Assembly: GCA_963768655.1 (NCBI GenBank)
Contig: CAVYIM010000004.1
Location: 256,001 to 320,000, forward strand
DNA from: an uncultured Chloroflexia bacterium
GTDB lineage: Bacteria > Chloroflexota > Limnocylindria > Limnocylindrales > CSP1-4
Direction of reading: 5' to 3'
DNA: 64,000 nucleotides
The notes beneath the pieces were generated by a model. That model was not told where the DNA came from and ran no database searches. It saw nothing but the letters and a program-made list of their open reading frames with translations. Below, in pieces: positions 1 to 64,000 of the stretch; the stretch's first letter is position 1; each line of letters starts with the position of its first letter. Both the position numbers and the translations under genes were made by a program.

Positions 1-1315
1 AGTCGGGATCGCCAGCCAGCGCAACAGTGGCTTCACGTGGGACGCCGGCACGTGCCGGCCGTTCGCTGCCGCCATCTCCTGGCAGGACCTGCGCACCGGG
101 GACCTGCTGCGCGAGCTCCGCGCCCACGATCCGATCTGGTCGGAATCCCTCTGGCGTCTCGGTCAGCGGCCGGGTCCCTGGAACGCCTCGGTCCACCTCG
201 GCTGGCGGATGCGCCACGATCCCGCCTTCGCGAACGCCGCTCGTGCGGGGCGAATCCGGTTCGGCCTGTCCGCCGAGTGGTTGCTGGTCGCGCTCGGAAG
301 CCCGCGCGAGCACGCGATGGACTACTCCCTGGTGGACTCGCAGGGCCTCTTCGACATTCGCGAGGACCGCTACTGGCCGGAGTTCCTCAACTGGCTCGCC
401 ATCCCGCCCGAGATTCTGCCCGAGCCCAGGCCGACCCTCCACGACTACGGGACCCTTCGCGTCGAGAGCCGCGACGGCGAGCATGCCGACGTGCCTGTGC
501 TCGCCATGCTCGCCGACCAGCAGGCGGCCCTCTTCGGTTATGACTGCCGCGCCCCCGGCGACGCGGAGTGCACCCACGGGACGGCGACTTTCGTGGACGT
601 GTGCGTGGGCTCGACGGCTCCGGCTGCGCAGCGGATGCAGTCCTACTACGCCTGGGTGTTGCCCCACTCCGGACGCCCGGGCGACGTCGACTCCCTGGAC
701 CGCACCTACTGCCTCGAGGGCGACGCCACCGTCACCGGGGCCGTCATCCGCTGGTTACGCGAGACCGCCCGGCTGCTCGACGACGAGAAGGAGATCGGCC
801 CACTGGCCGCGACCGTGGAAGATGCCGGCGGCGTCATGTTCGTGCCCGCCTTCACGGGGCTCAACGTCCCGTATCTCGACAGCGACGCGCGCGGCTCCAT
901 CTTGGGACTGACGCTCGGCAGCAGCCGAGCGCAAATCGCGCGGGCCTTCCTGGATTCGCTCGGCTTCCAGGTCCGCGCGATCACGGACGAGGTCGCCGCC
1001 GAAACGGGTGTCCGAGTTACGCGCCTCAAGGTCGGCGGCGGGATCAGCGCGAGCGACCTCGCCTGCCAGCTTCAGGCCGACTGGCTCGGGTTCCCGGTAG
1101 AACGGCCGGCGTTCACCGACACCACGCCGCGTGCGGCGGCGCTCCTGGCGGGCTTCGGGGCCGGCGTCTGGTCCACGCTCGACGCGCTCCCGCGGCTGCC
1201 GGGCGAGACGACCACCTTCGAGCCACGCCTGTCCGCGGACGCGCGCGACGCCGGCTTCGAGCGCTGGCACCGCGCGGTCGAGAGCGTGCGCAAGTTCGGT
1301 ACCGGAGGCTCCTGA
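1..1315 (+). CDS. FGGY-family carbohydrate kinase (glycerol kinase-like), 5' truncated by window edge
   Basis: Frame is open from base 2: VGIASQRNSGFTWD...AISWQDLRT, later ADQQAALFG, FVPAFTGL.PY.DSDARG, LKVGGG; same frame as ORF 209..1315. Confidence 0.9.
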   Translation, partial: VGIASQRNSGFTWDAGTCRPFAAAISWQDLRTGDLLRELRAHDPIWSESLWRLGQRPGPWNASVHLGWRMRHDPAFANAARAGRIRFGLSAEWLLVALGSPREHAMDYSLVDSQGLFDIREDRYWPEFLNWLAIPPEILPEPRPTLHDYGTLRVESRDGEHADVPVLAMLADQQAALFGYDCRAPGDAECTHGTATFVDVCVGSTAPAAQRMQSYYAWVLPHSGRPGDVDSLDRTYCLEGDATVTGAVIRWLRETARLLDDEKEIGPLAATVEDAGGVMFVPAFTGLNVPYLDSDARGSILGLTLGSSRAQIARAFLDSLGFQVRAITDEVAAETGVRVTRLKVGGGISASDLACQLQADWLGFPVERPAFTDTTPRAAALLAGFGAGVWSTLDALPRLPGETTTFEPRLSADARDAGFERWHRAVESVRKFGTGGS

Positions 1316-1538
1316 TTCGACTCGGCGTCTGCTAATACCCGGAGCACTGGCCGGAACCGCGCCGGGCGACGGACGCGGCGCAGATGCGCGAACTCGGCCT
1401 CACGTTCCCCCGAACCTCGGCTCGGGGTGAATTGGCCATCGGCCGGGCGGGCCGCGCGCCATTCGACCAGGGCAGCCGATGCCTGGCGAGGCATCCTCGG
1501 CTTGACTTCGACGGTTCGGCGCCCCAGCCTGACTCGAG

Positions 1539-2174
1539 ATGCAGTTCTTCGACAATGCCTACGAGGGCACGCCCAGCTGGGACATAGGCCGGCCACAGGG
1601 GGCCGTTGTGCGCCTCGCGACCGCGGGCTCGATCTCGGGTCCGGTCCTGGACGTCGGCTGCGGCACGGGCGAGAACTCACTCTACCTCGCCGCGCTGGGG
1701 CACGAAGTGGTCGGAGTCGACCTGGCCCGGGCCGCCGTAGACAAGGCCAGAGCGAAGGCAACGCTGCGGGCGGCCGGCGCCAGTATCGAATTCCTACTGT
1801 GGGATGCGCTGCGCCTGGGGGAGATCGGCCGATCGTTCCAGACGGCCATCGACTGCGGCCTGTTCCACTGCCTCGCGTCCGGGCAGCGAGCGGCCTATGC
1901 CGCCAGCCTGCGAGGAGCTCTGGCACCGGGCGGACGCGCGTACCTGCTGTGCTGGAGTGCGCGCAATCCGCTCGGCTTCGGCCCGGAGCGCATCCACAAA
2001 TCGGACATACGAGCCGCCTTTCGCTCGGGCTGGTCAGTCGAGGCGATCGAGGAGGAGTTTCTCGAAACCCTTCTTCCCGTGCAGCTCGTGCACGCCTGGC
2101 TGGCTCGCCTCCGGAGAACGCCGGCGCTACATGATGGAGACGCACGGGGCCTCAGTCGCGCCCAACCCGAGTGA
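1539..2174 (+). CDS. Class I SAM-dependent methyltransferase
   Basis: PSWDIGRPQ N-terminus, VLDVGCGTG motif I, DCGLFH, LAPGGR. Confidence 0.9.
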   Translation: MQFFDNAYEGTPSWDIGRPQGAVVRLATAGSISGPVLDVGCGTGENSLYLAALGHEVVGVDLARAAVDKARAKATLRAAGASIEFLLWDALRLGEIGRSFQTAIDCGLFHCLASGQRAAYAASLRGALAPGGRAYLLCWSARNPLGFGPERIHKSDIRAAFRSGWSVEAIEEEFLETLLPVQLVHAWLARLRRTPALHDGDARGLSRAQPE

Positions 2175-2214
2175 TACTGCGAATTGCGGCGGCGCGGCGG
2201 CCTGATCCTCGAAG

Positions 2215-5200
2215 TCAACGAGACCGCTGCAGCGTGTCCCGCGGCAAGGTCACAGTCAGCCGGCGATACGTGCCCCGCCGCTCGAAGATCTCACGGCTCG
2301 CTTCCTGGCCCAACTCGGCTCCGTCGACGAGTTCGGTCTGGCCATCGGCCAGTTCCAGCTCGATCGAGAACCTCTCGCCCAGGTGATAGCAGATCGGGAC
2401 CTGGCAGTGAGTGAAGGCGAGACTTCCGGCTGGCAGATCGACCGCCGATTCGGTGCCCGAGACATCGAGCCATCGGAAGCGGCGCGCTTCGTCATTGAAC
2501 TCCGCGAGGTGAAGGAGGCGCGGCTGCAGGCGGAGACGACCGGCTACCACCTCGATCCCCAGCTCGCCGAGTCGCGTGAGGATCTGCTCCTTCACCTGGC
2601 CGGTCATGCCCGGTTGCTGCGCGCCCCTGTGCCTGGGCGTATGGGAGTACGGGTCCGTCGGGAATGCGCCATACGTCTCGGCGTTCTTGCGGAAGTTGAG
2701 GCCGTCGCGGATGTCGTCGTAGAACTCCGCCAGAGCTGCGGCCGCCACGGGGTCGACGGCACGGCGGTGGCAGCCCTGGACCGCCAGCAAGAGCTTGGCG
2801 ACCATGTGCCAGTAGATGCTGCCCAACCCCTCGAACGCGAAGAAGGTGCCGCTGCGGCCCGTGAACTCGTCATGCGAGAAGGTCGCCCGCCATAGCTTCC
2901 GCACGGCCGCGGCCTGGCTCGGGGACGCGTTCGCGAGCTCGAGCCGGCGGTTGACGTCCGCCATCGTGCTCAGGTCGGCCTGGAAGTGCCACGCGCCCGA
3001 GCGATCCGCGACGAACAGCCCGGGGTCCGTGATCGGAGGCGAGCCGTCGAGCGTGTTCCTCTGGAGGAACGGCGTGAGCGTCCGGTCCGGATAGAGGAGG
3101 TAGCTGTGCTGGTCGGCGCGATACAGGTCGCTCGCTCGCAGCGCGCGCAGGAGGGCCACCGCCCCGCCGTCGCCGAGCAGACCCGAGTCGAGCACTGCGA
3201 CCTGCCCCTCGAGCATCGGGCCGAGGCGGTCCACGGTCGCCCGCTCACCTTCGATCCGGAGCAGGTTGTAGCTGTGGTAGAGGCCATCCGGACGCCGGCT
3301 CCCCCGCAAGGTCTCCTCGATCACGGGGGTCGCAGCCGCGACGAGTGCCCGCACCGCCGCCGTCGGCGTGGGGACGTCGTCCCCGAAGTCTCCGTCGTAC
3401 AAGGCCCGGCGATGGTCCTCGCCGGCGCGGCCCAGCTCGACCACGACCCCGTAGCGCCGCGCGTCGTCGAAAGGTCCGCTCGCCTTCTCGAGGATCAGGG
3501 TCACCTTCTCCAGGAGGCGCGCCACGGGCGCCGAGATGGGAATGTCGAGATCGGCCGCAGCGAGGCTGCCCAGCAGCGCCAGGTAGCGCGGGATCGCGCT
3601 CAGCGTGACGATGGACAGGCCCCACCCGGCCAGCGCGTTGTTGGCGTCGTTCCACTCGGGGCGCTGCGTGTTCAGCCAGATGCCACCGCCCGGGACGAAG
3701 TTCGTGAGCTTGACGAGGAGTGGCACGAGGAGCTTCTCGAGCAGCGTGACGAGCCGGACCTCGCCGCTGCCGTCGTGGATCAGCTTGCCGTCGGCCCCCA
3801 GATCACGGCTCGCGCCGACGAGGGAGTCGTGCAGAGCCTGGTCCAACGTGATCGTCGCTCGAGGGTTGGCAAGCACCGCTGCGAAGTCGGCGATGCGATA
3901 GGGCACGTTCGCGTACGCGTAGATCCGCTCCCCGAGCGTCGCGGCCAGTGCGCCGGGCTCGTGCCGCTCGTAGCTCTCGAGGAGCCGGAGCAGGTAGACG
4001 ATCTGGTGGTCTCCCCAGTAGCCGATGTGGCTCCAGGGATCGCTCGGATCCTGGACCTCCCATTCGAACCCGGATCGCGAGATGCGGTAGGGGTTGTACC
4101 CGTCTGCGGTCGAAGCGTTAAGAAAGACGGCGATGAACTGCCCCAGGTAGCCCGGGAAGCTCTGGCCCAGGGCCTCCCAGTTCTGGAAGATGTCGCGCCA
4201 GTTGCCCTGGTAGCCATAGACCGGCCTGCCCGAAGAATCCCGGACGCGGATCGAGAACGTGTTCCACGGCCGGCTCGGGTCGCCGTGCCGGCGGCCGAAC
4301 GTCAGGGGAACGTAGGAGCGCACGAGGCGGACCAGCTGCGGATCGTCGCGCCCGGCAGCCTCTCGCCACAGCTCTTGCAGAGTCAAAGCCACCGGTAACC
4401 CTTCGACCCACAGGCGGTGACGCTCGAAGAGGGTCCGGTTCTGCTCCCGAAGGTATAACGCGAGATCCTGGATCGGGACGCTGTACCCATGCTCGAAGGA
4501 CCCGCCGCGCATGATGTTGAACAGGACGTTCGAGAAGTGATTGGCAGCGGCCGCTTCGTCCGCCGACTGCTGCAATCCATCGGCGCCGGCAACGCGGCGC
4601 CGCACGCCTGCGCTGTTGGCGGCGACGGCCGCCTCCAGTGCCGCCTGGAGCTGCGCCGGCGCGGCGAGAGAATCTCGCAAGTCGAGGACCGCCGCGTGGT
4701 CCAGGCCGGTGTCGGCGACCGTGTACCAGGAGTGCCCACCGCCAGCGGGAAGGTGCAGGCCGTCGGCGACGAGGTAGGCGCCGATCTCGCCCCGGACCTC
4801 CGACTCCGGATGCACGCCGGCGCCGCGACGGAACGACTCGAGCTGGCGATCGCTCAGCAGAATCACCGGGTTGGGGTGACCGACCGACCATGCGGCCGCC
4901 ACACGAAGGGACTCGGAGGGCTCGGGGCGGTCGGTGATCACGGCGTTCAGCGAGTAGACCCCGAGTGGCACGTCGGCCAGCCGTTCGTGGCGCATGTATG
5001 CCGCCGCGAGGTAGCTGTACCGGGCCCAGGTCTCCTGGTCGACTCCGGGCGGGATGAGCTGATGCCAGCCGTCGACGTAGCGGATGTCGGCTGGTTCGCC
5101 GCCAATCTCGTCGATCCGGGCGCGTCGGACGAGGCCGAATCGGTCGCACGCCGAGACGCTCCAGCGGAACCGCAGGCCCAGGTCGCGATTGATTTCTTCG

Positions 5201-5610
5201 AACAGAACGGCCGTCCCGTCGATCCGCTTGTACAGGTTGCGGGTGATGCGGTAGACGCGCGGTGCGTCGAGCCACGGCTCCCACAACGACGTGTCTTCCC
5301 CGCGCGAGACGAGGACGATGGTGCGTGCCCCGCTCGTCGTCGGATCGCGGAGGATCTTGTCGACCGTCTGGTAGGGGAAGAGGGCGGTGTCCGGGCTGCG
5401 GCGACCCGCCACGAATGGTCCGTTCGAGCCGATGAAGAGCCACGCGTCGCTGTCGCTCGCAATGCTCATCAGGAACGGCGCCATCTGGTCGACGTTGCAG
5501 ATGCGGGCATATCGCTCGCCGTCGATCGTCTCAAACCCGCCGCTGACGGCGACGCCGGGCACCTGGCAGACTGCGGCCCCGAGGTGGATCGCGCGGACGG
5601 GGGCCGTCAT
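2215..5610 (-). CDS. Large glycoside phosphorylase, GH149-like (beta-1,3-glucan phosphorylase family)
   Basis: About 1130 aa; RRHGDPSRPWN, YQGNWRDIFQNWEAL, WLNTQRPEWNDANNAL, EGLGSIYWHM, PTDPYSHTP..GAQQPGMTGQVKE are motifs I recall from GH149; start may extend to 5643. Confidence 0.75.
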   Translation of the reverse strand: MTAPVRAIHLGAAVCQVPGVAVSGGFETIDGERYARICNVDQMAPFLMSIASDSDAWLFIGSNGPFVAGRRSPDTALFPYQTVDKILRDPTTSGARTIVLVSRGEDTSLWEPWLDAPRVYRITRNLYKRIDGTAVLFEEINRDLGLRFRWSVSACDRFGLVRRARIDEIGGEPADIRYVDGWHQLIPPGVDQETWARYSYLAAAYMRHERLADVPLGVYSLNAVITDRPEPSESLRVAAAWSVGHPNPVILLSDRQLESFRRGAGVHPESEVRGEIGAYLVADGLHLPAGGGHSWYTVADTGLDHAAVLDLRDSLAAPAQLQAALEAAVAANSAGVRRRVAGADGLQQSADEAAAANHFSNVLFNIMRGGSFEHGYSVPIQDLALYLREQNRTLFERHRLWVEGLPVALTLQELWREAAGRDDPQLVRLVRSYVPLTFGRRHGDPSRPWNTFSIRVRDSSGRPVYGYQGNWRDIFQNWEALGQSFPGYLGQFIAVFLNASTADGYNPYRISRSGFEWEVQDPSDPWSHIGYWGDHQIVYLLRLLESYERHEPGALAATLGERIYAYANVPYRIADFAAVLANPRATITLDQALHDSLVGASRDLGADGKLIHDGSGEVRLVTLLEKLLVPLLVKLTNFVPGGGIWLNTQRPEWNDANNALAGWGLSIVTLSAIPRYLALLGSLAAADLDIPISAPVARLLEKVTLILEKASGPFDDARRYGVVVELGRAGEDHRRALYDGDFGDDVPTPTAAVRALVAAATPVIEETLRGSRRPDGLYHSYNLLRIEGERATVDRLGPMLEGQVAVLDSGLLGDGGAVALLRALRASDLYRADQHSYLLYPDRTLTPFLQRNTLDGSPPITDPGLFVADRSGAWHFQADLSTMADVNRRLELANASPSQAAAVRKLWRATFSHDEFTGRSGTFFAFEGLGSIYWHMVAKLLLAVQGCHRRAVDPVAAAALAEFYDDIRDGLNFRKNAETYGAFPTDPYSHTPRHRGAQQPGMTGQVKEQILTRLGELGIEVVAGRLRLQPRLLHLAEFNDEARRFRWLDVSGTESAVDLPAGSLAFTHCQVPICYHLGERFSIELELADGQTELVDGAELGQEASREIFERRGTYRRLTVTLPRDTLQRSR

Positions 5611-5733
5611 GGGGCTGTCTCCTGATCTCGGGGTCAACCGCATGTCCGCAACTCTACCAGTGGCCTACGGACGCATTCTCGCCGCTGGCATCCGGACTCG
5701 CGCCCAGGCGCCCGCTCGGATGCCTTCGTCTTC

Positions 5734-5875
5734 GTGACGCCCGAACAGGCTCAGCTCATCGACGACTCCGGCGCAGTGCGGCCCAACGAGGTGATGACGT
5801 GCTCAACCGAAGCCATGCTCGACGGGATGGCCCGGATCACCGCCCTCATCCGGCCCAAGGTGCCGGTGACCATCG
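5734..5875 (+). pseudogene. Possible C-terminal remnant of an NAD(P)H-dependent FMN reductase
   Basis: AQLIDDSGAVRPNEVMTCSTEAMLDGMARITALIRP resembles the final helix of actinobacterial FMN reductases; no N-terminal part present. Confidence 0.35.
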
Positions 5876-5957
5876 AGCCCCCGGCCCTCGTCGGCGGACC
5901 GATGCGACGAGTACCTGCCGCGGACCTTCGGCCCGGACGGGCCCTGCCGGCCGGGCC

Positions 5958-7592
5958 TCAAGCCACTGACACCTGCACCTGGTCGAGCCCGGTTGCTCCC
6001 GCCGGCCCGGGGCCGCTCTGCGTTGCGGTCTGCACGGCGCCCGTCCCATCCGTCGCACGGACCTCGATGGTGTGCGCGCCCGGCGTCGCCTGCCAGCGCA
6101 CCATCCATTGCACCCACGTCGCCCTGGAGATGGCACGGCTGAGCTGGGCCGACTGCCACGGCCCGTCATCGATCCGGACGTCGACGCTCGCGACGCCGCG
6201 ATCCGGTGCCCAGGCGAGCCCGTCGATGTCGACCGGTCCCGCCGCCAGGTTGGCGCCGTCGGATGGGTGGTCTATGCGCGACTCGGTCAGGATCGGCCCG
6301 TCCTTGGCCCAGCCCAGGGCGACCCAGTAGGCGTCGAACGCCTCCCGCGTGGTCAGCTCGATCTCGGAGAGCCACTTGGTCGCCGACACGTAGCCGTAGA
6401 GGCCGGGCACGATGAGGCGGGCGGGATAGCCGTGCTCCGCCGGCAGCGGCACCCGGTTCATGCCCACCGCGATCATCGGCTCCCTCGACGGATCGAGCGC
6501 CCACGACGTGGGAAAGCCGACCGTGAATCCGTCGACCGAGCGGCCGACGATCTGCGTGGCGCCCGCCTGCGCTCCTGCCCTGGCCAGGACCTCCTTGAGG
6601 TGGACGCCGGTCCAGAGCGTGTTGCCGATCAGGTCCCCGCCGACGGTGTTGCTCACGCACGCGAGCGTCACGTACTGCTCGAAGAGCGGCAGCGCCACCA
6701 GCTCCGGATAGGTGAAGGTGAGGGGATGGTCGACCATGCCGGTCACCTTGAGCTGCCAGGTGGACGCGTCCACCTGCGGCACGAGCAGCTCGGTGTCGAT
6801 TCGGTAGAAGCTGTCGTTGGGGATGACGATCGGAGTGATCCCGGGGGCGGCCAGCGATTCGTCGGCGGTCAGGGGCGGCGCAGTGTCGGTCGGCGCCGGC
6901 AGGTTCGCCGACACGGGGACGCCGGCGGGGTGCTGGCGATCGAGGAGCCCGCGGCCGAAGGCCCCCAGGGCGAGGGCGCCGACGAGGAAGCCCCCGGATC
7001 GAATCAGGAAGCGGCGCCGGTTCCAGTCCTGGACGAGAAAGGAGGTGGAGTCCACGGCGGCCACAGAGCTTCCTGCCCGGGCCGGGCCCGGTCGACCCAC
7101 GCGCACTGGCGCCAGGAACCCGGCCTCCGCGAGAAGGATCCTGAGCGTGGCGATGCTCGCGGCCGTGGCGACCGCGGCGTTCACCGCGGCCAGGACCTGT
7201 GAATTAAGCGGCTGCAGCGCGGCGGCCGCGAAGGCGACGAATCCGAACCCAACCAGGACTTGCGCCGCGAGGCCGAAGCTGCGGCGACCCAGGCTTCCGG
7301 CAGCCGCCGCGATGAGCAGGGCCACCACGACGACCGCGACGGTCAGCGCCGTCTTGTCGTTGGTACCGAACAGCGTGGCCATGACATCCTTGGCGCCGGG
7401 TGGCTGCAGGGCGATGACGAGGCTCCCGACCGCGACGACGAGCGACGGTACTCCCGGAATGAGCCCCGCCAGCAGCTCGCTCGCCCCTATCCCCATGGCC
7501 CCGGCGATCACTCCTGCCAGCGCGGCGCGCGGAATCGACCGCCCAGTCGAGGATCCAGGTGTCGAACGGCGGCCGGCCGCTGTCCCGGTCAT
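5958..7592 (-). CDS. Membrane-anchored sulfite-oxidase-family molybdopterin oxidoreductase
   Basis: Several N-terminal hydrophobic helices, internal RRRFL, FYRIDT, TLACVSN (Mo-ligating Cys), EHGYPARLIVPGLYGYVSATKW, C-terminal Ig-like dimerisation domain; start chosen at ATG 7592 after GGGAGA. Confidence 0.9.
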   Translation of the reverse strand: MTGTAAGRRSTPGSSTGRSIPRAALAGVIAGAMGIGASELLAGLIPGVPSLVVAVGSLVIALQPPGAKDVMATLFGTNDKTALTVAVVVVALLIAAAAGSLGRRSFGLAAQVLVGFGFVAFAAAALQPLNSQVLAAVNAAVATAASIATLRILLAEAGFLAPVRVGRPGPARAGSSVAAVDSTSFLVQDWNRRRFLIRSGGFLVGALALGAFGRGLLDRQHPAGVPVSANLPAPTDTAPPLTADESLAAPGITPIVIPNDSFYRIDTELLVPQVDASTWQLKVTGMVDHPLTFTYPELVALPLFEQYVTLACVSNTVGGDLIGNTLWTGVHLKEVLARAGAQAGATQIVGRSVDGFTVGFPTSWALDPSREPMIAVGMNRVPLPAEHGYPARLIVPGLYGYVSATKWLSEIELTTREAFDAYWVALGWAKDGPILTESRIDHPSDGANLAAGPVDIDGLAWAPDRGVASVDVRIDDGPWQSAQLSRAISRATWVQWMVRWQATPGAHTIEVRATDGTGAVQTATQSGPGPAGATGLDQVQVSVA

Positions 7593-7924
7593 GAGCTGAT
7601 CTCCCGATAGGCGGGGGCCTCGATGGTTGGGGCGGGGGCGGCAGTCGGTTTCACGGCGAGTAGATCTCGGCTGAGGAGCGCGGCGGCTCTCACAGCCTGC
7701 ATCGTAGGCCCCCGGAACTCTGACGTGCGAATTCCCGACGGCGGTTTCAGCGGGCGTGCCGGGGGTGCGGGCGTGCCGGGGCCCGAGGTCGGGCGTCCCG
7801 GCGCGTGTCAGACCTGCGACCCGGAGGCGGCCGCAGACACGCGCCCGAGCGGCTCGGGCATCATTGACCACGACGTGGCACTCTGGCGGCGAAGGCCGAG
7901 GCGGCTGAAGGAGAAACGCGGTCG

Positions 7925-9289
7925 ATGGCGAACGAACCCAGTCCGATGCAGAGCGTCGAAGAGGCACAGGAGCAGCTGCTGGCGGCGGTGGGCGCCCCAC
8001 TGCCCGCCGAGGATGTGCCGCTCGACGAAGCGCTCGACCGAGTGCTCGCGGAGCCGATCCAGGGCGCCCTGGACGTGCCGCCCTGGGACAACAGCTCCAT
8101 GGACGGGTTCGCGGTCCGCGCCGCCGACGTCGCCGGCGCCTCGCCGGAATCGCCGGTTCGGCTGCGCGTCGTGGGCGAGGTGCAGGCAGGCGGCTCGCCC
8201 GACATCGAACTGTCGTCCGGCTGCGCGATCCGGATCGCGACCGGGGCGCGGGTCCCCTCAGCGGCAGACGCGGTCGTGCCCGTCGAGTCGACGATCGTCC
8301 TGGAGATGGGGAGTGGCCCCGCGGGCGGCGACGCTGCGGGTTCCGGCTCGCCGCGTGCGATGGGGTTCCGGGCGGGCGAGCCGCTGCCCGAGGCCTGCCT
8401 GGTGACCGCCGGCGTCGACCCGGGCGCCTTCATCCGTCGTCGCGGCGAAGACGTGCGCGCGGGAACGGTCGTGCTCGAACCCGGTCGGCGCCTCAGGCCG
8501 GCGCAGATCGCGCTGAGCGCGGCAGTCGGCCTGGGTTCTGTGAGGGTCCATCGCCGGCCGGTGGTGGGCGTGCTGTCCACCGGGGACGAGCTGCGTCGTG
8601 CCGGGCAGCCGCTCGGCGAGCTGGGCATCCCCGACGCCAACCGGCCCGGCCTGCTCGCGCTGTGCCGCGGTACGGGCGCGCTGGCGGTCGATCTCGGGAT
8701 CGCCGGCGACACGGTCGAATTGGTCCTCGGCGCCCTGCGACCCGCGGTCGGGCGGGCGGACGTGCTGATCGTGAGCGGCGGCGTGTCGGTCGGGCCGTAC
8801 GACGTAGTTCGGGCGGCGTTCGAGGAGATCGGCCGGGTGGAGCTGTGGCGGGTCGCCGTCCAGCCCGGCAAACCGTTCGCGTTCGGCCGGTCGATGCCCC
8901 GCGAGTCGGACGGACGGAGGGTGCTTCTGCTCGGCCTGCCCGGCAACCCGGTGTCGACCTTCGTCACCTTCCAGCTGTTCGTCTGGCCGGTCCTGGAGCG
9001 GCTTTCCGGCATCCCGTCCCCGACCGTGGACGCAGACCGGGCGGTCACGGAGGACAGGCTGCGCAAGGACGTTGGGAGGCGCGGCTTCCTCCGGGTCGTG
9101 GTGATCCGCGACGAGCGGGGCGACCCGGTTCGCGACGGTCGGGGCAGGTTGCGGGTCCGCCAGGCCGGCCACCAGGGCAGCCATGTGCTGAGTGCTTTGG
9201 CCGCCGCCGACGCGCTCGCCGTCGTGCCGGAAGCGGCAGGCGAGCTGGAACCCGGAGCGGAGGTGGAGATCCGATGGCTGCGAAGGTGA
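7925..9289 (+). CDS. moeA: Molybdopterin molybdotransferase
   Basis: PPWDNSSMDGFAV, IATGA, STGDEL, SGGVSVG.YD, QPGKP, GLPGNPVS; GAAGGAG RBS. Confidence 0.95.
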   Translation: MANEPSPMQSVEEAQEQLLAAVGAPLPAEDVPLDEALDRVLAEPIQGALDVPPWDNSSMDGFAVRAADVAGASPESPVRLRVVGEVQAGGSPDIELSSGCAIRIATGARVPSAADAVVPVESTIVLEMGSGPAGGDAAGSGSPRAMGFRAGEPLPEACLVTAGVDPGAFIRRRGEDVRAGTVVLEPGRRLRPAQIALSAAVGLGSVRVHRRPVVGVLSTGDELRRAGQPLGELGIPDANRPGLLALCRGTGALAVDLGIAGDTVELVLGALRPAVGRADVLIVSGGVSVGPYDVVRAAFEEIGRVELWRVAVQPGKPFAFGRSMPRESDGRRVLLLGLPGNPVSTFVTFQLFVWPVLERLSGIPSPTVDADRAVTEDRLRKDVGRRGFLRVVVIRDERGDPVRDGRGRLRVRQAGHQGSHVLSALAAADALAVVPEAAGELEPGAEVEIRWLRR

Positions 9290-9903
9290 AGGCCGGCGAC
9301 CGCGGCGCGGGCTCGGGTCCCGGCGAGAAGTCGGAGATGGCTGGCGACCGGGGTGGGGGAGATCGCCGCGCGCTGGTCGTGACGGTGAGCGACGGGGTCT
9401 CGGCAGGCCTGCGCGAGGACGTCAGCGGCAATGCGGTGGCCGGGCGGCTCGACGAGCTCGGCTTCGCGGTCGAGCGGGCGGTCGTGCCCGATGAGCAAGC
9501 CCAGATCGGGCGACTCCTGGCCGCGGCGGCCGAAGGCCACGAGCTCATCCTCACCACAGGCGGCACCGGTCTGACGCCGCGCGACGTGACGCCCCAGGCT
9601 ACCCTCACCGTCCTCGACTACGAGGTGCCGGGCCTGCCCGAGCGGATGCGATCGGAGGGCGCGCGATCTACCCCGATGGCGTACCTGAGCCGGGCCGTGG
9701 CCGGAGTGCTGCGGCGGTGCCTCATCGTCAACCTGCCGGGCAGCCCGGGCGGCGCGCTGGACTCCCTGGCGGCGCTCGAGCCGATCCTGGACCACGCCCT
9801 GGTGACGCTCGCCGGGCCGTTCGACCACGACGAGGGTCGCGGCGGCGGCCGGGCGCTCCGTGCCGATCCGGCGAGGCGGCCGCCTCGCGTCCCGCGTTCC
9901 TGA
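9274..9903 (+). CDS. MogA/MoaB-family molybdopterin adenylyltransferase
   Basis: VTVSD, TTGGTGLTPRDVTP, LSRAVAG, NLPGSP; start 9274 or 9337. Confidence 0.9.
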   Translation: MAAKVKAGDRGAGSGPGEKSEMAGDRGGGDRRALVVTVSDGVSAGLREDVSGNAVAGRLDELGFAVERAVVPDEQAQIGRLLAAAAEGHELILTTGGTGLTPRDVTPQATLTVLDYEVPGLPERMRSEGARSTPMAYLSRAVAGVLRRCLIVNLPGSPGGALDSLAALEPILDHALVTLAGPFDHDEGRGGGRALRADPARRPPRVPRS

Positions 9904-9918
9904 GGCACCCCGGCCACA

Positions 9919-9960
9919 CCTAGGTATGTTGGCCCGAGTCGGCTAGACTTCCTAGGTATG
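9919..9960 (+). promoter_or_regulatory. Direct repeat CCTAGGTATG x2 around the putative promoter of the molybdate operon
   Basis: CCTAGGTATG at 9919-9928 and 9951-9960; TAGACT -10-like hexamer at 9944-9949; second copy contains the ATG at 9958. Confidence 0.55.
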
Positions 9961-10392
9961 GAAGATCACACCAGTCGGAGGGCAAGCCTCCGCGTCGGCC
10001 AGGCGGCCGAGATGCTCGGCGTGTCCATCGAGACGCTTCGCCGCTGGGACAGCGAGGGCCGCCTCCGGATGGAGCGCTCGGCCGGCGGCCAGCGCCGCGT
10101 CGCAATAGCCGAGGTATCCCGACTCCTCGACGAGCGGCGGCGATCGACCGCGGACCGCCCGATCGTGGCCCAGTCGGCGCGCAACCGCTTCCCGGGCGTC
10201 GTCACACGGGTCGAGCTGGACGCGGTGGCGGCCGTGGTCGAGGTCATGGCCGGGCCGCACCGGTTGGTGAGCCTGGTGACCGCCGAGGCCGTCAGGGAGC
10301 TCGGTCTCAAGGTCGGCGACGAGGTGGTGTGCATCGTGAAGGCCACGAACGTCATGGTCGAGATCCCATCAACCAGAGAGGCACGCGCATGA
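9958..10392 (+). CDS. MerR/excisionase-type HTH plus TOBE domain protein (molybdate-responsive regulator, ModE-like role)
   Basis: VGQAAEMLGVSIETLRRW HTH followed by SARNRFPG...VKATNVMV TOBE/Mop domain; heads modA-modB. Confidence 0.85.
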   Translation: MEDHTSRRASLRVGQAAEMLGVSIETLRRWDSEGRLRMERSAGGQRRVAIAEVSRLLDERRRSTADRPIVAQSARNRFPGVVTRVELDAVAAVVEVMAGPHRLVSLVTAEAVRELGLKVGDEVVCIVKATNVMVEIPSTREARA

Positions 10393-11246
10393 GAACCCGT
10401 TTCGCCGCATCGATCACCGCCCTCGCCCTCGTGGTAGCGGCATGTTCGAGTGGCGCTACACCGTCACCCAGCGCTCAGCCGACCGCCGCTCCCGCGACCC
10501 CAGCGCCGGCCACGAGCGTTCCCGCGACTGCGGCGCCCGCCAGTCTCACGATCTACGGCGCGTCGTCGCTCGGCGCGGTCCTGGCCCAGGTGAAGACCAC
10601 CTACGAGGCGGCCAACCCGGGCACGACGCTCACGATCTCGACCGACTCGTCGTCCGCGCTCGAGACGCAGATCGAGCAGGGCGCCCCGGCGGACGTGTTC
10701 CTGTCGGCAGACACCACGAACCCGCAGAAACTGGTCGATGCGGGCCTTGCCGCCGGCGGCATCACGAAGTTCGCCGGCAACCTCCTGACCGTCATCGTCC
10801 CGACAGGGAACCCGGCGGGCATCCAGACTCCGGCCGACCTGGCCAAGCTCGGGGTCAAGGTGATCGCCGCCGGTGACACCGTGCCGATCACGAAGTACGC
10901 GAACCAGCTCGTGGCGAACCTGGCCACGCAGCCCGGCTACCCGGCCGACTTCGTTGCGAAGTACAACGCCAACATCGTTTCCAAGCAGGCCAACGTAGCC
11001 GCGGTCGTGTCCCAGATCGCGCTCGGCGAAGGCGACGCCGCGATCGTGTATGTAACCGACGCGAAGACCTCCACGAACGTCGTGCCGATCGCGGTGCCGG
11101 CGGCGGCGAACGTGCTTGCCACCTACTCCGGCGTGGTGATCAAGGCATCCGCGAACGTGAGCGCGGCCCAGGCGTTCCTGGCCTGGCTCGCGGGGCCGAG
11201 CGGGCAGGCCATACTCGCCTCGTTCGGGTTCCTGCCGCCGTCCTGA
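10389..11246 (+). CDS. modA: Molybdate ABC transporter substrate-binding lipoprotein
   Basis: Lipobox VAAC, GASSL, QIEQGAPADVFLSAD, GEGDAAIVYVTD; ATGA overlap with upstream gene. Confidence 0.9.
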   Translation: MRTRFAASITALALVVAACSSGATPSPSAQPTAAPATPAPATSVPATAAPASLTIYGASSLGAVLAQVKTTYEAANPGTTLTISTDSSSALETQIEQGAPADVFLSADTTNPQKLVDAGLAAGGITKFAGNLLTVIVPTGNPAGIQTPADLAKLGVKVIAAGDTVPITKYANQLVANLATQPGYPADFVAKYNANIVSKQANVAAVVSQIALGEGDAAIVYVTDAKTSTNVVPIAVPAAANVLATYSGVVIKASANVSAAQAFLAWLAGPSGQAILASFGFLPPS

Positions 11247-11257
11247 TCGAACCAACC

Positions 11258-12127
11258 ATGGCTCGACCGAGTGGCGGAGTGCCGGTGCATGCGAGCCGGG
11301 CGGCCCGCGTCCAGTCGCGGCGACGTGGCTGGGGCTCTCGGTCGCTCGCCGCCTTCGCCGGCCTGGCGGCGCTGTTCCTGGGCCTGCCGGTCGCCGTGCT
11401 CGTCTGGAGGGCGATCCTCGATGGGTCGCTGGCTCGCGCCCTGACGACGCAGGTCGTCGTCGAGGCGCTGGCCCTGAGCCTCACGACGACGGCGATCAGC
11501 CTGGTCATTACGGTCGCCTTCGGCTTGCCCCTCGCCTACGTCCTGGCCCGGCGACGGTTCCGGCTCTCCGGATTGGTCGAGGCGATCGTCGATCTGCCGC
11601 TGGTCCTGCCACCTTCCGTGGCCGGTCTCGCTCTGCTGCTCGCGCTGGGCCGGCGCGGCTTCCTGGGCGGGCCGCTCGAGGCCGTCGGGATCGAGATCCC
11701 CTTCACGACCTTCGCCGTCATCTTGGCCCAGACGTTCGTCTCGGCGCCGTTCTTCATCCGATCGGCGCGAACCGGGATCGCGAGCGTGGACCGCGACCTG
11801 GAGGACGCCGCGCGGGTCGACGGCGCCTCGGAGATGACGGTCTTCCGGCACATCACCGTCCCCCTGGCCGGCAGCGCTCTCGCCGCCGGCCTCGTCATGA
11901 GCTGGGCGCGCTCACTCGGCGAGTTCGGGGCCACCATCATGTTCGCCGGAAACCTCGAGGGCCGGACGCAGACGCTCCCGCTCGTCGTATACGGCCAGTT
12001 CGAGGGCGGCGACCTGGATGGGTCCATCGCCGCGGCTGCGATCCTGATCCTGGCCGCCTTCGGTGTCCTCGTCGCGGTCCGGTTGCTTCATTGGAGACGC
12101 GCGCTGGACATCCGGAGCCTCGGCTGA
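11258..12127 (+). CDS. modB: Molybdate ABC transporter permease
   Basis: DLPLVLPPSVAG, EDAARVDGA (EAA loop), WARSLGEFGATIMFAGN..G.TQTLP. Confidence 0.92.
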   Translation: MARPSGGVPVHASRAARVQSRRRGWGSRSLAAFAGLAALFLGLPVAVLVWRAILDGSLARALTTQVVVEALALSLTTTAISLVITVAFGLPLAYVLARRRFRLSGLVEAIVDLPLVLPPSVAGLALLLALGRRGFLGGPLEAVGIEIPFTTFAVILAQTFVSAPFFIRSARTGIASVDRDLEDAARVDGASEMTVFRHITVPLAGSALAAGLVMSWARSLGEFGATIMFAGNLEGRTQTLPLVVYGQFEGGDLDGSIAAAAILILAAFGVLVAVRLLHWRRALDIRSLG

Positions 12128-12242
12128 CGGCACGTCGGGCCACGCCCCGTGTAGCTCGGGCACCGGCCCTACACTGGGCATCGAGGTTCCACCGCGAGTC
12201 GGGCCAGAACGTCCGGCGGCGGTTTCTCTGGAGGCACGGCCC

Positions 12243-12455
12243 ATGAAGCTGAGCGCTCGGAACCAGTTCCCGGGCACCGTCAGGACGGTGACCCCGGGGC
12301 AGGTCATGGCCGAGGTCGTCGTCGACGTGGCCGGCGGCCACGAGATCGTGGCGGCGATCACGGCCGAGTCCGCCCGCCGGCTAGGCCTGGCGCCCGGGAA
12401 GCGCGTCGTCGCCGTCGTCAAGTCGACCGAGGTGATGATCGGGGTCGACGACTGA
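12243..12455 (+). CDS. Stand-alone TOBE/Mop molybdate-binding protein (molbindin)
   Basis: MKLSARNQFPG...AITAESARRLGL...VKSTEVMI, 70 aa, GGAGG RBS. Confidence 0.9.
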   Translation: MKLSARNQFPGTVRTVTPGQVMAEVVVDVAGGHEIVAAITAESARRLGLAPGKRVVAVVKSTEVMIGVDD

Positions 12456-12468
12456 CTCGGTCGGACCT

Positions 12469-13086
12469 CTAGCGTACTGACCGAGCCCGATCCTTCGACT
12501 CGCTGCGCCGCAGCCGCGCCCTCGCGCCTGCGGGCATGCCCGTGCCTCCGCGCGCCGCGACCTCGACTTCGGCCGCCTTCTCCGCCTCGAGCTCCTCGAG
12601 CGCAGAGGCCGGTGTCCGGTCGCACGTTCCGTCGCCGAGCGAGAGCACCTCGATGGGGTCGCCGATCCGAACCTCGCCGGCTGCCCGGACGACCGCGAAG
12701 AGGCCCTCTCGGGGCATGACACAGTCGCCGGCCTGGTAGTAGATCGCGCACTTCGTATGGCAGACCTTGCCGATCTGGCTGATCTCGAGGACGGCGGACC
12801 GTCCGATCCTGATCACGCTCCCGATCGGCATGGCCAGCAGGTCGATCCCGGAGGTCGTGATGTTCTCAGCGAAGTCCCCCGGGCCGACATGGAGGCCCTC
12901 CGCCACCATCTTGTCGATCAATTCCTGCCCCAGGAGCGACACCTGGCGGTGCCAGTCTCCGGCGTGGGCATCGCCCTCGAACCCGCGATCGAAGACGAGC
13001 GTGCCTCTGTTCCCCCGAGTCTTGCGGACGGTTCTACGCGCGCTCTGATTGACCGAAACCACGGCTCCCGGACTGGGCAGGGGCAT
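12469..13086 (-). CDS. MOSC domain protein
   Basis: GDAHAGDWHRQVSLL, GDFAENIT, QIGKVCHTKCAIY..AGDCVMPREG. Confidence 0.88.
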   Translation of the reverse strand: MPLPSPGAVVSVNQSARRTVRKTRGNRGTLVFDRGFEGDAHAGDWHRQVSLLGQELIDKMVAEGLHVGPGDFAENITTSGIDLLAMPIGSVIRIGRSAVLEISQIGKVCHTKCAIYYQAGDCVMPREGLFAVVRAAGEVRIGDPIEVLSLGDGTCDRTPASALEELEAEKAAEVEVAARGGTGMPAGARARLRRSESKDRARSVR

Positions 13087-13089
13087 CGC

Positions 13090-13575
13090 CTATGACTCCT
13101 CTCCGCGCAGCCATCGCCCGGACTTTCCGCCCTCTTTGAGCAGAAGCCCGAGGCCGTCGACGGTCATGCCCCGGTCGACCGCCTTGCACATGTCGTACAG
13201 CGTGAGCGCGGCCACTCCGGCGGCGGTCAGCGCCTCCATCTCGACGCCCGTGGCGCCGTTCGTCTCAACCGTGGCCCGGATTCGTACACCGTCGCCGACG
13301 GGCTCGAACTCGACGCTGGCGTGCGTCAGCGCCAGTGGATGGCAGAGCGGGATGAGCTCGCTCGTCCGCTTCGCCGCCATGATGCCGGCCACCCGGGCGA
13401 CGGCGAACACGTCGCCCTTGGGCACCCGGTCCTCGACGATCATCGCCAGCGTCTCGCCGTGCATGTGGACGACCGCGCCCGCGACCGCCCGGCGGTGGGA
13501 GATCTCCTTCCCGGCCACGTCCACCATGCGCGCGGCGCCGTGCTCGTCGACGTGAGTGAGGTGCTCCTCGCCCAT
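13090..13575 (-). CDS. moaC: Cyclic pyranopterin monophosphate synthase
   Basis: [48 protein letters not shown]. Confidence 0.95.
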
Positions 13576-13579
13576 CGGC

Positions 13580-14602
13580 TCAACCTCCGATCTGCGACAT
13601 CCGGCGGACCGTGCCGGTGCGCAGGTTGTGCGACTCGGGCTTCGCGGCCAGCGCCGCCTGTATGAGCGAGCGCAGGCCGGCCTCGTTGCCGTGACGGAGC
13701 ACCCAGCGCGCGTCGAAGTCGTCGTCCGAGAAGAGACAGGTACGTAGCTTGCCATCGGCGGTCAGCCGGAGCCGATTGCACTGGCTGCAGAAGGGGTTCG
13801 ACAGGGCCGAGATGACCCCGATGGTGCCTCGCGCGCCCGCGAACCGGTAGTAGCGTGCCGGGCCCCAGCCGCCGGGCGCATCGTCCCGCTCGACCGGCTC
13901 CAGCTCGCCGAGACCAGCGCCCGCACCCTCAGCGGCGAGGCCGGCCAGAATCTCGTTGCTCGGGACGTGCTCCGCTTCCGTCCAGTCGGCGAGGCCGTTG
14001 CCGCGCCCACCGCAATCGTCCCCGCCGCCGATGGGCATGTACTCGATGAAACGTACGTGCACGGGGCGATCCATCGTCAGCCTGGCGAAGGACACCAGGT
14101 CCTGCCGAAGGGAGCGCATGACGACTACGTTGATCTTGACTGGGTGCATGCCTGCGGCAAAGGCCGCGTCGATACCGGCCAGTGCGTCCTCGAGCCTGCC
14201 GCCTCTGGTCGCGTTCGCGTAGACGTCCGGGTCGAGTGAGTCGAGCGAGATGTTCACCCGTTCGATGCCGGCCGCGGCCAGATCGCGGGCCAGGCGGGGC
14301 AGAAGCGTGCCATTGGTCGTGATGGCGACCGACTCGATGCCGTTCAGCGCGCGCAGCCGGCGCGCCAGATCCGCGATCCCCTTGCGGAGCAGCGGTTCGC
14401 CTCCAGTCAGGCGGATCTTCGAGAAGCCTTCGGCCGCGACCGCGGCGGCGAACCGCACGATCTCATCGAAAGTGAGGAGCTCCGACCGGTCGCGCCAGGC
14501 CACACCTCCGCTCGGCATGCAGTAGACACAACGCAGGTTGCAGCGATCCGTGACCGAAATCCGGAGGTAGTCGATCCGGCGGCCGAAGGAGTCGACAGCC
14601 AT
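13580..14602 (-). CDS. moaA: GTP 3',8-cyclase (radical SAM)
   Basis: [46 protein letters not shown]...CL, C-terminal MSQIGG. Confidence 0.96.
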
Positions 14603-14833
14603 CGCGTTGCGCAACCCTTCGCTTGGCACGACCGCCGGACGGGGTCGCAGCTCGGCAGGTTTCAGCGCGAGCGCGGCCGCCCTCAGAACCTGTCGCTGCA
14701 TGAGGCTCCCCGAATTGGGTCCGGTCATCTACCAGTCATCCGAGCGTCACTCTCGCGAGAGGATAACGGACCCGTTTGCCCGCTTGAGGGGCCGTTGGGC
14801 TCCATCGCGCGGGCAGGTTGACCGGTCGACGCC

Positions 14834-14868
14834 CACCCGCAAAGGCGGTCGAAACGGTCGTGCGGGTG
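14834..14868 (-). terminator. Stem-loop downstream of the Tm-1-like gene
   Basis: CACCCGCA (14834-14841) and TGCGGGTG (14861-14868) inverted repeat; no U-tract. Confidence 0.3.
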
Positions 14869-14893
14869 GCGCCGAGCCGGCGTGCACCGCAGC

Positions 14894-16267
14894 TCACGCG
14901 ACCACTCCCTCGACATCCCGGTACATGCCCTTGCGCCAGGTGTGGTCGAGCATGTCGCTCATGCACCTGGTCAGAAGGCCGGCCAGCTCCGGGTCCAGGA
15001 TGTGCATGTCGCAGGCCAGCAGATCCAGGTTCGCCTTCTCGCTGTTCAGGTGCTTCTGGAGCAGGGACAGCATGAGCGTGGCGCGTTGCGACCAGGTCGG
15101 ATGCGAGGGATCGGGCTGCCACATCGGCCCGTCGCCGTTGCCCTCGGCCCAGCCCCGCTGCAGTGTTGCCAGCTCCTCGCTCTGGTCGTAGGCGGACCAG
15201 CCGCGCATCGGGATGATCAGCGCCGTGGGCCCTCGCGTCTCGTTCAGCTTGCGGGCGATGTCCAGGGAGACCTGCTCCACTTCTTCAAGGGTCGCCGGAA
15301 GGACCGTCACGGAGTCGTTGTGCTGATATGGCAACCCGCTGCCCCGGTGCGACCTCCGCCGCCCCGTCTTCAGCTCGTCGAGATACTGTTGGGGCACGGA
15401 GTGGAGCGGACCGAGGGCCGCCTGATCGAGGCCACCCGGCACGACGATCTGCGGGATTCCCATCGCGCTGGCCGCGGTGAGGCGTTCGCCTTCCCACGTC
15501 TTTGGGTTTCCGTACACGCTGCCGAGCAGGTTGTTCATGAGCTCGGCGGGGGTGATGTCGAAGATGGCCGAGATCAGGCCGGAGCGAATCAGATCCTCCA
15601 TCGTGGCGCCGACACCGACGGCGTGGAAGATGCTGGCATCCCAGCCCTTGCTCTCCATGAACACCGCGCACCGCAGAACCGTGGGTGTCGTGGTGCCGTA
15701 GGAGGTGATCGCGACCAGCGGTCTGGAGCCTCGCGGGACCTCGGGCACCAGGGCCATCGCGACGACGGCCGCGGCCGCGTTCGCCACCGCCTTGCGGGTG
15801 ACGACGTTGATGCCCTGTTCGGCGGTGGGATTGACGATGTAGATGTCCTTGTTGCCCAGCCACATGCTGACGTCGCTCGACGCCATGTCGGTGAGCATGA
15901 TCTTCGGGACCCCGAAGGGGAGAGCCCGCATGACCCGGGTCGCGGCCGTCGTGCCAACCGATCCCGCCCACGAGATGATGCCGTCGCACCTGCCCGCCGC
16001 ATGGAGCTCCACGATCTTGACGGCGCCGGCACGACCGACCATGTCGAGCGCACTCGCCCGCGGTGCCGCGAAGACGTCTTCGATGCGAGTGCCCGTGGAG
16101 GCCAGGACCTCCTCCAGGCGGATGTCGGCCCAGTCGACTGCGGCGCCCAGGCTGAGGTCCATGATGACCGGCTCGCCGCCGTGCTCCGCGACCTGCTCCG
16201 CCAGGTACCTGATCTCGGCGCTCTTGGTATTGCACATGCCGGCGCAGACGATCGTCGGCTTGGTCAT
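14894..16267 (-). CDS. Tm-1-like ATP-binding domain protein (UPF0261), divergent copy
   Basis: NTKSAE, MRALPFGVPKIM, ITSYGTTTP, FHAVG, IPQIVVPGGLD, HN..VT, IARKLN..GPT...P.RGWS; paralogous to 39877..41088. Confidence 0.85.
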   Translation of the reverse strand: MTKPTIVCAGMCNTKSAEIRYLAEQVAEHGGEPVIMDLSLGAAVDWADIRLEEVLASTGTRIEDVFAAPRASALDMVGRAGAVKIVELHAAGRCDGIISWAGSVGTTAATRVMRALPFGVPKIMLTDMASSDVSMWLGNKDIYIVNPTAEQGINVVTRKAVANAAAAVVAMALVPEVPRGSRPLVAITSYGTTTPTVLRCAVFMESKGWDASIFHAVGVGATMEDLIRSGLISAIFDITPAELMNNLLGSVYGNPKTWEGERLTAASAMGIPQIVVPGGLDQAALGPLHSVPQQYLDELKTGRRRSHRGSGLPYQHNDSVTVLPATLEEVEQVSLDIARKLNETRGPTALIIPMRGWSAYDQSEELATLQRGWAEGNGDGPMWQPDPSHPTWSQRATLMLSLLQKHLNSEKANLDLLACDMHILDPELAGLLTRCMSDMLDHTWRKGMYRDVEGVVA

Positions 16268-16556
16268 CTTCGGACACCTTCCTCGCATGTCGCGTCCGGG
16301 GCGGCCCTCGGCCGGTCGGACCGATCCGAAGGACACCTCGTGACTGTCCCCTCTAGGATGACGCGCTTCGCCGCCGCCGTCCTGCGGCACGGCCGACGCC
16401 TCTGCCGCCGCCGACCGGCCGCGGGCGTGCCGCCGGTTCGAGACGTAGAATCCTCGGGCCGGGACGGTCGCGATCTCACGCTCACCATCGCCTTGGGGCG
16501 GACAGCCGCCGGACTTGCTGCCGGCAGTGGCGGGCCCAGCTGCAGGAGGCTACGCG

Positions 16557-17729
16557 ATGAAGGAACTCGTCGAGACCATCGCCGCGTGGCGGTCCGACGG
16601 CGCCGACATCGGCCGGGCCGTCGTCGTACGCACGTTCGGCTCGGCGCCACGACCGGAGGGCGCGGTTCTGCTCGCGGCGGCCGACGGTCGGATCGCCGGC
16701 TCCGTGAGCGGCGGCTGCGTCGAGGGGGCCGCCTTCGAGGAGATCCAGCGGGCCCGAGCGACCGGCCGCTCGCGCGTCATCCGGTACGGCATCAGCGACC
16801 AGCAGGCATGGGACGTGGGGCTCGCCTGCGGCGGCGTCATCGACGTACTGGTGGAGCCGTCCGTGCCCGGGGCTGCCGAGGCTGCGGCGCGGGCGGCGGC
16901 GGAACATGATCTGGCCGGCGGCCGGGCCGTGGTCACGCCACTCCCCGGCGACTCACCGGGGCCCGAGGCGGGGCCGCATGTGCCGGGCGAGGGCGAGGCG
17001 CCTGCCCCGGTGCTCGTCGCGTGGGAGGACGGGCGCCTCGACGGCACGCTCGGCGACCCGTCACTCGACGCGGAGCTTGTACGCCTGGCGATGGAGTCGC
17101 TGACCAGCGGCGCCTCCCGAACGGTGGAGCTGGCCGGCAGGTCGCTGTTCATCGAAGCCTTTCCGACCCCGCCGAGGCTCATCGTCGTGGGCGCAGGCCA
17201 GGTCGCAATCCCCCTCGTGGCGATTGCCCGCACCCTTGGCTACGAGACGGTCGTGATCGATGGCCGGCCGGCCTTCGCCACCCGGGAGCGGTTCCCGGAC
17301 GTCGATCGGCTCGTTGTGGGTTGGCCCGATGAAGTGGCGGATTCGATCGGCCTCGGCCCGTCCGACGCCGTGGCGGTGCTGTCTCACGACGCAAAGTTCG
17401 ACGAGCCGGCCCTCCTTGCCGCTCTCGCTCGAGGCTGCCGGTACGTCGGAGCGATCGGCTCACGCAAGAAAGTCGCCGATATGCGGGAGCGCCTGCTGGC
17501 GGCCGGGGCCCGGCGTGAGGACCTGGACCGGCTGCGCAGTCCGGTCGGCCTCGACCTTGGCGGACGCGCGGCGGCCGAGATCGCCCTCTCGATCATGGCC
17601 GAGATCGTGGCGATGCGCTATGGGGGGACGGGCCTGGCGATGCGCGAGAAGACTCGGCCGAAAGCCGACCCAAGATTCCCGGCGGCTCCGTCCCCAACGG
17701 TTCCGCCTGGCCCGGTTGCCGGAGCGTGA
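16557..17729 (+). CDS. xdhC: XdhC/CoxI-family Mo-hydroxylase maturation factor
   Basis: GSAPRPEGA, GSVSGGCVE, GLACGG, VGAGQVA, YVGAIGSR, SPVGLDLGG...EIALSI.AEI; AGGAGG RBS. Confidence 0.92.
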   Translation: MKELVETIAAWRSDGADIGRAVVVRTFGSAPRPEGAVLLAAADGRIAGSVSGGCVEGAAFEEIQRARATGRSRVIRYGISDQQAWDVGLACGGVIDVLVEPSVPGAAEAAARAAAEHDLAGGRAVVTPLPGDSPGPEAGPHVPGEGEAPAPVLVAWEDGRLDGTLGDPSLDAELVRLAMESLTSGASRTVELAGRSLFIEAFPTPPRLIVVGAGQVAIPLVAIARTLGYETVVIDGRPAFATRERFPDVDRLVVGWPDEVADSIGLGPSDAVAVLSHDAKFDEPALLAALARGCRYVGAIGSRKKVADMRERLLAAGARREDLDRLRSPVGLDLGGRAAAEIALSIMAEIVAMRYGGTGLAMREKTRPKADPRFPAAPSPTVPPGPVAGA

Positions 17730-18355
17730 TCGAGGCCGGCCGGACGGCCGCGGTCGTGCTGGCGGCAGGCGCTTCGTCGCAATTCGGCAGCTCGAAGGCG
17801 CTGGCCCCGCTGTGGGGCCGTCCGCTGCTCCAGCACGTCCTCGACGTGGCGGCGGCCATCGGCTTCGGAGATGTCGTCGTCGTCCTCGGCCACGACGCCG
17901 GCGAGATCGAACGGCAGCTGCGCTGGCGGAACGAGCGACGGGTGCGCAACCCGGATCCGGATGCAGGCCTATCCAGCTCTCTCCGGCTCGGGCTCGAAAG
18001 CCTGGGCCCGGTCAGCCAGGCCGCGCTCATCCTGCTCGGCGACCAGCCGCTCGTGCAAGTGGAGGTGGTGGAGCGGCTGCTTGCCGAGTCCGTCTCCGAG
18101 GCTCGGCCGATAGCGATACCTCGATACCGCGACGGAGGCGGCCGGAATCCGCTGTTGATCCATCGCGCGGCCTGGGCGCTGGCACGCGAGGCGCGGGCCG
18201 ACCGGGGCCTCGGGCCCGTTCTGCGCGATCATCCGGACCTGGTCGTCGAAGTCGACGTGGAGGGCTCGAACCCCGACATCGACACGCCGGAGGACCTGGC
18301 GGCCCTGGAGAACTCGCCGGACCGGCAAGGCCACCCCGTCGCCGGCTCGCCGTAG
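17726..18355 (+). CDS. MocA-like molybdenum cofactor cytidylyltransferase
   Basis: VLAAGASSQFGSSK, GLSSSL, LGDQP, DIDTPED; coupled to xdhC by a GTGA overlap. Confidence 0.85.
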   Translation: MIEAGRTAAVVLAAGASSQFGSSKALAPLWGRPLLQHVLDVAAAIGFGDVVVVLGHDAGEIERQLRWRNERRVRNPDPDAGLSSSLRLGLESLGPVSQAALILLGDQPLVQVEVVERLLAESVSEARPIAIPRYRDGGGRNPLLIHRAAWALAREARADRGLGPVLRDHPDLVVEVDVEGSNPDIDTPEDLAALENSPDRQGHPVAGSP

Positions 18356-18395
18356 CCCATCTGGCCACGAGCATTACTCGAGGAGTACCGACACG

Positions 18396-19190
18396 CATAC
18401 CGACCGAAGTCTCCCGCTCGCCTCCATTCCAAACCTGCGTGACGTTGGGGGTCAGACCACCGCCGACGGCCGGCGCGTCCGGACGGGCCTGCTGTACCGT
18501 TCGAGCGCTCTGGACAAGCTCGAAGGCGCGGATGCGGTCGAGTTCGCCCGGCTGGGCGTCCGCACGATCTACGACTTCCGCACCGAGCCGGAGCGGGCGG
18601 CGCGGCCCGACCGGCTGCCCCCGGGCGCGGAGTACGTCGCGGTCGACGTCGTGGGCGACCAGGCAAAGCACGCGCCGAGCCAGCTCATGGAAGCCATGCG
18701 CGATCCAGCCGTCGCCGTCGAGGAGTTCGGCAACGGCAAGGGCACGGCCACGTTCCTCGCTCACTATCGGGAGTTCGTCAGTCTCGAGAGTGCGCGTCTT
18801 GCCCTGGGACGGGTGTTCGGCGATCTCACCGAGGAACAGCACCGACCGGCCCTCATCCACTGCATGGGTGGCAAGGATCGAACGGGCTGGGCGGCGGCCT
18901 CACTGCAGCTCCTGCTGGGTGTGCCCGAGGACCTGGTGACGGCCGACTTCCTGGCCAGCAACGGGAATCTGCGGCCGATGTTCCAGTCCTTCCTCGACGA
19001 CTTCGAGGCCCGCGGTGGCGATCCGGACCTCATCGCCGAGTTCCTCTGGGTCCGCCCCGAGTATCTCGAAGCCGCCCTCGACGAGATGCGGACCTCGTAC
19101 GGGACGATCGAGCGCTACTTCAGCGACGGGCTGCGGCTCGCCGACGGGAAGCTCCGGGCTCTTCGGGCGACGTTCCTCGAAGGCGCTTGA
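18396..19190 (+). CDS. Protein tyrosine/serine phosphatase family protein (HCxxGKDRTG), start codon defective in this sequence
   Basis: In-frame IPNLRDVGG...GLLYRS from 18426, IYDFR, HCMGGKDRTG; GAGGAG at 18380-18385 is followed by AT-ACC-GAC, which looks like ATG missing its G. Confidence 0.8.
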   Translation, partial: HTDRSLPLASIPNLRDVGGQTTADGRRVRTGLLYRSSALDKLEGADAVEFARLGVRTIYDFRTEPERAARPDRLPPGAEYVAVDVVGDQAKHAPSQLMEAMRDPAVAVEEFGNGKGTATFLAHYREFVSLESARLALGRVFGDLTEEQHRPALIHCMGGKDRTGWAAASLQLLLGVPEDLVTADFLASNGNLRPMFQSFLDDFEARGGDPDLIAEFLWVRPEYLEAALDEMRTSYGTIERYFSDGLRLADGKLRALRATFLEGA

Positions 19191-19316
19191 CAGGCGAGCC
19201 TGTCGCCCGGCTGCCGGGAGGACGTCACGCAGCCTGGCCTCCTGGGCGATTGAGCGGCAAGCGCGCGAACGGGCAACCCCGCTCGGGCCGCTCCGAACGG
19301 TCGCGGGCGCCCGGCG

Positions 19317-19802
19317 TCAGGCCGGCTCGTCCGGCTTTGCCGGCTCGGCCGGTTCCCACCAGTTGGCCGGGGAACGCAGCGGGTTGGCGCGGGCGATCAG
19401 CTCCCGAAAGCCGGCCCGGGGCGGGGAGAAGACGTCGGCGACGAGGCATGCGGTCCCGAGTGTTCGACCTTCGTGTGGGACATCCGGCGGGATCACGTAG
19501 AGGTCGCCCTTGTGAAGCAGCCGGGTCTCGTCCCCGATGGTCAGCTCCATCTCGCCCTCCAGGACGAGGCCGAACTGCTCCTCGGGGTGGTTGTGGCCTG
19601 GGAACCCCCGGTCGGGTCCGAAGGTGACGTAGTTGAGCAGGATGTTCTGGCCGAAGATCGGCCGGAACGAGACGCCTTCGGCAAGTTCGTACAGCGGCTG
19701 GTCGTCGCGCGGGCCCATCCATGCGCCGGCGGCATCGGCCCCGGTGTCGGCAGTGGACGGCGGGCTCGTTCGGAAGTACGGCTCCGGGTCTTTGTCGGTC
19801 AC
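19317..19802 (-). CDS. Cupin domain protein
   Basis: GHNHPEEQFGLVLEG...IPPDVPHEG cupin motifs; GTGA overlap with upstream dehydrogenase. Confidence 0.88.
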   Translation of the reverse strand: MTDKDPEPYFRTSPPSTADTGADAAGAWMGPRDDQPLYELAEGVSFRPIFGQNILLNYVTFGPDRGFPGHNHPEEQFGLVLEGEMELTIGDETRLLHKGDLYVIPPDVPHEGRTLGTACLVADVFSPPRAGFRELIARANPLRSPANWWEPAEPAKPDEPA

Positions 19803-20866
19803 GGCAGGATGACGATCTTGATGGCGCCGCTCGTGGGATCGTTGAACGTGGCGAGCGCCTGCTCGTACAGGCTCAGCGAGAAGCGGTGGGTGACCATCTC
19901 GTGCACTCGCATGCGTCCCTGCTCGACAAGCGGCATGACGCGTCGCATCTCGCCCGCGCTGGCCCGGCAGCCGACGAGCTCGAGCTCGTCGAGGACCAGT
20001 CTCTGCATCGCTATCTCGACGCCGGCTGTGGGGATCCCGACGGCTGCGCACCGCCCGCCGCGCCGGAGCATGCCGATCGCCCACTGGACCGTGACCGGCA
20101 CGCCGGCGCATTCGAGGACCACGTCGACGCCGAGGCCGCGGGTCATGCCGCGGATAGCCTCGACCGGATCGCCGGCGCCCGGGTCCATGGTCTCGAAGCC
20201 GAGCTCCGCGGCCTTGGCCCGGCGGCCGGCGTTGGGCTCCACCACGATCACGCGGGAGGCTCCTCGGACCAGCGCAGCGTCGCCGGACAGGAGCCCGATC
20301 GCGCCGCCGCCGGTGATCGCGACGGCGTCGCCCGGAGCCACCCCGCCCCGGTTCGCGACGTGGAGGGCGATCGAGGCCGGGTCGATGATCGCTCCGTCCT
20401 CGAAGCTGATCCCGTCCGGCAGGGCGAAGATGGTCTTCACGCCCTGGACGACGTAGGTCGCGTCCGCGCCCTGGTAGTTGTGCCCGTACTGTTTGTGGAG
20501 CCCGGGCTTGCCGTAGTTCTCGCACAGGTTGTAGCGTCCCTCGACGCACTTCTGGCAGAAGCCGCAGGCGTCGTGGGAGGTGCCGGCGACGCGGTCGCCG
20601 ACCTTCCAGCCGTACAGATCGGAACCGGGGCCCAGGGCCACGATCTCGCCGGCCCACTCGTGGCCCGGGATGAAAGGGAAGCTGAGCGGCCAGAAGCCGG
20701 GGTAGTCGCCGCGGACGAGGTGGATGTCGGTGCCGCAGATCGAGACTGCGCGGACCCGCGCCAGGACTTGATTCGGGCCGGGGGCCGGAGTCGGCACGTC
20801 CTGGATCTCGACGCGATTTGGCTCGAGAACGACGAGGGCCTTCATGGTTGGGGCAAGATCGGGCAC
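19799..20866 (-). CDS. Zinc-dependent alcohol/polyol dehydrogenase (MDR family)
   Basis: ICGTD, GHEWAG, CGFCQKCVEGRYNLC structural Zn site, GGGAIG. Confidence 0.93.
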   Translation of the reverse strand: MPDLAPTMKALVVLEPNRVEIQDVPTPAPGPNQVLARVRAVSICGTDIHLVRGDYPGFWPLSFPFIPGHEWAGEIVALGPGSDLYGWKVGDRVAGTSHDACGFCQKCVEGRYNLCENYGKPGLHKQYGHNYQGADATYVVQGVKTIFALPDGISFEDGAIIDPASIALHVANRGGVAPGDAVAITGGGAIGLLSGDAALVRGASRVIVVEPNAGRRAKAAELGFETMDPGAGDPVEAIRGMTRGLGVDVVLECAGVPVTVQWAIGMLRRGGRCAAVGIPTAGVEIAMQRLVLDELELVGCRASAGEMRRVMPLVEQGRMRVHEMVTHRFSLSLYEQALATFNDPTSGAIKIVILP

Positions 20867-20879
20867 CGGTATTCCCTCC

Positions 20880-21770
20880 CTATGTCACGGCCAGCGGGTC
20901 GACCATCGAGCCCGTAGCGCCCCGGATCTTGAGCGGCAGGGCGACGAAGAGGAACTGGTAGACGCGATCCGCGGCGAGCGCCTCAAGATCGAGGCTTTCC
21001 ATCAGATGGATCCCGTTTTCGATCAGCAGCAGGGTGTGGACAGGCTGGGGATTGCCGGTGGGGCCCGGATCGGGGGCCGGCTGGACCTCGTACGTCTCGG
21101 TGTCCGTGCCGGTCGCGACGACGCCCCGCTCGAGGAGCCAGCGGGCGGCGGAGATGTCGGGTCCGGCGGTCTTGTTGGCGGCCATCTTCTCGGCGTCGGG
21201 CCAGAGGCTCATGTAGCCGGTCCGGATCAGGACGACGTCCCAGGGCTCAACGGTGACGCCCTCGGCCTTGCACATCGCCTCCATCTCGTCGGCTCCGACG
21301 GGCGAGCCCTTGGGGAGATGAGCCAGGCCGCGGTGACCGGCGGCATCGAGCAGGATGCCGCGGGTGAAGAATGGCGGCATCTTGGAGGCGTCGCCGAAGG
21401 TTGGCCCGAAATCGGTCAGGTTGTCGTCGGCCTTGCCGCCGCCGTACCAGTGCATGTCCTCGCCCACGGTCATGTGGGCCAGGGCGTCCAGGTGGGCCCC
21501 GGAATGCGACGTCGCCATGACGTACTCGGCCATGTAGCCGAGGCCGGCATCGTTGATGGGCCCCCACGGCTTGGCGCCGGTCACGCGGATGCCGCGCGGG
21601 GTGCGGTAGTTGAGGACCTGGAAGGGCGGGTGGCCCGGGAAGAGCGGCATGCCGGGGTACCGGGTCGCCGCCAGCGAGTAAGTGCGACCCTCGCGAACCA
21701 GTCGGGCCGCCTTGACCAGCTGCTCGGCCGGCATCCGCCCGATCAGCCCAACCTCCGTGTCTTCCGTCAT
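20880..21770 (-). CDS. Cyclase-family (kynurenine formamidase-like) metal-dependent hydrolase
   Basis: HSGAHLDALAH, RGILLD, VLIRTG, VHTLLL..GI..ME.L, PLKIRGATGS. Confidence 0.88.
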   Translation of the reverse strand: MTEDTEVGLIGRMPAEQLVKAARLVREGRTYSLAATRYPGMPLFPGHPPFQVLNYRTPRGIRVTGAKPWGPINDAGLGYMAEYVMATSHSGAHLDALAHMTVGEDMHWYGGGKADDNLTDFGPTFGDASKMPPFFTRGILLDAAGHRGLAHLPKGSPVGADEMEAMCKAEGVTVEPWDVVLIRTGYMSLWPDAEKMAANKTAGPDISAARWLLERGVVATGTDTETYEVQPAPDPGPTGNPQPVHTLLLIENGIHLMESLDLEALAADRVYQFLFVALPLKIRGATGSMVDPLAVT

Positions 21771-24037
21771 CGTTCGCTCCTCCCCGTGGCTGCCGGTACC
21801 GCTCGCTCCTGCAGCGCCCGCCAGACGCGTTCGGGTGTGAGCGGCAGATCACGGATCACGGCACCTGTGGCCTCGCGCACGGCGGCAGCCACGGCCGCCG
21901 AGACGCACAGGAGAGCGCCCTCGCTCATGCCCTTTGCGCCGTACGGGCCCGGCCCGTCGGCGTTCTCGATGAACTCGCTGTGCAGCTCCAGGGGCAGGTC
22001 CATGCTCGTCGGAATGCGGTAGTCGATCGCGCCGAGATTCCGGACCCGGCCGGACTCGTCGAAGATGTAGTGCTCCATGAGGGTGTGGCCGAGACCCATG
22101 ATGGCTGCGCCCTCGTCCTGCATCCGAACCTGGAGCGGGTTGATGGCCTTGCCGACGTCGGACACGGTCACGTGGCGGACGATGACGACGTCGCCCGTGC
22201 CCTCGTCCACCCTGGCCTCTATGGCCGTGCAGTTGAACTCGAAGAAGGCCGGCGCTCCCTGGAGCGGATGGTCGGGCTCGGCCTCCTTGCGGCTCTCGCC
22301 GTTGCCGGTCAATTCGCCGCCGAGGCTGCCGAGGCCGGCCTTGAGGACCTCCAGCACCGTCAGCTCGCGATCGGGCAGGCGGACCACTCCCGAGTCGACG
22401 GTGATCTTCTCCTCGTCGACGCCGTGCATCTGGGCCGCCATCTTGCGCAGCTGGGCCTGGATAGAGCGGCAGGCCCGCAGGACCGCGTTGCCCATCAGGA
22501 CCGTCGATCGGCTGGCCGAGGTCTGCGCGTCGTACGGGACGATGGCCGTGTCGCCCATGACCACGGTCACCCAGTCCTGCGGCGCGCCCAGCTCCTGGGC
22601 GGCGATCTGGGCGAAGACCGTCCGGGCACCCTGGCCCATGTCGGACGTTCCCGCATAGACGATGACGCTGCCGTCCGCGAGAAGGCGAACTGTGGAGTAC
22701 GAGAGGCCCGTGGTGGGCCCGGACTTGATGCCGATGGCGATGCCGCGGCCGTGGCCGGGCGGGAGCGGCGTACCCCACCCGATCAGCTCGCCGGCCTTGC
22801 GGACGGTCTGCTGCCAGTCGCCGTCGGCCGGAGTGTCCCACGGGATGAAGGCCTCGCCCTTGCGGGCCAGATTGCGCAGGCGGAACTCGAGGCGGTCGAT
22901 GCCCAGGGCCCGAGCTGCCTCGTCCAGGTTCGATTCCACGGCCCAGTTGATCTGGGGGTTGCCGAAGCCGCGGAACGCGGTGGACGGAACGGTGTGGGAG
23001 AGGATACCGCGGGCCACGATCCTGGCGGCCGGCATGCGGTAGGGTCCTGCTCCGACGTAGCTGCCCTTGTTCACGACCCGATCGGCGATGTCGACGTAGG
23101 CCCCCATCAGGTAGTCGGCCGTGACGTCCTGGAAGACCAGTGTGCCGTCGGAGCGGACGCCGGTCCGGACGTGGATCTCCGCCGCCGTGCGTCGAACCGC
23201 CTGGAATGTCTCCTCCAGGGTCAACACGAGCCGCACCGGGCGGCCGGCCCGGAGGGCCATGAAGGCGACGACGGGCTCGTACTTGATCTGCTGCTTGCCG
23301 CCGAACCCACCTCCCGGATCCGGAGCGATCACGCGCACCCTGGACAGGGGCAGGCCGAGGATGCCGGCCATGATCCTCTGGAGCCAGTAAGGATGCTGGA
23401 TGGTCGTCCAGACGGTGATGCCGTCGCCGTCCGGGGCGACCATGTAGGCGTGGGGCTCGATCGCGAAGTGGGTCACCATCGGGAAGCTGTAGCTGTTCTC
23501 GATGACGACATCGGCATGCTCGGCGTCGACGTCTCCCCAGCCAACGCGATGCACGCGCATGACGTTCGTGGCGGCCAGTGGGTCACCCGGCCGGAGGGCG
23601 CGATCCTGGACGAGCGGAGCTCCCGGGTCGAGGGCCGCCGCGATCGTGAAGATGGCCGGCAGCTCTTCGTACTCGACCCGGACCAGGCGGGCGGCGGCCT
23701 CGGCGGCGGCCTTGGTGTCGGCTGCGACCGCGGCCACGGGCTCGCCGTGGTACTTGGTCTCGCCCACCGCCAGAACGGGTCGGTCCTTGAACTGCGGCCC
23801 GTAGCGCGGCACGGGCTGGGGCAGATCGGCGGCCGTGAGGACGACGCGGACGCCCGGTACCGCCATGGCGGCTGACGTGTCGATGCTGATGATTCGCGCC
23901 CGCGCGACGGGCAGGGTGACGAGCTTGGCGTAGAGCTCGCCGGGAAGGTGGATGTCGGCCACGTACTGCTGCTGGCCGGTGACGCGGGTGTCTCCGCCGG
24001 AGCGCCACGGCGAGGCACCGACCTTGAATGTGCTCAT
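21767..24037 (-). CDS. Xanthine dehydrogenase-family molybdopterin-binding large subunit
   Basis: HFAIEPH, GGGFGGK, AFRGFG, DMGQG, ASRST, GPYGAKGMSE (catalytic Glu). Confidence 0.93.
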   Translation of the reverse strand: MSTFKVGASPWRSGGDTRVTGQQQYVADIHLPGELYAKLVTLPVARARIISIDTSAAMAVPGVRVVLTAADLPQPVPRYGPQFKDRPVLAVGETKYHGEPVAAVAADTKAAAEAAARLVRVEYEELPAIFTIAAALDPGAPLVQDRALRPGDPLAATNVMRVHRVGWGDVDAEHADVVIENSYSFPMVTHFAIEPHAYMVAPDGDGITVWTTIQHPYWLQRIMAGILGLPLSRVRVIAPDPGGGFGGKQQIKYEPVVAFMALRAGRPVRLVLTLEETFQAVRRTAAEIHVRTGVRSDGTLVFQDVTADYLMGAYVDIADRVVNKGSYVGAGPYRMPAARIVARGILSHTVPSTAFRGFGNPQINWAVESNLDEAARALGIDRLEFRLRNLARKGEAFIPWDTPADGDWQQTVRKAGELIGWGTPLPPGHGRGIAIGIKSGPTTGLSYSTVRLLADGSVIVYAGTSDMGQGARTVFAQIAAQELGAPQDWVTVVMGDTAIVPYDAQTSASRSTVLMGNAVLRACRSIQAQLRKMAAQMHGVDEEKITVDSGVVRLPDRELTVLEVLKAGLGSLGGELTGNGESRKEAEPDHPLQGAPAFFEFNCTAIEARVDEGTGDVVIVRHVTVSDVGKAINPLQVRMQDEGAAIMGLGHTLMEHYIFDESGRVRNLGAIDYRIPTSMDLPLELHSEFIENADGPGPYGAKGMSEGALLCVSAAVAAAVREATGAVIRDLPLTPERVWRALQERAVPAATGRSER

Positions 24038-24510
24038 TCGTGGGCTCCTTCCGCCACGGCCAGAACGGCCTCGGCGATCTGGAGGTAGCAGGCGCATCGG
24101 CACAGGTTCCCGGACAGGCCTTCTTGAACTTCCCCGAGCGTGGCATGCGGATGCGCGGACAGCAGGGCCTGCGCGGCCATCAGCTGGCCGGGCGTGCAGA
24201 AGCCGCACTGGACCGCGCCCTTTTCCAGGAACGCCTGCTGGAGAGGACTGAGCTGCCCATCGCCGCCCAGCCCTTCGACCGTGGAGACCTCGGCGCCGTC
24301 GGCCTCGACCGCCAGCATCAGGCAGCTGTCCACGGCCCGGCCGCTCACGAGAACGGTGCAGGCGCCGCACTCACCGACGTCGCAGCACTCCTTGGTGCCG
24401 GTCAGCTCCAGCTCGTCGCGGAGGACGTCGAGGAGTGTCCGGTTGACGGCCACCTCGATGGCCCGGCGACGGCCGTTTACGGTGATCTCGATCGGAAGCG
24501 TGTCAACCAT
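24034..24510 (-). CDS. Xanthine dehydrogenase-family 2x[2Fe-2S] small subunit
   Basis: GTKECCDVGECGACTV, SCL, QCGFCTPG, GNLCRCACY. Confidence 0.95.
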   Translation of the reverse strand: MVDTLPIEITVNGRRRAIEVAVNRTLLDVLRDELELTGTKECCDVGECGACTVLVSGRAVDSCLMLAVEADGAEVSTVEGLGGDGQLSPLQQAFLEKGAVQCGFCTPGQLMAAQALLSAHPHATLGEVQEGLSGNLCRCACYLQIAEAVLAVAEGAHE

Positions 24511-25375
24511 TGGTCCGTTCCTCCGCCAGACGGTCGATGGCCGTCTGGAGCGCCCGCCATCCGAGCACGCGGAGCATCGCCAGGCGGTACTCCGGGCTGG
24601 CCCGCATCGATCGTTTGGATGGGCTGGCGCCCGCGAACATCCCTTCGAGGATGCGCGCCTTCGCCTCGTGGGCCGCCTTTGGATCCGCGAGCATGCCCGT
24701 CTCGTCGGCGAACAGAACCGGCCGCGGCCCCACGCTGCCGTAGGCCAGCCGCGTGGCGCCGCCTTCGTCGACCGAGCAGCAGAGCGTGACCGAGGCCAGG
24801 TCGTGGCCTCGCCTCCGGGCCCGGCGGAGGTGGACCGCGCCGGTGCGGTGGGTCGGAACCGGCAGCTCGATCCCGGTCACCAGCTCACCGCGGGCCAGCG
24901 TCGTCACTCCGGACTCGACGAAGAACTCGTTGATGGGGATGCGCCGCGTTCCACGCGGGCCTGCGGCAACCACGGAGGCCCCGTAGACCAGCAGCGGCGG
25001 GGCGGTGTCGGCGGCCGGTGACGCGTTGCAGATGTTGCCGGCCAGCGTGGCCCGGTTGCGGATCTGGACCGAGCCGACGATCGCCGCCGCCTCGCCCAGG
25101 GCGCGGAAATGGCGTCGTACGAGCGGGCTGTCGGCCACGTCCGCCATCACGGTCGCAGCGCCGATCGTCACGACGCCGGCCTCCTCGCGGATCCCCGAAC
25201 ACAGGTCGGCGATCCGCTTGACGTCGATCACCACGGTCGGCTTCTCCGCGCCGCTGCGCAGACCGATGACGAGGTCGGTGCCGCCCGCCAGAAGGCGCGC
25301 GTCGGAGCCGTGCGCATCCAGCAGAGATACGGCCTCGGCCACCGTTGTCGGCCTCTTGTAGGCGAACGTCTGCAT
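24503..25375 (-). CDS. Xanthine dehydrogenase-family FAD-binding medium subunit
   Basis: LAGGTDL, GSVQIRNRATLAGNICNASPAAD, ASPEYR. Confidence 0.93.
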   Translation of the reverse strand: MQTFAYKRPTTVAEAVSLLDAHGSDARLLAGGTDLVIGLRSGAEKPTVVIDVKRIADLCSGIREEAGVVTIGAATVMADVADSPLVRRHFRALGEAAAIVGSVQIRNRATLAGNICNASPAADTAPPLLVYGASVVAAGPRGTRRIPINEFFVESGVTTLARGELVTGIELPVPTHRTGAVHLRRARRRGHDLASVTLCCSVDEGGATRLAYGSVGPRPVLFADETGMLADPKAAHEAKARILEGMFAGASPSKRSMRASPEYRLAMLRVLGWRALQTAIDRLAEERTNG

Positions 25376-25395
25376 GGTTTCGGAACCTCCGCGGC

Positions 25396-26283
25396 TCAGA
25401 GGACCTTGTCGACCTCGTCGAGCAGCACCTGCGGGTTGGCTGCCCGGACGAAGTAGTAGGGGCGGTCCGAGAACTTGGTGACCCACTTCGCGCGTTCGCG
25501 CCGCAGAGGCTCCGTGTCGACCATCGGCATGGGCCAGTCCGCGGCAAGAAGCTCATTGAGCAGGAAGTAGTTCTGGAGCGAATGGAGCGTCTGGAACTGG
25601 CGCTCGAACGGGATCATCTCGCCCAGGCTCGGATCGAAGTTGCCGTCGATGGCGGGCACGACCACGACGTCGACGTTGCTCGGCTCCGTGTAGAGCTCCC
25701 ACGTGGGCATGCCGCCGAAGAACTTGGCGACGCCGGCCTCGGGGGCCGCCTTGTCGGCGCGCTCGGTGCCCTCGGTGCGCTTCTTGATGAACGGCTCCTT
25801 GGAACCCTTCACCGCGCGTCCCGACGTGTCGACGACGGTCGTCTCGGTGGAGACCAGCAGCGCGCCGCGCCGGCAGGCCTCGATCTGACCCATGCTCTTG
25901 CCGTGGTTCGATTCGCCGCCGAGGAACATCACGGTCTTGCCGTGATAGCGCACCGCGGAGGCATGGAACGGGTGCAGCCCGGTCGCCTCCATGCGCAGGG
26001 CGAGCAGCGCGACGACGACCTTCTGGATCGGACCGGCCGGCCAGGGGCCGTTGAACGTCATCGTCCGGCCGTCGTAGGAGATCGACTTGTCGCCATCCTG
26101 GAGCCAGACGATGTCGGGCTTCGGCAGGGTCACCTCGGGCGAGATGCGCACGTCGGCGAGCCGGTAGTTGAGGAAGTTCAGGTCCTCGAGGACGTGCTCG
26201 CGGGGCTGACTCCCGTACACGTCCACCCGCAGCCGCGCGGTCTCGGCGGACATCTCCTCCGACAGTTGCAGTTGCTCGTTCAT
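25396..26283 (-). CDS. Hypothetical protein with a divergent HPr-kinase-like P-loop fold
   Basis: FHASAVRYHGKTVMFLGGESNHGKS...RRGALLVSTETTVVD follows the HPrK-related pattern HAS...GxxxxGKS...G..l.sDD; strong codon bias. Confidence 0.55.
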   Translation of the reverse strand: MNEQLQLSEEMSAETARLRVDVYGSQPREHVLEDLNFLNYRLADVRISPEVTLPKPDIVWLQDGDKSISYDGRTMTFNGPWPAGPIQKVVVALLALRMEATGLHPFHASAVRYHGKTVMFLGGESNHGKSMGQIEACRRGALLVSTETTVVDTSGRAVKGSKEPFIKKRTEGTERADKAAPEAGVAKFFGGMPTWELYTEPSNVDVVVVPAIDGNFDPSLGEMIPFERQFQTLHSLQNYFLLNELLAADWPMPMVDTEPLRRERAKWVTKFSDRPYYFVRAANPQVLLDEVDKVL

Positions 26284-27255
26284 GGTCTCCTTCCGCTGGC
26301 GGCCCGTGCCGCCTTCGCATCAGTGCCCGGGTTCGATCCGATCGGCCTCGGTCCGGGTGGTCTGGGCTGTTGTGGCGGAGTCGCGCCAGACGTCGTCGGG
26401 CGGCGACGTGAGTCCACGGACGGCGTCCGCGTCCAGGACTCAGGCCTGGCTTTGTTGGCGCGCGATCTCCGCGCTCGTGGCGCGGCCGTCCGATTTGGCG
26501 ACGGCATCGACGCAACCGTCAGCCGATGGTCGGCTTCGGCGCCTCCCAGGGGAGGCCTGCTCGGATCGAGGACGACCGCTTCGTCAGATGCCGACGGCTC
26601 GTCGACCCACGTCTCGCGGAACATGTCGCCGGCCGCCTTGAAATGGAGGTGGTATGCCGCCGCGGCCAGGTCGGGATCGCGGCTGCGAAGGGCCGTCAGA
26701 ATCGGGACGTGGAGGTCGGCGATATGGCGTCGGGTTCACGCCGGGGACTACAAGGGTGATGTACGTTCGGGAGAGCGGCTCAAGATGCCGCCAGACCCGC
26801 TCCAAAGTCTTGTTGCGAGCTATTTGGATGACGCGGGCATGGAAGGCGACGTCGATCACGGCCTCGGTGTGGGTGTCGCCCGCATCGGCCGCTCGCTGCA
26901 TCTCTTCCACGTAGCCCTGAAGCTCTTCGAGGTCCGCGTCCGACATCCGGGGCAGGGCGAGCCGCGCGCCGAGGGACTCGAGCTCGGCCCGAATCTCATA
27001 CGCCTCGAGCAGCTCGGACTTGCTCGGATGCCGAACGCGAGCCCCGCGGAATGCCGAAATCTCGACGATCCCGAGCGCCTCGAGGTCGCGCAGAGCTTCT
27101 CGCACGGGAGCCTGGCTCGTGCCAAGCTCCCGTGCGACTCGGGTTTCCACGATTCGAGAGCCCGGAGGGTAGCCGCCGGCCAGAATCTCCTGCAGCAGGC
27201 GATCCTTGACTTGATCGCTCAGGGGGCTGCGTGAGATCTGGAGGTCCGGCGACAT
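26280..27255 (-). CDS. GntR-family (FadR/FCD) transcriptional regulator with a 1-bp frameshift near 26733
   Basis: PGSRIVETRVARELGTSQAPVREAL HTH, DVAFH; removing one G from GGG 26732-26734 gives HIADLHVPILTALRSRDPDLAAAAYHLHF and a stop overlapping the next ATG. Confidence 0.88.
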
Positions 27256-27279
27256 CTGTTCTCTCCGGTCAGAGGGTCT

Positions 27280-29107
27280 CTACTTGATCTTCGCCGGCGC
27301 GTCGGACTGGGTAGACGTCAGGACCTTGCCCAGGATCTCGACGACACCGGTGGTGCCGTTTACGCGGATCCGGTCGCCGCTCTTGATGTCGCGGGTGGCA
27401 ACCGACGTGCCGACCACGGCCGGGATGCCAAACTCGCGGGCCGTGACAGCCGGGTGGGCTACGGTGCCGCCCGCGTCGGTCACGACGCCGACGATCTTGG
27501 TGAAGACGGTCACCCAGGCCGGGTTGGTCATCTGGCAAACGAGGATATCGCCCGACTTGACCTGGTCGAACTGTTCGACCGTGTCAACGACTCGCGCGGT
27601 GCCTTCGACGACGCCTGGCGAGCCCGCGATGCCGGTGATCTGACCCTTGACCGTGGACTCCTTGCGGTGGAACTTCTCCGGGAAGCCCCACAGGTTCAGG
27701 TACGGGAAGGCCAGCTGGGTGGGCGTGCAGGTGCCGATCCATTCCTTCGGCCGGATTGTCTCGGCCTTCGCGTCCGCCGCCTTCCGCGCCTTCACGATCG
27801 CCCGGCCGTCCATTGCGGCGGGGTTGCCCATGAAGACCCGGAACTCGTTGTACTTGAAGAAAACGACGTCCTCGGCGGAGTCGAGGGCGCCCATCTCAAC
27901 CAGCTTCTGGCCGCACAGGATCAACGCCATGCGCAGGTGGGCGTTGGCGCCCTGGTCGATGTAGAAGTGGTGGTCCGGGGTGAGCGGGGCCATCTTGAGG
28001 TTGATGTCGTTGGCGGCCTTCATCTCGGCGAGAGCATCGCCGCTGAGGCCTTCGAGGATCTCCTTTGAGGCCGCAGCGATGTCGACCTGCGAGCTTCTTG
28101 ACCGTGCTCGGGTAATCGTAGTTGTTCTCGATGTAGCTACGCACGAGCCCGATGACCGGCTCCATGTGCTCGCGTACGGAGGGGAACCTGAACTCGTGAC
28201 TCCAGACGGCGTGCCAGCCGAATTCCTTCTGGTACGGCACGACCCGCTCGTCGATGAACTTCTTGCCGCGCGGCGTCTTCTTGAGGGCGGCGATGATCTC
28301 GCCTGCCGTCTCGTGCTTGAAGGCGGCGGCCAGGTCCTTGTCGGCCTTGGCCTCTTCCTTCATCTTCCAGAGGGCCTCGATCGAGTCCCAGTTGCGGTCG
28401 GCGGCGGAGTTCTGGAGACGGCCCAGGATGGCCTCGCCCTTCTGGTCGATCTTGCCATGGGTCTTCTCCATGACCGCCCGCAGGTTGAGGGTCGCGGAGA
28501 GCTGGGCGAAGTTGAGCATCCAGTGGATCTTCCAGTGCCGGTCGTGGATGTCGATGGCATCCTCGAGCAGGCAGGCCAGCTGGGCCAGGTTCATCTTGGG
28601 GGCCTGGTCGAACTTGTCTTCCAGGTACTTGAAGTTGTGCTCCATCTCCGGGCGCAGGCGGTCCTTCCACCAGGTCGCGAACTCGTCGCCGTAGGTGGGG
28701 AGGACGAAGCCTAGATAAGCCCCGATCTTGGCCGCGTAGTCGGCTTCCTGGGGCACGATCGGGGTCGTGGTGTAGCCGTACTCGCAGTCGGCGAAGGTGA
28801 CCAGGCCGGCCTGGGCCGGGATGGCCGCCGTGTACAGGTAGCCGTTGACTATCTTGGCGATCCAGTCCGTGGCGAACGGCGTGCCGAAGCGCCGGAACAT
28901 GTGATCGCAGCTCAACCACCACCCGCCGATGTCGTAGTACATCGGGCTGATAGGGTGGGGGCAGTGCAGGTCGTCGTAGACCCAGAAGAGTTCCTTCTCG
29001 GTCTCGGACTCCCACTTGATCGGGAAGTCCTTGTCGCCGAGGAACTGTCCCGTAATCTCTTCGCCCGGGCCGACCAACTTGGTGGTCAGTTTCTTGGCTT
29101 CCGCCAT
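27280..29107 (-). CDS. PEP-utilising phospho-His enzyme (substrate-binding plus swivel domain, no ATP-grasp; phenylphosphate synthase alpha-like architecture) with a 1-bp frameshift near 28086
   Basis: N-terminal FWVYDDLHCPHPISP; C-terminal GIAGSPGVVEG, TNPAW, GGTVAHPAVTAREFGIPAVVG, VNGTTG; ORFs 27896..29113 and 27280..28023 join by removing one base. Confidence 0.82.
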
Positions 29108-29428
29108 TGCCATTGCCTCCAGATAAGGCGTGTACGTGACGTCGGCATCGCCATTGCGGCGCAGACTCAGGTCGCAATCGCTACCGTTTCGGTTGGCAGG
29201 TACTCAGTGGACTGAACGCCACTCCTGGCTGCCGGTCACTTTCCTCAGCGGACGGGCGCCCGTGGATTGACCGGGCCCGGAGGATCTTCTCGCCGTGACG
29301 GGCGGCGAGGATCCATTGCTGACGGTGAAGGGTGCGACGGGCTCACGAGCCCGCCAACCAGATTTCGAGCGGCGCTGAACACGAAGGACGCGAGACACGA
29401 CGGGTTGAGTGGACTCCGGGTGAGCCGG

Positions 29429-30055
29429 TTACGCCTTCTTCACCTGGCGCGGGAACAGGATCACAACGTTGAACCAGCCGAGGAAAGCGCCGAGGAGTCC
29501 GCCCATGATGGCGGCGATTGCCGAGAATGCGATGTTCCAGTAGAGAGCCACGTCGGAGCTGAAACCGAAGTCGTTGAACCAGCCCAACGCCGCTCCGCTA
29601 ACGACACTCCCGGTGAAGAACACGCCGAGGAACACCGAGACGCCGTTGAAGAACGGCAGCGTGTTGGCGCCATTAACCACGGGCATGAACTTCATGGCAT
29701 AGATCAGGACGCAGAAGCCCACGAAGAACGCGATGTAGAGCGCGGTGTTGTCGTTGGTCAGCGTCTGCAGGCCGAAGTTCAGGACGGTACCTGAGCCGAA
29801 GGCCTTGCTGAGCACCGCGTAGAACTCGCAGATGAGGGCCCCGCCGACCACGCCGAGGATGTACGCCGGCACCATCCCCTTGAGAACCGAAGGCTTGGCG
29901 CCGAGGGCGAAGTACTCCGCCCACACGATGAACGCTGCCCACAGTGGGAAGTTGAGCTTGCCGAGCCAGATCCCGAAGGGCAGGCTTACAACGACCGTGA
30001 TGGCGATTGCCAGCCATAGCGGGATCGTGTTCTTGGTCTCTGTCTCTGTCGCCAC
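29429..30055 (-). CDS. DUF1097-like integral membrane protein
   Basis: LWAAFIVWAEYFALG motif, about six hydrophobic segments; GTG start at 30055 after GGAGG. Confidence 0.75.
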   Translation of the reverse strand: MATETETKNTIPLWLAIAITVVVSLPFGIWLGKLNFPLWAAFIVWAEYFALGAKPSVLKGMVPAYILGVVGGALICEFYAVLSKAFGSGTVLNFGLQTLTNDNTALYIAFFVGFCVLIYAMKFMPVVNGANTLPFFNGVSVFLGVFFTGSVVSGAALGWFNDFGFSSDVALYWNIAFSAIAAIMGGLLGAFLGWFNVVILFPRQVKKA

Positions 30056-30068
30056 ACTGAACCTCCAT

Positions 30069-30147
30069 CTCCTGCCAGCCAAGCGGCTGGTCAGCCAGCA
30101 ACGCTCGTGCTCCTGCCAGCCAAGCGGCTGGTCAGCCAGCAACGCTC
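30069..30147. repeat. Tandem duplication of a 38-bp hairpin-containing unit (41-bp period)
   Basis: CTCCTGCCAGCCAAGCGGCTGGTCAGCCAGCAACGCTC at 30069-30106 and 30110-30147. Confidence 0.95.
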
Positions 30148-30271
30148 ACGCAGGTCGGGCCAAACGGGAGCGCAACGCCCGCTCCGCCGCGAGGGAGCAG
30201 CGGGTGCCGTCAGGCGCTCGACGAAGACCTCCTGCCGGGGTCGAACAATCGAGCCCGAGTTCCGGACAATC

Positions 30272-30313
30272 AAGTGCCGTTCGGCACTTTTCATCGATCA
30301 TCGATTATTGATG
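30272..30313. promoter_or_regulatory. Candidate operator region between the divergent operons
   Basis: AAGTGCCG-TT-CGGCACTT (30272-30289), then ATCGAT-C-ATCGAT-T-ATTGAT (30293-30312) in an AT-richer patch. Confidence 0.55.
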
Positions 30314-30347
30314 CTCTATGAGTATCCATGAACTGGAGGCTGGAGGC

Positions 30348-31442
30348 ATGCCCGTGACGTCGGCCGACTGTCCGTTGCTTCGCACGGCACGGCTCGGCCC
30401 AACCGACTACTGGAACGACTCGTGCGCGGTCGAGGAGCTGGCGTACGCCATCGAGCGCGGCGCCACCGGCGCCACCTCGAACCCGCCAATCGTCCTGGAA
30501 GTGCTCGGCAAGGAGAAGGCGCACTGGGTCCCGCGCGTCCGCCAGCTGGCCGCAGAGAACCCGACCTGGTCCGAGGTGGAGCTGACCTGGGCGGTCATCG
30601 AGGAGATGGCCGTCCGGGGAGCATCGCTGCTCGCCCCGATCCACGCCCAGACATCAGGCCGCAAGGGTCGGCTGTCGGTCCAGGCTAACCCGGCTAACTA
30701 CCGCGACCCTGCGCGAATGGTCGAGCAGGCCATCCACATCGCCGGCCTGGCCCCCAACCTCCACGTCAAGCTGCCGGCGACCTCGGCCGGCATGGTCGCC
30801 ATCGAAGAGGCCACGGCCCGCGGGGTCAGCATCAACGCGACGGTCTCGTTCACCGTTCCGCAGGCCCTCGCGGCGGCCGAGGCGGTGGAGCGCGGGCTGA
30901 ACCGGCTGGCGGCTGCCGGGGGCGATCCGGGGAAGCTGGTCCCGATCGTGACCATCATGATCGGCCGCCTCGACGACTGGCTGAAGGTCGTCGTCGATCG
31001 CGACGGCCTGTCCGTCAACCCGGCCGCGCTGGACTGGGCCGGGATCGCCGCCTTCAAGCGGACATACGGTATCTTCAAGGAACGCGGATACCGCAGCCAC
31101 ATGCTGGCCGCGGCCTTCCGCCACCACCTCCACTGGACCGAGCTCATCGGCGGAGACGTCAGCCTGACGATCCCGTACGCCTGGCAGGTCCGCTTCAACG
31201 CAAGCGGCATCGACCCGGTCTCGCGCATGGACGAACCGGTCGACCCGGCAATTCTCGCCGAGCTCTGCGCCAAGCTTCCCGATTTCCGGCGCGCCTTCGA
31301 GCCCGACGGGCTGACCCCGGCCGAGTTCGACAGCTACGGCGCCACCGTCCGCACCCTGCGCGGCTTCATCAAGGCCTACCACGACGTGCAGGCCGCGATC
31401 CGCGACATCGTTCTTCCGAACCCCGACGTGCGGACCCTCTGA
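30348..31442 (+). CDS. Transaldolase-family Schiff-base aldolase
   Basis: WNDS, GATSNP, VKLPAT (Schiff-base Lys), INATVSF, IGRLDD. Confidence 0.88.
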   Translation: MPVTSADCPLLRTARLGPTDYWNDSCAVEELAYAIERGATGATSNPPIVLEVLGKEKAHWVPRVRQLAAENPTWSEVELTWAVIEEMAVRGASLLAPIHAQTSGRKGRLSVQANPANYRDPARMVEQAIHIAGLAPNLHVKLPATSAGMVAIEEATARGVSINATVSFTVPQALAAAEAVERGLNRLAAAGGDPGKLVPIVTIMIGRLDDWLKVVVDRDGLSVNPAALDWAGIAAFKRTYGIFKERGYRSHMLAAAFRHHLHWTELIGGDVSLTIPYAWQVRFNASGIDPVSRMDEPVDPAILAELCAKLPDFRRAFEPDGLTPAEFDSYGATVRTLRGFIKAYHDVQAAIRDIVLPNPDVRTL

Positions 31443-31476
31443 GGCCGCCGCAACAGCACTCACGGAGGCACCCATC

Positions 31477-33010
31477 GTGACCACGAAGGTACCCGACTCG
31501 GTCGGCCGCGCAGATCCACCCATCCTGAGCCATTGGATAGACGGCCGTCCGGTCGAGGTCCTTGCCGAGCACACCGGGCCCGTCCACGATCCTTCGACCG
31601 GTGCCGTGATCGCCAGGGTTCCGCGCGGGGGAGCGGCCGAGGTCGACGCGGCCGTCACCGCCGCCCGGCGGGCATTCCCGGGCTGGCGCGACACGCCGCT
31701 CATCACTCGCAGCCAGATCTTCTTCGCCTACCGCGCCCTGGTCTACGGCCACCGTGAGGAGCTGGCGGCCCTGATCACGCGCGATCACGGCAAGACCTTC
31801 CCCGACGCCCTGTCCGAGGTCGTGCGCGGCCTGGAGACTGTCGAATTCGCCTGCGGGCTGCCGGTCCACCTGGCCGGCCTGAACACTCCGAACGTCTCGA
31901 CGCGGGTCGATGCCCACACCCTGCGGGAACCCCTGGGCGTGGCCGCCGGCATCACGCCCTTCAACTTCCCGGCGATGGTCCCGATGTGGATCTACCCGAT
32001 CGCCCTCATGACCGGCAACACCTTCGTCTGGAAGCCCTCCAGTCACACGCCCGGCGCCACGCAGCTCCAGGCCGAGCTGTGGAAGGAGGCCGGGCTGCCG
32101 GACGGCGTGTTCAACGTCGTTTACGGCGGACGCGAGGCTGTCGATGCCATCCTGGAGCACCCCGGCATCAATGCCATCCAGTTCGTCGGCTCCACCCCCG
32201 TCGGGCGGCACGTGTTCGAGACCGGCACCCGCAACGGCAAGCGTGTCGGCGCCTACACTGCTGCCAAGAACGCGATGATCGTCCTGCCGGACGCCGACAT
32301 GGAGCTGGCCGCGGACTCGGCCGTCGCCGCGGGCTACGGCTCGGCCGGCGAGCGTTGCATGGCCCAGACCCTCGTCCTGGCCGTTGGCGACGCCGGGGAT
32401 CGCCTGCGGCCGATGATCGAGGAGCGGATCGGCAAGCTCAAGATCGGCCCCGGCATGGAGCCGGGCGTCGACATGGGCCCGATCTACTCGGCCGAGCACC
32501 GCGCCTCTGATCATCGAGTGGATCGACAAGGGCGTGGCCGAAGGAGCCGAGCTGGTCGCGGACGGGCGGCCCTTCCATCATCCCGAGCATCCGGACGGCT
32601 ACTTCCTGGGCGTGACTCTCTTCGATCACGTGACACCGGCGATGGAGATCTACAAGGAGGAGATCTTCGGCCCGGTGCTGGGCGTCGTCCGGACGAAGAC
32701 CTTCGACGAGGCGGTCGGGCTCATCAACGCCCACCAGTACGGCAACGGCACCGCCATCTTCACTACCGACGGCGGCGCAGCCCGCCGCTTCGAGCTCGAG
32801 GTCGACGTGCCGATGATCGGCATCAACGTGCCGATCCCGGTGCCGGCCGGCTATCTCTCCTTCGGCGGGACGCGCGGGTCCGCCTTCGCGGACCTGCAGA
32901 TGCGGGGCGAGGACTCGATCCGCTTCTTCACCAAGCAGAAAGAAGTGACCGTCCGCTGGCCCGAGCCCGGCAAGCGCGGCGCGCTGAGCCTCGTATTCCC
33001 CGGCAACTGA
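31477..33010 (+). CDS. CoA-acylating (methyl)malonate-semialdehyde dehydrogenase-like ALDH with a 1-bp frameshift near 32507
   Basis: PLGVAAGITPFNFPAMVP, FVGSTPVG, AKN, GERCMA, EEIFGPV, YGNGTAIFT, GINVPIPVP; ORFs 31477.. and 32534..33010 join by removing one base. Confidence 0.88.
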
Positions 33011-33056
33011 CCATCTGCCGCCCGTCGCCGGCGATCGGAAGATTGGAGTGAGAGCA

Positions 33057-33842
33057 ATGAACCCACTGGACGCCTTCCGGCTGGACGGCCGCGTGGCTTT
33101 CGTCTCGGGCGGTGGCGGCGCGATCGGCTCGGCCCTGGCCGTCGTGCTGGGCAGCGCCGGCGCAAAGGTGGCCGTCTCGGACATCGACCAGGCCCGTGTT
33201 GACGCCGCTGCCGACCGGGTCCGCGCTGCAGGTGCCGAGTGCATTGCCCTGGTCGCGGACATCACCCGTGAGACGGAGGCCGAACGGGTGGTGGCCGCCA
33301 TCGTGGAGCGGTTCGGACGGCTGGACATCATCGTCAACGCGGTTGGCGGCGGCGCGGGCAAGGTCCTGTTCGATGCCCAGGAGTATCCCCGAGACGCCTG
33401 GGATTGGATCATGGAGATCAACCTGCGGAGCACCCTGGTGGCCACGCAGGCGGCCGTGAAGGCAATGGTCCAGGGCGGCCGCGGCGGGCGGGTCGTCAAC
33501 ATCAGTTCGGTCCGGGCGCAGCTCGGGATCAACTCCGGCTACTCAGCCTACGTCGCCGCCAAGGGAGCGGTCAGCTCGCTGACGCGCCAGTGGGCCACCG
33601 AGTGGGCCAAGCACGGCATCAACGTCAACGCCATCGCCCCGACCTTCGTCGACACACCTCAGGTGGCGATGCTGCTCGGCGACCCGGCCTTCAAGTCGAG
33701 CCTCGTCAGCCGGGTCCCGCTCGGTCGAGTCGGCGAGACGAGCGATCTCGTCGGGGCCGTCCTCTTCTTCGCCTCCGATGCCTCCTCGTTCGTGACCGGC
33801 CAGATCCTCACGATCGACGGCGGCCTGACCGCAACGCAGTAG
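33057..33842 (+). CDS. Short-chain dehydrogenase/reductase (gluconate 5-dehydrogenase/KduD-like)
   Basis: SGGGGAIG, VNISS, YVAAK, EWAKHGINVNAIAP, VTGQILTIDGG. Confidence 0.92.
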   Translation: MNPLDAFRLDGRVAFVSGGGGAIGSALAVVLGSAGAKVAVSDIDQARVDAAADRVRAAGAECIALVADITRETEAERVVAAIVERFGRLDIIVNAVGGGAGKVLFDAQEYPRDAWDWIMEINLRSTLVATQAAVKAMVQGGRGGRVVNISSVRAQLGINSGYSAYVAAKGAVSSLTRQWATEWAKHGINVNAIAPTFVDTPQVAMLLGDPAFKSSLVSRVPLGRVGETSDLVGAVLFFASDASSFVTGQILTIDGGLTATQ

Positions 33843-33862
33843 TCGACAAGGGGAGCACGTCG

Positions 33863-34759
33863 ATGGAGCAGGTGACGCCCAACATCTTCACGGAAACCAG
33901 GCTGCGCGGCTGCAACCCGAGCTTTGTCACGACGTCCGAAGGTGTCGTCGTGATCGACACTCCCCAGCTGCCGACGAAAGCCGTCGCGATGCGCAAGGAG
34001 GCGGAATCCCACGGCCCGATCCGCTACATCATCAACACCGAGCATCACGTCGACCACATCTTCGGCAACTACTATTTCAAGGGCGCGGGCACGGTCGTCA
34101 ACCACCAGGGCGTCTACGACAACTTCATGGTCGTCTACCCCGAACTGGACCCCTTCGCCTACGCGTACGAGGCCCTTCCGACGCCGGCCGGCAAGGGCAC
34201 CGATCTCGACGATCCCGCGGGTGTCGCGCTGTGGCCGGACCGGGACGAGTACTACGCCGACCCAAACAAGGGCACCGTCGTCTTCACCGGAGACCTGACG
34301 CTCCACGTCGGCGACCACACGTTCCATTGCCTCCACACCCCGGGCCACACCCCCGGCCAGCTCGCGGTCCACGTCCCGGAGGAGCGCACGGTATTCACCG
34401 GCGACACGATCTTCTCCGAGTGCCAGACCTGGCTCATGACGTCGAACGTGGACCAGTGGATCGCATCCCTGGACCGCATCCGCTCCCTCGATGTCGATCG
34501 CGTCGTCCCCGGACACGGCCCGATCACCACGAAGGCCTACGTGGACACTCAACGGGCGACGCTGATGGAGTGGAAGACGGCCGTGGCGCTGGCTGTGGCC
34601 AAAGGCTGGTCTCGCGAGGAGACGGTGGCTCGGGTCAACTTTGCGGATCGTTGCCCGGTCGACATCGGCCAGGGCTACATGATGAGTTACATCCAGACGC
34701 TGAATGCCGGATCGCTGTGGGACAAGCTGACCGCCGTCCCGGCTGCGTCGGCGCGTTGA
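33863..34759 (+). CDS. Metallo-beta-lactamase fold hydrolase
   Basis: VVIDTP, NTEHHVDHIFGN, TPGHT, FTGD, VPGHG. Confidence 0.9.
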   Translation: MEQVTPNIFTETRLRGCNPSFVTTSEGVVVIDTPQLPTKAVAMRKEAESHGPIRYIINTEHHVDHIFGNYYFKGAGTVVNHQGVYDNFMVVYPELDPFAYAYEALPTPAGKGTDLDDPAGVALWPDRDEYYADPNKGTVVFTGDLTLHVGDHTFHCLHTPGHTPGQLAVHVPEERTVFTGDTIFSECQTWLMTSNVDQWIASLDRIRSLDVDRVVPGHGPITTKAYVDTQRATLMEWKTAVALAVAKGWSREETVARVNFADRCPVDIGQGYMMSYIQTLNAGSLWDKLTAVPAASAR

Positions 34760-34809
34760 CTGCCGTCCGTGGCGCGACAGCTCCCGCATCCAAGGAGAGT
34801 GACACCCCC

Positions 34810-37137
34810 ATGGCCGACTGTGGCACTAAGACCTACAAGGCCGCCAAGCGCTACATCTACGCCTGGGGCGGCGGCAAGGCCGAGGGCAACGGCGGGATGA
34901 AGGATCTGCTGGGCGGCAAGGGTGCCGGCCTGGCGGAGATGACCAACGCGGGTCTGCCGACTCCCCCCGGATTCACCATCACCACCGAAGCCTGCAACGA
35001 CTATTTCGCCGCCGGCAAGACTCTCCCGGCCGGCCTCTGGGACGACGTCCTGGCCGCGGTGAAGGTCGTGGAGACTCGGACCGGCAAGGGCTTCGGCGAC
35101 GCGAAGAATCCGCTCCTGGTCTCCGTCCGCTCCGGCGCCAAGTTCAGTATGCCGGGCATGATGGACACCGTCCTCAACCTTGGCCTCAACGAGACCACGC
35201 TCCAGGGCCTCATCGCCTTCACCGGCAACGAGCGCTTCGGCTGGGACGCCTATCGCCGCTTCATCAGCATGTTCGGCCGGATCGTGCTCGACGTCCCGTC
35301 CGAGCGCTTCGACAAGCCGCTCGAGGCCGCCAAGAAGAAGCACGGCAAGGACGCCAAGGACACGGACCTCGCGGCTGCTGATCTGATGGCCCTGGCAGCC
35401 AGGTATAAGGAGATCGTGCGCGAGGCCGCCGGCCGCGAGTTTCCCGACGATCCCAACGAACAGCTGGACCTGGCCATCAAGGCCGTCTTCGCCTCGTGGT
35501 TCGGCAAGCGCGCCCACGACTACCGCGAGCACGAGAAGATCCCGCACGACCTCGGCACTGCGGTCAACGTGGTGACCATGGTCTTCGGCAACATGGGCGA
35601 CGACTCCGGGACAGGCGTCGCCTTCACACGCGACCCCAACACGGGCGAGAAGGTCCTCTACGGCGAGTACCTGGTCAACGCCCAGGGCGAGGACGTGGTG
35701 GCGGGCATCCGCACGCCGTCCCCGATTGCGGCCCTGGCCCAGGACATGCCCAAGGTCTACGTCGAGTTCACGAAGATCGCCGACAAGCTCGAGAAGCACT
35801 ACAAGGACGTCCAGGACCTCGAGTTCACCATCGAGCGCGGCCACCTGTACATGCTCCAGACCCGCAGCGCCAAGCGGACGGCCGCTGCCGCGATGCGGAT
35901 CGCCATCGACATGGTCCAGGAGCAGGTGATTACCCGCGAGGAGGCAGTCCAGCGCGTAGGCCGATCCCTGGCGAATCCGCCGCGGATCTCGGTCGATCGC
36001 CATGACCGGCGGACCGCACTGACTGTCGGTACGCCCGCCGTTCCGGGCGTGGCATGGGGTGAGATCGTCACATCGCCGGACGCCGCCGTGACGGCGGCAC
36101 GAGCGGGCAAGCGCGTGATCCTGACACGGCCCGAGACGTGCCCGGACGATGTCCACGGCATGGAGGTCTCTCAGGGGATCCTGACCTCGACGGGCGGCAA
36201 GACTTCACATGCCGCCGTAGTTGCTCGCGAGTTCGGGATCCCGGCGGTCGTTGGCGCAGGTGATCTGCAGGTCGGCGACGGGGTCGTCACGATCAACGGT
36301 CGTCTCTTCAAGGACGGCGACACCATCACTATCGACGGATCCACCGGGGAGGTCTTCGCCGGCGAGGTCCAGGGCAGCACCGTCGTCGTGCCCGAGGCAG
36401 CCACCCTGCTTGCCTGGGCGAAGGATGTCGGCATCCCAATCGGTGAGCCTGCAGGCGGGCCGGCCGTCGAGGCACCGGCACCGGCGGCGGCCCCGGCCAA
36501 GCCGGCGGCCCCGGCTGAGCTTAGCGCCGACGATGTTCTCCGTGGCCTCATGATCAAGGGACAGGTAACCCCTGAAGCGCTCGCCGTGGCGCTGGCCAGC
36601 CCACCGGACGAAGTCGCGCCACTCATCGACGGTCTCGTGGCCGAGGAACTGGCCGAGACTGTGGCCGAGGCGTCCCGGCTGACTCCGGAGGGCAGGCTGC
36701 GGGCGCTGGATGTCTTCGCCGCCGACCGCGAACGAGCCGGGGGCGAGGCGGCCTGCGTCGCCGCGCTGGACCAGTTCATCGTGCTCGACGGCAGGATGAA
36801 GGACCTGGTCACGGCCTGGCAGATTCGGGACGCCGCCAACCAGGTTTTCAACGACCACTCTGACGCCGCCTACGACGCATCTGTTCTCGATCGGCTCGGC
36901 GACATCCACGTCGGTGTAGCGGAGTTGCTGGACCTGCTCGGGACCAAGCTCTGGCGGATGGCTTGCTACCGCGAACGGCTGGAGCGTGCCTTGGCCGCTG
37001 CCCGGGCCGGCGATCCCAGGTTCGTGGCGGGGGTGCGGGTCGACAGCTACCACAGCGTCTGGTTCGAACTGCACGACGACCTCATCCGGCTGTGCGGTCG
37101 CACGCGCGCCGACGAAGTCGCCGCGGGTCGGGCCTGA
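34810..37137 (+). CDS. Truncated pyruvate,phosphate dikinase-like protein (ATP-grasp plus His swivel) fused to an Rv1126c-like C-terminal domain
   Basis: LLGGKGAGL, PLLVSVRSGAKFSMPGMMDTVLNLG, NAQGEDVVAGIRTP, DLEFTIE..LYMLQTR, GGKTSHAAVVARE; then an Ala/Pro linker and a domain ending DSYHSVWFELHDDL; no PEP/pyruvate TIM barrel. Confidence 0.88.
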   Translation: MADCGTKTYKAAKRYIYAWGGGKAEGNGGMKDLLGGKGAGLAEMTNAGLPTPPGFTITTEACNDYFAAGKTLPAGLWDDVLAAVKVVETRTGKGFGDAKNPLLVSVRSGAKFSMPGMMDTVLNLGLNETTLQGLIAFTGNERFGWDAYRRFISMFGRIVLDVPSERFDKPLEAAKKKHGKDAKDTDLAAADLMALAARYKEIVREAAGREFPDDPNEQLDLAIKAVFASWFGKRAHDYREHEKIPHDLGTAVNVVTMVFGNMGDDSGTGVAFTRDPNTGEKVLYGEYLVNAQGEDVVAGIRTPSPIAALAQDMPKVYVEFTKIADKLEKHYKDVQDLEFTIERGHLYMLQTRSAKRTAAAAMRIAIDMVQEQVITREEAVQRVGRSLANPPRISVDRHDRRTALTVGTPAVPGVAWGEIVTSPDAAVTAARAGKRVILTRPETCPDDVHGMEVSQGILTSTGGKTSHAAVVAREFGIPAVVGAGDLQVGDGVVTINGRLFKDGDTITIDGSTGEVFAGEVQGSTVVVPEAATLLAWAKDVGIPIGEPAGGPAVEAPAPAAAPAKPAAPAELSADDVLRGLMIKGQVTPEALAVALASPPDEVAPLIDGLVAEELAETVAEASRLTPEGRLRALDVFAADRERAGGEAACVAALDQFIVLDGRMKDLVTAWQIRDAANQVFNDHSDAAYDASVLDRLGDIHVGVAELLDLLGTKLWRMACYRERLERALAAARAGDPRFVAGVRVDSYHSVWFELHDDLIRLCGRTRADEVAAGRA

Positions 37138-37223
37138 CGAGCACACAACGACATCGAGCATCCGACCTGCCGAGGTCGGCCAGAACGGCGGATGGATCCG
37201 CCACGCGACGAAGCGAGGACGTC

Positions 37224-37592
37224 ATGTTCACGCGAATTGACCGGGCCGAGACTGCGATCACGCCCATGCCCGGTCGTAACTGGCACGCTTACATCGGCCC
37301 TCAGACCGCCCCGACCAGGCACCTCTCGATGGGCGTCTCCGTCTACGAGCCAGGAGTTCGTCCCACGGGCCACGTGCACGAGGCCGCGGAGGAGACGGTC
37401 TACTGCCTCTCCGGGCGCGGCAGGCTCGTCTGCGATGCGGGACCGGCCGAGCTCGAGTCCGGCGTCGCGGTCTTCATCCCGGCCGGGACGTTCCACGCCA
37501 CCGAGTGCGACGGCCCGGAGCCGCTCGAACTGCTTTGCGTCTTCACGCCGCCCGTGGTGCCGGGCTCGTACGAGAAGAAGACACAATCATGA
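37224..37592 (+). CDS. Cupin domain protein
   Basis: GHVHEAAEETVYCLSGRG...IPAGTFH; C-terminal PPVVPGSYE. Confidence 0.88.
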   Translation: MFTRIDRAETAITPMPGRNWHAYIGPQTAPTRHLSMGVSVYEPGVRPTGHVHEAAEETVYCLSGRGRLVCDAGPAELESGVAVFIPAGTFHATECDGPEPLELLCVFTPPVVPGSYEKKTQS

Positions 37593-38476
37593 AGACGACT
37601 GCCCAGGACCCGGAAATCGGCCGGCTGGAAGAGGCTGCCCGCCGTATTCGCGTGGAGATCATCCGCGCCGTGAACCAGGCCAAGGCCGGGCACCTGGGCG
37701 GGCCGCTCTCGGCGGCTGACGTGCTCGCCGCGCTGTACTTCCGCGTCATGCGCATCAGGCCCGAAGAACCAGGCTGGCCGGATCGCGACCGGTTCGTTCT
37801 CTCCAAAGGCCACTCGTCGATCGGGCTGTATGCCGCGCTGGCCCTGCGTGGCTACTTCCCCGTCGAGGAGCTCGCGACCTTCGATGCCGCCGGAACCCGG
37901 CTGCAGGGGCATCCGGACATGACCAAGCTGCCCGGGCTGGACATGTCCACCGGATCGCTCGGCATGGGCATCTCGGCCGGTCTCGGGATCGCCCTCGGAG
38001 CGCGCCTGACCGGTCGGAGCGACGTTCGGACATACGTCATGCTCGGCGACGGCGAATGCCAGGAAGGCGAGGTCTGGGAGGCGGCAATGGTCGGGGCCCG
38101 GTACCGCCTGGACACACTGATCGCGATCGTGGACCACAACAAGCTCCAGCAGTACGGCTGGGCCGGTGACGGACCCGACGGCCGCCTGCCACCGGAAGAG
38201 CCGGACGAGCTCCTGGCCAAATGGACAGCCTTCGGCTGGCGAGTCCTGGAGGTCGACGGCCACGACATGGCCGCCGACGTAGAAGTGCTCGAGCGCGCGC
38301 GCGAAGGCGACGGCCGGCCCACGGTCGTGATCTCCCACACCATCAAGGGCAAGGGCGTCTCATTCATGGAGGGCCACTACTACTGGCACACGAGGCCGCT
38401 CACGGCGGACGAGTTCGCCACGGCGATGGCCGAGCTCGGTGAGCCGGTGGCGGCGACGAATGGAGGCGCCCGATGA
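37589..38476 (+). CDS. Transketolase N-terminal (ThDP-binding) subunit
   Basis: GHLGG, DRFVLSKGH, LQGHP, TGSLG, GDGECQEG...N, TIKGKG. Confidence 0.93.
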   Translation: MKTTAQDPEIGRLEEAARRIRVEIIRAVNQAKAGHLGGPLSAADVLAALYFRVMRIRPEEPGWPDRDRFVLSKGHSSIGLYAALALRGYFPVEELATFDAAGTRLQGHPDMTKLPGLDMSTGSLGMGISAGLGIALGARLTGRSDVRTYVMLGDGECQEGEVWEAAMVGARYRLDTLIAIVDHNKLQQYGWAGDGPDGRLPPEEPDELLAKWTAFGWRVLEVDGHDMAADVEVLERAREGDGRPTVVISHTIKGKGVSFMEGHYYWHTRPLTADEFATAMAELGEPVAATNGGAR

Positions 38477-39441
38477 CGCTGCCGCTCGGTCACGCCATGC
38501 GCGAAGTGTTCGGCGAGACCGTCGCCGAGCTGGCCGACACCGATCCCCGCATCGTCATGCTCGACGCCGACGTCGGCAGCTCCACGAGGGCTGACATCTT
38601 CGAGCACCGCCATCCGGATCGCTATCTCCAGATGGGCATCGCCGAGCAGAACATGCTCGGAGTGGCCGCCGGCCTGGCGACAGTGGGTCTGATCCCGTTC
38701 GTCAGCACGTTCGTCGCCTTCGCCGTGGTCAGGCCCCTGGACCAGATCCGCGTCCTGATCGCCCAGACGGGCTTGAACGTGAAGATAACTCCGAGCTACG
38801 CGGGGCTCTTCACCGGAGTGACCGGCAAGACGCACCTGATCGTGGACGACGTCTCGATCATGCGGGCGATGCCGGGCATGGTCACGGTCTGCCCGGCCGA
38901 TGACATCGAGGCGGCCCAGGCACTGCGGTGGTGCGCTTCCTACCAGGGGCCCGCCTACATCAGGCTCGTTCGCGACGCGACGCAGCGGCTCTTCGACGGC
39001 GCCTACGCGTTCGAGTTCGGGCGGGCCGTCGTTGTCCGCGAGGGTCGCGACGTGACGCTGATCAGCACCGGCACGCAGACGCCGCGCGTCGTCGACGCCG
39101 CGGAGATGCTTGCCGCGCAGGGCATCGAAGCGCACGTCCTCCACGTTCCGACGATCAAGCCACTCGACGTGCCGGCGATCGTCGCAGCCGCGGCCAGGAC
39201 CGGCTGCGTGGTCACCGTGGAAGAGCACACGGTCATCGGCGGTCTCGGCGGCGCCGTAGCCGAGGCCCTGTCCGAGCATCGCCCGACCCTGGTCAAACGG
39301 CTGGGCATGCAGGACGTCTTCGGCGAGTCGGCATCCAACGCGGCGCTGCTCGAGCTGTACGGCCTGTCCGCGGCCCGCGTATCGGAACAGGTCGCGGCGA
39401 TCTGCCGAGCCAGAGGAAAGGAGGCGGCCGCGCGGAGTTGA
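38473..39441 (+). CDS. Transketolase C-terminal subunit
   Basis: GIAEQNM, DQIR, GKTH, GPAYIRL, TIKPLD, TVEEH..GGLG; ATGA overlap. Confidence 0.93.
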   Translation: MTLPLGHAMREVFGETVAELADTDPRIVMLDADVGSSTRADIFEHRHPDRYLQMGIAEQNMLGVAAGLATVGLIPFVSTFVAFAVVRPLDQIRVLIAQTGLNVKITPSYAGLFTGVTGKTHLIVDDVSIMRAMPGMVTVCPADDIEAAQALRWCASYQGPAYIRLVRDATQRLFDGAYAFEFGRAVVVREGRDVTLISTGTQTPRVVDAAEMLAAQGIEAHVLHVPTIKPLDVPAIVAAAARTGCVVTVEEHTVIGGLGGAVAEALSEHRPTLVKRLGMQDVFGESASNAALLELYGLSAARVSEQVAAICRARGKEAAARS

Positions 39442-39457
39442 ACTCGCATCAGGGCAT

Positions 39458-39480
39458 GCCGCCGTCCATCGAACGGCGGC
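39458..39480 (+). terminator. Stem-loop after the transketolase genes
   Basis: GCCGCCGT (39458-39465) and ACGGCGGC (39473-39480), 7-nt loop; no U-tract. Confidence 0.3.
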
Positions 39481-39876
39481 CAACGGTCGGAACCCGCCAA
39501 CTTGCCCCGGAGGAGACAACCTTGCGATCGCCGGCCCGTAGATACGCGGGACCGGGTCGCATGCGTCGAGGATCAGCATGGTCGGCCGGGCCCCCAGGCC
39601 TTTGCGGTCGACCTCGGTTCACGACGGCCCGCCTTCGATCCCGCCTCGGGATCCTGACGGACACAGGTCGGATCGCCATAGCGTGCCCTGCAGGCTCGGC
39701 GGCCTTCCCTCGCAGCCGTGAGTCCTGCCCAAGCGGCAGCCAATCTGGATCGGCCGTCCGCACTGGCCGCCTCGCTTCCCGATGCGCAATGCGCTCGGCG
39801 TCGACGGACGGCGGTCGAAGCATCTGGCGCGGGCGATGTTCGCGGGCCCGCATCCAAAACGCGTGAAGGAGAGGCA

Positions 39877-41088
39877 ATGTCGAAGACCGTCTTGTTGATC
39901 GGCACGCTGGATACCAAGGGCCGAGAGTACGCCTACGTCCGCGACCTGATCCGGGCTCGCGGGCTGAACACATTCGTGCTGGACGCCGGGGTCCTGGGCG
40001 AACCGGTGTTCACGCCCGACAGCCCCGCCGCCCTCACTGCCGAAGCCGGCGGGGGCTCGCTCGCCGAGCTCCGCGAGCGGCACGATAGAGGCCACGCGAT
40101 CGAGATCATGGGTCTGGGCGCGCGCGTCCTCGCGGTCAAGCTCGCCGCCGAGGGCAAGTTCGACGGCGTCATCGCCATGGGCGGCTCGGGTGGCACGTCC
40201 ATCGGGAGCACAGCCATGGCGGCGCTTCCGGTGGGCATGCCCAAGTTGATCGTGTCAACCATGGCCTCGGGCGACGTCGGCCCATACGTCGGCGTCAAGG
40301 ACATCACGATGATGTACTCCGTCGTCGACGTGTCCGGGCTCAACCGCCTGTCCCGCCGGATCTTCGCCAACGCCGCCGGGGCCATCGGCGGCATGGTCGA
40401 GCAGACGATGCCGAAGGCCGAGGACAAGCGGCTCATCGGCGCCACGATGTTCGGCGTCACGACGCCGTGCGTCGACCGTGTGCGGGCGCGATTTGAGGCA
40501 GAAGGCTACGAGATGCTCGTCTTCCACGCGGTCGGAAGCGGCGGCCGCTCCTTCGAGGCGCTGATCACGGACGGCGTCTTCGACGGAGTCGTGGACGCAA
40601 CGACGACAGAGTGGTGCGACGAGCTGGTCGGCGGCGTCCTGTCGGCCGGACCGGAGCGCCTGGATGCCGCCGCCAAGAAGGGCATCCCGCAGGTCGTCTC
40701 GCTCGGCGCACTCGACATGGTGAACTTCGGCCCGAGAGACACGCTTCCGGCCAAGTTCGAGAAGCGGAACATCTACATCCACAACCCGGAAGTGACACTC
40801 ATGCGCACAACGCCCGAAGAGTGCGCGAAGCTCGGCGAGATCATCGCCAAGAAGCTCAACAAGACCACCGGGCCCACCGCGCTGTTCGTGCCCCTCAAGG
40901 GCGTGAGCGCGATCGACGTCGAGGGCGGGCCTTTCTACGATCCCGCCGCGGACAAGGCGCTCTTCGAGGCCATTCGCAAACACATCGATCGCTCGAAGGT
41001 CGATCTGGTCGAGCTCGACCTCGCCATCAACGATCCCGCTTTCGCCGACGCGATGGTCGACCGCCTGCAGAAGATGCTCAAGAAGTAA
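39877..41088 (+). CDS. Tm-1-like ATP-binding domain protein (UPF0261)
   Basis: IGTLDTKGRE, GGSGGT, LPVGMPKLIVST, SVVDVSGLN, TMFGVTTPCV, FHAVGSGG, GALDMVNFG, HNPEVTLMRT. Confidence 0.92.
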   Translation: MSKTVLLIGTLDTKGREYAYVRDLIRARGLNTFVLDAGVLGEPVFTPDSPAALTAEAGGGSLAELRERHDRGHAIEIMGLGARVLAVKLAAEGKFDGVIAMGGSGGTSIGSTAMAALPVGMPKLIVSTMASGDVGPYVGVKDITMMYSVVDVSGLNRLSRRIFANAAGAIGGMVEQTMPKAEDKRLIGATMFGVTTPCVDRVRARFEAEGYEMLVFHAVGSGGRSFEALITDGVFDGVVDATTTEWCDELVGGVLSAGPERLDAAAKKGIPQVVSLGALDMVNFGPRDTLPAKFEKRNIYIHNPEVTLMRTTPEECAKLGEIIAKKLNKTTGPTALFVPLKGVSAIDVEGGPFYDPAADKALFEAIRKHIDRSKVDLVELDLAINDPAFADAMVDRLQKMLKK

Positions 41089-41130
41089 GGGCAGCCAGAC
41101 ACCCAGGAAATCGCCAAAGGAGGAAGGGCC

Positions 41131-41979
41131 ATGCCATTCATCGCGCGCGCCGAAGTCGTGCGGCGACTCCGTGCGCAGGCTGCCACCGGCAAGCCGATCG
41201 TGGGCTGCGGTGCCGGCACTGGCATCTCGGCCAAGATGGCCGAGGCCGGCGGCTGTGACCTGATCATCATCTACAACTCGGGACGCTACCGGATGGCCGG
41301 CCGAGGCTCCCTCGCCGGCTTACTCGCCTACGGCGACGCCAATGGCATCGTCGTCGAGATGGCCTCCGAGGTGCTGCCGGTCGTCAAGGACGTGCCAGTC
41401 CTGGCGGGCGTCAACGGTACCGACCCGTTCCGGCTCATGCCGGTCTTTCTCAAGCAGCTCAAGGAAATCGGCTTCGACGGCGTCCAGAACTTCCCGACCG
41501 TCGGCCTCATCGACGGCGGCTTCCGGGCCAACCTGGAAGCGACCGGGATGGGCTACGACAAGGAGATCGAGACGATCCGGCTGGCGCACGAGATCGATCT
41601 CTTCACCTCCCCGTACGTCTTCAATGCAGACGACGCGAAGGCAATGGCCAAGGCCGGCGCCGACCAGTTGGTGGCCCACGTCGGCCTCACCACGGCCGGA
41701 ACCATCGGCGCCGGAGTGGCCCTGACACTGGACCAGGCGATCGACCGAGTCATGGCGGTGGTCGAGGCCGGACGGTCGGTCCGCTCGGATATCCTCGTCC
41801 TTTGCCACGGCGGGCCCTTCGACGAGCCCGAGAACGTGGGCGTAGCGCTGGCGCGGATGCCGGGCGTCCAGGGTTTCTTCGGTGCTTCCAGCATCGAACG
41901 CCTGCCCACCGAGCGTGGGATCCGCGCACAGGTGGAGGAGTTCAAGCGGCTGAAGGTCGCCCCCGCCCCCAGGGCGTAG
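41131..41979 (+). CDS. TIM-barrel signal transduction / PEP hydrolase-family protein
   Basis: [70 protein letters not shown]. Confidence 0.92.
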
Positions 41980-42103
41980 GCAGACGGGCCGGGTTCATCG
42001 GAAGGCGGCGGGCCCTGAGGATCGGCGACCCGCCGCCTGGTCTTGTGGCCAGCCGGTGCGCGTGGGGAGCGTCGCCGGCGGCACTGATAGGAGGCTCTGA
42101 TCG

Positions 42104-42841
42104 ATGGAGATCGACGTCGCGCTCGTGCCGATGGTGGCTCGCGCCTGGAAAGCCACCGTCTGTATCGTCATCGACGAACTGCGCGCGAGCTCCACCATCA
42201 CTACGATCCTGGACGGGGGCTGTTCTCGGCTGTACGTCACAGCCGGCCTGGATGCGGCACGGCGCCTCGCCCGGCAGCACGATGGTCTGCTCGTCGGCGA
42301 ACGGGGCGGCTCGGCGCCGGCGGGTTTCGACTTCGATAACTCGCCAGCCGCCCTGTCGCGCGCCGACCTGAAAGGCAGGGTCGTGATCCTTTCCACATCC
42401 AACGGAACCAGAGTGCTGGGCTGGGTAAGGGACGCGCCCGCGACCCTGGTCGGCTGCCTGCTGAACGCCCGCGCCTGTGCCGAGGCGGCGCTGGAACTGG
42501 CCGGCTCCTTGAATGCTCGAATTGGCATCGTGTGTGCGGGCACGCTGGGTGTCTTCGCGCTGGACGACGGGATCACGGCAGGCGTCATCGTGGAGCGCCT
42601 CGTGGAGACGATCGCGTCGCGGGGCGGCGTCTACGAACTGACGGAGGCCGCGGTGGCGGCCGTGCAGCTGCGAGCCAGCTATGGCGATCTGTTGACTCCA
42701 CTCCAGAGCTCGGTATCAGGCAGGCTGCTGGCCAGACTGGGCACCCACGACGACGTTCCCTTCTGCGCCCGGCCGGACGTCAGCACGACCGTCCCGATCC
42801 TGCGCCCGGTTTCGCCGCTCGTCGTCGAGCCCTTCGTGTAG
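42104..42841 (+). CDS. 2-phosphosulfolactate phosphatase (ComB)-family phosphatase
   Basis: VIDELRASSTI, GERGG..GFDFDNSP, STSNGT, LLNA, CAG..G.FALDD. Confidence 0.88.
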   Translation: MEIDVALVPMVARAWKATVCIVIDELRASSTITTILDGGCSRLYVTAGLDAARRLARQHDGLLVGERGGSAPAGFDFDNSPAALSRADLKGRVVILSTSNGTRVLGWVRDAPATLVGCLLNARACAEAALELAGSLNARIGIVCAGTLGVFALDDGITAGVIVERLVETIASRGGVYELTEAAVAAVQLRASYGDLLTPLQSSVSGRLLARLGTHDDVPFCARPDVSTTVPILRPVSPLVVEPFV

Positions 42842-42895
42842 CTGCCGCGTCTCCTGAGATCCGGTCTCGGGAGCTGGACACGGCAGCTCCGGCGT

Positions 42896-43177
42896 CTATC
42901 GCCGCCCCGCGTGGACCGTTATGTCGACGCGTTCTTGATCAGAGTCTGGGCGGTCCTCGCCGGCCACCACCTGGACCGCGAAAGGCGGAAGGTATGGGTT
43001 GCGAAACTTGCGAACCCCTTCCTCGAGCCTCTTCACGCTACTGGCGGCTTCCACCACGGCCGCGACGTGCGATACGATCTGGTCCTGGATTGGCGGCATG
43101 ATGTCATCGCCGACTGAAAGCCTGACGGTCTTGTAGCCCTCCCACGGCCACGGCCACTCGCGCGTCCGGGTTCCCAT
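42896..43177 (-). CDS. Small hypothetical protein (93 aa)
   Basis: GAGGAG RBS upstream of ATG 43177, protein-like composition; no recognised motif. Confidence 0.5.
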   Translation of the reverse strand: MGTRTREWPWPWEGYKTVRLSVGDDIMPPIQDQIVSHVAAVVEAASSVKRLEEGVRKFRNPYLPPFAVQVVAGEDRPDSDQERVDITVHAGRR

Positions 43178-43434
43178 TGCGGCATCTCCTCATGATCGAA
43201 CGCACGCGAGTCTACGACCGGGCGGCTTTCCTCCGTGGACTGTCTCAGCCCACGAGCGCTGGCCGACCGGTCGACCAGCTCGGGAACCTGGTCTGGGACG
43301 AGTTCACGATGGGCCAAGGGCCCAAGCAGGCCAGTCGAGCGGCCGCGTCGGGGGCGGGCCTCGCGTACTGGGTTCGCCGTGCGTCGGGTGCGCTGCAGGA
43401 CCATGCCGGTGGCCTTCGGATCGAGCACCGACTA

Positions 43435-44328
43435 TCAGAGCGCCCGCGGTTCGATCGCGTGGACTCGTGGGACGACGTCGCGACCGAGGGCTTCGATGTT
43501 GCGAATGTCCCAAGTGTCGACGACGGTGACGATGACGTGCTGGACGCCGACAAGGGCCATCCGGCCGAAGCGGTCGACGATCTCGTCGGCTGCCTCACGA
43601 CCGAGGTCAACCGATTGCAGGGTCGTCCGCTCGATCTCAGAGAAAGCCCGACCGATCTCGTCACAGTGCTCGCGCAGGACCGCGAACTTGTGGGTCAGCT
43701 GGTCGGGGTCGCCGTACGGGTTGCAGGCGTCTGCGTACCTGGCCACCAGGCGCAGGGTCTTCCGCTCGCCGCTGCCGCCGATGATGACTCTCGGGTGTGG
43801 TTTGCTGAGTGACTGCGGCGAATTGAGCAATCGCGTCGCCTGATAGTGCTTGCCATCGAAAGCCGCCTGGGATCCGTGCTCGCCCTGCCACATCTCGAGG
43901 CAGATCTGGAGCGTCTCCTCGACCATCTCGAACCGTGTTTCCAGCGATGGCATCGGGAAACCCAGGCCGCGGCTTTCCTCCTCGTTCCAGCCGGCGCCGA
44001 TGCCGAAGTAGGCGCGCCCGCCGGTAAGGATATCCAATGTCGTTGCCGCCTTTGCCCACAGCGCCGCCTGGCGGGTGTGAACCGCGCCGACGAGCATGCC
44101 CAGCGTCGCTCTCGTCGACCGGGCCGCCATGTAGCCGAGCGCGGTGCAGGCCTCGAGCACCGGCTCCTCGGGCCGGCCGATATTGGGGACCTGGTAGAAG
44201 TGGTCGTTCAGCCAGATGGAGTCCAGGCCCGCCGCGTCGGCCGCCTCTGCGATACGGGTCAGGGTCGGGCCAATGGCGGCGTCGCCGCCAGGCCAGGTGA
44301 ACGACGGGATTTGAAGACCGATCTTCAC
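43435..44328 (-). CDS. LLM-class (probably F420-dependent) oxidoreductase
   Basis: MKIGLQIPSFTWPGG, DSIWLNDHFYQ, GIGAGWNEEE, IGGSGERKTLRLVARYADACN. Confidence 0.9.
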   Translation of the reverse strand: MKIGLQIPSFTWPGGDAAIGPTLTRIAEAADAAGLDSIWLNDHFYQVPNIGRPEEPVLEACTALGYMAARSTRATLGMLVGAVHTRQAALWAKAATTLDILTGGRAYFGIGAGWNEEESRGLGFPMPSLETRFEMVEETLQICLEMWQGEHGSQAAFDGKHYQATRLLNSPQSLSKPHPRVIIGGSGERKTLRLVARYADACNPYGDPDQLTHKFAVLREHCDEIGRAFSEIERTTLQSVDLGREAADEIVDRFGRMALVGVQHVIVTVVDTWDIRNIEALGRDVVPRVHAIEPRAL

Positions 44329-44344
44329 GCCGACACTCCCGCGG

Positions 44345-44554
44345 CTAGAAGTCGGTGATCCTGGTCGCCCGGTCGAGGTACTTCGCGCGGAACTGCGCGT
44401 TGAGGCGCAGGACCTCGGCCTCGGGCCCGACGAAGGAACAGCGCAGGCAGTAGTACTCGCCCCGGGCCGTGTCGAAGAGCATGTCCATGTCGATCTCCCG
44501 CATCAGGCAACGCGGGCAGCGGTAGTTCAGCTTGCCTTTTCGACCTTGAGCCAT
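44345..44554 (-). CDS. Small Zn-ribbon protein (69 aa)
   Basis: MAQGRKGKLNYRCPRC...EYYCLRC with two CxxC pairs; start overlaps the upstream gene. Confidence 0.75.
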   Translation of the reverse strand: MAQGRKGKLNYRCPRCLMREIDMDMLFDTARGEYYCLRCSFVGPEAEVLRLNAQFRAKYLDRATRITDF

Positions 44555-46359
44555 GTGCGCAGTTCTCCAGTCCCGCGGACGGTCTTGGTGATGCCCAGGG
44601 TGAACATCGGCGAGAACGCCATGCCCTCGCGCAGGTAGCCTGCCGCATCGGGCGAGTCCGAGCGCATCGAGAGCCGGGTATCCAGCTGGGGCACCAGGGC
44701 CTCGGCGGAGATCACACCTGCGACGGTCGCCTCGCGGCACCGATAGGCATAGTCGATCGATGCGGAGCCGGACTGCCCCTGCAGGCCGAGGCGCACGCCG
44801 GTGAGATCCTCGGGATACTCGGTCGTGCCGTAGCAGGCGGTGACGTACTCGTCGAGCTCGACCTCGGCATCAGGGTCGCTCGAACGCACGATCCGGCGCA
44901 CGATCTCGATCTCGCCGCTGCCCTCGACCAGGCGGAAGATCGAGACCACGCCGATGCTGAAGCGCTCGAACTCGATGTCCACCGGATCGAGAGTCAGGAC
45001 GCGGGTGTCGCCCGCCTCGGAGAAGGAGGCGTGGGTGCGGCAGGCGCACAGGTCGACCTCCTCGCCGCCATGGCGGAAGCGGGCGCTCTTGATGGCGCCC
45101 TCGCCGGCGTAGTGGGTGAAGTAGCCGGCCCGGTAGAGCGACTGGACCAGGAAGGGGTAGGAAGCGTCCGCGATGTGGGCCGTACCCACGCCGCAGGGCC
45201 GCACGAGCTTGGCCGCGTAGGGCCGCAGGTCGATCAACGCGCCGCCCTGGTTCATGTCCAGGCAGAACCGCATCGCCGGATCGGCGAACCAGAACTGCTG
45301 GCGCTCCGAGCCATACAGGATGTCGCGCCAGAGCGTGCATTCGGGCCGGCTGTACGGACGACCCGCCCGGTAGGCGTCGGCGAACTCGCTCAGCGTGAGA
45401 TCGAGCGCCTGGCCTTCGGCCTTGAGCCGGCCGTAGTAGGCCATGCCGTCTTGGTAGCTCTTGCGCAGGAAGTCGTAGTCGGCCTCCCAGCGGCCGCCCT
45501 TGCTCATCCAGCCCGGGCCCACGAACATCATGTTGTAGGCGTAGCCGCGGTTGTAGGCCGCCATGGCCCGGTACTGATCCACTAGGTTGGCGAAGTAGGG
45601 GATCTCGCGGTCCTCGTAGACCATGCCCCGCAGGATGTTCTGGGGGTGGGTGCCGTAGTAGGAACCCGGGCCGTCGAACACGGCCATGAGGTCGCGCGAG
45701 AGGTGCGGGACGGCGACGATGCCGATGTCGTCGGACTCGTCCGAGGCGGGGCAGTGGATGTTGCGCCGCGAGGGTATCCAGGGGTTCCAGGGGCCGCCGT
45801 CTAGAAGGGTGTACCAGGAGTTGTTGGCGTTGTGGTAGGCCTTGGGCCCCTCTTCCCAGCACGTGGCCACCGCGGCCTTGACCGCCGGATAGCGCTCTTT
45901 GATGTAGTTGACCAGCTCCGCGTCCATGTAGTAGGAGCCGGTCGAGGTCGGGGCGAAGCCGAAGACCGCCTCGAACCTGCCGAAGACCTCGTCGACGATG
46001 GCGCGCTTGTCCGCCATCGAGAAGAGCCAGATGGCGAGCTCTCTTGAGTGGAACTTCTCGCGGAACTGGGCGCACTGCAGGCCCAGGAACGTCAGGCCGA
46101 TCTCGTCGCCGTACTGCTCGTGGTCCGCCCTGGCCATGGCCACGGCCGCCTCGTTGAAGAGGCTCGCGTAGGTCATCTGGATCGTCGTTCGGATGCCGTT
46201 TTGGTGGGCGATGCGCTGCTGCGTGCGGAAGATGTCCAGCGACTCGCGGATGACGGCGCTGCGCGCGAGATCCTCGGCCTTGCCCTCCTGCGCCTCGCGC
46301 TGGAGGTACTCGGGCACCATCTCGGGCCGGTGGATCACGGTCAGGTAGAAGGTCGTCAT
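44527..46359 (-). CDS. Hypothetical 610-aa protein, putative GH57/GH38/deacetylase-like barrel (DUF3863-like) plus beta-rich C-terminal domain
   Basis: Strong codon bias; GDEIG...IVDEVFGRFEAVFGFAPTSTGSYYMD and GGPWNPWIPS..NIHCPA resemble NodB/GH57-type barrels; no signal peptide. Confidence 0.6.
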   Translation of the reverse strand: MTTFYLTVIHRPEMVPEYLQREAQEGKAEDLARSAVIRESLDIFRTQQRIAHQNGIRTTIQMTYASLFNEAAVAMARADHEQYGDEIGLTFLGLQCAQFREKFHSRELAIWLFSMADKRAIVDEVFGRFEAVFGFAPTSTGSYYMDAELVNYIKERYPAVKAAVATCWEEGPKAYHNANNSWYTLLDGGPWNPWIPSRRNIHCPASDESDDIGIVAVPHLSRDLMAVFDGPGSYYGTHPQNILRGMVYEDREIPYFANLVDQYRAMAAYNRGYAYNMMFVGPGWMSKGGRWEADYDFLRKSYQDGMAYYGRLKAEGQALDLTLSEFADAYRAGRPYSRPECTLWRDILYGSERQQFWFADPAMRFCLDMNQGGALIDLRPYAAKLVRPCGVGTAHIADASYPFLVQSLYRAGYFTHYAGEGAIKSARFRHGGEEVDLCACRTHASFSEAGDTRVLTLDPVDIEFERFSIGVVSIFRLVEGSGEIEIVRRIVRSSDPDAEVELDEYVTACYGTTEYPEDLTGVRLGLQGQSGSASIDYAYRCREATVAGVISAEALVPQLDTRLSMRSDSPDAAGYLREGMAFSPMFTLGITKTVRGTGELRTWLKVEKAS

Positions 46360-46405
46360 CGAAGTCCTGTGTGCGTGAGTCGGTGATGCGAAGAAACCGG
46401 GAGTG

Positions 46406-49400
46406 TCAGGGAAGAGTGGTCGCCGATGGCTGACCGGGGGAGCTGAACTGGACCGTGTACGTGCGTGTCGCGGACCCATCCTCGGAGGTGACGATGATAC
46501 TGGCAGAGCCTGGCACGGCAGTGGGCGGGATCACGATGACGCTGCCGTTCGCGGCCGGAACCGCGCTGATCTGTGGGATGTCTGGGCCGGCCGTGGTCCC
46601 GTAGTCGAGCGTGGCCTGATCGAAGCCGGCGATGGGGGAGCCGTCAACCTCCAGGCTCGTCAACGCCGCCACCGAGTGGTAGGTCACGGGGCTGCCCACG
46701 ACCTCCAGCTCGGCGATCTGGAAGAAGCCCCGGTCGGTTCCTGGCGCCGGGCTCGTCATGTCGAGTCAAATCGCGCTCGCCGACTCCGGGTCGAACGAGA
46801 TGGTCGTCGGCTTGCCTGCGGATCCGTAGACGACCCTGGCGTGCGTGGCCGGAATCCAGCTGGTTCCGTCCCAGGAGCTGACATCGATCTGCGAAGGCAG
46901 GACATGCGACTGGTCGGTCACGAAGTACGCCAGCACGCTGTCGAACGTCTGCGGATTCGGCCAGGAGACCGAGACCCAGTCGCTCGCGTCCGCGTTGCTT
47001 ACGGCAGGCAGCTCGGCCGTCGCGTCCTTGATGTAGTAGTTCGACCAACCGCCTCCGGCCACATTGCCGTCGAGCATTCCGGCCGGCAGGGTGTCCGGCG
47101 CGCCCGAGAAGCTCGCATCCGCGAACGGCGCCAGGGGTCCGCTCGCAAGTGCGAGGTTCTGCCTGGGGCCGGATGGATCGGCGACCCTGACACTCGCCAC
47201 GGCCTGCAGCGTCGTGCCGGGGACCGCACCGGTGACTGTGATCAGCCCGATCTTCGAGTAGCTCGCTGGATCGACGACGGCCCACGTGACCGGCACGCGG
47301 GCGTCAACGCCGTCGCTGTAGACGGCGCGAACGGTCTCGGGCAGGCGCGGCACCACGCCTGTGGCAACGACCGTCGAGTATGTCTCGAGGCCCGCGACCG
47401 AGTAGACCGTCACGTCCACCTCCGCCGAAAGGGTCGTCCCGGCCACGGAGCCGCTGACGCGGTAGATGCCGGGCACCGTGCCCGCCTGCGCGGGCAGATC
47501 GCTCCACTTGACCGCCACCTCCGCTTGAGTGCCGTCGGCGTGGACGGCCTCGACCGTCGCCGGTAGCGCGACGGGCGCACCCAGCGGGCTGCGCACTTGT
47601 TCGGGCGCCAGGGCCACCAGCCCGCTGCCGGTGGCGTCCGAGGCGAAGACCGTTGTCGTCGCCGGTAGCAATCCATCGGACCGGGCCGTGATCGTGATCG
47701 GCCCGGGGGCAGTCGTAGAGCCCACGATCGCCACCAGCTTGCCGTTGTAGGCCTTGTGAGAGGGAGCCTTGTAGCCCTCGGCGTCATCCTGGCGGCCGTT
47801 GTCGGCGCCGTCGAAGATTCCACCGCCGACGGCCAGGCTGACCAGGTTGTCGGCGGACGGCACGACCACGCCCGCCGAGTCCACGACGTCGACCTCGACG
47901 TAGGAGAGGGATTTGCCGTCGTCGGGGAGGACGACCCGATCCGGCGTGAGCCGGAGCGCCGCCGGCGCGCCCGCCGTCGAGATTTCGTCCTGTGCCACCA
48001 CCACCCCGTTCTTGCGGGCGATGGCAACGAGCACTCCGGGCGAGTACGGCACGTCCCACGTCAGATGCAGCTTGCCGGAGCTGCCGTTCGGGCTCGTGTA
48101 GCTGCCGCCGGGGTAGTTCTTGTCATCCAGGGACGGCTCCGTCGTCTCCAGGTACGGCCGCCCGTCGACGGTCGTCTTCTGGTCGAACGACCTGGTGCCC
48201 AGAGACTTGCCGTTCAGCGTGAGCTCCACGCTGTCCACATTGGTGTAGACCCAGACCTGGACGATCTGGCCGGGCTGGTAGTCGGTCCAGTCCATCGGGA
48301 CCAGATGAACCATGGGCGCGGTGGTCCACTGGCTCTGGAACAAGTAGTACTCGTCCTTCGGAAAGCCCGCGGTGTCGACGGCCCCGAAGAACGACGACTT
48401 GACGGGGAAGACGGCATAAGGGGTCGGCTCGCCGATGTAGTCGAAGCCGGACCAGAGGAACTGCCCAAGGTCGAACGGGCGGTCTCGATCGTCCTTCAGG
48501 GCGTATTCGGCGCTGGTCGTCCAGGACGCCAGGCTGTTGTCGTACGAGGAAGTCGCCATCTTGCCCGGGGTGTAGTTCTCTCCCGTGTTGAGTGCCTGCG
48601 GATACTGGTAGACGCCCCGCGAGGATTCCTCGGACGAGGATTTCGGACTGGAAGAAGAACTTGGTCGGATACTGGGCGTGGAGGGCGTCGAGCCCCTGCG
48701 CCGACTCGTAGTTGACGCCGAGCCCGTCGAGCTCCCCGAGAATCTCGTCGGCACCCGACCCCTTCGCCGGGAGCGAGCGGTACTGGTCCGAGGCGGCGAC
48801 GACCGGACGAGTGGTATCGAGACCGCGGATGTCGTCGATGAGCCGCTGAGCCGTCTGGAGGTTCGATGGGTCGGTGAAGCCGGGGATCTCGTTCCCTATG
48901 GACCACATGATCACCGACGGCGAATTGCGGGCCTCGAGGACCATTTCCTCGATGTCGGAGTCGCTCCAGTTCTTGAAGTAGACGCTGTAGTCGTGGGTGA
49001 GCTTGGGCTGTGACCAGGTGTCGAAGGCCTCATCCGTCACCAGGATCCCCAGCCGGTCGCAGATCGCCAGCATCTCCGGCGAGGGCGGGTTGTGGGACGT
49101 GCGCAGGGCGTTCACGCCCATCTGCTTGAGGAGAGTCATCTGCCGGACCAGGGCGTCCGAATTGTCGACGGACCCCAGCGCGCCCTCGTCGTTGTGGAGA
49201 TCGACTCCCTGGAGCTTCATCGGCACCCCGTTGAGGTAGAACCCGGTGTTCGAGTCGAACCGCAGCCAGCGGATGCCGAAAAGAGTGCTGTACGTGTCGA
49301 CCGTAACGCCGTCGCGGACGAGGTCGGCCTCCAGCGTGTAGAGGTATGGATCCGCGGTGGACCACAGATGAGGTTGGGTAACCCTGACGTCGAGGGCGGT

Positions 49401-50279
49401 CTCACTGGCCTGCGTGCCGAGCTGCACGGAACCCGACGTCGATTGCGCGACGGTCGCCCCCGAAGCGTCGAGGATCCGGGTTGTTACCCTGACGATCGCG
49501 TTCGAGCCGCTGTCGTCGACGACGTCCACGGTGGCGTGCACCGTGGCGTAGCCGAATTCGTACTCGGTTGCCACCGCCGGCGTGGTCACGAAGACTCCGT
49601 CGCGGGCGACGTGGACCGGGTCCGTGACGGTGAGCCAGACGTTGCGCGTGATGCCGCTACCCGAATACCAGCGACTGTTGGGCTCCAGGTTCTGAACCAC
49701 GACGGCGAGAACGTTGGGAGTTACGCCGTCAGTGTGGACGACCTTGCTGATATCCAGGCTGAAGCCCGTATAGCCGTAGGCGTGATTGCCGATGCGCTGG
49801 CCGTTCAGGTACAGCCACGAGTCCATGTAGATCCCGTCGAAGTCCAGGCTGATCGACTTGCCCGTCATCGACGCGGGCAGGGTGAACGTCTTCCGGTACC
49901 AGCCCAGACCGCCAGGGAAGTAGCCCGTCGCGTTGCTGACCCCGGTCGGCTGCGGCAGCAGCTCGATACTCCAGTCGTACGGGAGAGTGACCGACTGCCA
50001 CGACGCGTCGTCGAAGCCGACCGCCGAGGCGAGAGGGTCCGAGGCGTTGCCGAACGTCCCCGTTGGATCGGTCGTGTCCCTGGTATTGACCAGGACGAAC
50101 TTCCAGCCGGCGTCGAAGTCGATGCGGCGCGCGCCGCCGTACGCGACTGCGTTGGAGGGCGTCGCGCTTGCCACCGGCTGGGGGGCCGCCCTCAACGCGA
50201 GTTGAGCGACGACAAGAGCCAGGACGGCACAAGCCGCCAGCACGACGGCAGCGAGCCTCCGGGAACGCACTCGGCGCAT
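46406..50279 (-). CDS. Secreted multidomain GH2 beta-galactosidase, interrupted by a 1-bp frameshift (48641-48643) and an in-frame TGA (46766-46768)
   Basis: Signal peptide, GLGWYRKTF, SRWYSGSGI, GVDLH.D.GALG, RTSHNPP, WSIGNE, WSGFDYIGEPTPY, Ig-like repeats; three ORF pieces join into about 1290 aa. Confidence 0.88.
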
Positions 50280-50285
50280 GTCTGC

Positions 50286-52319
50286 CTAACCCACTCGAAC
50301 AATCGCCACGTCGACCGGGGCGACCCGTAAGGACTGTTGGACCGTCTGCCCCGAGATCAACTCGAGGCCCGGCTCTTCGAGCGGAACGTCAATGGCCTCG
50401 TTCGAGTGGTTGAGGATGAACACCCACGACCGGGGGCCGTCAGAGCGGCGCACGATCTCGGCCGTCGAGGACGACCCCGGCGTTGGAGTCACGCCGGCCG
50501 CTTCGCAGGCCTGGCCGACGACCCAGGCGAGGCCCGCCTCTTCCGGCCAGGTTCCCATGTAGATGGCCGTGCCGCTCCCATAGCGATGGAGCGTCACGGC
50601 CGGCAGACCTTTGTAGAAGTCCGCCTCGAAGGCCGCGATCGCCTCGGCGCCCTCCAGGCGCACGACGTCCGCCCAGTCGCGGCACTCGAGGCTGCGCCCG
50701 TCCGCCGTTCGCATGCTGTTGGTCATGCTGCCCGCGAACGGCGCGGATTCCTCGATCTGCAGGCCGAGAAGGTCTCTGAACGGCGCCGCACCCAGCCGCA
50801 TATGGACGTTCGCGTCGACCAGGCCGCTGAAGAAGGACATCAGCACGATGCCACCGCCGGCCGCGTAGCGGCGAAGGTTGTCGGCGCCGGCATCGTCCAC
50901 GAGATAGAGGTGCGGGGCCACGACCAGCGAATAGCCCGAGAGATCCGCCCCGGGCTCCGCGAAATCGACGGTCACGCCAGAGCGGAACAGGGCCGCGTAC
51001 AGCTCGCGGACGTGGGCCAGGAGACGGATCGAGGCGCTCGGCTTGCCGTCCGTCTCCAGGGCCCACCAGTTCGTCCAATCGAACAGAATCGCGACCTTCG
51101 CTCGGGCGCGACTGCCACGCAATTCCGACAGGCGCTTCAGCTCCGAGCCCAGCGCCACCGCCTCGCGCCACTGGCGGTTGTCGGTCCCGTTGTGAGACAC
51201 GAGACCGATCATGTGCATCTCGGCCCCCGCAGGCGCGGCGCGCCACTGGAAGAACATTACTCCGTTTGCGCCGCGCGCAACCGCCTGGAAGGACCCGAGC
51301 CGCATGACGCCAGGCCGTTTCGTGGAATTCCTGTCGCGCCACGTCGCGTACGCCGCCGCCTGCTCCATGAGCACCCACGGGCGCCCTCCTCCGAGCGAGC
51401 GCGCCAGGTCGCAGACCATCGCTGCCTCGACCATCCATTCCGGATCGCTGGTCTCCGGGTAGGCGTCGTTGGCGACGACATCCTCGTGGGCTGCCAGTGC
51501 CCAGTAGTCGATGGGCATGTAGAAACCCATCAAGTTGGTCGTGACCGGCACGGCCGGCGTGACTTCCTCGAGGATCGCCTTCTGGTCGAGGAAACAGTCG
51601 ATCCAAGAGTCGGACGAGAAGCGGCGCCAGTCGAGCTGATGGCCCGGATTGGCGAACGCCGGGAGGGGGCGCGGAGGTTCGATGTCCTCCCAGTCGGTGT
51701 ATCGCTGGCTCCAGACGGACGTCCCCCAGGCCTCGTTCAGCGCGTCCAGGATGCGGTAGCGACGCTTCAGCCAGGCTCGGAATGCGGCCCTCGACTGATC
51801 GCAAAAGCATTCCGTGACGTGACAGGCGTACTCGTTGTCGACGTGCCAGAGGGCCAGCGCCGGGTGGTCGCGGTAATGCTCTGCAAGTGCCCGCGCCACC
51901 TTCTTCGCGGCCTCGCGGTACGCCGGCGCATGTGGACAGTAATGACGCCGCGATCCGGCCCGCAGCGTCACTCCCTCGGCGGTCACCGGCAGGGTTTCAG
52001 GGTGGAGCCTGCCCAGCCACGGCGGCGGCGCCGCAGTCGGCGTGGCGAGGTTCACCGACACGCCACCGGCGTGCAGGAGATCGAAGGCGCGGTCCAGCCA
52101 CGCGAAGTCGAACCGGCCGGGCTCGGGCTCCAGCTTCGACCAGCCAAAGACACCGAGCGACACGAGGTTGACGCTCGCCTCCTGCATCAAGCGAACGTCT
52201 TCCGCCCAGACCTCCTCCGGCCACTGGTCCGGGTTGTAGTCCCCGCCGTAGAGCAGCCCACCCGGGCCAGGAGCTGCATTCTCACCGCGCGAGGGCGCGG
52301 CGTTCATGTTGGTGGGCAT
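50286..52319 (-). CDS. GH42 beta-galactosidase
   Basis: YGGDYNPDQW, F.WS.LEP, LATPTAAPP.W, WHVDNEY, LMEQ, FFQWR...GAE. Confidence 0.95.
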   Translation of the reverse strand: MPTNMNAAPSRGENAAPGPGGLLYGGDYNPDQWPEEVWAEDVRLMQEASVNLVSLGVFGWSKLEPEPGRFDFAWLDRAFDLLHAGGVSVNLATPTAAPPPWLGRLHPETLPVTAEGVTLRAGSRRHYCPHAPAYREAAKKVARALAEHYRDHPALALWHVDNEYACHVTECFCDQSRAAFRAWLKRRYRILDALNEAWGTSVWSQRYTDWEDIEPPRPLPAFANPGHQLDWRRFSSDSWIDCFLDQKAILEEVTPAVPVTTNLMGFYMPIDYWALAAHEDVVANDAYPETSDPEWMVEAAMVCDLARSLGGGRPWVLMEQAAAYATWRDRNSTKRPGVMRLGSFQAVARGANGVMFFQWRAAPAGAEMHMIGLVSHNGTDNRQWREAVALGSELKRLSELRGSRARAKVAILFDWTNWWALETDGKPSASIRLLAHVRELYAALFRSGVTVDFAEPGADLSGYSLVVAPHLYLVDDAGADNLRRYAAGGGIVLMSFFSGLVDANVHMRLGAAPFRDLLGLQIEESAPFAGSMTNSMRTADGRSLECRDWADVVRLEGAEAIAAFEADFYKGLPAVTLHRYGSGTAIYMGTWPEEAGLAWVVGQACEAAGVTPTPGSSSTAEIVRRSDGPRSWVFILNHSNEAIDVPLEEPGLELISGQTVQQSLRVAPVDVAIVRVG

Positions 52320-52409
52320 ACGGAGATCTCCAGTTGAATGCCTGTTTCGGTCGCGGTTGCGGCTCCGCGGGTTGCGGCTCGGCGGTCCGTCGGTGTCTCG
52401 GCGCCCGGC

Positions 52410-52826
52410 TCACGCTTCTGTGTCGTTTTCGGCCGACGCCCTGTCTCGATCGGAGATGCCAACGGCCCGCAGGGCGGCCAGGAAGTCCTGGTATCGCAGG
52501 GGATGGAAGGCGCACAGGTCGGCTCCGAGAGCATGAGCGCGAATCTCGTCGCCGGCGAACGAGCAGACGATGACGGGCATGTCCACGCCCCGCTCCCGAG
52601 GCCTCACGGCCTCCAGCCGCTCTATCGACGGCAGCCAGAGCGCGGCAGACCCTGCCGGAGGAGCAGGCGGGGTCTGCCACGGCCCGTGGACTTCACAGAA
52701 GAGGAAACCACTCTGCCCGGCGTACCGTTCCAGCAGGTAGCTGAGGGCCCTGTCGCCGTCCACAACGAAAATAGTCGTCGGTGCCGTGGCACGATCCTGG
52801 TCACATTTCGCTGCGGACGCCTTCAT
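52410..52826 (-). CDS. Degenerate stand-alone receiver-like (pseudo-REC) protein
   Basis: IFVVDGD..LSYLLERY, PVIVCS, AHALGAD...HP.RY..F..AL fit the CheY topology, but the phospho-Asp and Lys are absent; GAGGGA RBS. Confidence 0.6.
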   Translation of the reverse strand: MKASAAKCDQDRATAPTTIFVVDGDRALSYLLERYAGQSGFLFCEVHGPWQTPPAPPAGSAALWLPSIERLEAVRPRERGVDMPVIVCSFAGDEIRAHALGADLCAFHPLRYQDFLAALRAVGISDRDRASAENDTEA

Positions 52827-52871
52827 CGTGGTCCCTCGTCCTCGCTGGGTCGCCTGACGAGCGACCGGCAG

Positions 52872-53762
52872 CTACTCCTTCACGCCGCCGACCGTGAGTC
52901 CGCCTTCCCAATACCGCTGCACGATCAGGAACGCGACCATGACCGGAATGATCGCCAGCAGGGAGGCCGTCACGACGATTGCGTACAGAACCTGCACGTT
53001 GCCTGGTTGAGTCGCCAGCGAGTTCCAATACGCGAGGCCCACTGTCACTGGGAAGGTGTCCGACCTGCTCAGTAGCAGCAGCGGCAGGAAGTAGTTGTTC
53101 CAGGCTCCGACGAAAGCCAGCAACAGCACCGTCACGAACCCGGGCACCAGCAGCCGGAAGGCGACCTGACTGAAGATGCGGAACTCCCCAGCCCCATCGA
53201 CCCGCGCGGCATCGATCAGTTCCCGCGGAATGGCTCTGTCGGCGTAGATCCGCATGAGGTAGACGCCGAACGGATTCACAAGTGAGGGCAGAATGATCGA
53301 GATGAGCGTGTTCGACAGACCCAGACCCGCCTTACTCATCATGAAGAAGAGTGGCACGGCCAGGACCGAAGCCGGCACGAACACGGACCCGATTACGACG
53401 GCAAACAGCACGTTGCGTCCCCGGAAGTCATACACGGCAAAGGCGTATCCGGCCAGCGTGGCGATGACTGTCGAGAGGAACGCTGCAGTGCACGCGTAGA
53501 TCGCTGAGTTTCGCAGCCAGAGGATGAACGCACCGTTGTCTCGTGAGAGTACGTCGCTGATGTTCTGGAAGAGGTTGAACGGCTGAGCGAACCAGAACCC
53601 GAACGAATTGAACAGCCCACCGTTGGTCTTCGTCGACGCAATCACCAGCCACAGCAGCGGCGTCAAGAAGTAGAGCAAGCCAAAGACCATGATGCAGTGC
53701 GCGAAGACGCTCCCTTTCGAGGGCAGCCGTCGACGCCGGCGTGTGCGGACGATCGCCGTCAT
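52872..53762 (-). CDS. Carbohydrate ABC transporter permease (MalG-like)
   Basis: AGYAFA.YDFRGR, IPRELIDAARVDGAGE, WNNYFLPL. Confidence 0.95.
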   Translation of the reverse strand: MTAIVRTRRRRRLPSKGSVFAHCIMVFGLLYFLTPLLWLVIASTKTNGGLFNSFGFWFAQPFNLFQNISDVLSRDNGAFILWLRNSAIYACTAAFLSTVIATLAGYAFAVYDFRGRNVLFAVVIGSVFVPASVLAVPLFFMMSKAGLGLSNTLISIILPSLVNPFGVYLMRIYADRAIPRELIDAARVDGAGEFRIFSQVAFRLLVPGFVTVLLLAFVGAWNNYFLPLLLLSRSDTFPVTVGLAYWNSLATQPGNVQVLYAIVVTASLLAIIPVMVAFLIVQRYWEGGLTVGGVKE

Positions 53763-54742
53763 GCGCTTCTCCTTGTTCGCCAGGCGTTGACTACGAGGAC
53801 TATGGCGACAAGCACGAACGTCACCATGGCAAGGGTGAAGGCGATGGCAGCGGAATAGTCGAATTGGTCGCTTGCGAAGGCGAGGTTGTACACGTACATG
53901 TTCGGAGTGAAGTTGGGACCGATGGCATCCGGAGCCACCTGCCGCATCACATTCGGCTCATTGAAGAGCTGCAGCGTTCCGATGATCGAGAAGATCAGCG
54001 TCAGCATGATCGCAGGGGCGATCATCGGGATCTTGATGTGCCACGCGATCGCGATTCCGCTGGCCCCGTCGACGCGCGCGGCTTCGTAGAGCTCGTTGGG
54101 AATGGCCTTCAATGCCGCGTACATGATCACCATGTTGTAGCCGGCCCATTGCCAGGTCGAGATGTTGGCCAGGGCGGGAATGATCGTGTCCGGCGACAGG
54201 AACATCGGCGGATTGATGTTGAAGAACGTGGCGATCTGGGCGACCGGTCCGAAGGCCTGCCCGTACAAGTAGCCCCAGATCAGAGCGGCCACGACGCTGG
54301 GGACGGCGAACGGCAGGAAGAATCCGAGACGGAACAACGTTGGCCGCCGGATGATCCCGCTATCCAGCAGCAGCGCGGCGCCCAACGCGACGCCGAGCAT
54401 CACGGGGACCTGCAGCAGGCCGAACGACACGACGTTCCGTACGCCCGTCCAGAAATAGTCGTCGGAGAGCGCCTTGAGGTAGTTGTCGATGCCGACGAAG
54501 CTCGTGCCGCCGATGAGCTTCGTTCGAGTCGTGCTCAGATTGGCGGCGTACGCCAGGGGGTAGACGACGAACGCGAGGAACGAGAGCACGAAGGGCGAGA
54601 GGAACAGGTAGGGCGTGACGCGCCGCCTGATGCGGCGCAGCCTGCTACCGCGCTGCGCCCGCATCGGGCGGGGACGGCTGTCGGCCGGCCGATCCTGAGC
54701 TGGCAGGCTCTCGGCCGGCAGGCTCGCGGCTGCTGACGTCAT
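53759..54742 (-). CDS. Carbohydrate ABC transporter permease (MalF-like)
   Basis: FVGIDNY, FLPFAVPSVV, WQWAGYNM, ELYEAARVDGA, LQLFNEP. Confidence 0.95.
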   Translation of the reverse strand: MTSAAASLPAESLPAQDRPADSRPRPMRAQRGSRLRRIRRRVTPYLFLSPFVLSFLAFVVYPLAYAANLSTTRTKLIGGTSFVGIDNYLKALSDDYFWTGVRNVVSFGLLQVPVMLGVALGAALLLDSGIIRRPTLFRLGFFLPFAVPSVVAALIWGYLYGQAFGPVAQIATFFNINPPMFLSPDTIIPALANISTWQWAGYNMVIMYAALKAIPNELYEAARVDGASGIAIAWHIKIPMIAPAIMLTLIFSIIGTLQLFNEPNVMRQVAPDAIGPNFTPNMYVYNLAFASDQFDYSAAIAFTLAMVTFVLVAIVLVVNAWRTRRSA

Positions 54743-54801
54743 ACGGAACCGAGCCTTCCTTGGTGATTGGATTCGCCCGTGCCGGCCCGGACGGTCCAGG
54801 A

Positions 54802-54847
54802 GCCGCGCAGAGAGTCGAGTGACTTGCGAGACCCGATCCTGCGCGGC
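54802..54847 (-). other. Intercistronic stem-loop after the binding-protein gene (probable mRNA stabiliser or attenuator)
   Basis: GCCGCGCAG (54802-54810) and CTGCGCGGC (54839-54847). Confidence 0.4.
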
Positions 54848-54868
54848 ACCTGACCGACCAGATCCTGT

Positions 54869-56254
54869 CTAGGGTGTGGTCACCTTGAAGCCCTGATCGG
54901 TGGCGTACTGCACGCTCTTGGCCTGCAGATCCTTCATCAGATCCGCGAAGGTCATCTTGCCTGAGTGCACCTGGACCAGGTCCGTCGCGTACGTCGAGTA
55001 CACGAAGTCGGTGAAGGGGCTCCAGCCGAACGAAGGATCGACCTGGCTCATGGCCGTGGCCATGACCTGGTGGGTCGTGGCTCCGCCGAAGAACGGATCG
55101 GTGGCGGCCGTCCAGGTCGGGTCGGCGAGGAGCGCAGTTTGCACGGGGAAGAGCGCGGCCGGGTTGGCGGTCAGCTCACCGGTGGCCTTGGGGTCGGTGG
55201 TCAGCCAGCGAGCGAACTCGTCGGCGGCCTTCTTCTGCTGCGAGGCGTTGGTGACGGCGATCGAGGACCCACCGTAGGCGCCGTCAGAGTTGGCGCCGGC
55301 GGTCCACTGCGGCATCGTGGTGATTACCCAGTTGCCCTTGGTGTCCGGGGCAGCGGGGATTATCGACTCGGGGCCCCACGCGCCTGCATCCCAGCACGCG
55401 ATGTTGCCCTTGTCGAGAGCCGTGTTCCAGTCGTTCGTCCACGTGCCGACCGGGCTGAGGTTGCCCGAGGTGAGCAGGTTGCCCCAGAAGTTGGCGACCT
55501 GGAGGGCCTGGGTGGACGTGAAGTCGATGGTGATGTTGGAGCCGTCAACGACGAACGGCTTGGCTCCGGCCTGCCACAGGTGCCCGAAGAACCAGCCCTG
55601 GTCATCGGTGAAGTTGCTGAGGTAGGACTTGCTGTCGGCCTTGTGGATCGTGGCCGCGTCGGTGGCGAAGTCGGCCCATGTCGCCGGCGGGGCGCTGATG
55701 CCGAACTTGGTCAGGACGGCCTGGTTGCACATGAGGATCATTGGGCCGGCGTCCTGCGGATAGGCATAGACGCCCTGGCCCTGGGACACCTGGGCCCACG
55801 TCCAGGGCACGAAGTCGCCCGAGACGGAGGTCGCGCCCAGGTTGGCGAGGTTGGCGAGTGTGCCGCGGGCAATGAACTCGGGCAGGTGCTGATACTCGAT
55901 CTGGACGACATCGGGGATGTCGCTGCCGGCCTGGAGGGCGGTGTTGAGCTTGGCGTACTCGGTGTTGCCGTTGCCGGGGTTCGTGTAGTCGACGAAGACG
56001 TCGGTGTGGGAGGCGTTGAACTCATCGACCTGGGTCTGAATGCCGGGCACCCACGACCAGAACGAGATATGAACTGCGTTTGGCGGGGGCGTTACTGCGG
56101 GCGTCGGTGCGGGAGTCCCGGTGGGGATGGCTTCCGTCGGCGGGGCTGTCGGCGCGGTCGTGGCGGTGGCGCCACTGCAGCCGACAGCCGAAAGCAGGAC
56201 GAGGCCCATGAGGCCTCGCGCGAGGGCACCTCGTTGATCGAACCTACCTATCAT
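54869..56254 (-). CDS. Sugar ABC transporter substrate-binding lipoprotein
   Basis: Lipobox AVGC, Thr/Pro linker, FWSWVPG, PDVVQIEY, YPQDAGP, GGSS.AV. Confidence 0.93.
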   Translation of the reverse strand: MIGRFDQRGALARGLMGLVLLSAVGCSGATATTAPTAPPTEAIPTGTPAPTPAVTPPPNAVHISFWSWVPGIQTQVDEFNASHTDVFVDYTNPGNGNTEYAKLNTALQAGSDIPDVVQIEYQHLPEFIARGTLANLANLGATSVSGDFVPWTWAQVSQGQGVYAYPQDAGPMILMCNQAVLTKFGISAPPATWADFATDAATIHKADSKSYLSNFTDDQGWFFGHLWQAGAKPFVVDGSNITIDFTSTQALQVANFWGNLLTSGNLSPVGTWTNDWNTALDKGNIACWDAGAWGPESIIPAAPDTKGNWVITTMPQWTAGANSDGAYGGSSIAVTNASQQKKAADEFARWLTTDPKATGELTANPAALFPVQTALLADPTWTAATDPFFGGATTHQVMATAMSQVDPSFGWSPFTDFVYSTYATDLVQVHSGKMTFADLMKDLQAKSVQYATDQGFKVTTP

Positions 56255-56316
56255 CCCAACCTCCTGCGCGGACGTGGCGGACTTGTGACAGCCGTCCGCC
56301 CTCGTGACGCGCAGGC

Positions 56317-56380
56317 ATTGTCAGAGCGACGTTGGTGGTGGGTCTTGACCGAGGGCGGGATGTTGTTGACGGATTCCGGG
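56317..56380 (-). promoter_or_regulatory. Putative AraC-type operator and promoter of the ABC/galactosidase operon
   Basis: Minus strand CCCGGAATCCGTCAACAACATCCCGCCCTCGGTCAAGAC-N19-GACAAT; 30/39 identical to 60195-60233. Confidence 0.7.
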
Positions 56381-56396
56381 CCGCTTCGGCCGCGCC

Positions 56397-59300
56397 TCAG
56401 GGAGCGCGCAGCGGCAGGACTCGAGCCGCCGGCCCGCGATCGGCGGAGGGCGCCGATCGCGGGTGCGCCGTCCGGACGCCGTGGGGCCGGCGGCCCTGGC
56501 GATAGGCGCGCGGCGATATCCCGACCTCGCGGTGGAACGTCCTGGTGAAATGCGCTGCCGCCGAGAACCCGGCGGCCATCGCGATCTCGGTGACCGTCAG
56601 GTCGGTGGCCTCCAGCATCTGCCTCGCCCGCTGGATCCGATAGCGCGTCAGGAACGTGATCGGTGTGATACCGAGCTCCTGACGGAAGCAGTCGGTCAGG
56701 TAGTCGGGCGTGATCGCCACGTGGCGGGCTATGTCCTCGCGGCTGATCGGCTCGGCGTACTGGGCCTCGATATAGGCAGTGGCTCGCCGAACGAGGCGCT
56801 GGGTGGCAGCCCCCAGGGTCGGGGCGCTCGACAGGACCGCCTCGATGCGCTCGACGATCTCCTGGCTGGTGAAGACGCCTTTGCCGAGGATCGCAGCCAC
56901 GTAGCCGCTGAGGCGATCCAGCTCGTCCTCCTTGACATCACGGCCGGTCACCACGATCACAGGTATGTCCCGTGTGGCCGGGTTCGCCTGCATCGCTTCC
57001 AGGACCGCGAAGCCATCCATCCCGGGCATGACCAGGTCCAGCAGAACGAGATCGGGACGCTCCGCCGCCATCATGGCGATCGCCTCGGAGCCGCCTTTCG
57101 CTTTGAGCGGCCGTGCCCCGGCGCAGCGGACGACACGGGCGTGGAACTCGAGCATCTCAGGGTCGTCATCGACGGCCAGGATGACTGGAGCCTTCGCCGG
57201 CCCGGAAGGAACGAGGTTCCGGCGCCCGAGCTCATCGGCCAGCTCAGCTGCCTGGAGAGGCTCGAACAGATAGGTGAGGTCGAGGAATCCGCCCCGATCG
57301 CCGTCGGGCTCCAGGTGGCACGCGAGGACCGGGACCCGCAGCAGCTCGCTGCCTCGAGAGTTGGCTCGCACGTACTCCCAGCCACGACCCCCGGCGACCG
57401 TATCGTCCAGGATCACGGCCGAAGGCATGCGGGCCTCGAACACGCGCGACCAGTCCCTGGCAGGGTCGACCAGCTCGACGCGAACCGCGAAGCCCCGCTC
57501 GCGCAGAAGCTCCTTCAGCCAACGCTCGGATGTCCCTGTCGACGCGACCAGGAGCACGTCCGGGCGCCCGTCGCGAATCTCGAGATCCAAACCCTCCGCC
57601 GCGATGGCTGGCAGAGTGAACCAGAAGGTCGATCCAAGCCCGTTCTCGCCGGGCGATCTGACGCCGATGGAACCGCCGTGGCGCAGGACGAGTTGACGCG
57701 CGATGGCGAGGCCCAGCCCCATGCCGCCCAGGCCCTGGCGGATCGCCTCGGGGGAGCGGTGGAACTCCTCGAAAACGCTGTTGAGCTCGTCGGCTGCAAT
57801 GCCGGCACCCGTATCCGAAACCGACACCGTAACCACGCCCTGGGCCACCTCGGCATCGATGGTCACGCTGCCCGAATCGGTGAACTTGATGGCGTTGCCC
57901 ACGAGATTCAGGATCACCTGGCGGAGCCGGGTCCGATCGCCCATCACCCACGCGCTCGAAGCGGGAATCCGAGCGTGCCATTCCAGCCCCTTCTCGCGGG
58001 CCATCTGCTCCCCGGCCAGGGCCGCGTCGAAAAGGGCCTCGCACAGGTCAACCGGCTGCCTGGCGATGTGCAACTGCCCAACCTGGCTGCTGGCCAGGTC
58101 GAGCACGTCGCCGATAAGCCGGCCCAGGTGCTGCGCGCTCGCCGACATGTGCTCGAGGTCTCGCGCGGCATCGGCCGAGAGAACGCCGCCTTCGCGCGTT
58201 TCGCGAAGGACGATGTCGCTCAGGCCGACGACCAGGCTGAGCGGTGTGCGCAGCTCGTGACTGACCATCGACAGGAATTGGCTCTTGAGCTGGTCGGCCT
58301 CTTCCGCAAGGCGCCGACCCTCGAGCGCCTGTCCGTGCAGCTCGATCGCCCGGATGGCGGCGCCCAGGTTGTTGACGATGGCAGCGCACGGCTCGAGGTT
58401 CGTTGCCGACATGGCGGCGAACCCGGTGGTGGCATCGCCCACCCGGACCGGCAGCACCATCAGCTGCAGGGGCTCGTCGTTCCGGAAGAGGTTTCGCGGC
58501 GGGAAGGCGCGCGAAGCGAACGGCTCGCCGCACTCCGGCAGGCCCGTGGAGACCACGATCTCGCCCCGAGCTACTGGATCGTCCTCGTCTCCGCGGTATG
58601 TGGCGCTCAGGAAGTGGTCGATCCCCACCCGCGGCAGATTGGCATCGAGAATCCGGGCGACCTCGGCGATGTCGCTCGCGGCCAGGAGCCGCGACGTGAT
58701 GACTCCGAGCTCGCTCATCATGTCCATGTGCTGGAGCAGGGCATGCGTGGTCTCGCGCTGGACATGCTCGCTGATGTCGATGCGGGCCTGATCGAGGAGG
58801 GCCATGACTTCCCGCTCATCGACCCCCTTTCGGGCGTCCACCAGCAGGTCGGAGCACCTGTAGAGTGCCGATACGGCAGACTGCCAGACGGATGGGTCCT
58901 CGCCCCGCGCCTCCGTCAGTGCCAGCAGACGTGCGATTTCACCGCGCAGGAGCCTGCCGTCAGCGCTGCCGAGACTGCCGACGAGGCTTCGCGCGAGAAC
59001 CCGGCATTGGTCCTCCAGCTCGGCAAGTGTGCTCTGATGCGCCTGGACGTACGCCGCCTCCGCCATCGCACCGGACAGCGCCGCGAGCCGTTCGGCCGGC
59101 GTCCCGCCGGATGCGATCTCTACCCTTTGGAGACGATCTTGCCCGCAGCCGCAGGACTGCCTCACGATCAGGCGCGTCGGCACCACGACGGGCGAGCTCT
59201 GGGGCGGATGGCCGGCGATGAGATCGAGGAGGGACTCGACGGCCCTGTAGCCAAGCGCAAATGTGGGGTGACGGACGGTCGTCAACGACGGGGTGGAGGA

Positions 59301-60035
59301 CCGGGCGTCGAGGATGTCGTCGAACCCGACGGCTGCCACGTCCTCGGGGACTCTCAAGCCGGCCTCGCGCAGCGCATCGATCGCCCCCAAGCAGGAGAGA
59401 TCGTTGCTGGCCACGAACGCGGTGAAGGGTGCGCCCCCTGCCAGGATCTGCCGCATGGCCGCTTTGCCGATGACGTAGCTGTGCTCCCCGTGGACGATGA
59501 GCCGCGGGTTCGGGCCGGATCCGAACTGTTCCATGGCCCTCTTGAAGGCCCGCAGGCGATCCGCGCTGTCACCGGCACGATGCTGGTGGCCGGCCACGAA
59601 GGCGATTCGACGGTGGCCATGCTGGACGAGATGGCGAACCGCCTCACGAATTCCGTTCGAGTTGTCCACGACGACGCGCGGCCCCGGTCCCTCCGCAGCC
59701 GCGAAGACCACGGGCACGCCGGAGCCCTGGAGATCCGTGACGTAGCGCGACTGCTCTGCCGACAGATCGTCCGGAAGGATGATCAGGCCGTCCGTGTTCC
59801 AGGGGCCCACCGGCACGAAGTCGGTGTCTGCGGCCGAGACGGGCCATGCGGCATGCCGGCGCTCGGGCTCGTCTCCAGTGCTGATGCCGACGCCCAGCAG
59901 CAAGTTGCAGCGCCGGTCGCGAGCCGCCGCGCAGACCCCCTTCATCAGCTCGTGACCGTAGCGATCGACCGTGGTGCCCCAATACACGGGCCACGTCGAC
60001 AGCAAGCCAATGGTCGGGAAGTCCTGGCTCTTCAT
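56397..60035 (-). CDS. Soluble hybrid regulator: LacI-type sugar-binding domain, His kinase, degenerate REC, REC and AraC HTH
   Basis: ASNDLSC.GA..AL..AGLRVPEDVA.VGFDD; SHELRTPL, NLVGNAIKF, DTGAGI, GLGLAI; AVDDD...LLDLVMPGMDG; GFS...HFTRTF...GISPRAYR; no clear TM segment. Confidence 0.9.
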   Translation of the reverse strand: MKSQDFPTIGLLSTWPVYWGTTVDRYGHELMKGVCAAARDRRCNLLLGVGISTGDEPERRHAAWPVSAADTDFVPVGPWNTDGLIILPDDLSAEQSRYVTDLQGSGVPVVFAAAEGPGPRVVVDNSNGIREAVRHLVQHGHRRIAFVAGHQHRAGDSADRLRAFKRAMEQFGSGPNPRLIVHGEHSYVIGKAAMRQILAGGAPFTAFVASNDLSCLGAIDALREAGLRVPEDVAAVGFDDILDARSSTPSLTTVRHPTFALGYRAVESLLDLIAGHPPQSSPVVVPTRLIVRQSCGCGQDRLQRVEIASGGTPAERLAALSGAMAEAAYVQAHQSTLAELEDQCRVLARSLVGSLGSADGRLLRGEIARLLALTEARGEDPSVWQSAVSALYRCSDLLVDARKGVDEREVMALLDQARIDISEHVQRETTHALLQHMDMMSELGVITSRLLAASDIAEVARILDANLPRVGIDHFLSATYRGDEDDPVARGEIVVSTGLPECGEPFASRAFPPRNLFRNDEPLQLMVLPVRVGDATTGFAAMSATNLEPCAAIVNNLGAAIRAIELHGQALEGRRLAEEADQLKSQFLSMVSHELRTPLSLVVGLSDIVLRETREGGVLSADAARDLEHMSASAQHLGRLIGDVLDLASSQVGQLHIARQPVDLCEALFDAALAGEQMAREKGLEWHARIPASSAWVMGDRTRLRQVILNLVGNAIKFTDSGSVTIDAEVAQGVVTVSVSDTGAGIAADELNSVFEEFHRSPEAIRQGLGGMGLGLAIARQLVLRHGGSIGVRSPGENGLGSTFWFTLPAIAAEGLDLEIRDGRPDVLLVASTGTSERWLKELLRERGFAVRVELVDPARDWSRVFEARMPSAVILDDTVAGGRGWEYVRANSRGSELLRVPVLACHLEPDGDRGGFLDLTYLFEPLQAAELADELGRRNLVPSGPAKAPVILAVDDDPEMLEFHARVVRCAGARPLKAKGGSEAIAMMAAERPDLVLLDLVMPGMDGFAVLEAMQANPATRDIPVIVVTGRDVKEDELDRLSGYVAAILGKGVFTSQEIVERIEAVLSSAPTLGAATQRLVRRATAYIEAQYAEPISREDIARHVAITPDYLTDCFRQELGITPITFLTRYRIQRARQMLEATDLTVTEIAMAAGFSAAAHFTRTFHREVGISPRAYRQGRRPHGVRTAHPRSAPSADRGPAARVLPLRAP

Positions 60036-60194
60036 TATCCTGATCGACCGCGGCTGTGACGGAGCTCAGCATGGGCACTCCGCGGATCTGGAGCCGCTGA
60101 GGCGCCACGATCCTATACCCGGACCGCAACCCGGCGGACGGCCCGCAGCAGCAGGGCGGCGGCAGTTGAGGAACCGGCCCCGATTCGCCAGGGC

Positions 60195-60258
60195 CCCGGA
60201 ATCGGTCAACTACTCCCGGCTCGGGGACAAGACTGTCCAGGGCGCCTGGTTGAAGAAT
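60195..60258 (+). promoter_or_regulatory. Putative AraC-type operator and promoter of the GH53 gene
   Basis: CCCGGAATCGGTCAACTACTCCCGGCTCGGGGACAAGAC-N19-AAGAAT, matching the site at 56342-56380. Confidence 0.7.
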
Positions 60259-60462
60259 GGTGGCGGCTCGAATTGAGTCCCGACTCCACGCTGGTTCGAC
60301 ACGCCACGACGCCCCGATGGCGACCCTCCGGATCGCCGAGAGGCTCCGATCCGCTCGATCTTGGCGGATCCTCGCGGCGGTCGATGGCCTCCTGGCTCAC
60401 GAGAAGGGGTAGATGCCTCCGATGCTTCCGGTGATCTCGTGCCCGTGGTCCTGCTGTTGAAG

Positions 60463-62019
60463 ATGGGCACTACGGACGCAGCCGGGTTCGAATCGTCCGG
60501 CCCGACCAACCCGGGTTTCGAGGCAGACGGAGCGCCGGTTCGGAGCCCGATCGGCTGGACGACCGGCGGGACGCCGGACGCCTGCTTCGCGGAGCCCGGC
60601 GGTCGCCGAGGTGGCTTCCATCTCGCCCACCGGGCGGACGGTCCATTCGAAATCGAGACGAGGCAGAGGTTGAGCCTCCTCGGTCCGGGCTGGTACACGC
60701 TCCGCGTTTGGGTGCAGCGGAGCACCGGTCAGAGCGACGCGTGGGTCGGTCTCGAGGACGGTTATGGCGAGGCGGCTCGAGCGTCCGTGCCCGTGTCCCC
60801 AGGGTGGGTTCAGATCGTCGTTTCGAGATTCATCGGCGAACGGTCCTGCACGATCGTGCTTCATACCGAAGCCGGCGCCGGCGAGTGGGCCCACTTCGAC
60901 GACGTGGAGTTCGTGGCCGGCGACGCCAGGCTATCGATCCGCGGCGCCGACGTCTCGAGCCTCGCCAAGTCCGAGCACCTCGGCGGCCTGTACCGCACCG
61001 ACTGGGGGAGGCGAGGGGATGCTCTGGCGATCCTCCAGGATCACGGCCTCAACTGGATCCGCCTCCGCGTCTTCGTCGATCCGGCCGATGGCTTCCATGG
61101 CACGGCCGAGCTGCTGACCATGGCGCGCCGGGCGAAGAGGCTCGGCCTCAGGGTGCTCGTCGATCTTCACTATTCGGATTTCTGGGCCGATCCGGGCAAG
61201 CAGTGGACGCCCGCGGCCTGGGAGGGGAAGATCTTTCCCGAGCTGAAGGAGGCGTTCGTCGACCACACCTGTGGGGTCCTTACGGCGCTCACTTCGCAGG
61301 GGACGCCGGCCGACATGATCCAGCTGGGGAACGAGATCACTCAGGGCATGTTGTGGGACTACGCGGCGACGAAGACCGGCGAGTCGACCGCCGACGACGG
61401 ATACGGGACGGGGGCTCAGCGGATCGTCCGCCACACCGAGAACTGGGACCAGCTCGCGGAACTGCTCACCGCGGGCTACGAGGCGGTGAAGTCGGTCTCG
61501 CCACAGACAAGAGTGATGCTCCACCTCGACGCCGGTGGCAGCAACGAGACCTACCAATGGTGGTTCGGCAACGTCACCGCACGGGGTGTGCCGTTCGATC
61601 TGATCGGGGCGTCCTATTACGCCTACTGGCACGGCTCGCTGGCCGACCTCCAGAGCAACCTGAACGATGTCTCTGCCCGCTATGACAAGGATGTCGTGGT
61701 CGCGGAGACGGCATACTCGTTCACCCTCGCCGATGACGATGGCTGGCCCAACGTGATCCGGGATGCGAGCCAGCTCGTGGCCGGCTATCCGGCCACGCCC
61801 GCCGGCCAGGCCGCCAATCTCCGCGACGTCATGTCGATCGTGCGGGCCGTCCCCAATGGGCGTGGGCTCGGGGTCTTCTACTGGGACGCGACCTGGACGG
61901 CCGTTCGGGGCAACGGCTGGAGCCCTCGCGACCCGGCCTCCGGCAACGAATGGGAGAACCAGGCGCTCTTCGACTTCGACGACCGCCCGCTGCCGGCGAT
62001 GAACGAGTTCGTTCCGTGA
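60463..62019 (+). CDS. GH53 endo-beta-1,4-galactanase with an N-terminal CBM-like domain
   Basis: NPGFE jelly-roll start; GADVSS, IRLRVFVDP, DLHYSDFWADPGKQ, QLGNE, AETAY, GVFYW, WENQALFDF; start uncertain (60361-60463). Confidence 0.92.
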   Translation: MGTTDAAGFESSGPTNPGFEADGAPVRSPIGWTTGGTPDACFAEPGGRRGGFHLAHRADGPFEIETRQRLSLLGPGWYTLRVWVQRSTGQSDAWVGLEDGYGEAARASVPVSPGWVQIVVSRFIGERSCTIVLHTEAGAGEWAHFDDVEFVAGDARLSIRGADVSSLAKSEHLGGLYRTDWGRRGDALAILQDHGLNWIRLRVFVDPADGFHGTAELLTMARRAKRLGLRVLVDLHYSDFWADPGKQWTPAAWEGKIFPELKEAFVDHTCGVLTALTSQGTPADMIQLGNEITQGMLWDYAATKTGESTADDGYGTGAQRIVRHTENWDQLAELLTAGYEAVKSVSPQTRVMLHLDAGGSNETYQWWFGNVTARGVPFDLIGASYYAYWHGSLADLQSNLNDVSARYDKDVVVAETAYSFTLADDDGWPNVIRDASQLVAGYPATPAGQAANLRDVMSIVRAVPNGRGLGVFYWDATWTAVRGNGWSPRDPASGNEWENQALFDFDDRPLPAMNEFVP

Positions 62020-62116
62020 GGCGATGTTCGGCGCCCGCTGCCGGCCGAGCGACCGGCCGGCGGCCCAGCTCGAGCTGCCCAGTCAGGAATTCGGATTCCG
62101 GTCGGTACGTGCGGCG

Positions 62117-62425
62117 TCAGACCAGCTTCACCTCTGACAGTACGTAGTCGCGGGCTTGGCCGTCGACGAGGTGACTGACCAGGACTCCGAGCGCCTTGTT
62201 GTACTCGGGGTTGTCCAGTGTGGCCTTGTTGCGTCGCTCGATGTCGGCGCTGTCCTCGTACTCCGCCTCGGCGAAGGCCTCGTTCAAGGTGCCCCAGTTC
62301 GACATGTAGACGCGATAGGCCGGCAGCCCCGCCTTGATGCCGGCATCGTTCAATGCCTTGGAGGCCGCGACAAAGTCCTCCCAGTGGCCATGCTTGACCG
62401 CCTCGCGGATCAAATGACGAACCAT
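62117..62425 (-). CDS. Small hypothetical protein, possible NIPSNAP-like dimeric alpha/beta barrel
   Basis: 102 aa, GGAGG RBS, VKHGHWEDF...RVY...GTLNE...EAEYED pattern. Confidence 0.6.
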   Translation of the reverse strand: MVRHLIREAVKHGHWEDFVAASKALNDAGIKAGLPAYRVYMSNWGTLNEAFAEAEYEDSADIERRNKATLDNPEYNKALGVLVSHLVDGQARDYVLSEVKLV

Positions 62426-62802
62426 GGATGCCACCTCCAGGTTGTCGGCGACCGCAGAACGCATCGGATCGCCGCGGGAGGCGGGTCGGTCTCGCGAGTG
62501 GCTCGGCGCGGTCCAGGCGGCCAGTGTGTACGGGCCGCGTGTCTAAGCTCCCCGTACTCCGCACGCATTTTCCCACCCATGTGAATGGGGCCCCGACGCA
62601 GCCGCAAGGGCCACCGTTGGCGGTCAAGTCCCAGGACATGTGTAACGGTGAGTCCATCGTCTGTCGCGGTTACGATGCCTGCGACCGTCCGGCGGACGAG
62701 AATGGCGTCAGCCCGGCCGGGGTCCGTAGAGCCACGCACGAAAGCGCTCACGCGATGACACCGCAACGCACCGCGCCTGATTCCCAGAGAACGGAGAGTG
62801 CC

Positions 62803-63861
62803 ATGCCCGAGCTCTCGCGTCGCGATTTCCTGCGGCTGGCTGTCCTGGGACTGGGTGCCGCGGTACTGGGCGGCATTCTCGAGGCCTGCAAGGCCCAATT
62901 CAGCCCCGCGGTAGTGCCCACTCCCGCTCCGCCTGCCACTTCCCCATCGGCCACCGCGGCCGGGACGCAGCCGTCCGCCACGCCCGTGCTGTCCGCCACG
63001 CCCGTGCCGTCATCCACGCTGCCGGCGTCGTCCAGCCCGGCTGCGTCCGCTGGCTATCCAGACGTGGTCGTGGCGCGAAACGGCGACCCTGAACCGCTGG
63101 TGCGGGGCGCGATCGCGGCCCTGGGCGGCATGGGGCGGTTCGTGCCGCGCGGCGCGAGTGTCATCGTCAAACCGAACATCTGCGTGTCCTATCGAACATA
63201 CGAATACGCGGCCACGACCAACCCCTGGGTCGTGGGGACGCTGGTCAAGATGGCCTTCGAGGCCGGGGCGGGCAGCGTCAAGGTCCTGGACTATCCCTAC
63301 GGCGGCAGTGCGGCGGAGGCCTACGCCACGAGCGGCATCGGGCAGCAGGTTCAGGCTGCCGGGGGACAGATGGTGGTGATGTCGGACCGCAACTACGTCC
63401 GCACGCGAATCCCCGCCGGGAAATGGCTGAAGCAGACCGAGGTCTACGACGACGTCCTGAAGGCGGACGTGCTCATCAACGTGCCGATTGCCAAGGTGCA
63501 CTCGTCCGCGCGTTTGACGCTGGGCATGAAGAACCTGATGGGGGTCGTACGCGACCGTTCGGCCATGCATGGCAAGCTGGGGCAGGCCATCGCCGACCTG
63601 AACACGCTGGTCAGGCCGCAGCTGACGGTTGTCGATTGCGTGCGCATCCTCACGGCGAATGGTCCATCGGGCGGCAGCCTGGGTGACGTCAAGAAACTGA
63701 ACACCGTCGTCGCCAGTTCCGACGTCGTGGCGGCTGACAGCTTTGCCGCCACGCTCTTTCGGCTCAAGCCGAGCGACGTCGACTACCTCCGCATCGGCGC
63801 GGCGATGGGCCTGGGCCAGAGCGACCTATCCAAGTTGCGGGTCGAGGACTTCTCGGTCTAG
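62803..63861 (+). CDS. DUF362 domain Tat-exported lipoprotein
   Basis: SRRDFL Tat motif with LEAC lipobox, GGMGRFV, VKPN, ATTNP, INVPIAK.H, LGMKNLMG, DVVAAD. Confidence 0.88.
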   Translation: MPELSRRDFLRLAVLGLGAAVLGGILEACKAQFSPAVVPTPAPPATSPSATAAGTQPSATPVLSATPVPSSTLPASSSPAASAGYPDVVVARNGDPEPLVRGAIAALGGMGRFVPRGASVIVKPNICVSYRTYEYAATTNPWVVGTLVKMAFEAGAGSVKVLDYPYGGSAAEAYATSGIGQQVQAAGGQMVVMSDRNYVRTRIPAGKWLKQTEVYDDVLKADVLINVPIAKVHSSARLTLGMKNLMGVVRDRSAMHGKLGQAIADLNTLVRPQLTVVDCVRILTANGPSGGSLGDVKKLNTVVASSDVVAADSFAATLFRLKPSDVDYLRIGAAMGLGQSDLSKLRVEDFSV

Positions 63862-63863
63862 AG

Positions 63864-64000
63864 ATGCTTACCAGACCTGGCTGGGTCAGGAGTCGAAAGG
63901 CCGTCCAGGCTCTCGCCCTGATCGCCTTCGTTGGCCTCTTCCTCCTCTCGCCGGGCAACGGAGTGTCGGGCGACCTGGCCAACGTCCCCATGCGCCTCGA
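63864..64000 (+). CDS. Start of a probable 4Fe-4S-binding polytopic membrane protein (3' truncated by window edge)
   Basis: MLTRPGWVRSRKAVQALALIAFVGLFLL...PMRL; R..VQ plus a TM helix, a usual partner downstream of DUF362. Confidence 0.55.
   Translation, partial: MLTRPGWVRSRKAVQALALIAFVGLFLLSPGNGVSGDLANVPMRL

Follow-up and report, generated by a model that had tools for sequence, protein, structure and literature searches.

We estimate a probability of roughly 0.55 that the divergent gene cluster described here encodes a GntR-FCD-controlled, oxygen-independent catabolism of an oxygen-rich heterocycle that bears a hydroxyl group of enolic or phenolic character. A 3-hydroxy-4-pyranone or 3-hydroxy-4-pyridone of the maltol type is our boldest guess for the substrate. 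The universal core of the system consists only of a swivel-His enzyme, its ATP-grasp partner and a Mo/W oxidoreductase. Transaldolase (TAL), transketolase (TK), the Tm-1/TIM pair, cyclase and ComB belong to the lower part, where modules can be exchanged.

Gene content of the two arms

The uncultured Chloroflexia host is a soil bacterium, and the cluster comprises about 20 genes. The window, the whole analysed stretch, has 64,000 nucleotides. Open reading frames, frame plot and Pfam/NCBIfam searches confirmed all genes of the two diverging arms named in the sequence-only reading, each at its position and strand. The left arm (minus strand) starts with a DUF1097 membrane protein (29429..30055; weak Pfam match, E 5e-4, and E 1e-8 for an orthologue), a probable uptake system. 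It is followed by the His enzyme, an HpeH/PpsA-type substrate-binding and swivel-His subunit without ATP-grasp domain (27280..29107; Pfam/NCBIfam), a GntR-FCD regulator (26433..27255; Pfam), a protein of 295 residues (25396..26283), and the FAD medium (XdhM, 24503..25375; Pfam), 2Fe-2S small (XdhS, 24034..24510; Pfam) and Mo-binding large subunit (XdhL, 21767..24037) of an XDH-family enzyme. XdhL retains the Glu of the GxKGMSEG motif. The arm ends with a cyclase-family amidohydrolase (20880..21770; Pfam), a Zn-dependent dehydrogenase (19799..20866; top NCBIfam model scyllo-inosose 3-dehydrogenase IolM, under the cut-off) and an accessory cupin of uncertain start (19317..19802; Pfam Cupin_2; in 7 of 80 loci).

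The right arm (plus strand) comprises an atypical TAL (30348..31442), a CoA-acylating (methyl)malonate-semialdehyde dehydrogenase (MMSDH; 31477..33010), an SDR (33057..33842; top models gluconate 5-dehydrogenase, under the cut-off), a metallo-beta-lactamase-fold hydrolase (MBL; 33863..34759; Pfam), putatively a lactonase, and a VadK-like fusion of PPDK ATP-grasp and swivel-His domains with a winged-helix-like tail, lacking the pyruvate-binding barrel (34810..37137). Further downstream are an intact cupin (37224..37592) coupled to a split TK with N-terminal (37589..38476; Pfam) and C-terminal chain (38473..39441), a UPF0261 (Tm-1-like) protein (39877..41088; Pfam), a PF09370 TIM barrel close to Mll9387 (PDB 2P10; 41131..41979) and a ComB-family phosphatase (42104..42841; Pfam). 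Intergenic gaps range from -13 to 152 bases, with the exceptions of 321 (His enzyme/DUF1097), 256 (divergence) and 435 bases (TK/Tm-1). Adjoining the arms, Pfam/NCBIfam identified XdhC, MocA, MoaA/C, MOSC and a second UPF0261 gene (14894..16267, minus strand; Pfam), which has no operator site upstream. XdhC, the MocA-like cytidylyltransferase and a tyrosine-phosphatase-family gene are support genes without operator site (16515..19190, plus strand); the last of these (18351-19190, beside the left arm) was missing from the earlier inventory. Three genes carry single frameshifts, encoding the His enzyme (~28070), GntR (~26730) and the MMSDH (~32509). These are likely assembly indels, because the orthologues are unbroken in four related genomes (G006, G009, G022 and G024).

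Operator and co-inheritance

Two overlapping ATCGAT-N-ATCGAT sites between the arms (30289..30316) form a putative palindromic operator, the sole strong site genome-wide. The same operator is conserved in rearranged clusters ahead of the His enzyme, TAL, SDR, DUF1097, Tm-1 and TK units, and it precedes TAL, SDR, Tm-1 and TK units even when these are detached. It was not found at eight of eight free-standing TAL or TK loci. A palindromic operator before each transcription unit is the pattern of a FadR/FCD-type regulon. The cluster is one jointly controlled regulon, as had been proposed, and the GntR-FCD protein would control the pathway through the predicted operator.

The genes are also co-inherited across genomes, an expectation of the sequence-only reading, and they occur together beyond what chance would give. 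Among 80 genome loci seeded with the 295-residue protein, 78 contained XdhM, 76 the His enzyme and 71 GntR; within 10 kb of the seed, TK was present in 8, Tm-1 in 5, TIM in 4 and ComB in 1. Twelve of 36 genomes of the genus bear the seed, and TIM (9 genomes), cyclase (11), ComB (10) and the second Tm-1 gene (10) are confined to these twelve; both ComB and the second UPF0261 gene thus occur in 10/12 cluster-bearing versus 0/24 other genomes. TAL and TK are present without the system in 2 and 3 of the 24 genomes, respectively, so they may serve a by-product. Of 401 genomes sampled from the host phylum, 34 contain the His-enzyme subfamily; in a second phylum sample the count was 13 of 401.

Phosphotransfer enzymes and the Mo/W oxidoreductase

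The His enzyme combines an RPH-type substrate domain with a C-terminal swivel domain and has no ATP-grasp domain. The model of an orthologue matches the RPH substrate and swivel domains (TM 0.62 to 5FBU), and the catalytic His of the swivel domain, which aligns to RPH, is kept in 102 of 103 full-length homologues. HpeH has the same substrate-binding and swivel-His architecture (PMC12167813). The RPH fold, the conserved His and the absence of ATP-grasp are shared with the HpeHI/CreHI/PpsAB systems; nevertheless, the present proteins are a separate subfamily, with 24-25 % identity to CreH/HpeH-type proteins and an own clade in the tree. A close characterised orthologue was found neither for the His enzyme (24-25 %) nor for XdhL (annotated plasmid proteins reach 40 % at most) or the cyclase (35 %). 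HpeHI/CreHI/PpsAB are coupled to a P450 or a carboxylase, whereas the present dikinase is coupled to XDH or AOR and its ATP partner has its own His domain and winged-helix-like tail. This tail may be a homologue of Rv1126c. The ATP partner in this window is the fusion rather than a lone ATP-grasp protein, and its ATP-grasp part is a near copy of that of the host's own ppdK. Across loci the ATP side is freely interchangeable: it can be a lone ATP-grasp protein, as in the AOR and FAH subtypes, a complete PPDK, or a duplicate of the housekeeping ppdK domain; the His motif of the fusions is kept in 43 of 43. An intact fusion orthologue matched the PRK05878 model with 499 bits (cut-off 456), and a Diaphorobacter plasmid carries a similar two-gene pair beside a His enzyme (37.5 % and 40-44 %). 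In VadK (Rv1127c) a PPDK is likewise cut after the His domain and has a small operon partner, Rv1126c (PMC13400623), but these are two genes, while here one fused chain is encoded inside a catabolic operon. By analogy, His enzyme and fusion may phosphorylate the hydroxyl group of a small molecule while converting ATP to AMP and Pi.

Among 90 loci, 75 had only XDH, 13 only AOR, none both and two neither, counts that are not independent since the loci are related and partly redundant. Tungsten-type AORs take the place of the XDH enzyme in low-GC lineages, which are probably anaerobic. The mutual replacement suggests that the oxidised position is a masked aldehyde carbon. Operator, TAL and MBL are absent from the AOR loci, and these may use another substrate.

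The 295-residue protein had been labelled HPrK-like, yet it is closer to ATP-PEPCK. It matched no Pfam or NCBIfam family. Its structure model (pLDDT 90) had ATP-PEPCK as top match in Foldseek and VIA (Z 11.3 over 249 residues), and an ungapped profile match covers PEPCK residues 176-239. The two-domain PEPCK fold, metal ligands and P-loop are present (K88 in 173/185, H107 in 185/185, E147 in 186/186). This mini-PEPCK shares the fold, the GE-x-x-K...H-x-S-A motif and the P-loop with the ATP-PEPCK/HPr kinase superfamily, but has 295 residues versus ~530 in ATP-PEPCK and Thr-Glu where the superfamily carries Asp-Asp. In the YAGEIKK motif, the Tyr and first Lys, which belong to the CO2/oxaloacetate site of PEPCK, are replaced by Trp (182/185) and Gln (185/185). 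Assignment to the HPr kinase/phosphorylase family was not supported: Hpr_kinase_C was not matched in Pfam or NCBIfam, and the HPrK structural match (Z about 10) is limited to residues 101-295. A homologue of the mini-PEPCK is encoded by the cultured Thermococcus sibiricus.

Proposed pathway and alternatives

A described pathway matching the cluster was not found, in agreement with the sequence-only reading; the pairing of dikinase and XDH alone has a genetic precedent, and for the remainder of the predicted system we found none in print. In Ensifer adhaerens HP1 the 3hpd cluster encodes a dikinase pair, orf10 (a mobile subunit of the PEP-utilising kind) and orf9 (PPDK-like), that is essential for the activity of an XDH-family 3-hydroxypyridine hydroxylase, and a phosphorylated intermediate was not seen (bioRxiv 10.1101/2020.01.08.898148). 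The likeness, an XDH-family enzyme with adjacent dikinase pair and GntR regulator, is one of gene content. The 3hpd cluster has an SRPBCC subunit and an O2-dependent maleamate pathway; in contrast, neither a separate SRPBCC subunit nor maleamate-pathway genes were found in the window (Pfam/NCBIfam) or among the recurrent neighbours, and the present cluster has mini-PEPCK, the His-bearing ATP-grasp fusion, hydrolases, TAL/TK and MMSDH.

The atypical TAL retains the Schiff-base Lys and the Asp/Asn/Arg frame. At the two known acid-base sites, as aligned, the Glu of TAL and the Tyr of FSA are absent; Gln (70/71) and Met (72/72) stand there instead. SF-TAL-type and classical TALs are known to keep the Glu. 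Elsewhere the TAL closes an iol cluster that also encodes an ALDH resembling IolA, or adjoins a hydroxy-acid (semialdehyde) reductase (three loci). In the TK motif H-x-G-x-x-x-G-E-D-G, His is changed to Tyr in 21/21 rows and the hydroxyl-binding Asp to Thr, Ala or Asn in 20/21, in this window to Tyr and Thr in the C-terminal chain. Cupin-TK-MMSDH forms a free module in three loci, and cupin-TK occurs in a fourth, short locus. An intact orthologue assigns the ALDH to CoA-acylating MMSDH (IolA/MmsA; TIGR01722, 617 bits, cut-off 448.5). The pairing of altered TAL and TK with this dehydrogenase implies unphosphorylated 2-deoxy-keto-acids. Related loci contain FAH (top matches below curated cut-offs), ABM, BKACE, E1/E2 and DRE-TIM as other lower enzymes; as is established for these families, their substrates are all of the diketo, beta-keto or acyloin kind. 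Cleavage of a keto acid to malonate semialdehyde with IolA-type oxidation resembles the lower myo-inositol pathway (IolC, IolJ, IolA), but IolC kinase and IolJ are not in the cluster; sulfo-TAL and sulfo-TK also work on non-standard sugars, but sulfo genes are not among the neighbours of the present loci.

Phospho-activation, Mo oxidation, ring hydrolysis and C2/C3 transfer, proposed earlier, are supported in outline; as to their order, phosphorylation more likely precedes oxidation. The ATP-grasp fusion would load phosphate on the swivel His, and the HpeH-type subunit would transfer it to the ring hydroxyl, rendering the ring electron-poor. The Mo enzyme (W-AOR elsewhere) may then use water to oxidise a ring carbon that is a masked aldehyde, giving a lactone or lactam. 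Either ComB or the protein of the PTP family would remove the phosphate, or the mini-PEPCK would hand it to ADP. Alternatively, the mini-PEPCK might phosphorylate a beta-keto acid with decarboxylation; what this protein does is the weakest point of the scheme, and six of 29 His-seeded loci, which had neither mini-PEPCK nor FAH, count against the scheme. Ring opening by MBL (lactone) or cyclase (lactam) would give a polyketo acid, which SDR, Zn-ADH and cupin could convert to an unphosphorylated 2-deoxy-keto-acid. Cleavage by TAL (C3 unit, C6 acid) or TK (C2 unit, C5 acid) would yield malonate semialdehyde, to be turned into acetyl-CoA by the ALDH. The Tm-1/TIM pair may act between phosphate removal and formation of the keto acid, in the cyclase branch. 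A 3-hydroxy-4-pyranone or 3-hydroxy-4-pyridone would be compatible with all six steps.

Neither a simple 3-hydroxypyridine nor a vitamer of vitamin B6 is a likely substrate, despite the 3hpd precedent. One or two C-hydroxylations after phosphorylation would lead to a di- or trihydroxypyridine hydrolysed by an HpoH/Pkc-like cyclase, with TAL and TK serving side chains or another feed. The cyclase is 35.5 % identical over its full length to the cyclase (Pkc) beside dhpH on plasmid pAO1, the closest XdhL proteins on plasmids (40 %) are encoded next to genes resembling the maleamate pathway, E. barkeri nicotinate dehydrogenase scores as much with its two chains (202 + 163 bits) as 4-HBCR does (336 bits), and MBL weakly matches 4-pyridoxolactonase (E 3e-5). 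However, most loci lack a cyclase (present in only 28/80 and 36/90), SDR and MBL being commoner; the recurrent neighbours include neither maleamate genes nor an omega-amidase, and TAL, TK and MMSDH would be needless for a conversion of trihydroxypyridine to 2-oxoglutarate. Joining two unrelated operons, dikinase-XDH and sugar-acid, at a common promoter region would explain why TAL and cupin-TK-MMSDH stand alone in other genomes and why few lower genes lie within 10 kb of the seed, but such a mosaic of separate pathways is the least probable arrangement: the operator distribution, the genes confined to the seed-bearing genomes and the position of the ATP-side subunit in the right arm argue against it.

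VadK is a regulator that phosphorylates itself (PMC13400623), the P-loop domain resembles HPrK as well, and the 3hpd study saw no phosphorylated intermediate, all consistent with a protein phosphorelay in which a VadK-like His kinase and an HPrK-like Ser/Thr kinase serve the regulation or maturation of the Mo enzyme. This is improbable, given the complete RPH-type substrate domain, the free exchange of the ATP side, as for a phosphate donor, the retained PEPCK N-terminal domain and metal ligands, and the change of family of the partner oxidoreductase. Slightly more improbable is a carboxylation of a ketone or phenol, in which dikinase and mini-PEPCK would form an enol phosphate and add CO2 with ATP recovery, like PEP synthase followed by PEPCK. 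The conserved fold and Mn/P-loop residues fit, and mini-PEPCK and His enzyme stand together in 84 of 90 loci, a pairing that reaches the deepest tree branches, but the YAGEIKK replacements speak against it, as do 22 of 29 His-seeded loci without nearby mini-PEPCK.

If true, the phosphorylation-first heterocycle pathway would answer a question that the 3hpd paper did not settle, namely why a Mo hydroxylase can need a dikinase. It would also establish a new branch of the PEPCK superfamily and provide testable roles for DUF1097 and UPF0261/PF09370, the bacterial halves of plant Tm-1; the aldolase-like TAL may fill the missing-IolJ gap. It is rather doubtful that the full claim would hold, namely that these are the first genes known to degrade 3-hydroxy-4-pyranones/pyridones, compounds of the maltol type from plants and heated sugar, without O2, the age of the route being reflected in XDH in soil Chloroflexota/Actinomycetota and W-AOR in anaerobes and archaea, with a new mini-PEPCK family recovering phosphate as ATP and first metabolic roles for the long-unexplained Tm-1/TIM pair, DUF1097 and the Gln/Met TAL. 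The candidate operator is a ready basis for an effector screen, and cultured hosts of related clusters exist. One related cluster is located on a plasmid of Thermomicrobium roseum.

Operator and inheritance of the divergent gene cluster

ORF, frame-plot and Pfam/NCBIfam analysis resolved 21 genes over 23.5 kb, arranged in the two divergent arms that the sequence-only reading had proposed. The nearest relatives were labelled Candidatus Limnocylindrales or Chloroflexota. One frameshift apiece was present in the His enzyme (27280..29107, minus strand), a substrate-binding and swivel-His subunit of the HpeH/PpsA type, in the GntR regulator and in the CoA-acylating aldehyde dehydrogenase (ALDH). 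These are likely assembly indels, because four genomes within the genus carry each orthologue as a single ORF and split genes occur also elsewhere, in the house ppdK of the genome and in a GH2 beta-galactosidase of the window. Among the public sequencing runs listed, only relatives were present, in small shares, and no RNA run was included.

Between the arms lie two overlapping ATCGAT-N-ATCGAT sites (30289..30316). Within the window alone the pattern with 2 mismatches was at chance level (3 seen, 2.0 expected); it was above chance in the cross-genome test only. There, motifs with at most one mismatch numbered 147, spread over 91 of 164 loci; most lay no more than 350 bases before the His enzyme (60), the atypical transaldolase (TAL, 58), the SDR (24) or DUF1097 (20). 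A matrix was trained on 71 sites from genome loci and validated on 80 held-out metagenome loci, 24 of which had a match, and on 20 shuffles, each with 0 matches. In the 3.37 Mb genome, the two sites between the arms were the sole matches. A second site precedes the split transketolase (TK) unit in the same-genus genomes G006 and G022 and the Tm-1 (UPF0261) gene in locus L031. The proposal of a single divergent regulon is borne out by this genome-unique operator and its recurrence before TK and Tm-1 units in relatives, and GntR would be the protein that binds it. The matrix found no site in eight loci with stand-alone TAL or cupin-TK or in the loci checked with tungsten-type aldehyde oxidoreductases (AOR), and none at the window's cofactor genes or its second Tm-1 gene. 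A promoter and terminator scan gave 0 promoter-like sites and terminators about as frequent as chance.

Gene neighbourhoods were seeded with a 295-aa P-loop protein (25396..26283, minus strand), here termed mini-PEPCK, and counted in the best 80 of 152 seed-bearing genome loci, with flanks of up to 10 kb, many of them shorter; the locus counts throughout include some loci entered twice. Most frequent were the medium XDH-family subunit XdhM (78), the His enzyme (76), the large subunit XdhL (74) and GntR (71), followed by PPDK ATP-grasp (55), SDR (49), TAL (46), MBL (44), cyclase (28), Zn-ADH (26), ALDH (25) and DUF1097 (23). TK (8), Tm-1 (5), the PF09370 TIM barrel (4) and ComB (1) were rare. 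Twelve of 36 genomes of the genus carried the seed; the genomes are 67-94 % complete and related to each other, thus presence and absence are patterns rather than statistical tests. Confined to the seed-bearing genomes were the TIM barrel (9), the cyclase (11, one of them at just 48 %), ComB (10) and the second Tm-1 gene (10). TAL was present in 11 of these 12 against 2 of the 24 others, a close TK in 9 against 3. Neighbourhoods and genus genomes support co-occurrence of the cluster genes. Genome G009 combines the core with TAL, ALDH, SDR and MBL but lacks cyclase, TIM barrel, ComB and second Tm-1 gene; these four were therefore marked as a second branch. The system is real, conserved and co-regulated. 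Judged on the open-access literature, in which no description of a pathway with this gene combination was found, it is undescribed; the phosphorylate-first kind is known already, and several parts of this system are new.

Phosphotransfer core

Mini-PEPCK belongs to no Pfam or NCBIfam family. It had 2838 homologues among 6853 candidates, the distant ones in Thermococcus, Thermotogota, WOR-3 and Nitrososphaerales; a plasmid search gave no match, and the closest clusters in an Atlas search were unnamed or auto-named as PEPCK family. The structure model (pLDDT 90) could be superposed on both domains of ATP-PEPCK (249 residues, Z 11.3, rmsd 5.1); its match to HPrK was confined to the C-terminal part (Z about 10). 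The protein, labelled HPrK-like in the sequence-only reading, is closer to ATP-PEPCK. The profile aligned without gaps to residues 176-239 of Thermus PEPCK (E 0.004). The metal-binding Lys and His, the P-loop and one acidic residue are retained; in the YAGEIKK motif Tyr is changed to Trp and the first Lys to Gln. With residue roles that we take over from PEPCK, phosphoryl transfer with a nucleotide is the likely reaction, carboxylation a less likely one. When the His enzyme served as seed, mini-PEPCK was present in 7 of 29 loci and an FAH hydrolase in 16, with 0 having both and 6 neither; FAH was present in 1 of 160 mini-PEPCK loci. DUF4202/HD as phosphatase substitute for mini-PEPCK was considered too thin a case: it was seen in four loci, never together with mini-PEPCK, yet 27 loci were without either. 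A second subtype without mini-PEPCK (L187, L215-L217, L220, L236-L245) combines His enzyme, lone ATP-grasp, XDH, FAH, ABM and cyclases; some of its loci add DUF4202 and Tm-1/TIM. Its cultured entry point is L187 on a Thermomicrobium roseum plasmid (12490-24835).

For an intact orthologue of the His enzyme, the model (pLDDT 91) matched rifampin phosphotransferase with a TM of 0.62 over about 600 columns. The orthologue has no ATP-grasp, an architecture also reported for HpeH (PMC12167813). The His enzyme forms a subfamily of its own; its identity to CreH- and HpeH-type plasmid proteins, assigned from gene context, was 24-25 %. The tree of His enzymes was a quick, midpoint-rooted version with long outgroup branches, and no order of events was read from it. 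The ATP side in the window is a VadK-like fusion of PPDK ATP-grasp, His domain and tail (34810..37137, plus strand) with a His of its own, kept in 43 of 43 fusions; elsewhere it is a lone ATP-grasp or a full PPDK. The ATP-grasp DNA of the fusion (34762-35930) shares 90 % identity with the full-length house ppdK (contig C5 of the genome, about 377500-378750), and 95-100 % across the first 500 bases. This type is shared by the same-genus genome G024; most relatives have about 45 % in protein. Such identity speaks for an exchanged domain, by recent domain replacement or gene conversion, and fits a generic phosphate donor role of the ATP-grasp. VadK itself is reported to be a regulatory His kinase whose operon partner is Rv1126c (PMC13400623). 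VadK-type proteins may be general ATP donors for swivel-His small-molecule kinases. On a Diaphorobacter plasmid (L251, 9927-14727), a truncated PPDK and its small partner lie next to a His enzyme, and a Mo enzyme is absent.

Proposed oxidation and cleavage steps and candidate substrates

Of 90 mini-PEPCK loci of at least 12 kb, 75 had XDH genes, 13 AOR and 0 both. The AOR loci often carry two AORs, cyclases, cupin, a DRE-TIM protein, Tm-1/TIM and DUF1097, and frequently GAPDH/PGK, E1/E2 or BKACE. Since AORs, which here replace XDH, chiefly oxidise aldehydes, oxidation plausibly takes place at a masked aldehyde carbon, e.g., C6 of a 4-pyranone or pyridone. XdhL was about equidistant from 4-hydroxybenzoyl-CoA reductase and nicotinate dehydrogenase. 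A C_GCAxxG_C_C protein occurs in L096 (12621-13151) and several AOR loci, without a copy in the window.

TAL retains the Lys and has Gln and Met at positions which we align with the Glu of TAL and the Tyr of FSA. In TK, the canonical motif has lost both its His and its Asp, presumably responsible for binding of phosphate and of the 2-hydroxyl of the aldehyde. These changes point to unphosphorylated 2-deoxy acids as substrates and malonate semialdehyde as product; by its MMSDH family assignment, malonate semialdehyde is the substrate of the ALDH adjoining TAL. On a Clavibacter plasmid, a 51 % TAL homologue is the last gene of an iol cluster that includes an IolA-like gene and retains iolC and an aldolase. 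Three free-standing TAL copies lie beside a hydroxy-acid reductase. In 301 genomes of another phylum the atypical TAL had two matches, both within the dikinase-Mo-enzyme system, so the iol link depends on one plasmid. IolJ is reported absent from some inositol users (PMC6741124), and the accessible portion of PMC7736159 holds nothing on an inositol transaldolase. Readings as sulfoquinovose or apiose catabolism were rejected, as fitting kinases, isomerases and transporters were missing among the recurrent neighbours; one RLP, in one locus, was under the OiaX cut-off. Loci L200-L203 have a stand-alone cupin and atypical split TK (with MMSDH in three) beside a sugar ABC importer and without operator, by gene content a separate deoxy-sugar-acid module. 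On a Shinella plasmid (L189, 9771-15857), a Gln/Met transaldolase separates the E1 and E2 genes for an acetoin-dehydrogenase-like complex. L199 and L183 share a cluster of cobalamin-binding protein, URO-D-like methyltransferase and Dak1, possibly for methylated-sugar catabolism; L199 additionally has a second Gln/Met TAL, a split TK and formate-THF ligase.

The general mechanism would be phosphorylation, then Mo oxidation, ring hydrolysis and C2/C3 transfer, with a probability of roughly 0.55. Traced backward through reduction by the SDR and hydrolysis of a lactone or lactam, the route would start from a 3-hydroxy-4-pyranone or 3-hydroxy-4-pyridone with C6 oxidised; a 2-methyl ring would yield a C6 acid cleaved by TAL, and a bare ring a C5 acid handled by cupin and TK. 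This derivation is a match on paper rather than a result, and the substrate class itself is a doubtful assignment. In the degradation of 3-hydroxypyridine by Ensifer adhaerens HP1, the XDH-family dehydrogenase HpdA requires orf9 and orf10, whose role was left open, and no intermediate was detected (bioRxiv 2020.01.08.898148). Trihydroxypyridine ring opening was proposed for Pkc/HpoH cyclases (PMC6214936), and UPF0261 was termed uncharacterised (PMC5028733).

Surroundings of the cluster

The split GH2 beta-galactosidase (46766-50279, minus strand) lies inside a sugar ABC cluster. A 650-aa ORF (44527-46479, minus strand) with coding-type GC3, upstream of an F420-type LLM gene, had no match in Pfam or NCBIfam. 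The divergent spacer contains a GC-rich unit of about 35-41 bases in two head-to-tail copies (30073-30148), the 20-base core of which occurs just twice in the genome. An identical 24-base string, which probably belongs to a multicopy insertion element, was present at eight places on one strand, on contigs C4, C5, C7 and C9 of the genome.

Follow-up and report, generated by a model that had tools for sequence, protein, structure and literature searches.

The gene at positions 34810..37137 on the forward strand of the window (the whole 64,000-nucleotide stretch of DNA that was analysed) encodes, in 775 codons plus a stop codon, a truncated PPDK fused to an Rv1126c-like domain, and by its sequence it appears to be a single-chain form of VadK (Rv1127c) and its partner Rv1126c. 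This identification derives from an end-to-end match between the C-terminal domain and a 201-residue Mycobacterium tuberculosis protein, P0371, together with Mycobacterium orthologues whose start codons overlap the end of a truncated PPDK gene. VadK is a PPDK-derived kinase that M. tuberculosis needs to cause disease in mouse models (PMC13400623, EMBO Rep 2026; bioRxiv 10.1101/2025.10.30.685616). As described in the available portions of that paper, it autophosphorylates with ATP and Mg2+ at a mapped site, His422; Rv1126c is the operonic neighbour of Rv1127c and figures there solely as a solubility aid, raising the solubility of VadK and parting from it only in a 2 M NaCl wash (PMC13400623, section 28). 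The published model has VadK, which pulls down MCS and MCD, acting on methylcitrate synthase and dehydratase, and the range given is pathogenic mycobacteria and related genera (PMC13400623, available portions). Fused forms are not discussed in the available text of that paper, where the word 'fused' does not occur and 'fusion' occurs three times, the two instances displayed being the name of a mass spectrometer (PMC13400623). Homologues of the fused protein occur beyond the mycobacteria in uncultured Chloroflexota, Acidimicrobiia and Dormibacterota, and the family is thus not limited to the groups named in the accessible parts of the paper (PMC13400623); these further lineages offer harmless proteins for study.

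The order of domains in the 775-residue reading frame is PPDK ATP-grasp, swivelling histidine domain, disordered Ala/Pro linker, and a C-terminal domain of 205 residues (all features are on the forward strand unless stated). A Shine-Dalgarno-like sequence read directly from the DNA, aaggagag (34792..34799), stands 10 nt ahead of the ATG, and it falls within a stretch common to the same genome's canonical ppdK. Pfam identifies PPDK_N (E 1.1e-53) and, at aa 434-513 (36109-36348), the mobile domain of PEP-utilizers (E 7.3e-24), and at E <= 0.1 there is no match in the 775-residue protein beyond these two models (PF01326 and PF00391), PF02896 not being found. The full-length PPDK model TIGR01828 scores 719.6 bits against a cut-off of 843.45 and covers only model positions 1-525 of 865, from which we conclude that the PEP/pyruvate barrel is absent. 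The Rv1127c-like model NF004531/PRK05878 is passed at 521.1 bits (cut-off 456), a result that does not discriminate, as the cut-off is likewise exceeded by the canonical ppdK of this genome (463.3 bits) and in 5 of 14 control genomes.

Within the swivelling domain, the presumed phospho-carrier histidine, His467, is encoded at 36208..36210 as the last residue of GGKTSH (aa 462-467), and its column is invariant across 65 fused proteins. The domain together with its preceding linker (aa 372-545, 35923..36444) belongs to the fused/VadK lineage by Pfam match and by tree. It is followed by the linker EPAGGPAVEAPAPAAAPAKPAAPA (aa 546-569), in which the Ala/Pro-rich tether of aa 546-567 (36445..36510) is disordered, with pLDDT below 50 in a full-length AlphaFold2 model of mean pLDDT 89.3 and pTM 0.66. 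The motifs LRGLMIKG (36538-36561), RLTPEGR (36676-36696) and LVTAWQ (36805-36822) mark the C-terminal domain, as do two in its helical bundle, NDHSDAAYD (36850-36876) and DSYHSVWFELHDDL (37042-37083). An earlier, sequence-only reading of this stretch had described a PPDK ATP-grasp and His domain with the histidine of GGKTSH at 36208-36210, a linker at about 36445-36516, and a domain of roughly 205 residues with five motifs in place of the barrel, such that the protein could not be a normal PPDK; Pfam and TIGR01828 bear out the domains and the missing barrel, the histidine lies exactly where it placed it, all five motifs are present, and the linker agrees with aa 546-569.

The predicted architecture, an ATP-grasp and a swivelling domain with its catalytic histidine and no PEP/pyruvate barrel, is that of VadK, with His467 in the same motif as His422. 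It shares with canonical PPDK the swivelling domain and GGxTSH. In contrast to canonical PPDK it has nothing that corresponds to model positions 526-865, where the PEP/pyruvate TIM barrel lies, and with the barrel missing and a score below the cut-off it would be excluded from the canonical class (TIGR01828); as its domains are read here, neither synthesis nor use of PEP through the known mechanism is open to the fused protein.

The C-terminal domain aligns with P0371 over 200 residues at 37% identity (E 6e-34), and P0371 carries IDSYHTVWFELHEELI, the motif that the earlier reading had ascribed to Rv1126c. In the Mycobacterium-type loci L107, L110 and L111 the start of the 201-residue orthologue overlaps the stop codon of the truncated PPDK by 4 nt (ATGA), and from this overlap and the operonic neighbour named in the VadK paper we infer that P0371 is Rv1126c; M. 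tuberculosis itself is absent among the best 80 loci of our genome-contig scan and from the control genomes of NF004531. The relationship to Rv1126c proposed earlier is thereby upheld, and both the statement that M. tuberculosis has a truncated ppdK, Rv1127c, next to Rv1126c and the suggestion of a His-kinase-like device agree with the operon and with the autophosphorylation on His422 reported in the available portions of PMC13400623. Identity of the C-terminal domain to the members from Mycobacteriaceae in our alignment is 31-39%, and a library of 1.84 billion proteins holds 2088 cluster representatives of homologues at E <= 0.001, including 697 at E <= 1e-30. The sole match of the domain among Pfam and NCBIfam models is to DUF1490 at chance level (E 0.24), and the Protein Atlas returns only unnamed 204-residue actinobacterial clusters, one of them auto-named 'putative MarR'.

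Both parts lie in one open frame in 76 of the 80 best genome loci, and the architecture recurs in independent assemblies, including those of cultured Nocardia strains; PF00391 is found in all 120 of the best long database matches, and PF01326 also in 119 of them. The Mycobacteriaceae display three arrangements. Among 30 loci, 4 are fused, 5 are split with the kinase followed by the partner, and 12 are split in the reverse order (21 of the 30 thus being fused or adjacent to a truncated PPDK), while 9 have no kinase within 1.5 kb. A check of five genomes of this last group, with L108, L109, L118 and L119 left out, found a truncated PPDK on the same contig 1.7-5.4 kb away in every case. A pairing of the C-like gene with AMP-binding (ANL) enzymes rather than with PPDK was also considered, and we dropped it since all five of these genomes have a truncated PPDK nearby. 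One Nocardia genome carries two further paralogous pairs, in each of which the gene for a small swivel-His protein precedes that for a C-like protein; an ATP-grasp domain is lacking in one pair, and a 1049-residue form carries an additional second swivelling domain; on this basis we suggest that the partner of the C-terminal domain is the swivelling domain. The earlier reading had proposed that the two parts act as one unit and had called for a count of fusions. The prevalence of fusion, the three arrangements, and the gain in VadK solubility and the 2 M NaCl wash described in the accessible text of PMC13400623 support such a unit of kinase part and Rv1126c-like domain.

The possibility that the fusion or the mosaic described below is an artefact of metagenome assembly, through loss of a stop codon or a chimeric contig, has to be weighed here, as three other genes of the assembly contain apparent frameshifts and no public run contains more than 0.11 of the words of the stretch. 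Against it stand the 76 fused loci from independent assemblies, cultured Nocardia included, eight independent proteins that share a mosaic form of 770-790 residues, and the contigs of relatives that bridge the junction in two peat runs. These contigs span the His domain, linker and C-terminal domain (X1 record 8, 36157-37297; X2 record 16, 36157-36758). As regards the fusion, an artefact is already refuted, and for fusion and mosaic taken together we find the explanation scarcely credible. What the four runs compared yielded came from relatives, apart from a pair of identical contigs of 151 nt in X3, and the high summed depth over 34873-35873 is attributable to conserved ppdK sequence from many organisms. 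We note that in the relatives' contigs the length of the tether differs by 6 nt at 36481.

The N-terminal part of the gene has a history of its own. GC3 is 0.925 over codons 1-371 (to nt 35922), 0.78 over codons 372-545 and 0.82 over codons 546-775. Compared with the canonical ppdK on contig C5 of the same genome (G000), the fused gene is 97.8% identical in its nt 1-497 and 88.2% identical in nt 470-1113, with the sequences diverged beyond. Identity between the paralogues over the first 476-497 nt is 97.8% within this genome and 100% within a sister genome (G002), as against 91-92% between genomes; at the protein level, aa 120-371 are 87% identical to the genome's own PPDK. In quick trees of 38 rows, aa 120-371 of the fused protein group with canonical PPDKs (SH-aLRT 99), whereas aa 372-545 fall outside the canonical PPDKs, in a group of 24 rows with other fused proteins (SH-aLRT 98). 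Together these comparisons, along with a sliding-window one, indicate that the genome's canonical ppdK keeps overwriting codons 1-371 through recurrent gene conversion, with a putative tract at 34763..35922 that comprises a leader of 47 nt and the nucleotide-binding ATP-grasp domain, as delimited by identity to ppdK and by the tree. The lower GC3 that the sequence-only reading had noticed after about 35950 is therefore real, and so is the mosaic that it took to hint at a chimeric origin, but the place was misread, in that position 35923 or thereabouts marks the end of the conversion tract and not a fusion junction. Conversion keeps the ATP-grasp third near-identical to the housekeeping ppdK, so that the nucleotide half-reaction is presumably canonical, and it amounts to a natural domain-swap experiment in which the nucleotide module is interchangeable.

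A mechanism can be proposed in which the ATP-grasp domain, whose motifs are intact, would phosphorylate His467 using ATP and Mg2+, the experimental precedent being that of the M. tuberculosis homologue. Carried by its flexible connections, the phosphohistidine domain would then swing over to the C-terminal module, which is held on a disordered tether of 22 residues at the position that the barrel occupies in a normal PPDK. In a model of the C-terminal domain (pLDDT 94.7) a winged helix-turn-helix (wHTH) with an acidic recognition helix (aa 573-624, 36526..36681, from the model, VIA-align and a profile match) is followed by a four-helix bundle (aa 626-771, 36685..37122, from the helices of the model). 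VIA-align superposes the wHTH on those of MarR-family proteins (Z 11-13, rmsd about 2 A, 75-81 residues), among them Rv2887 (5hsm and 5hso; Z 12.7-13.4, rmsd 1.9-2.1 A, 75-80 residues), and the profile of the C-domain family matches the MntR/DtxR-type wHTH of 8pvt (E 1.4e-4). Matches for the helical part are to generic four-helix bundles only, the best being 5w93 (Z 13.0, rmsd 2.0 A, 111 residues), and the match to the CheA P1 domain 1tqg (Z 10.4, rmsd 2.3 A, 99 residues) lies in a range common for helical bundles; fold searches with the C-terminal domain are otherwise dominated by the wHTH. Foldseek finds no match for the domain in the PDB at E <= 0.001; the GntR/FCD structures 6lg2, 4p9f, 3fms and 6z74 appear at E 0.014-0.08 with TM 0.2-0.3, and GntR/FCD structures are not among the top 50 VIA-align rows.

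This resemblance raises the prospect that the C-terminal domain is a true DNA-binding regulator of MarR type, controlled through phosphorylation by the fused kinase, so that one polypeptide would form a whole signalling system in the manner of PRD-containing PTS regulators. NCBI names identical free-standing mycobacterial proteins 'MarR family transcriptional regulator', and two homologues (P0061 and P0255) have a precomputed match to PF12802 (MarR_2), to which the wHTH superpositions may be added. However, the net charge of the recognition helix, a proxy only for DNA binding, has a median of -2 in 40 members, ranges from -4 to 0 and is never positive, the whole wHTH carries -3 and the bundle -8, and MarR Pfam models fail to match the C-terminal domain even at E <= 10. 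We consider DNA-binding regulation quite improbable; the winged helix would lack the basic face needed to bind DNA. More broadly, the domain resembles MarR, MntR/DtxR and GntR/FCD proteins in that its N-terminal wHTH has their fold and leads into a helical domain where His, Asp and Glu are conserved. It differs from them in its acidic recognition helix, the lack of a Pfam match, and a helical part for which no overall superposition is obtained (TM 0.2-0.33 in Foldseek).

In the C-terminal domain the motifs TxWQ, NxHxDxxYD and DSxHxVWFxxHE are all present, and twelve columns are invariant in 40 members: W670, Q671, N681, H683, D685, D689, G734, H748, W751, F752, H755 and R766. They occupy helix ends and loops 108-121 and 169-183 (model numbering) of the up-down bundle, and by topology both conserved loop regions would lie at the same pole. 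His184 and His191 (model numbering), from their heptad spacing, would fall on a core-facing stripe with Trp187, Phe188, Leu194 and Ile195. By this topology, Asn681, His683, Asp685, Asp689, His748, His755 and Arg766 would converge at one end of the bundle, where they are likely to form a pocket that binds a metal or a ligand.

We give even weight to the proposal that the single-chain VadK/Rv1126c system is a dikinase-derived phosphotransferase with a third domain of a new kind, and not a PPDK, in which this pocket is the acceptor-side site, where it would bind, or itself receive, what the phosphate on His467 is passed to. The logic of ATP-grasp, swivelling histidine and non-barrel acceptor domain is shared with rifampin phosphotransferase, PigC/RedH and PRK08296 proteins, from which the fused protein differs in domain order and in an unrelated acceptor domain; their NCBIfam models match its swivelling part weakly and far below cut-offs (RPH, 52 against 999). 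Several observations count against an acceptor site. His748 and His755, which presumably face the core, would suit a buried metal site more than the solvent-exposed acceptor histidine of HPt type, the published targets of VadK are methylcitrate synthase and dehydratase and not Rv1126c (PMC13400623, available portions), and a long disordered tether is no proof of a defined docking geometry. The layout of wHTH and helical domain fits ligand-sensing regulators (GntR/FCD, MntR/DtxR), so that a sensor role is accommodated equally. A predicted complex of the kinase part (aa 12-545) with the C-terminal domain, with a median of 0.33 against 0.22 for one control, is neutral on binding.

A stronger form of the proposal, which we regard as rather unlikely, sees a new class of phosphotransferases derived from dikinases, in which the Rv1126c-like domain supplies the missing third catalytic domain. 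Anchored by the wHTH, its four-helix bundle would use a buried metal site of His and Asp to accept the phosphoryl group from the swivelling histidine and relay it to a metabolite or protein. Were it true, VadK alone would be two thirds of the mycobacterial enzyme, and the device would be an old and widespread one of soil bacteria (about 2,000 sequence clusters) and no invention of a pathogen.

The C-terminal domain may, alternatively, be a sensor or scaffold that binds a metabolite or metal, or docks targets through its wHTH, and so switches the kinase or aims it at another protein, which could be a PRK08296-like second swivel protein in this genome and methylcitrate-cycle enzymes in mycobacteria. 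The conserved His and Asp of a wHTH-plus-helical domain, as in MntR/DtxR and GntR/FCD regulators, are consistent with such a role, as is the bundle's best match to protein-docking four-helix bundles, 5w93 being a FAT domain. The part of Rv1126c as a solubility partner, and the recovery of MCS and MCD with VadK, fit as well (PMC13400623, available portions), and so do two features of the gene neighbourhoods, the varied metabolic clusters and the second swivel-His gene that adjoins the fused gene in some loci. Invariance of Asn, three His, two Asp, Arg and two Trp across phyla would, however, be expected of a site for catalysis or a fixed cofactor more than of a sensor adapting to different pathways, and the domain sits exactly at the position of the catalytic barrel. 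We take a sensor or scaffold to be a serious possibility that we nonetheless somewhat doubt.

Returning to the proposed phosphotransferase with an acceptor-side pocket, the natural fusion serves as a 'Rosetta stone', which with the three gene arrangements marks Rv1126c-type proteins as integral to the device and directs experiments to one conserved pocket. The likeness to VadK and Rv1126c extends to a homologous partner, matched end to end, and to parts that are physically and genetically coupled in mycobacteria. The differences are that a single polypeptide is formed here through the Ala/Pro tether, that the host is an uncultured Limnocylindria-type bacterium of soil or peat rather than a pathogen, that the ATP-grasp part appears to be of canonical-PPDK descent through gene conversion, and that the gene lies outside any prp/methylcitrate context, its conserved neighbours being genes for a short-chain dehydrogenase (SDR) and a metallo-beta-lactamase-fold (MBL) protein.

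These two neighbours form a pair. The MBL gene (33860..34759; Pfam Lactamase_B, 8.7e-26) is directly upstream of the fused gene, and the SDR gene (33048..33842; Pfam adh_short_C2, 1.3e-59) is paired with it. Among the 80 best loci, 38 have an MBL orthologue (67-93% identity) no more than 4 kb from the fused gene and 49 have an SDR gene, the latter adjoining the MBL gene wherever that is present with three exceptions; some Mycobacteriaceae loci have ANL and amidohydrolase neighbours. At 27325..29083 on the reverse strand, 5.7 kb upstream of the fused gene, lies a PRK08296-like gene of about 600 codons, recognized by tblastn with the 605-residue protein of locus L009 (63-65% identity, in two frames) and apparently frameshifted near 28087. 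It encodes a substrate-binding-like part and a second swivelling His domain (PEP-utilizers, 9.9e-23) without an ATP-grasp domain, making it a possible relay partner, and its orthologues adjoin the fused gene divergently in 11 of those 80 loci.

The fused gene (window 34810-37137, + strand) is a single open reading frame of 775 codons whose ATG start is preceded by aaggagag 10 nt upstream. Pfam identifies a PPDK nucleotide-binding domain (1.1e-53) and a PEP-utilizers swivelling domain at residues 434-513, and no further Pfam domain in the 775-residue protein. Against the full-length PPDK model TIGR01828 the protein aligns over no more than model positions 1-525 of 865 and scores 719.6, below the cut-off of 843.45; the PEP/pyruvate barrel is therefore missing, as the sequence-only reading had proposed. 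That reading also placed the swivel histidine correctly, His467 lying within GGKTSH with its codon at 36208-36210 (+), and every C-domain motif that it quoted is present in the frame. The Ala/Pro linker it described corresponds to residues 546-569, and is predicted to be disordered (pLDDT below 50 over 546-567) in a full-length AlphaFold2 model with a mean pLDDT of 89.3.

The C-terminal domain has no Pfam or NCBIfam model. Among 1.84 billion proteins searched, its family counts 2088 cluster representatives at E ≤ 0.001; 1577 of them remain when the limit is set at 1e-10, and 697 at 1e-30. In almost all of the 150 best representatives the matched stretch ends about 10 residues or less from the C terminus; 83 of these proteins are 190-230 residues long and 35 have at least 400. 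Proteins of 426-1357 residues account for 439 matches, and among the best 120 of these PF00391 is present in all and PF01326 in 119. Free-standing members of 201 residues from Mycobacterium and Mycolicibacter species carry the NCBI name 'MarR family transcriptional regulator', and a 319-sequence cluster of the family includes M. tuberculosis entries. One of them, P0371, which contains IDSYHTVWFELHEELI, aligns with the window's C domain at 37% identity over 200 residues (E 6e-34), bearing out the likeness to Rv1126c proposed in the sequence-only reading. In Mycobacterium-type loci the 201-residue gene begins on the stop codon of the truncated PPDK gene (ATGA in L107, L110 and L111; GTGA in L102), and the article text of PMC13400623, which describes Rv1127c as the kinase VadK, makes Rv1126c its operonic neighbour; because of these gene positions we take P0371 to be, probably, Rv1126c. 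In the main text of that article Rv1126c is named in Methods only and fused forms are not mentioned, and the papers listed for Rv1126c, Rv1127c and VadK include no further work on this partner protein.

Scanning a single genome for each species gave at least 600 C-domain stretches, of which 591 were confirmed. The kinase part and C domain share one open frame in 76 of the 80 best loci, with three frame-broken and one free-standing, although these loci are the query's nearest relatives and thus a biased sample: mostly Limnocylindria-type Chloroflexota, with some Acidimicrobiia and Dormibacterota and three cultured Nocardia, the fused form being present in Nocardia aobensis. For the fusion, an assembly artefact is excluded by these independent assemblies and by relatives' contigs that bridge the junction. 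The distribution is patchy in the window's phylum (10 of the 301 genomes sampled, at E ≤ 1e-10), with matches in 6 of 15 genomes of its family and one of five other genomes of its genus. In the family of Nocardia aobensis the domain was matched in 104 of 301 sampled genomes, and the best 30 loci of that sample comprise 4 fused, 5 split with the kinase first, 12 split with the partner first, and 9 lacking a kinase within 1.5 kb. Five of these nine were checked by genome search, and all five have a truncated PPDK on the same contig, 1.7-5.4 kb away. In two genomes (G208 and G219, loci L098 and L101) an adenylating enzyme (AMP-binding, ANL) is inserted between the truncated PPDK and its C-like partner gene, which is followed by Amidohydro_2. 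Since both main branches of an unrooted swivel-domain tree contain fused proteins, fusion may be ancestral and the split seen in mycobacteria a later change.

Phosphohistidine domains recur around the C domain in other contexts. A PRK08296-like protein, which brings a second swivel His domain but no ATP-grasp, adjoins the fused gene divergently in 11 of the 80 best loci; in the window its counterpart, a substrate-binding-like part plus swivel His domain, likewise without ATP-grasp, lies 5.7 kb upstream (27325-29083, - strand) in two frames split near 28087. A metagenomic protein of 1049 residues (P0501) carries an additional N-terminal PEP-utilizers swivel domain before the truncated PPDK and C domain, and so two phosphohistidine domains in one chain. 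Nocardia aobensis has two more paralogous C-like genes (L091 and L092), each following a small gene that ends in a swivel phosphohistidine domain; the L091 copy retains NDHxD and HxVWFELHEDLI, whereas the first motif is lost in L092. Because of these neighbours, the 1049-residue variant and the Nocardia pairs, we conclude that the swivel domain is the recurring partner of the C-type domain.

A model of the C domain built from a 40-sequence alignment (pLDDT 94.7, pTM 0.90) places a winged helix at its residues 9-60, to which MarR-type domains match at Z 11-13 and rmsd of about 2 Å, and the family profile matches the MntR/DtxR-type winged helix of 8pvt (E 1.4e-4). That the domain is a true DNA-binding regulator is nonetheless very unlikely: the net charge of the recognition helix has a median of -2 and a maximum of 0 among the 40 members, an acidity that argues against DNA binding. 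Residues 62-207 are modelled as an up-down helical bundle whose closest structural counterparts are four-helix bundles of a generic kind (FAT domain 5w93, Z 13.0; CheA P1, Z 10.4; values common for helical bundles). Twelve residues are invariant in the alignment, located at the end of helix 81-107, in loop 108-121 and at the start of helix 122-147, with others in loop 169-182 and the first turns of helix 183-197; judged from helix order rather than coordinates, they probably cluster at one pole of the bundle. The main rival to the mechanism set out below has the domain acting as a sensor or scaffold by which the kinase is aimed or gated, a reading that fits both the winged-helix-plus-helical layout of MntR-type and FCD-type regulators and the protein partners published for VadK (PMC13400623), and that we regard as possible, if on balance doubtful. 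For M. tuberculosis VadK, and for this homologue only, the article text reports ATP/Mg-dependent autophosphorylation of the swivel histidine, and tight association with Rv1126c (PMC13400623). We tentatively favor, at an even chance or slightly below, a mechanism in which phosphorylated His467 would swing over to the tethered C module, whose conserved pole would be an acceptor-side site.

The codon-usage shift noticed in the sequence-only reading is real, with GC3 falling from 0.925 over codons 1-371 to 0.78 and then 0.82, and it marks where a tract ends that the fused gene has in common with this genome's canonical ppdK, which lies on a different contig. The common stretch begins 47 nt before the ATG, with 97.8% identity over gene nucleotides 1-497 and 88.2% over 470-1113, and the genes are diverged beyond. 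In the sister genome, fused gene and ppdK are identical over the first 476 nt, yet the corresponding segments of the two genomes are only 91-92% alike. A higher likeness between paralogues of one genome than between orthologues of different genomes is the mark of recurrent gene conversion, to which we therefore attribute the pattern. In quick IQ-TREE runs with every row kept, residues 120-371 place the eight fused proteins of the 770-790-residue clade to which the window's protein belongs with five canonical PPDKs (SH-aLRT 99) and separate them from the 23 remaining fused or split forms (98), whereas with residues 372-545 that clade joins the rest of the fused proteins (24 rows, 98), leaving the canonical PPDKs as a separate group (93). 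The trees agree with a gene-conversion mosaic, and together with the conversion tract they show that the ATP-grasp module is interchangeable with the housekeeping one. The canonical ppdK itself (L082, contig C5, about 375.9-378.75 kb, - strand) has, compared with both the fused gene and the ppdK of the sister genome, two single-base insertions immediately behind codon 89 and is therefore broken into two ORFs, which may reflect an assembly indel or a genuine pseudogene.

Upstream of the fused gene are co-directional SDR and MBL-fold genes, with gaps of 17 and 50 nt. SDR orthologues are near the fused gene in 49 of the 80 best loci, and MBL orthologues (67-93% identity) within 4 kb in 38; in 5 loci the pair precedes the fused gene in the same direction, and in 33 it lies downstream, convergent in 32 of them. 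An aldehyde-dehydrogenase-like gene (31477-33010, +) shifts frame near 32480-32540, its halves lying on ORFs 31477-33051 and 32534-33010. A split transketolase occupies 37589-39441, its N-terminal half near the fused gene in 6 of the 80 best loci and thus uncommon there, and farther downstream (39871-42841, +) are, in a row, a UPF0261 protein, a PEP_hydrolase-like TIM-barrel protein (3.6e-122) and a ComB-like 2-phosphosulfolactate phosphatase. The last 35 nt or so of the fused gene in Nocardia aobensis overlap with a gene of the tyrosine-phosphatase family (Y_phosphatase3; L073, 4566-5372), a neighbor common to a cluster of seven loci.
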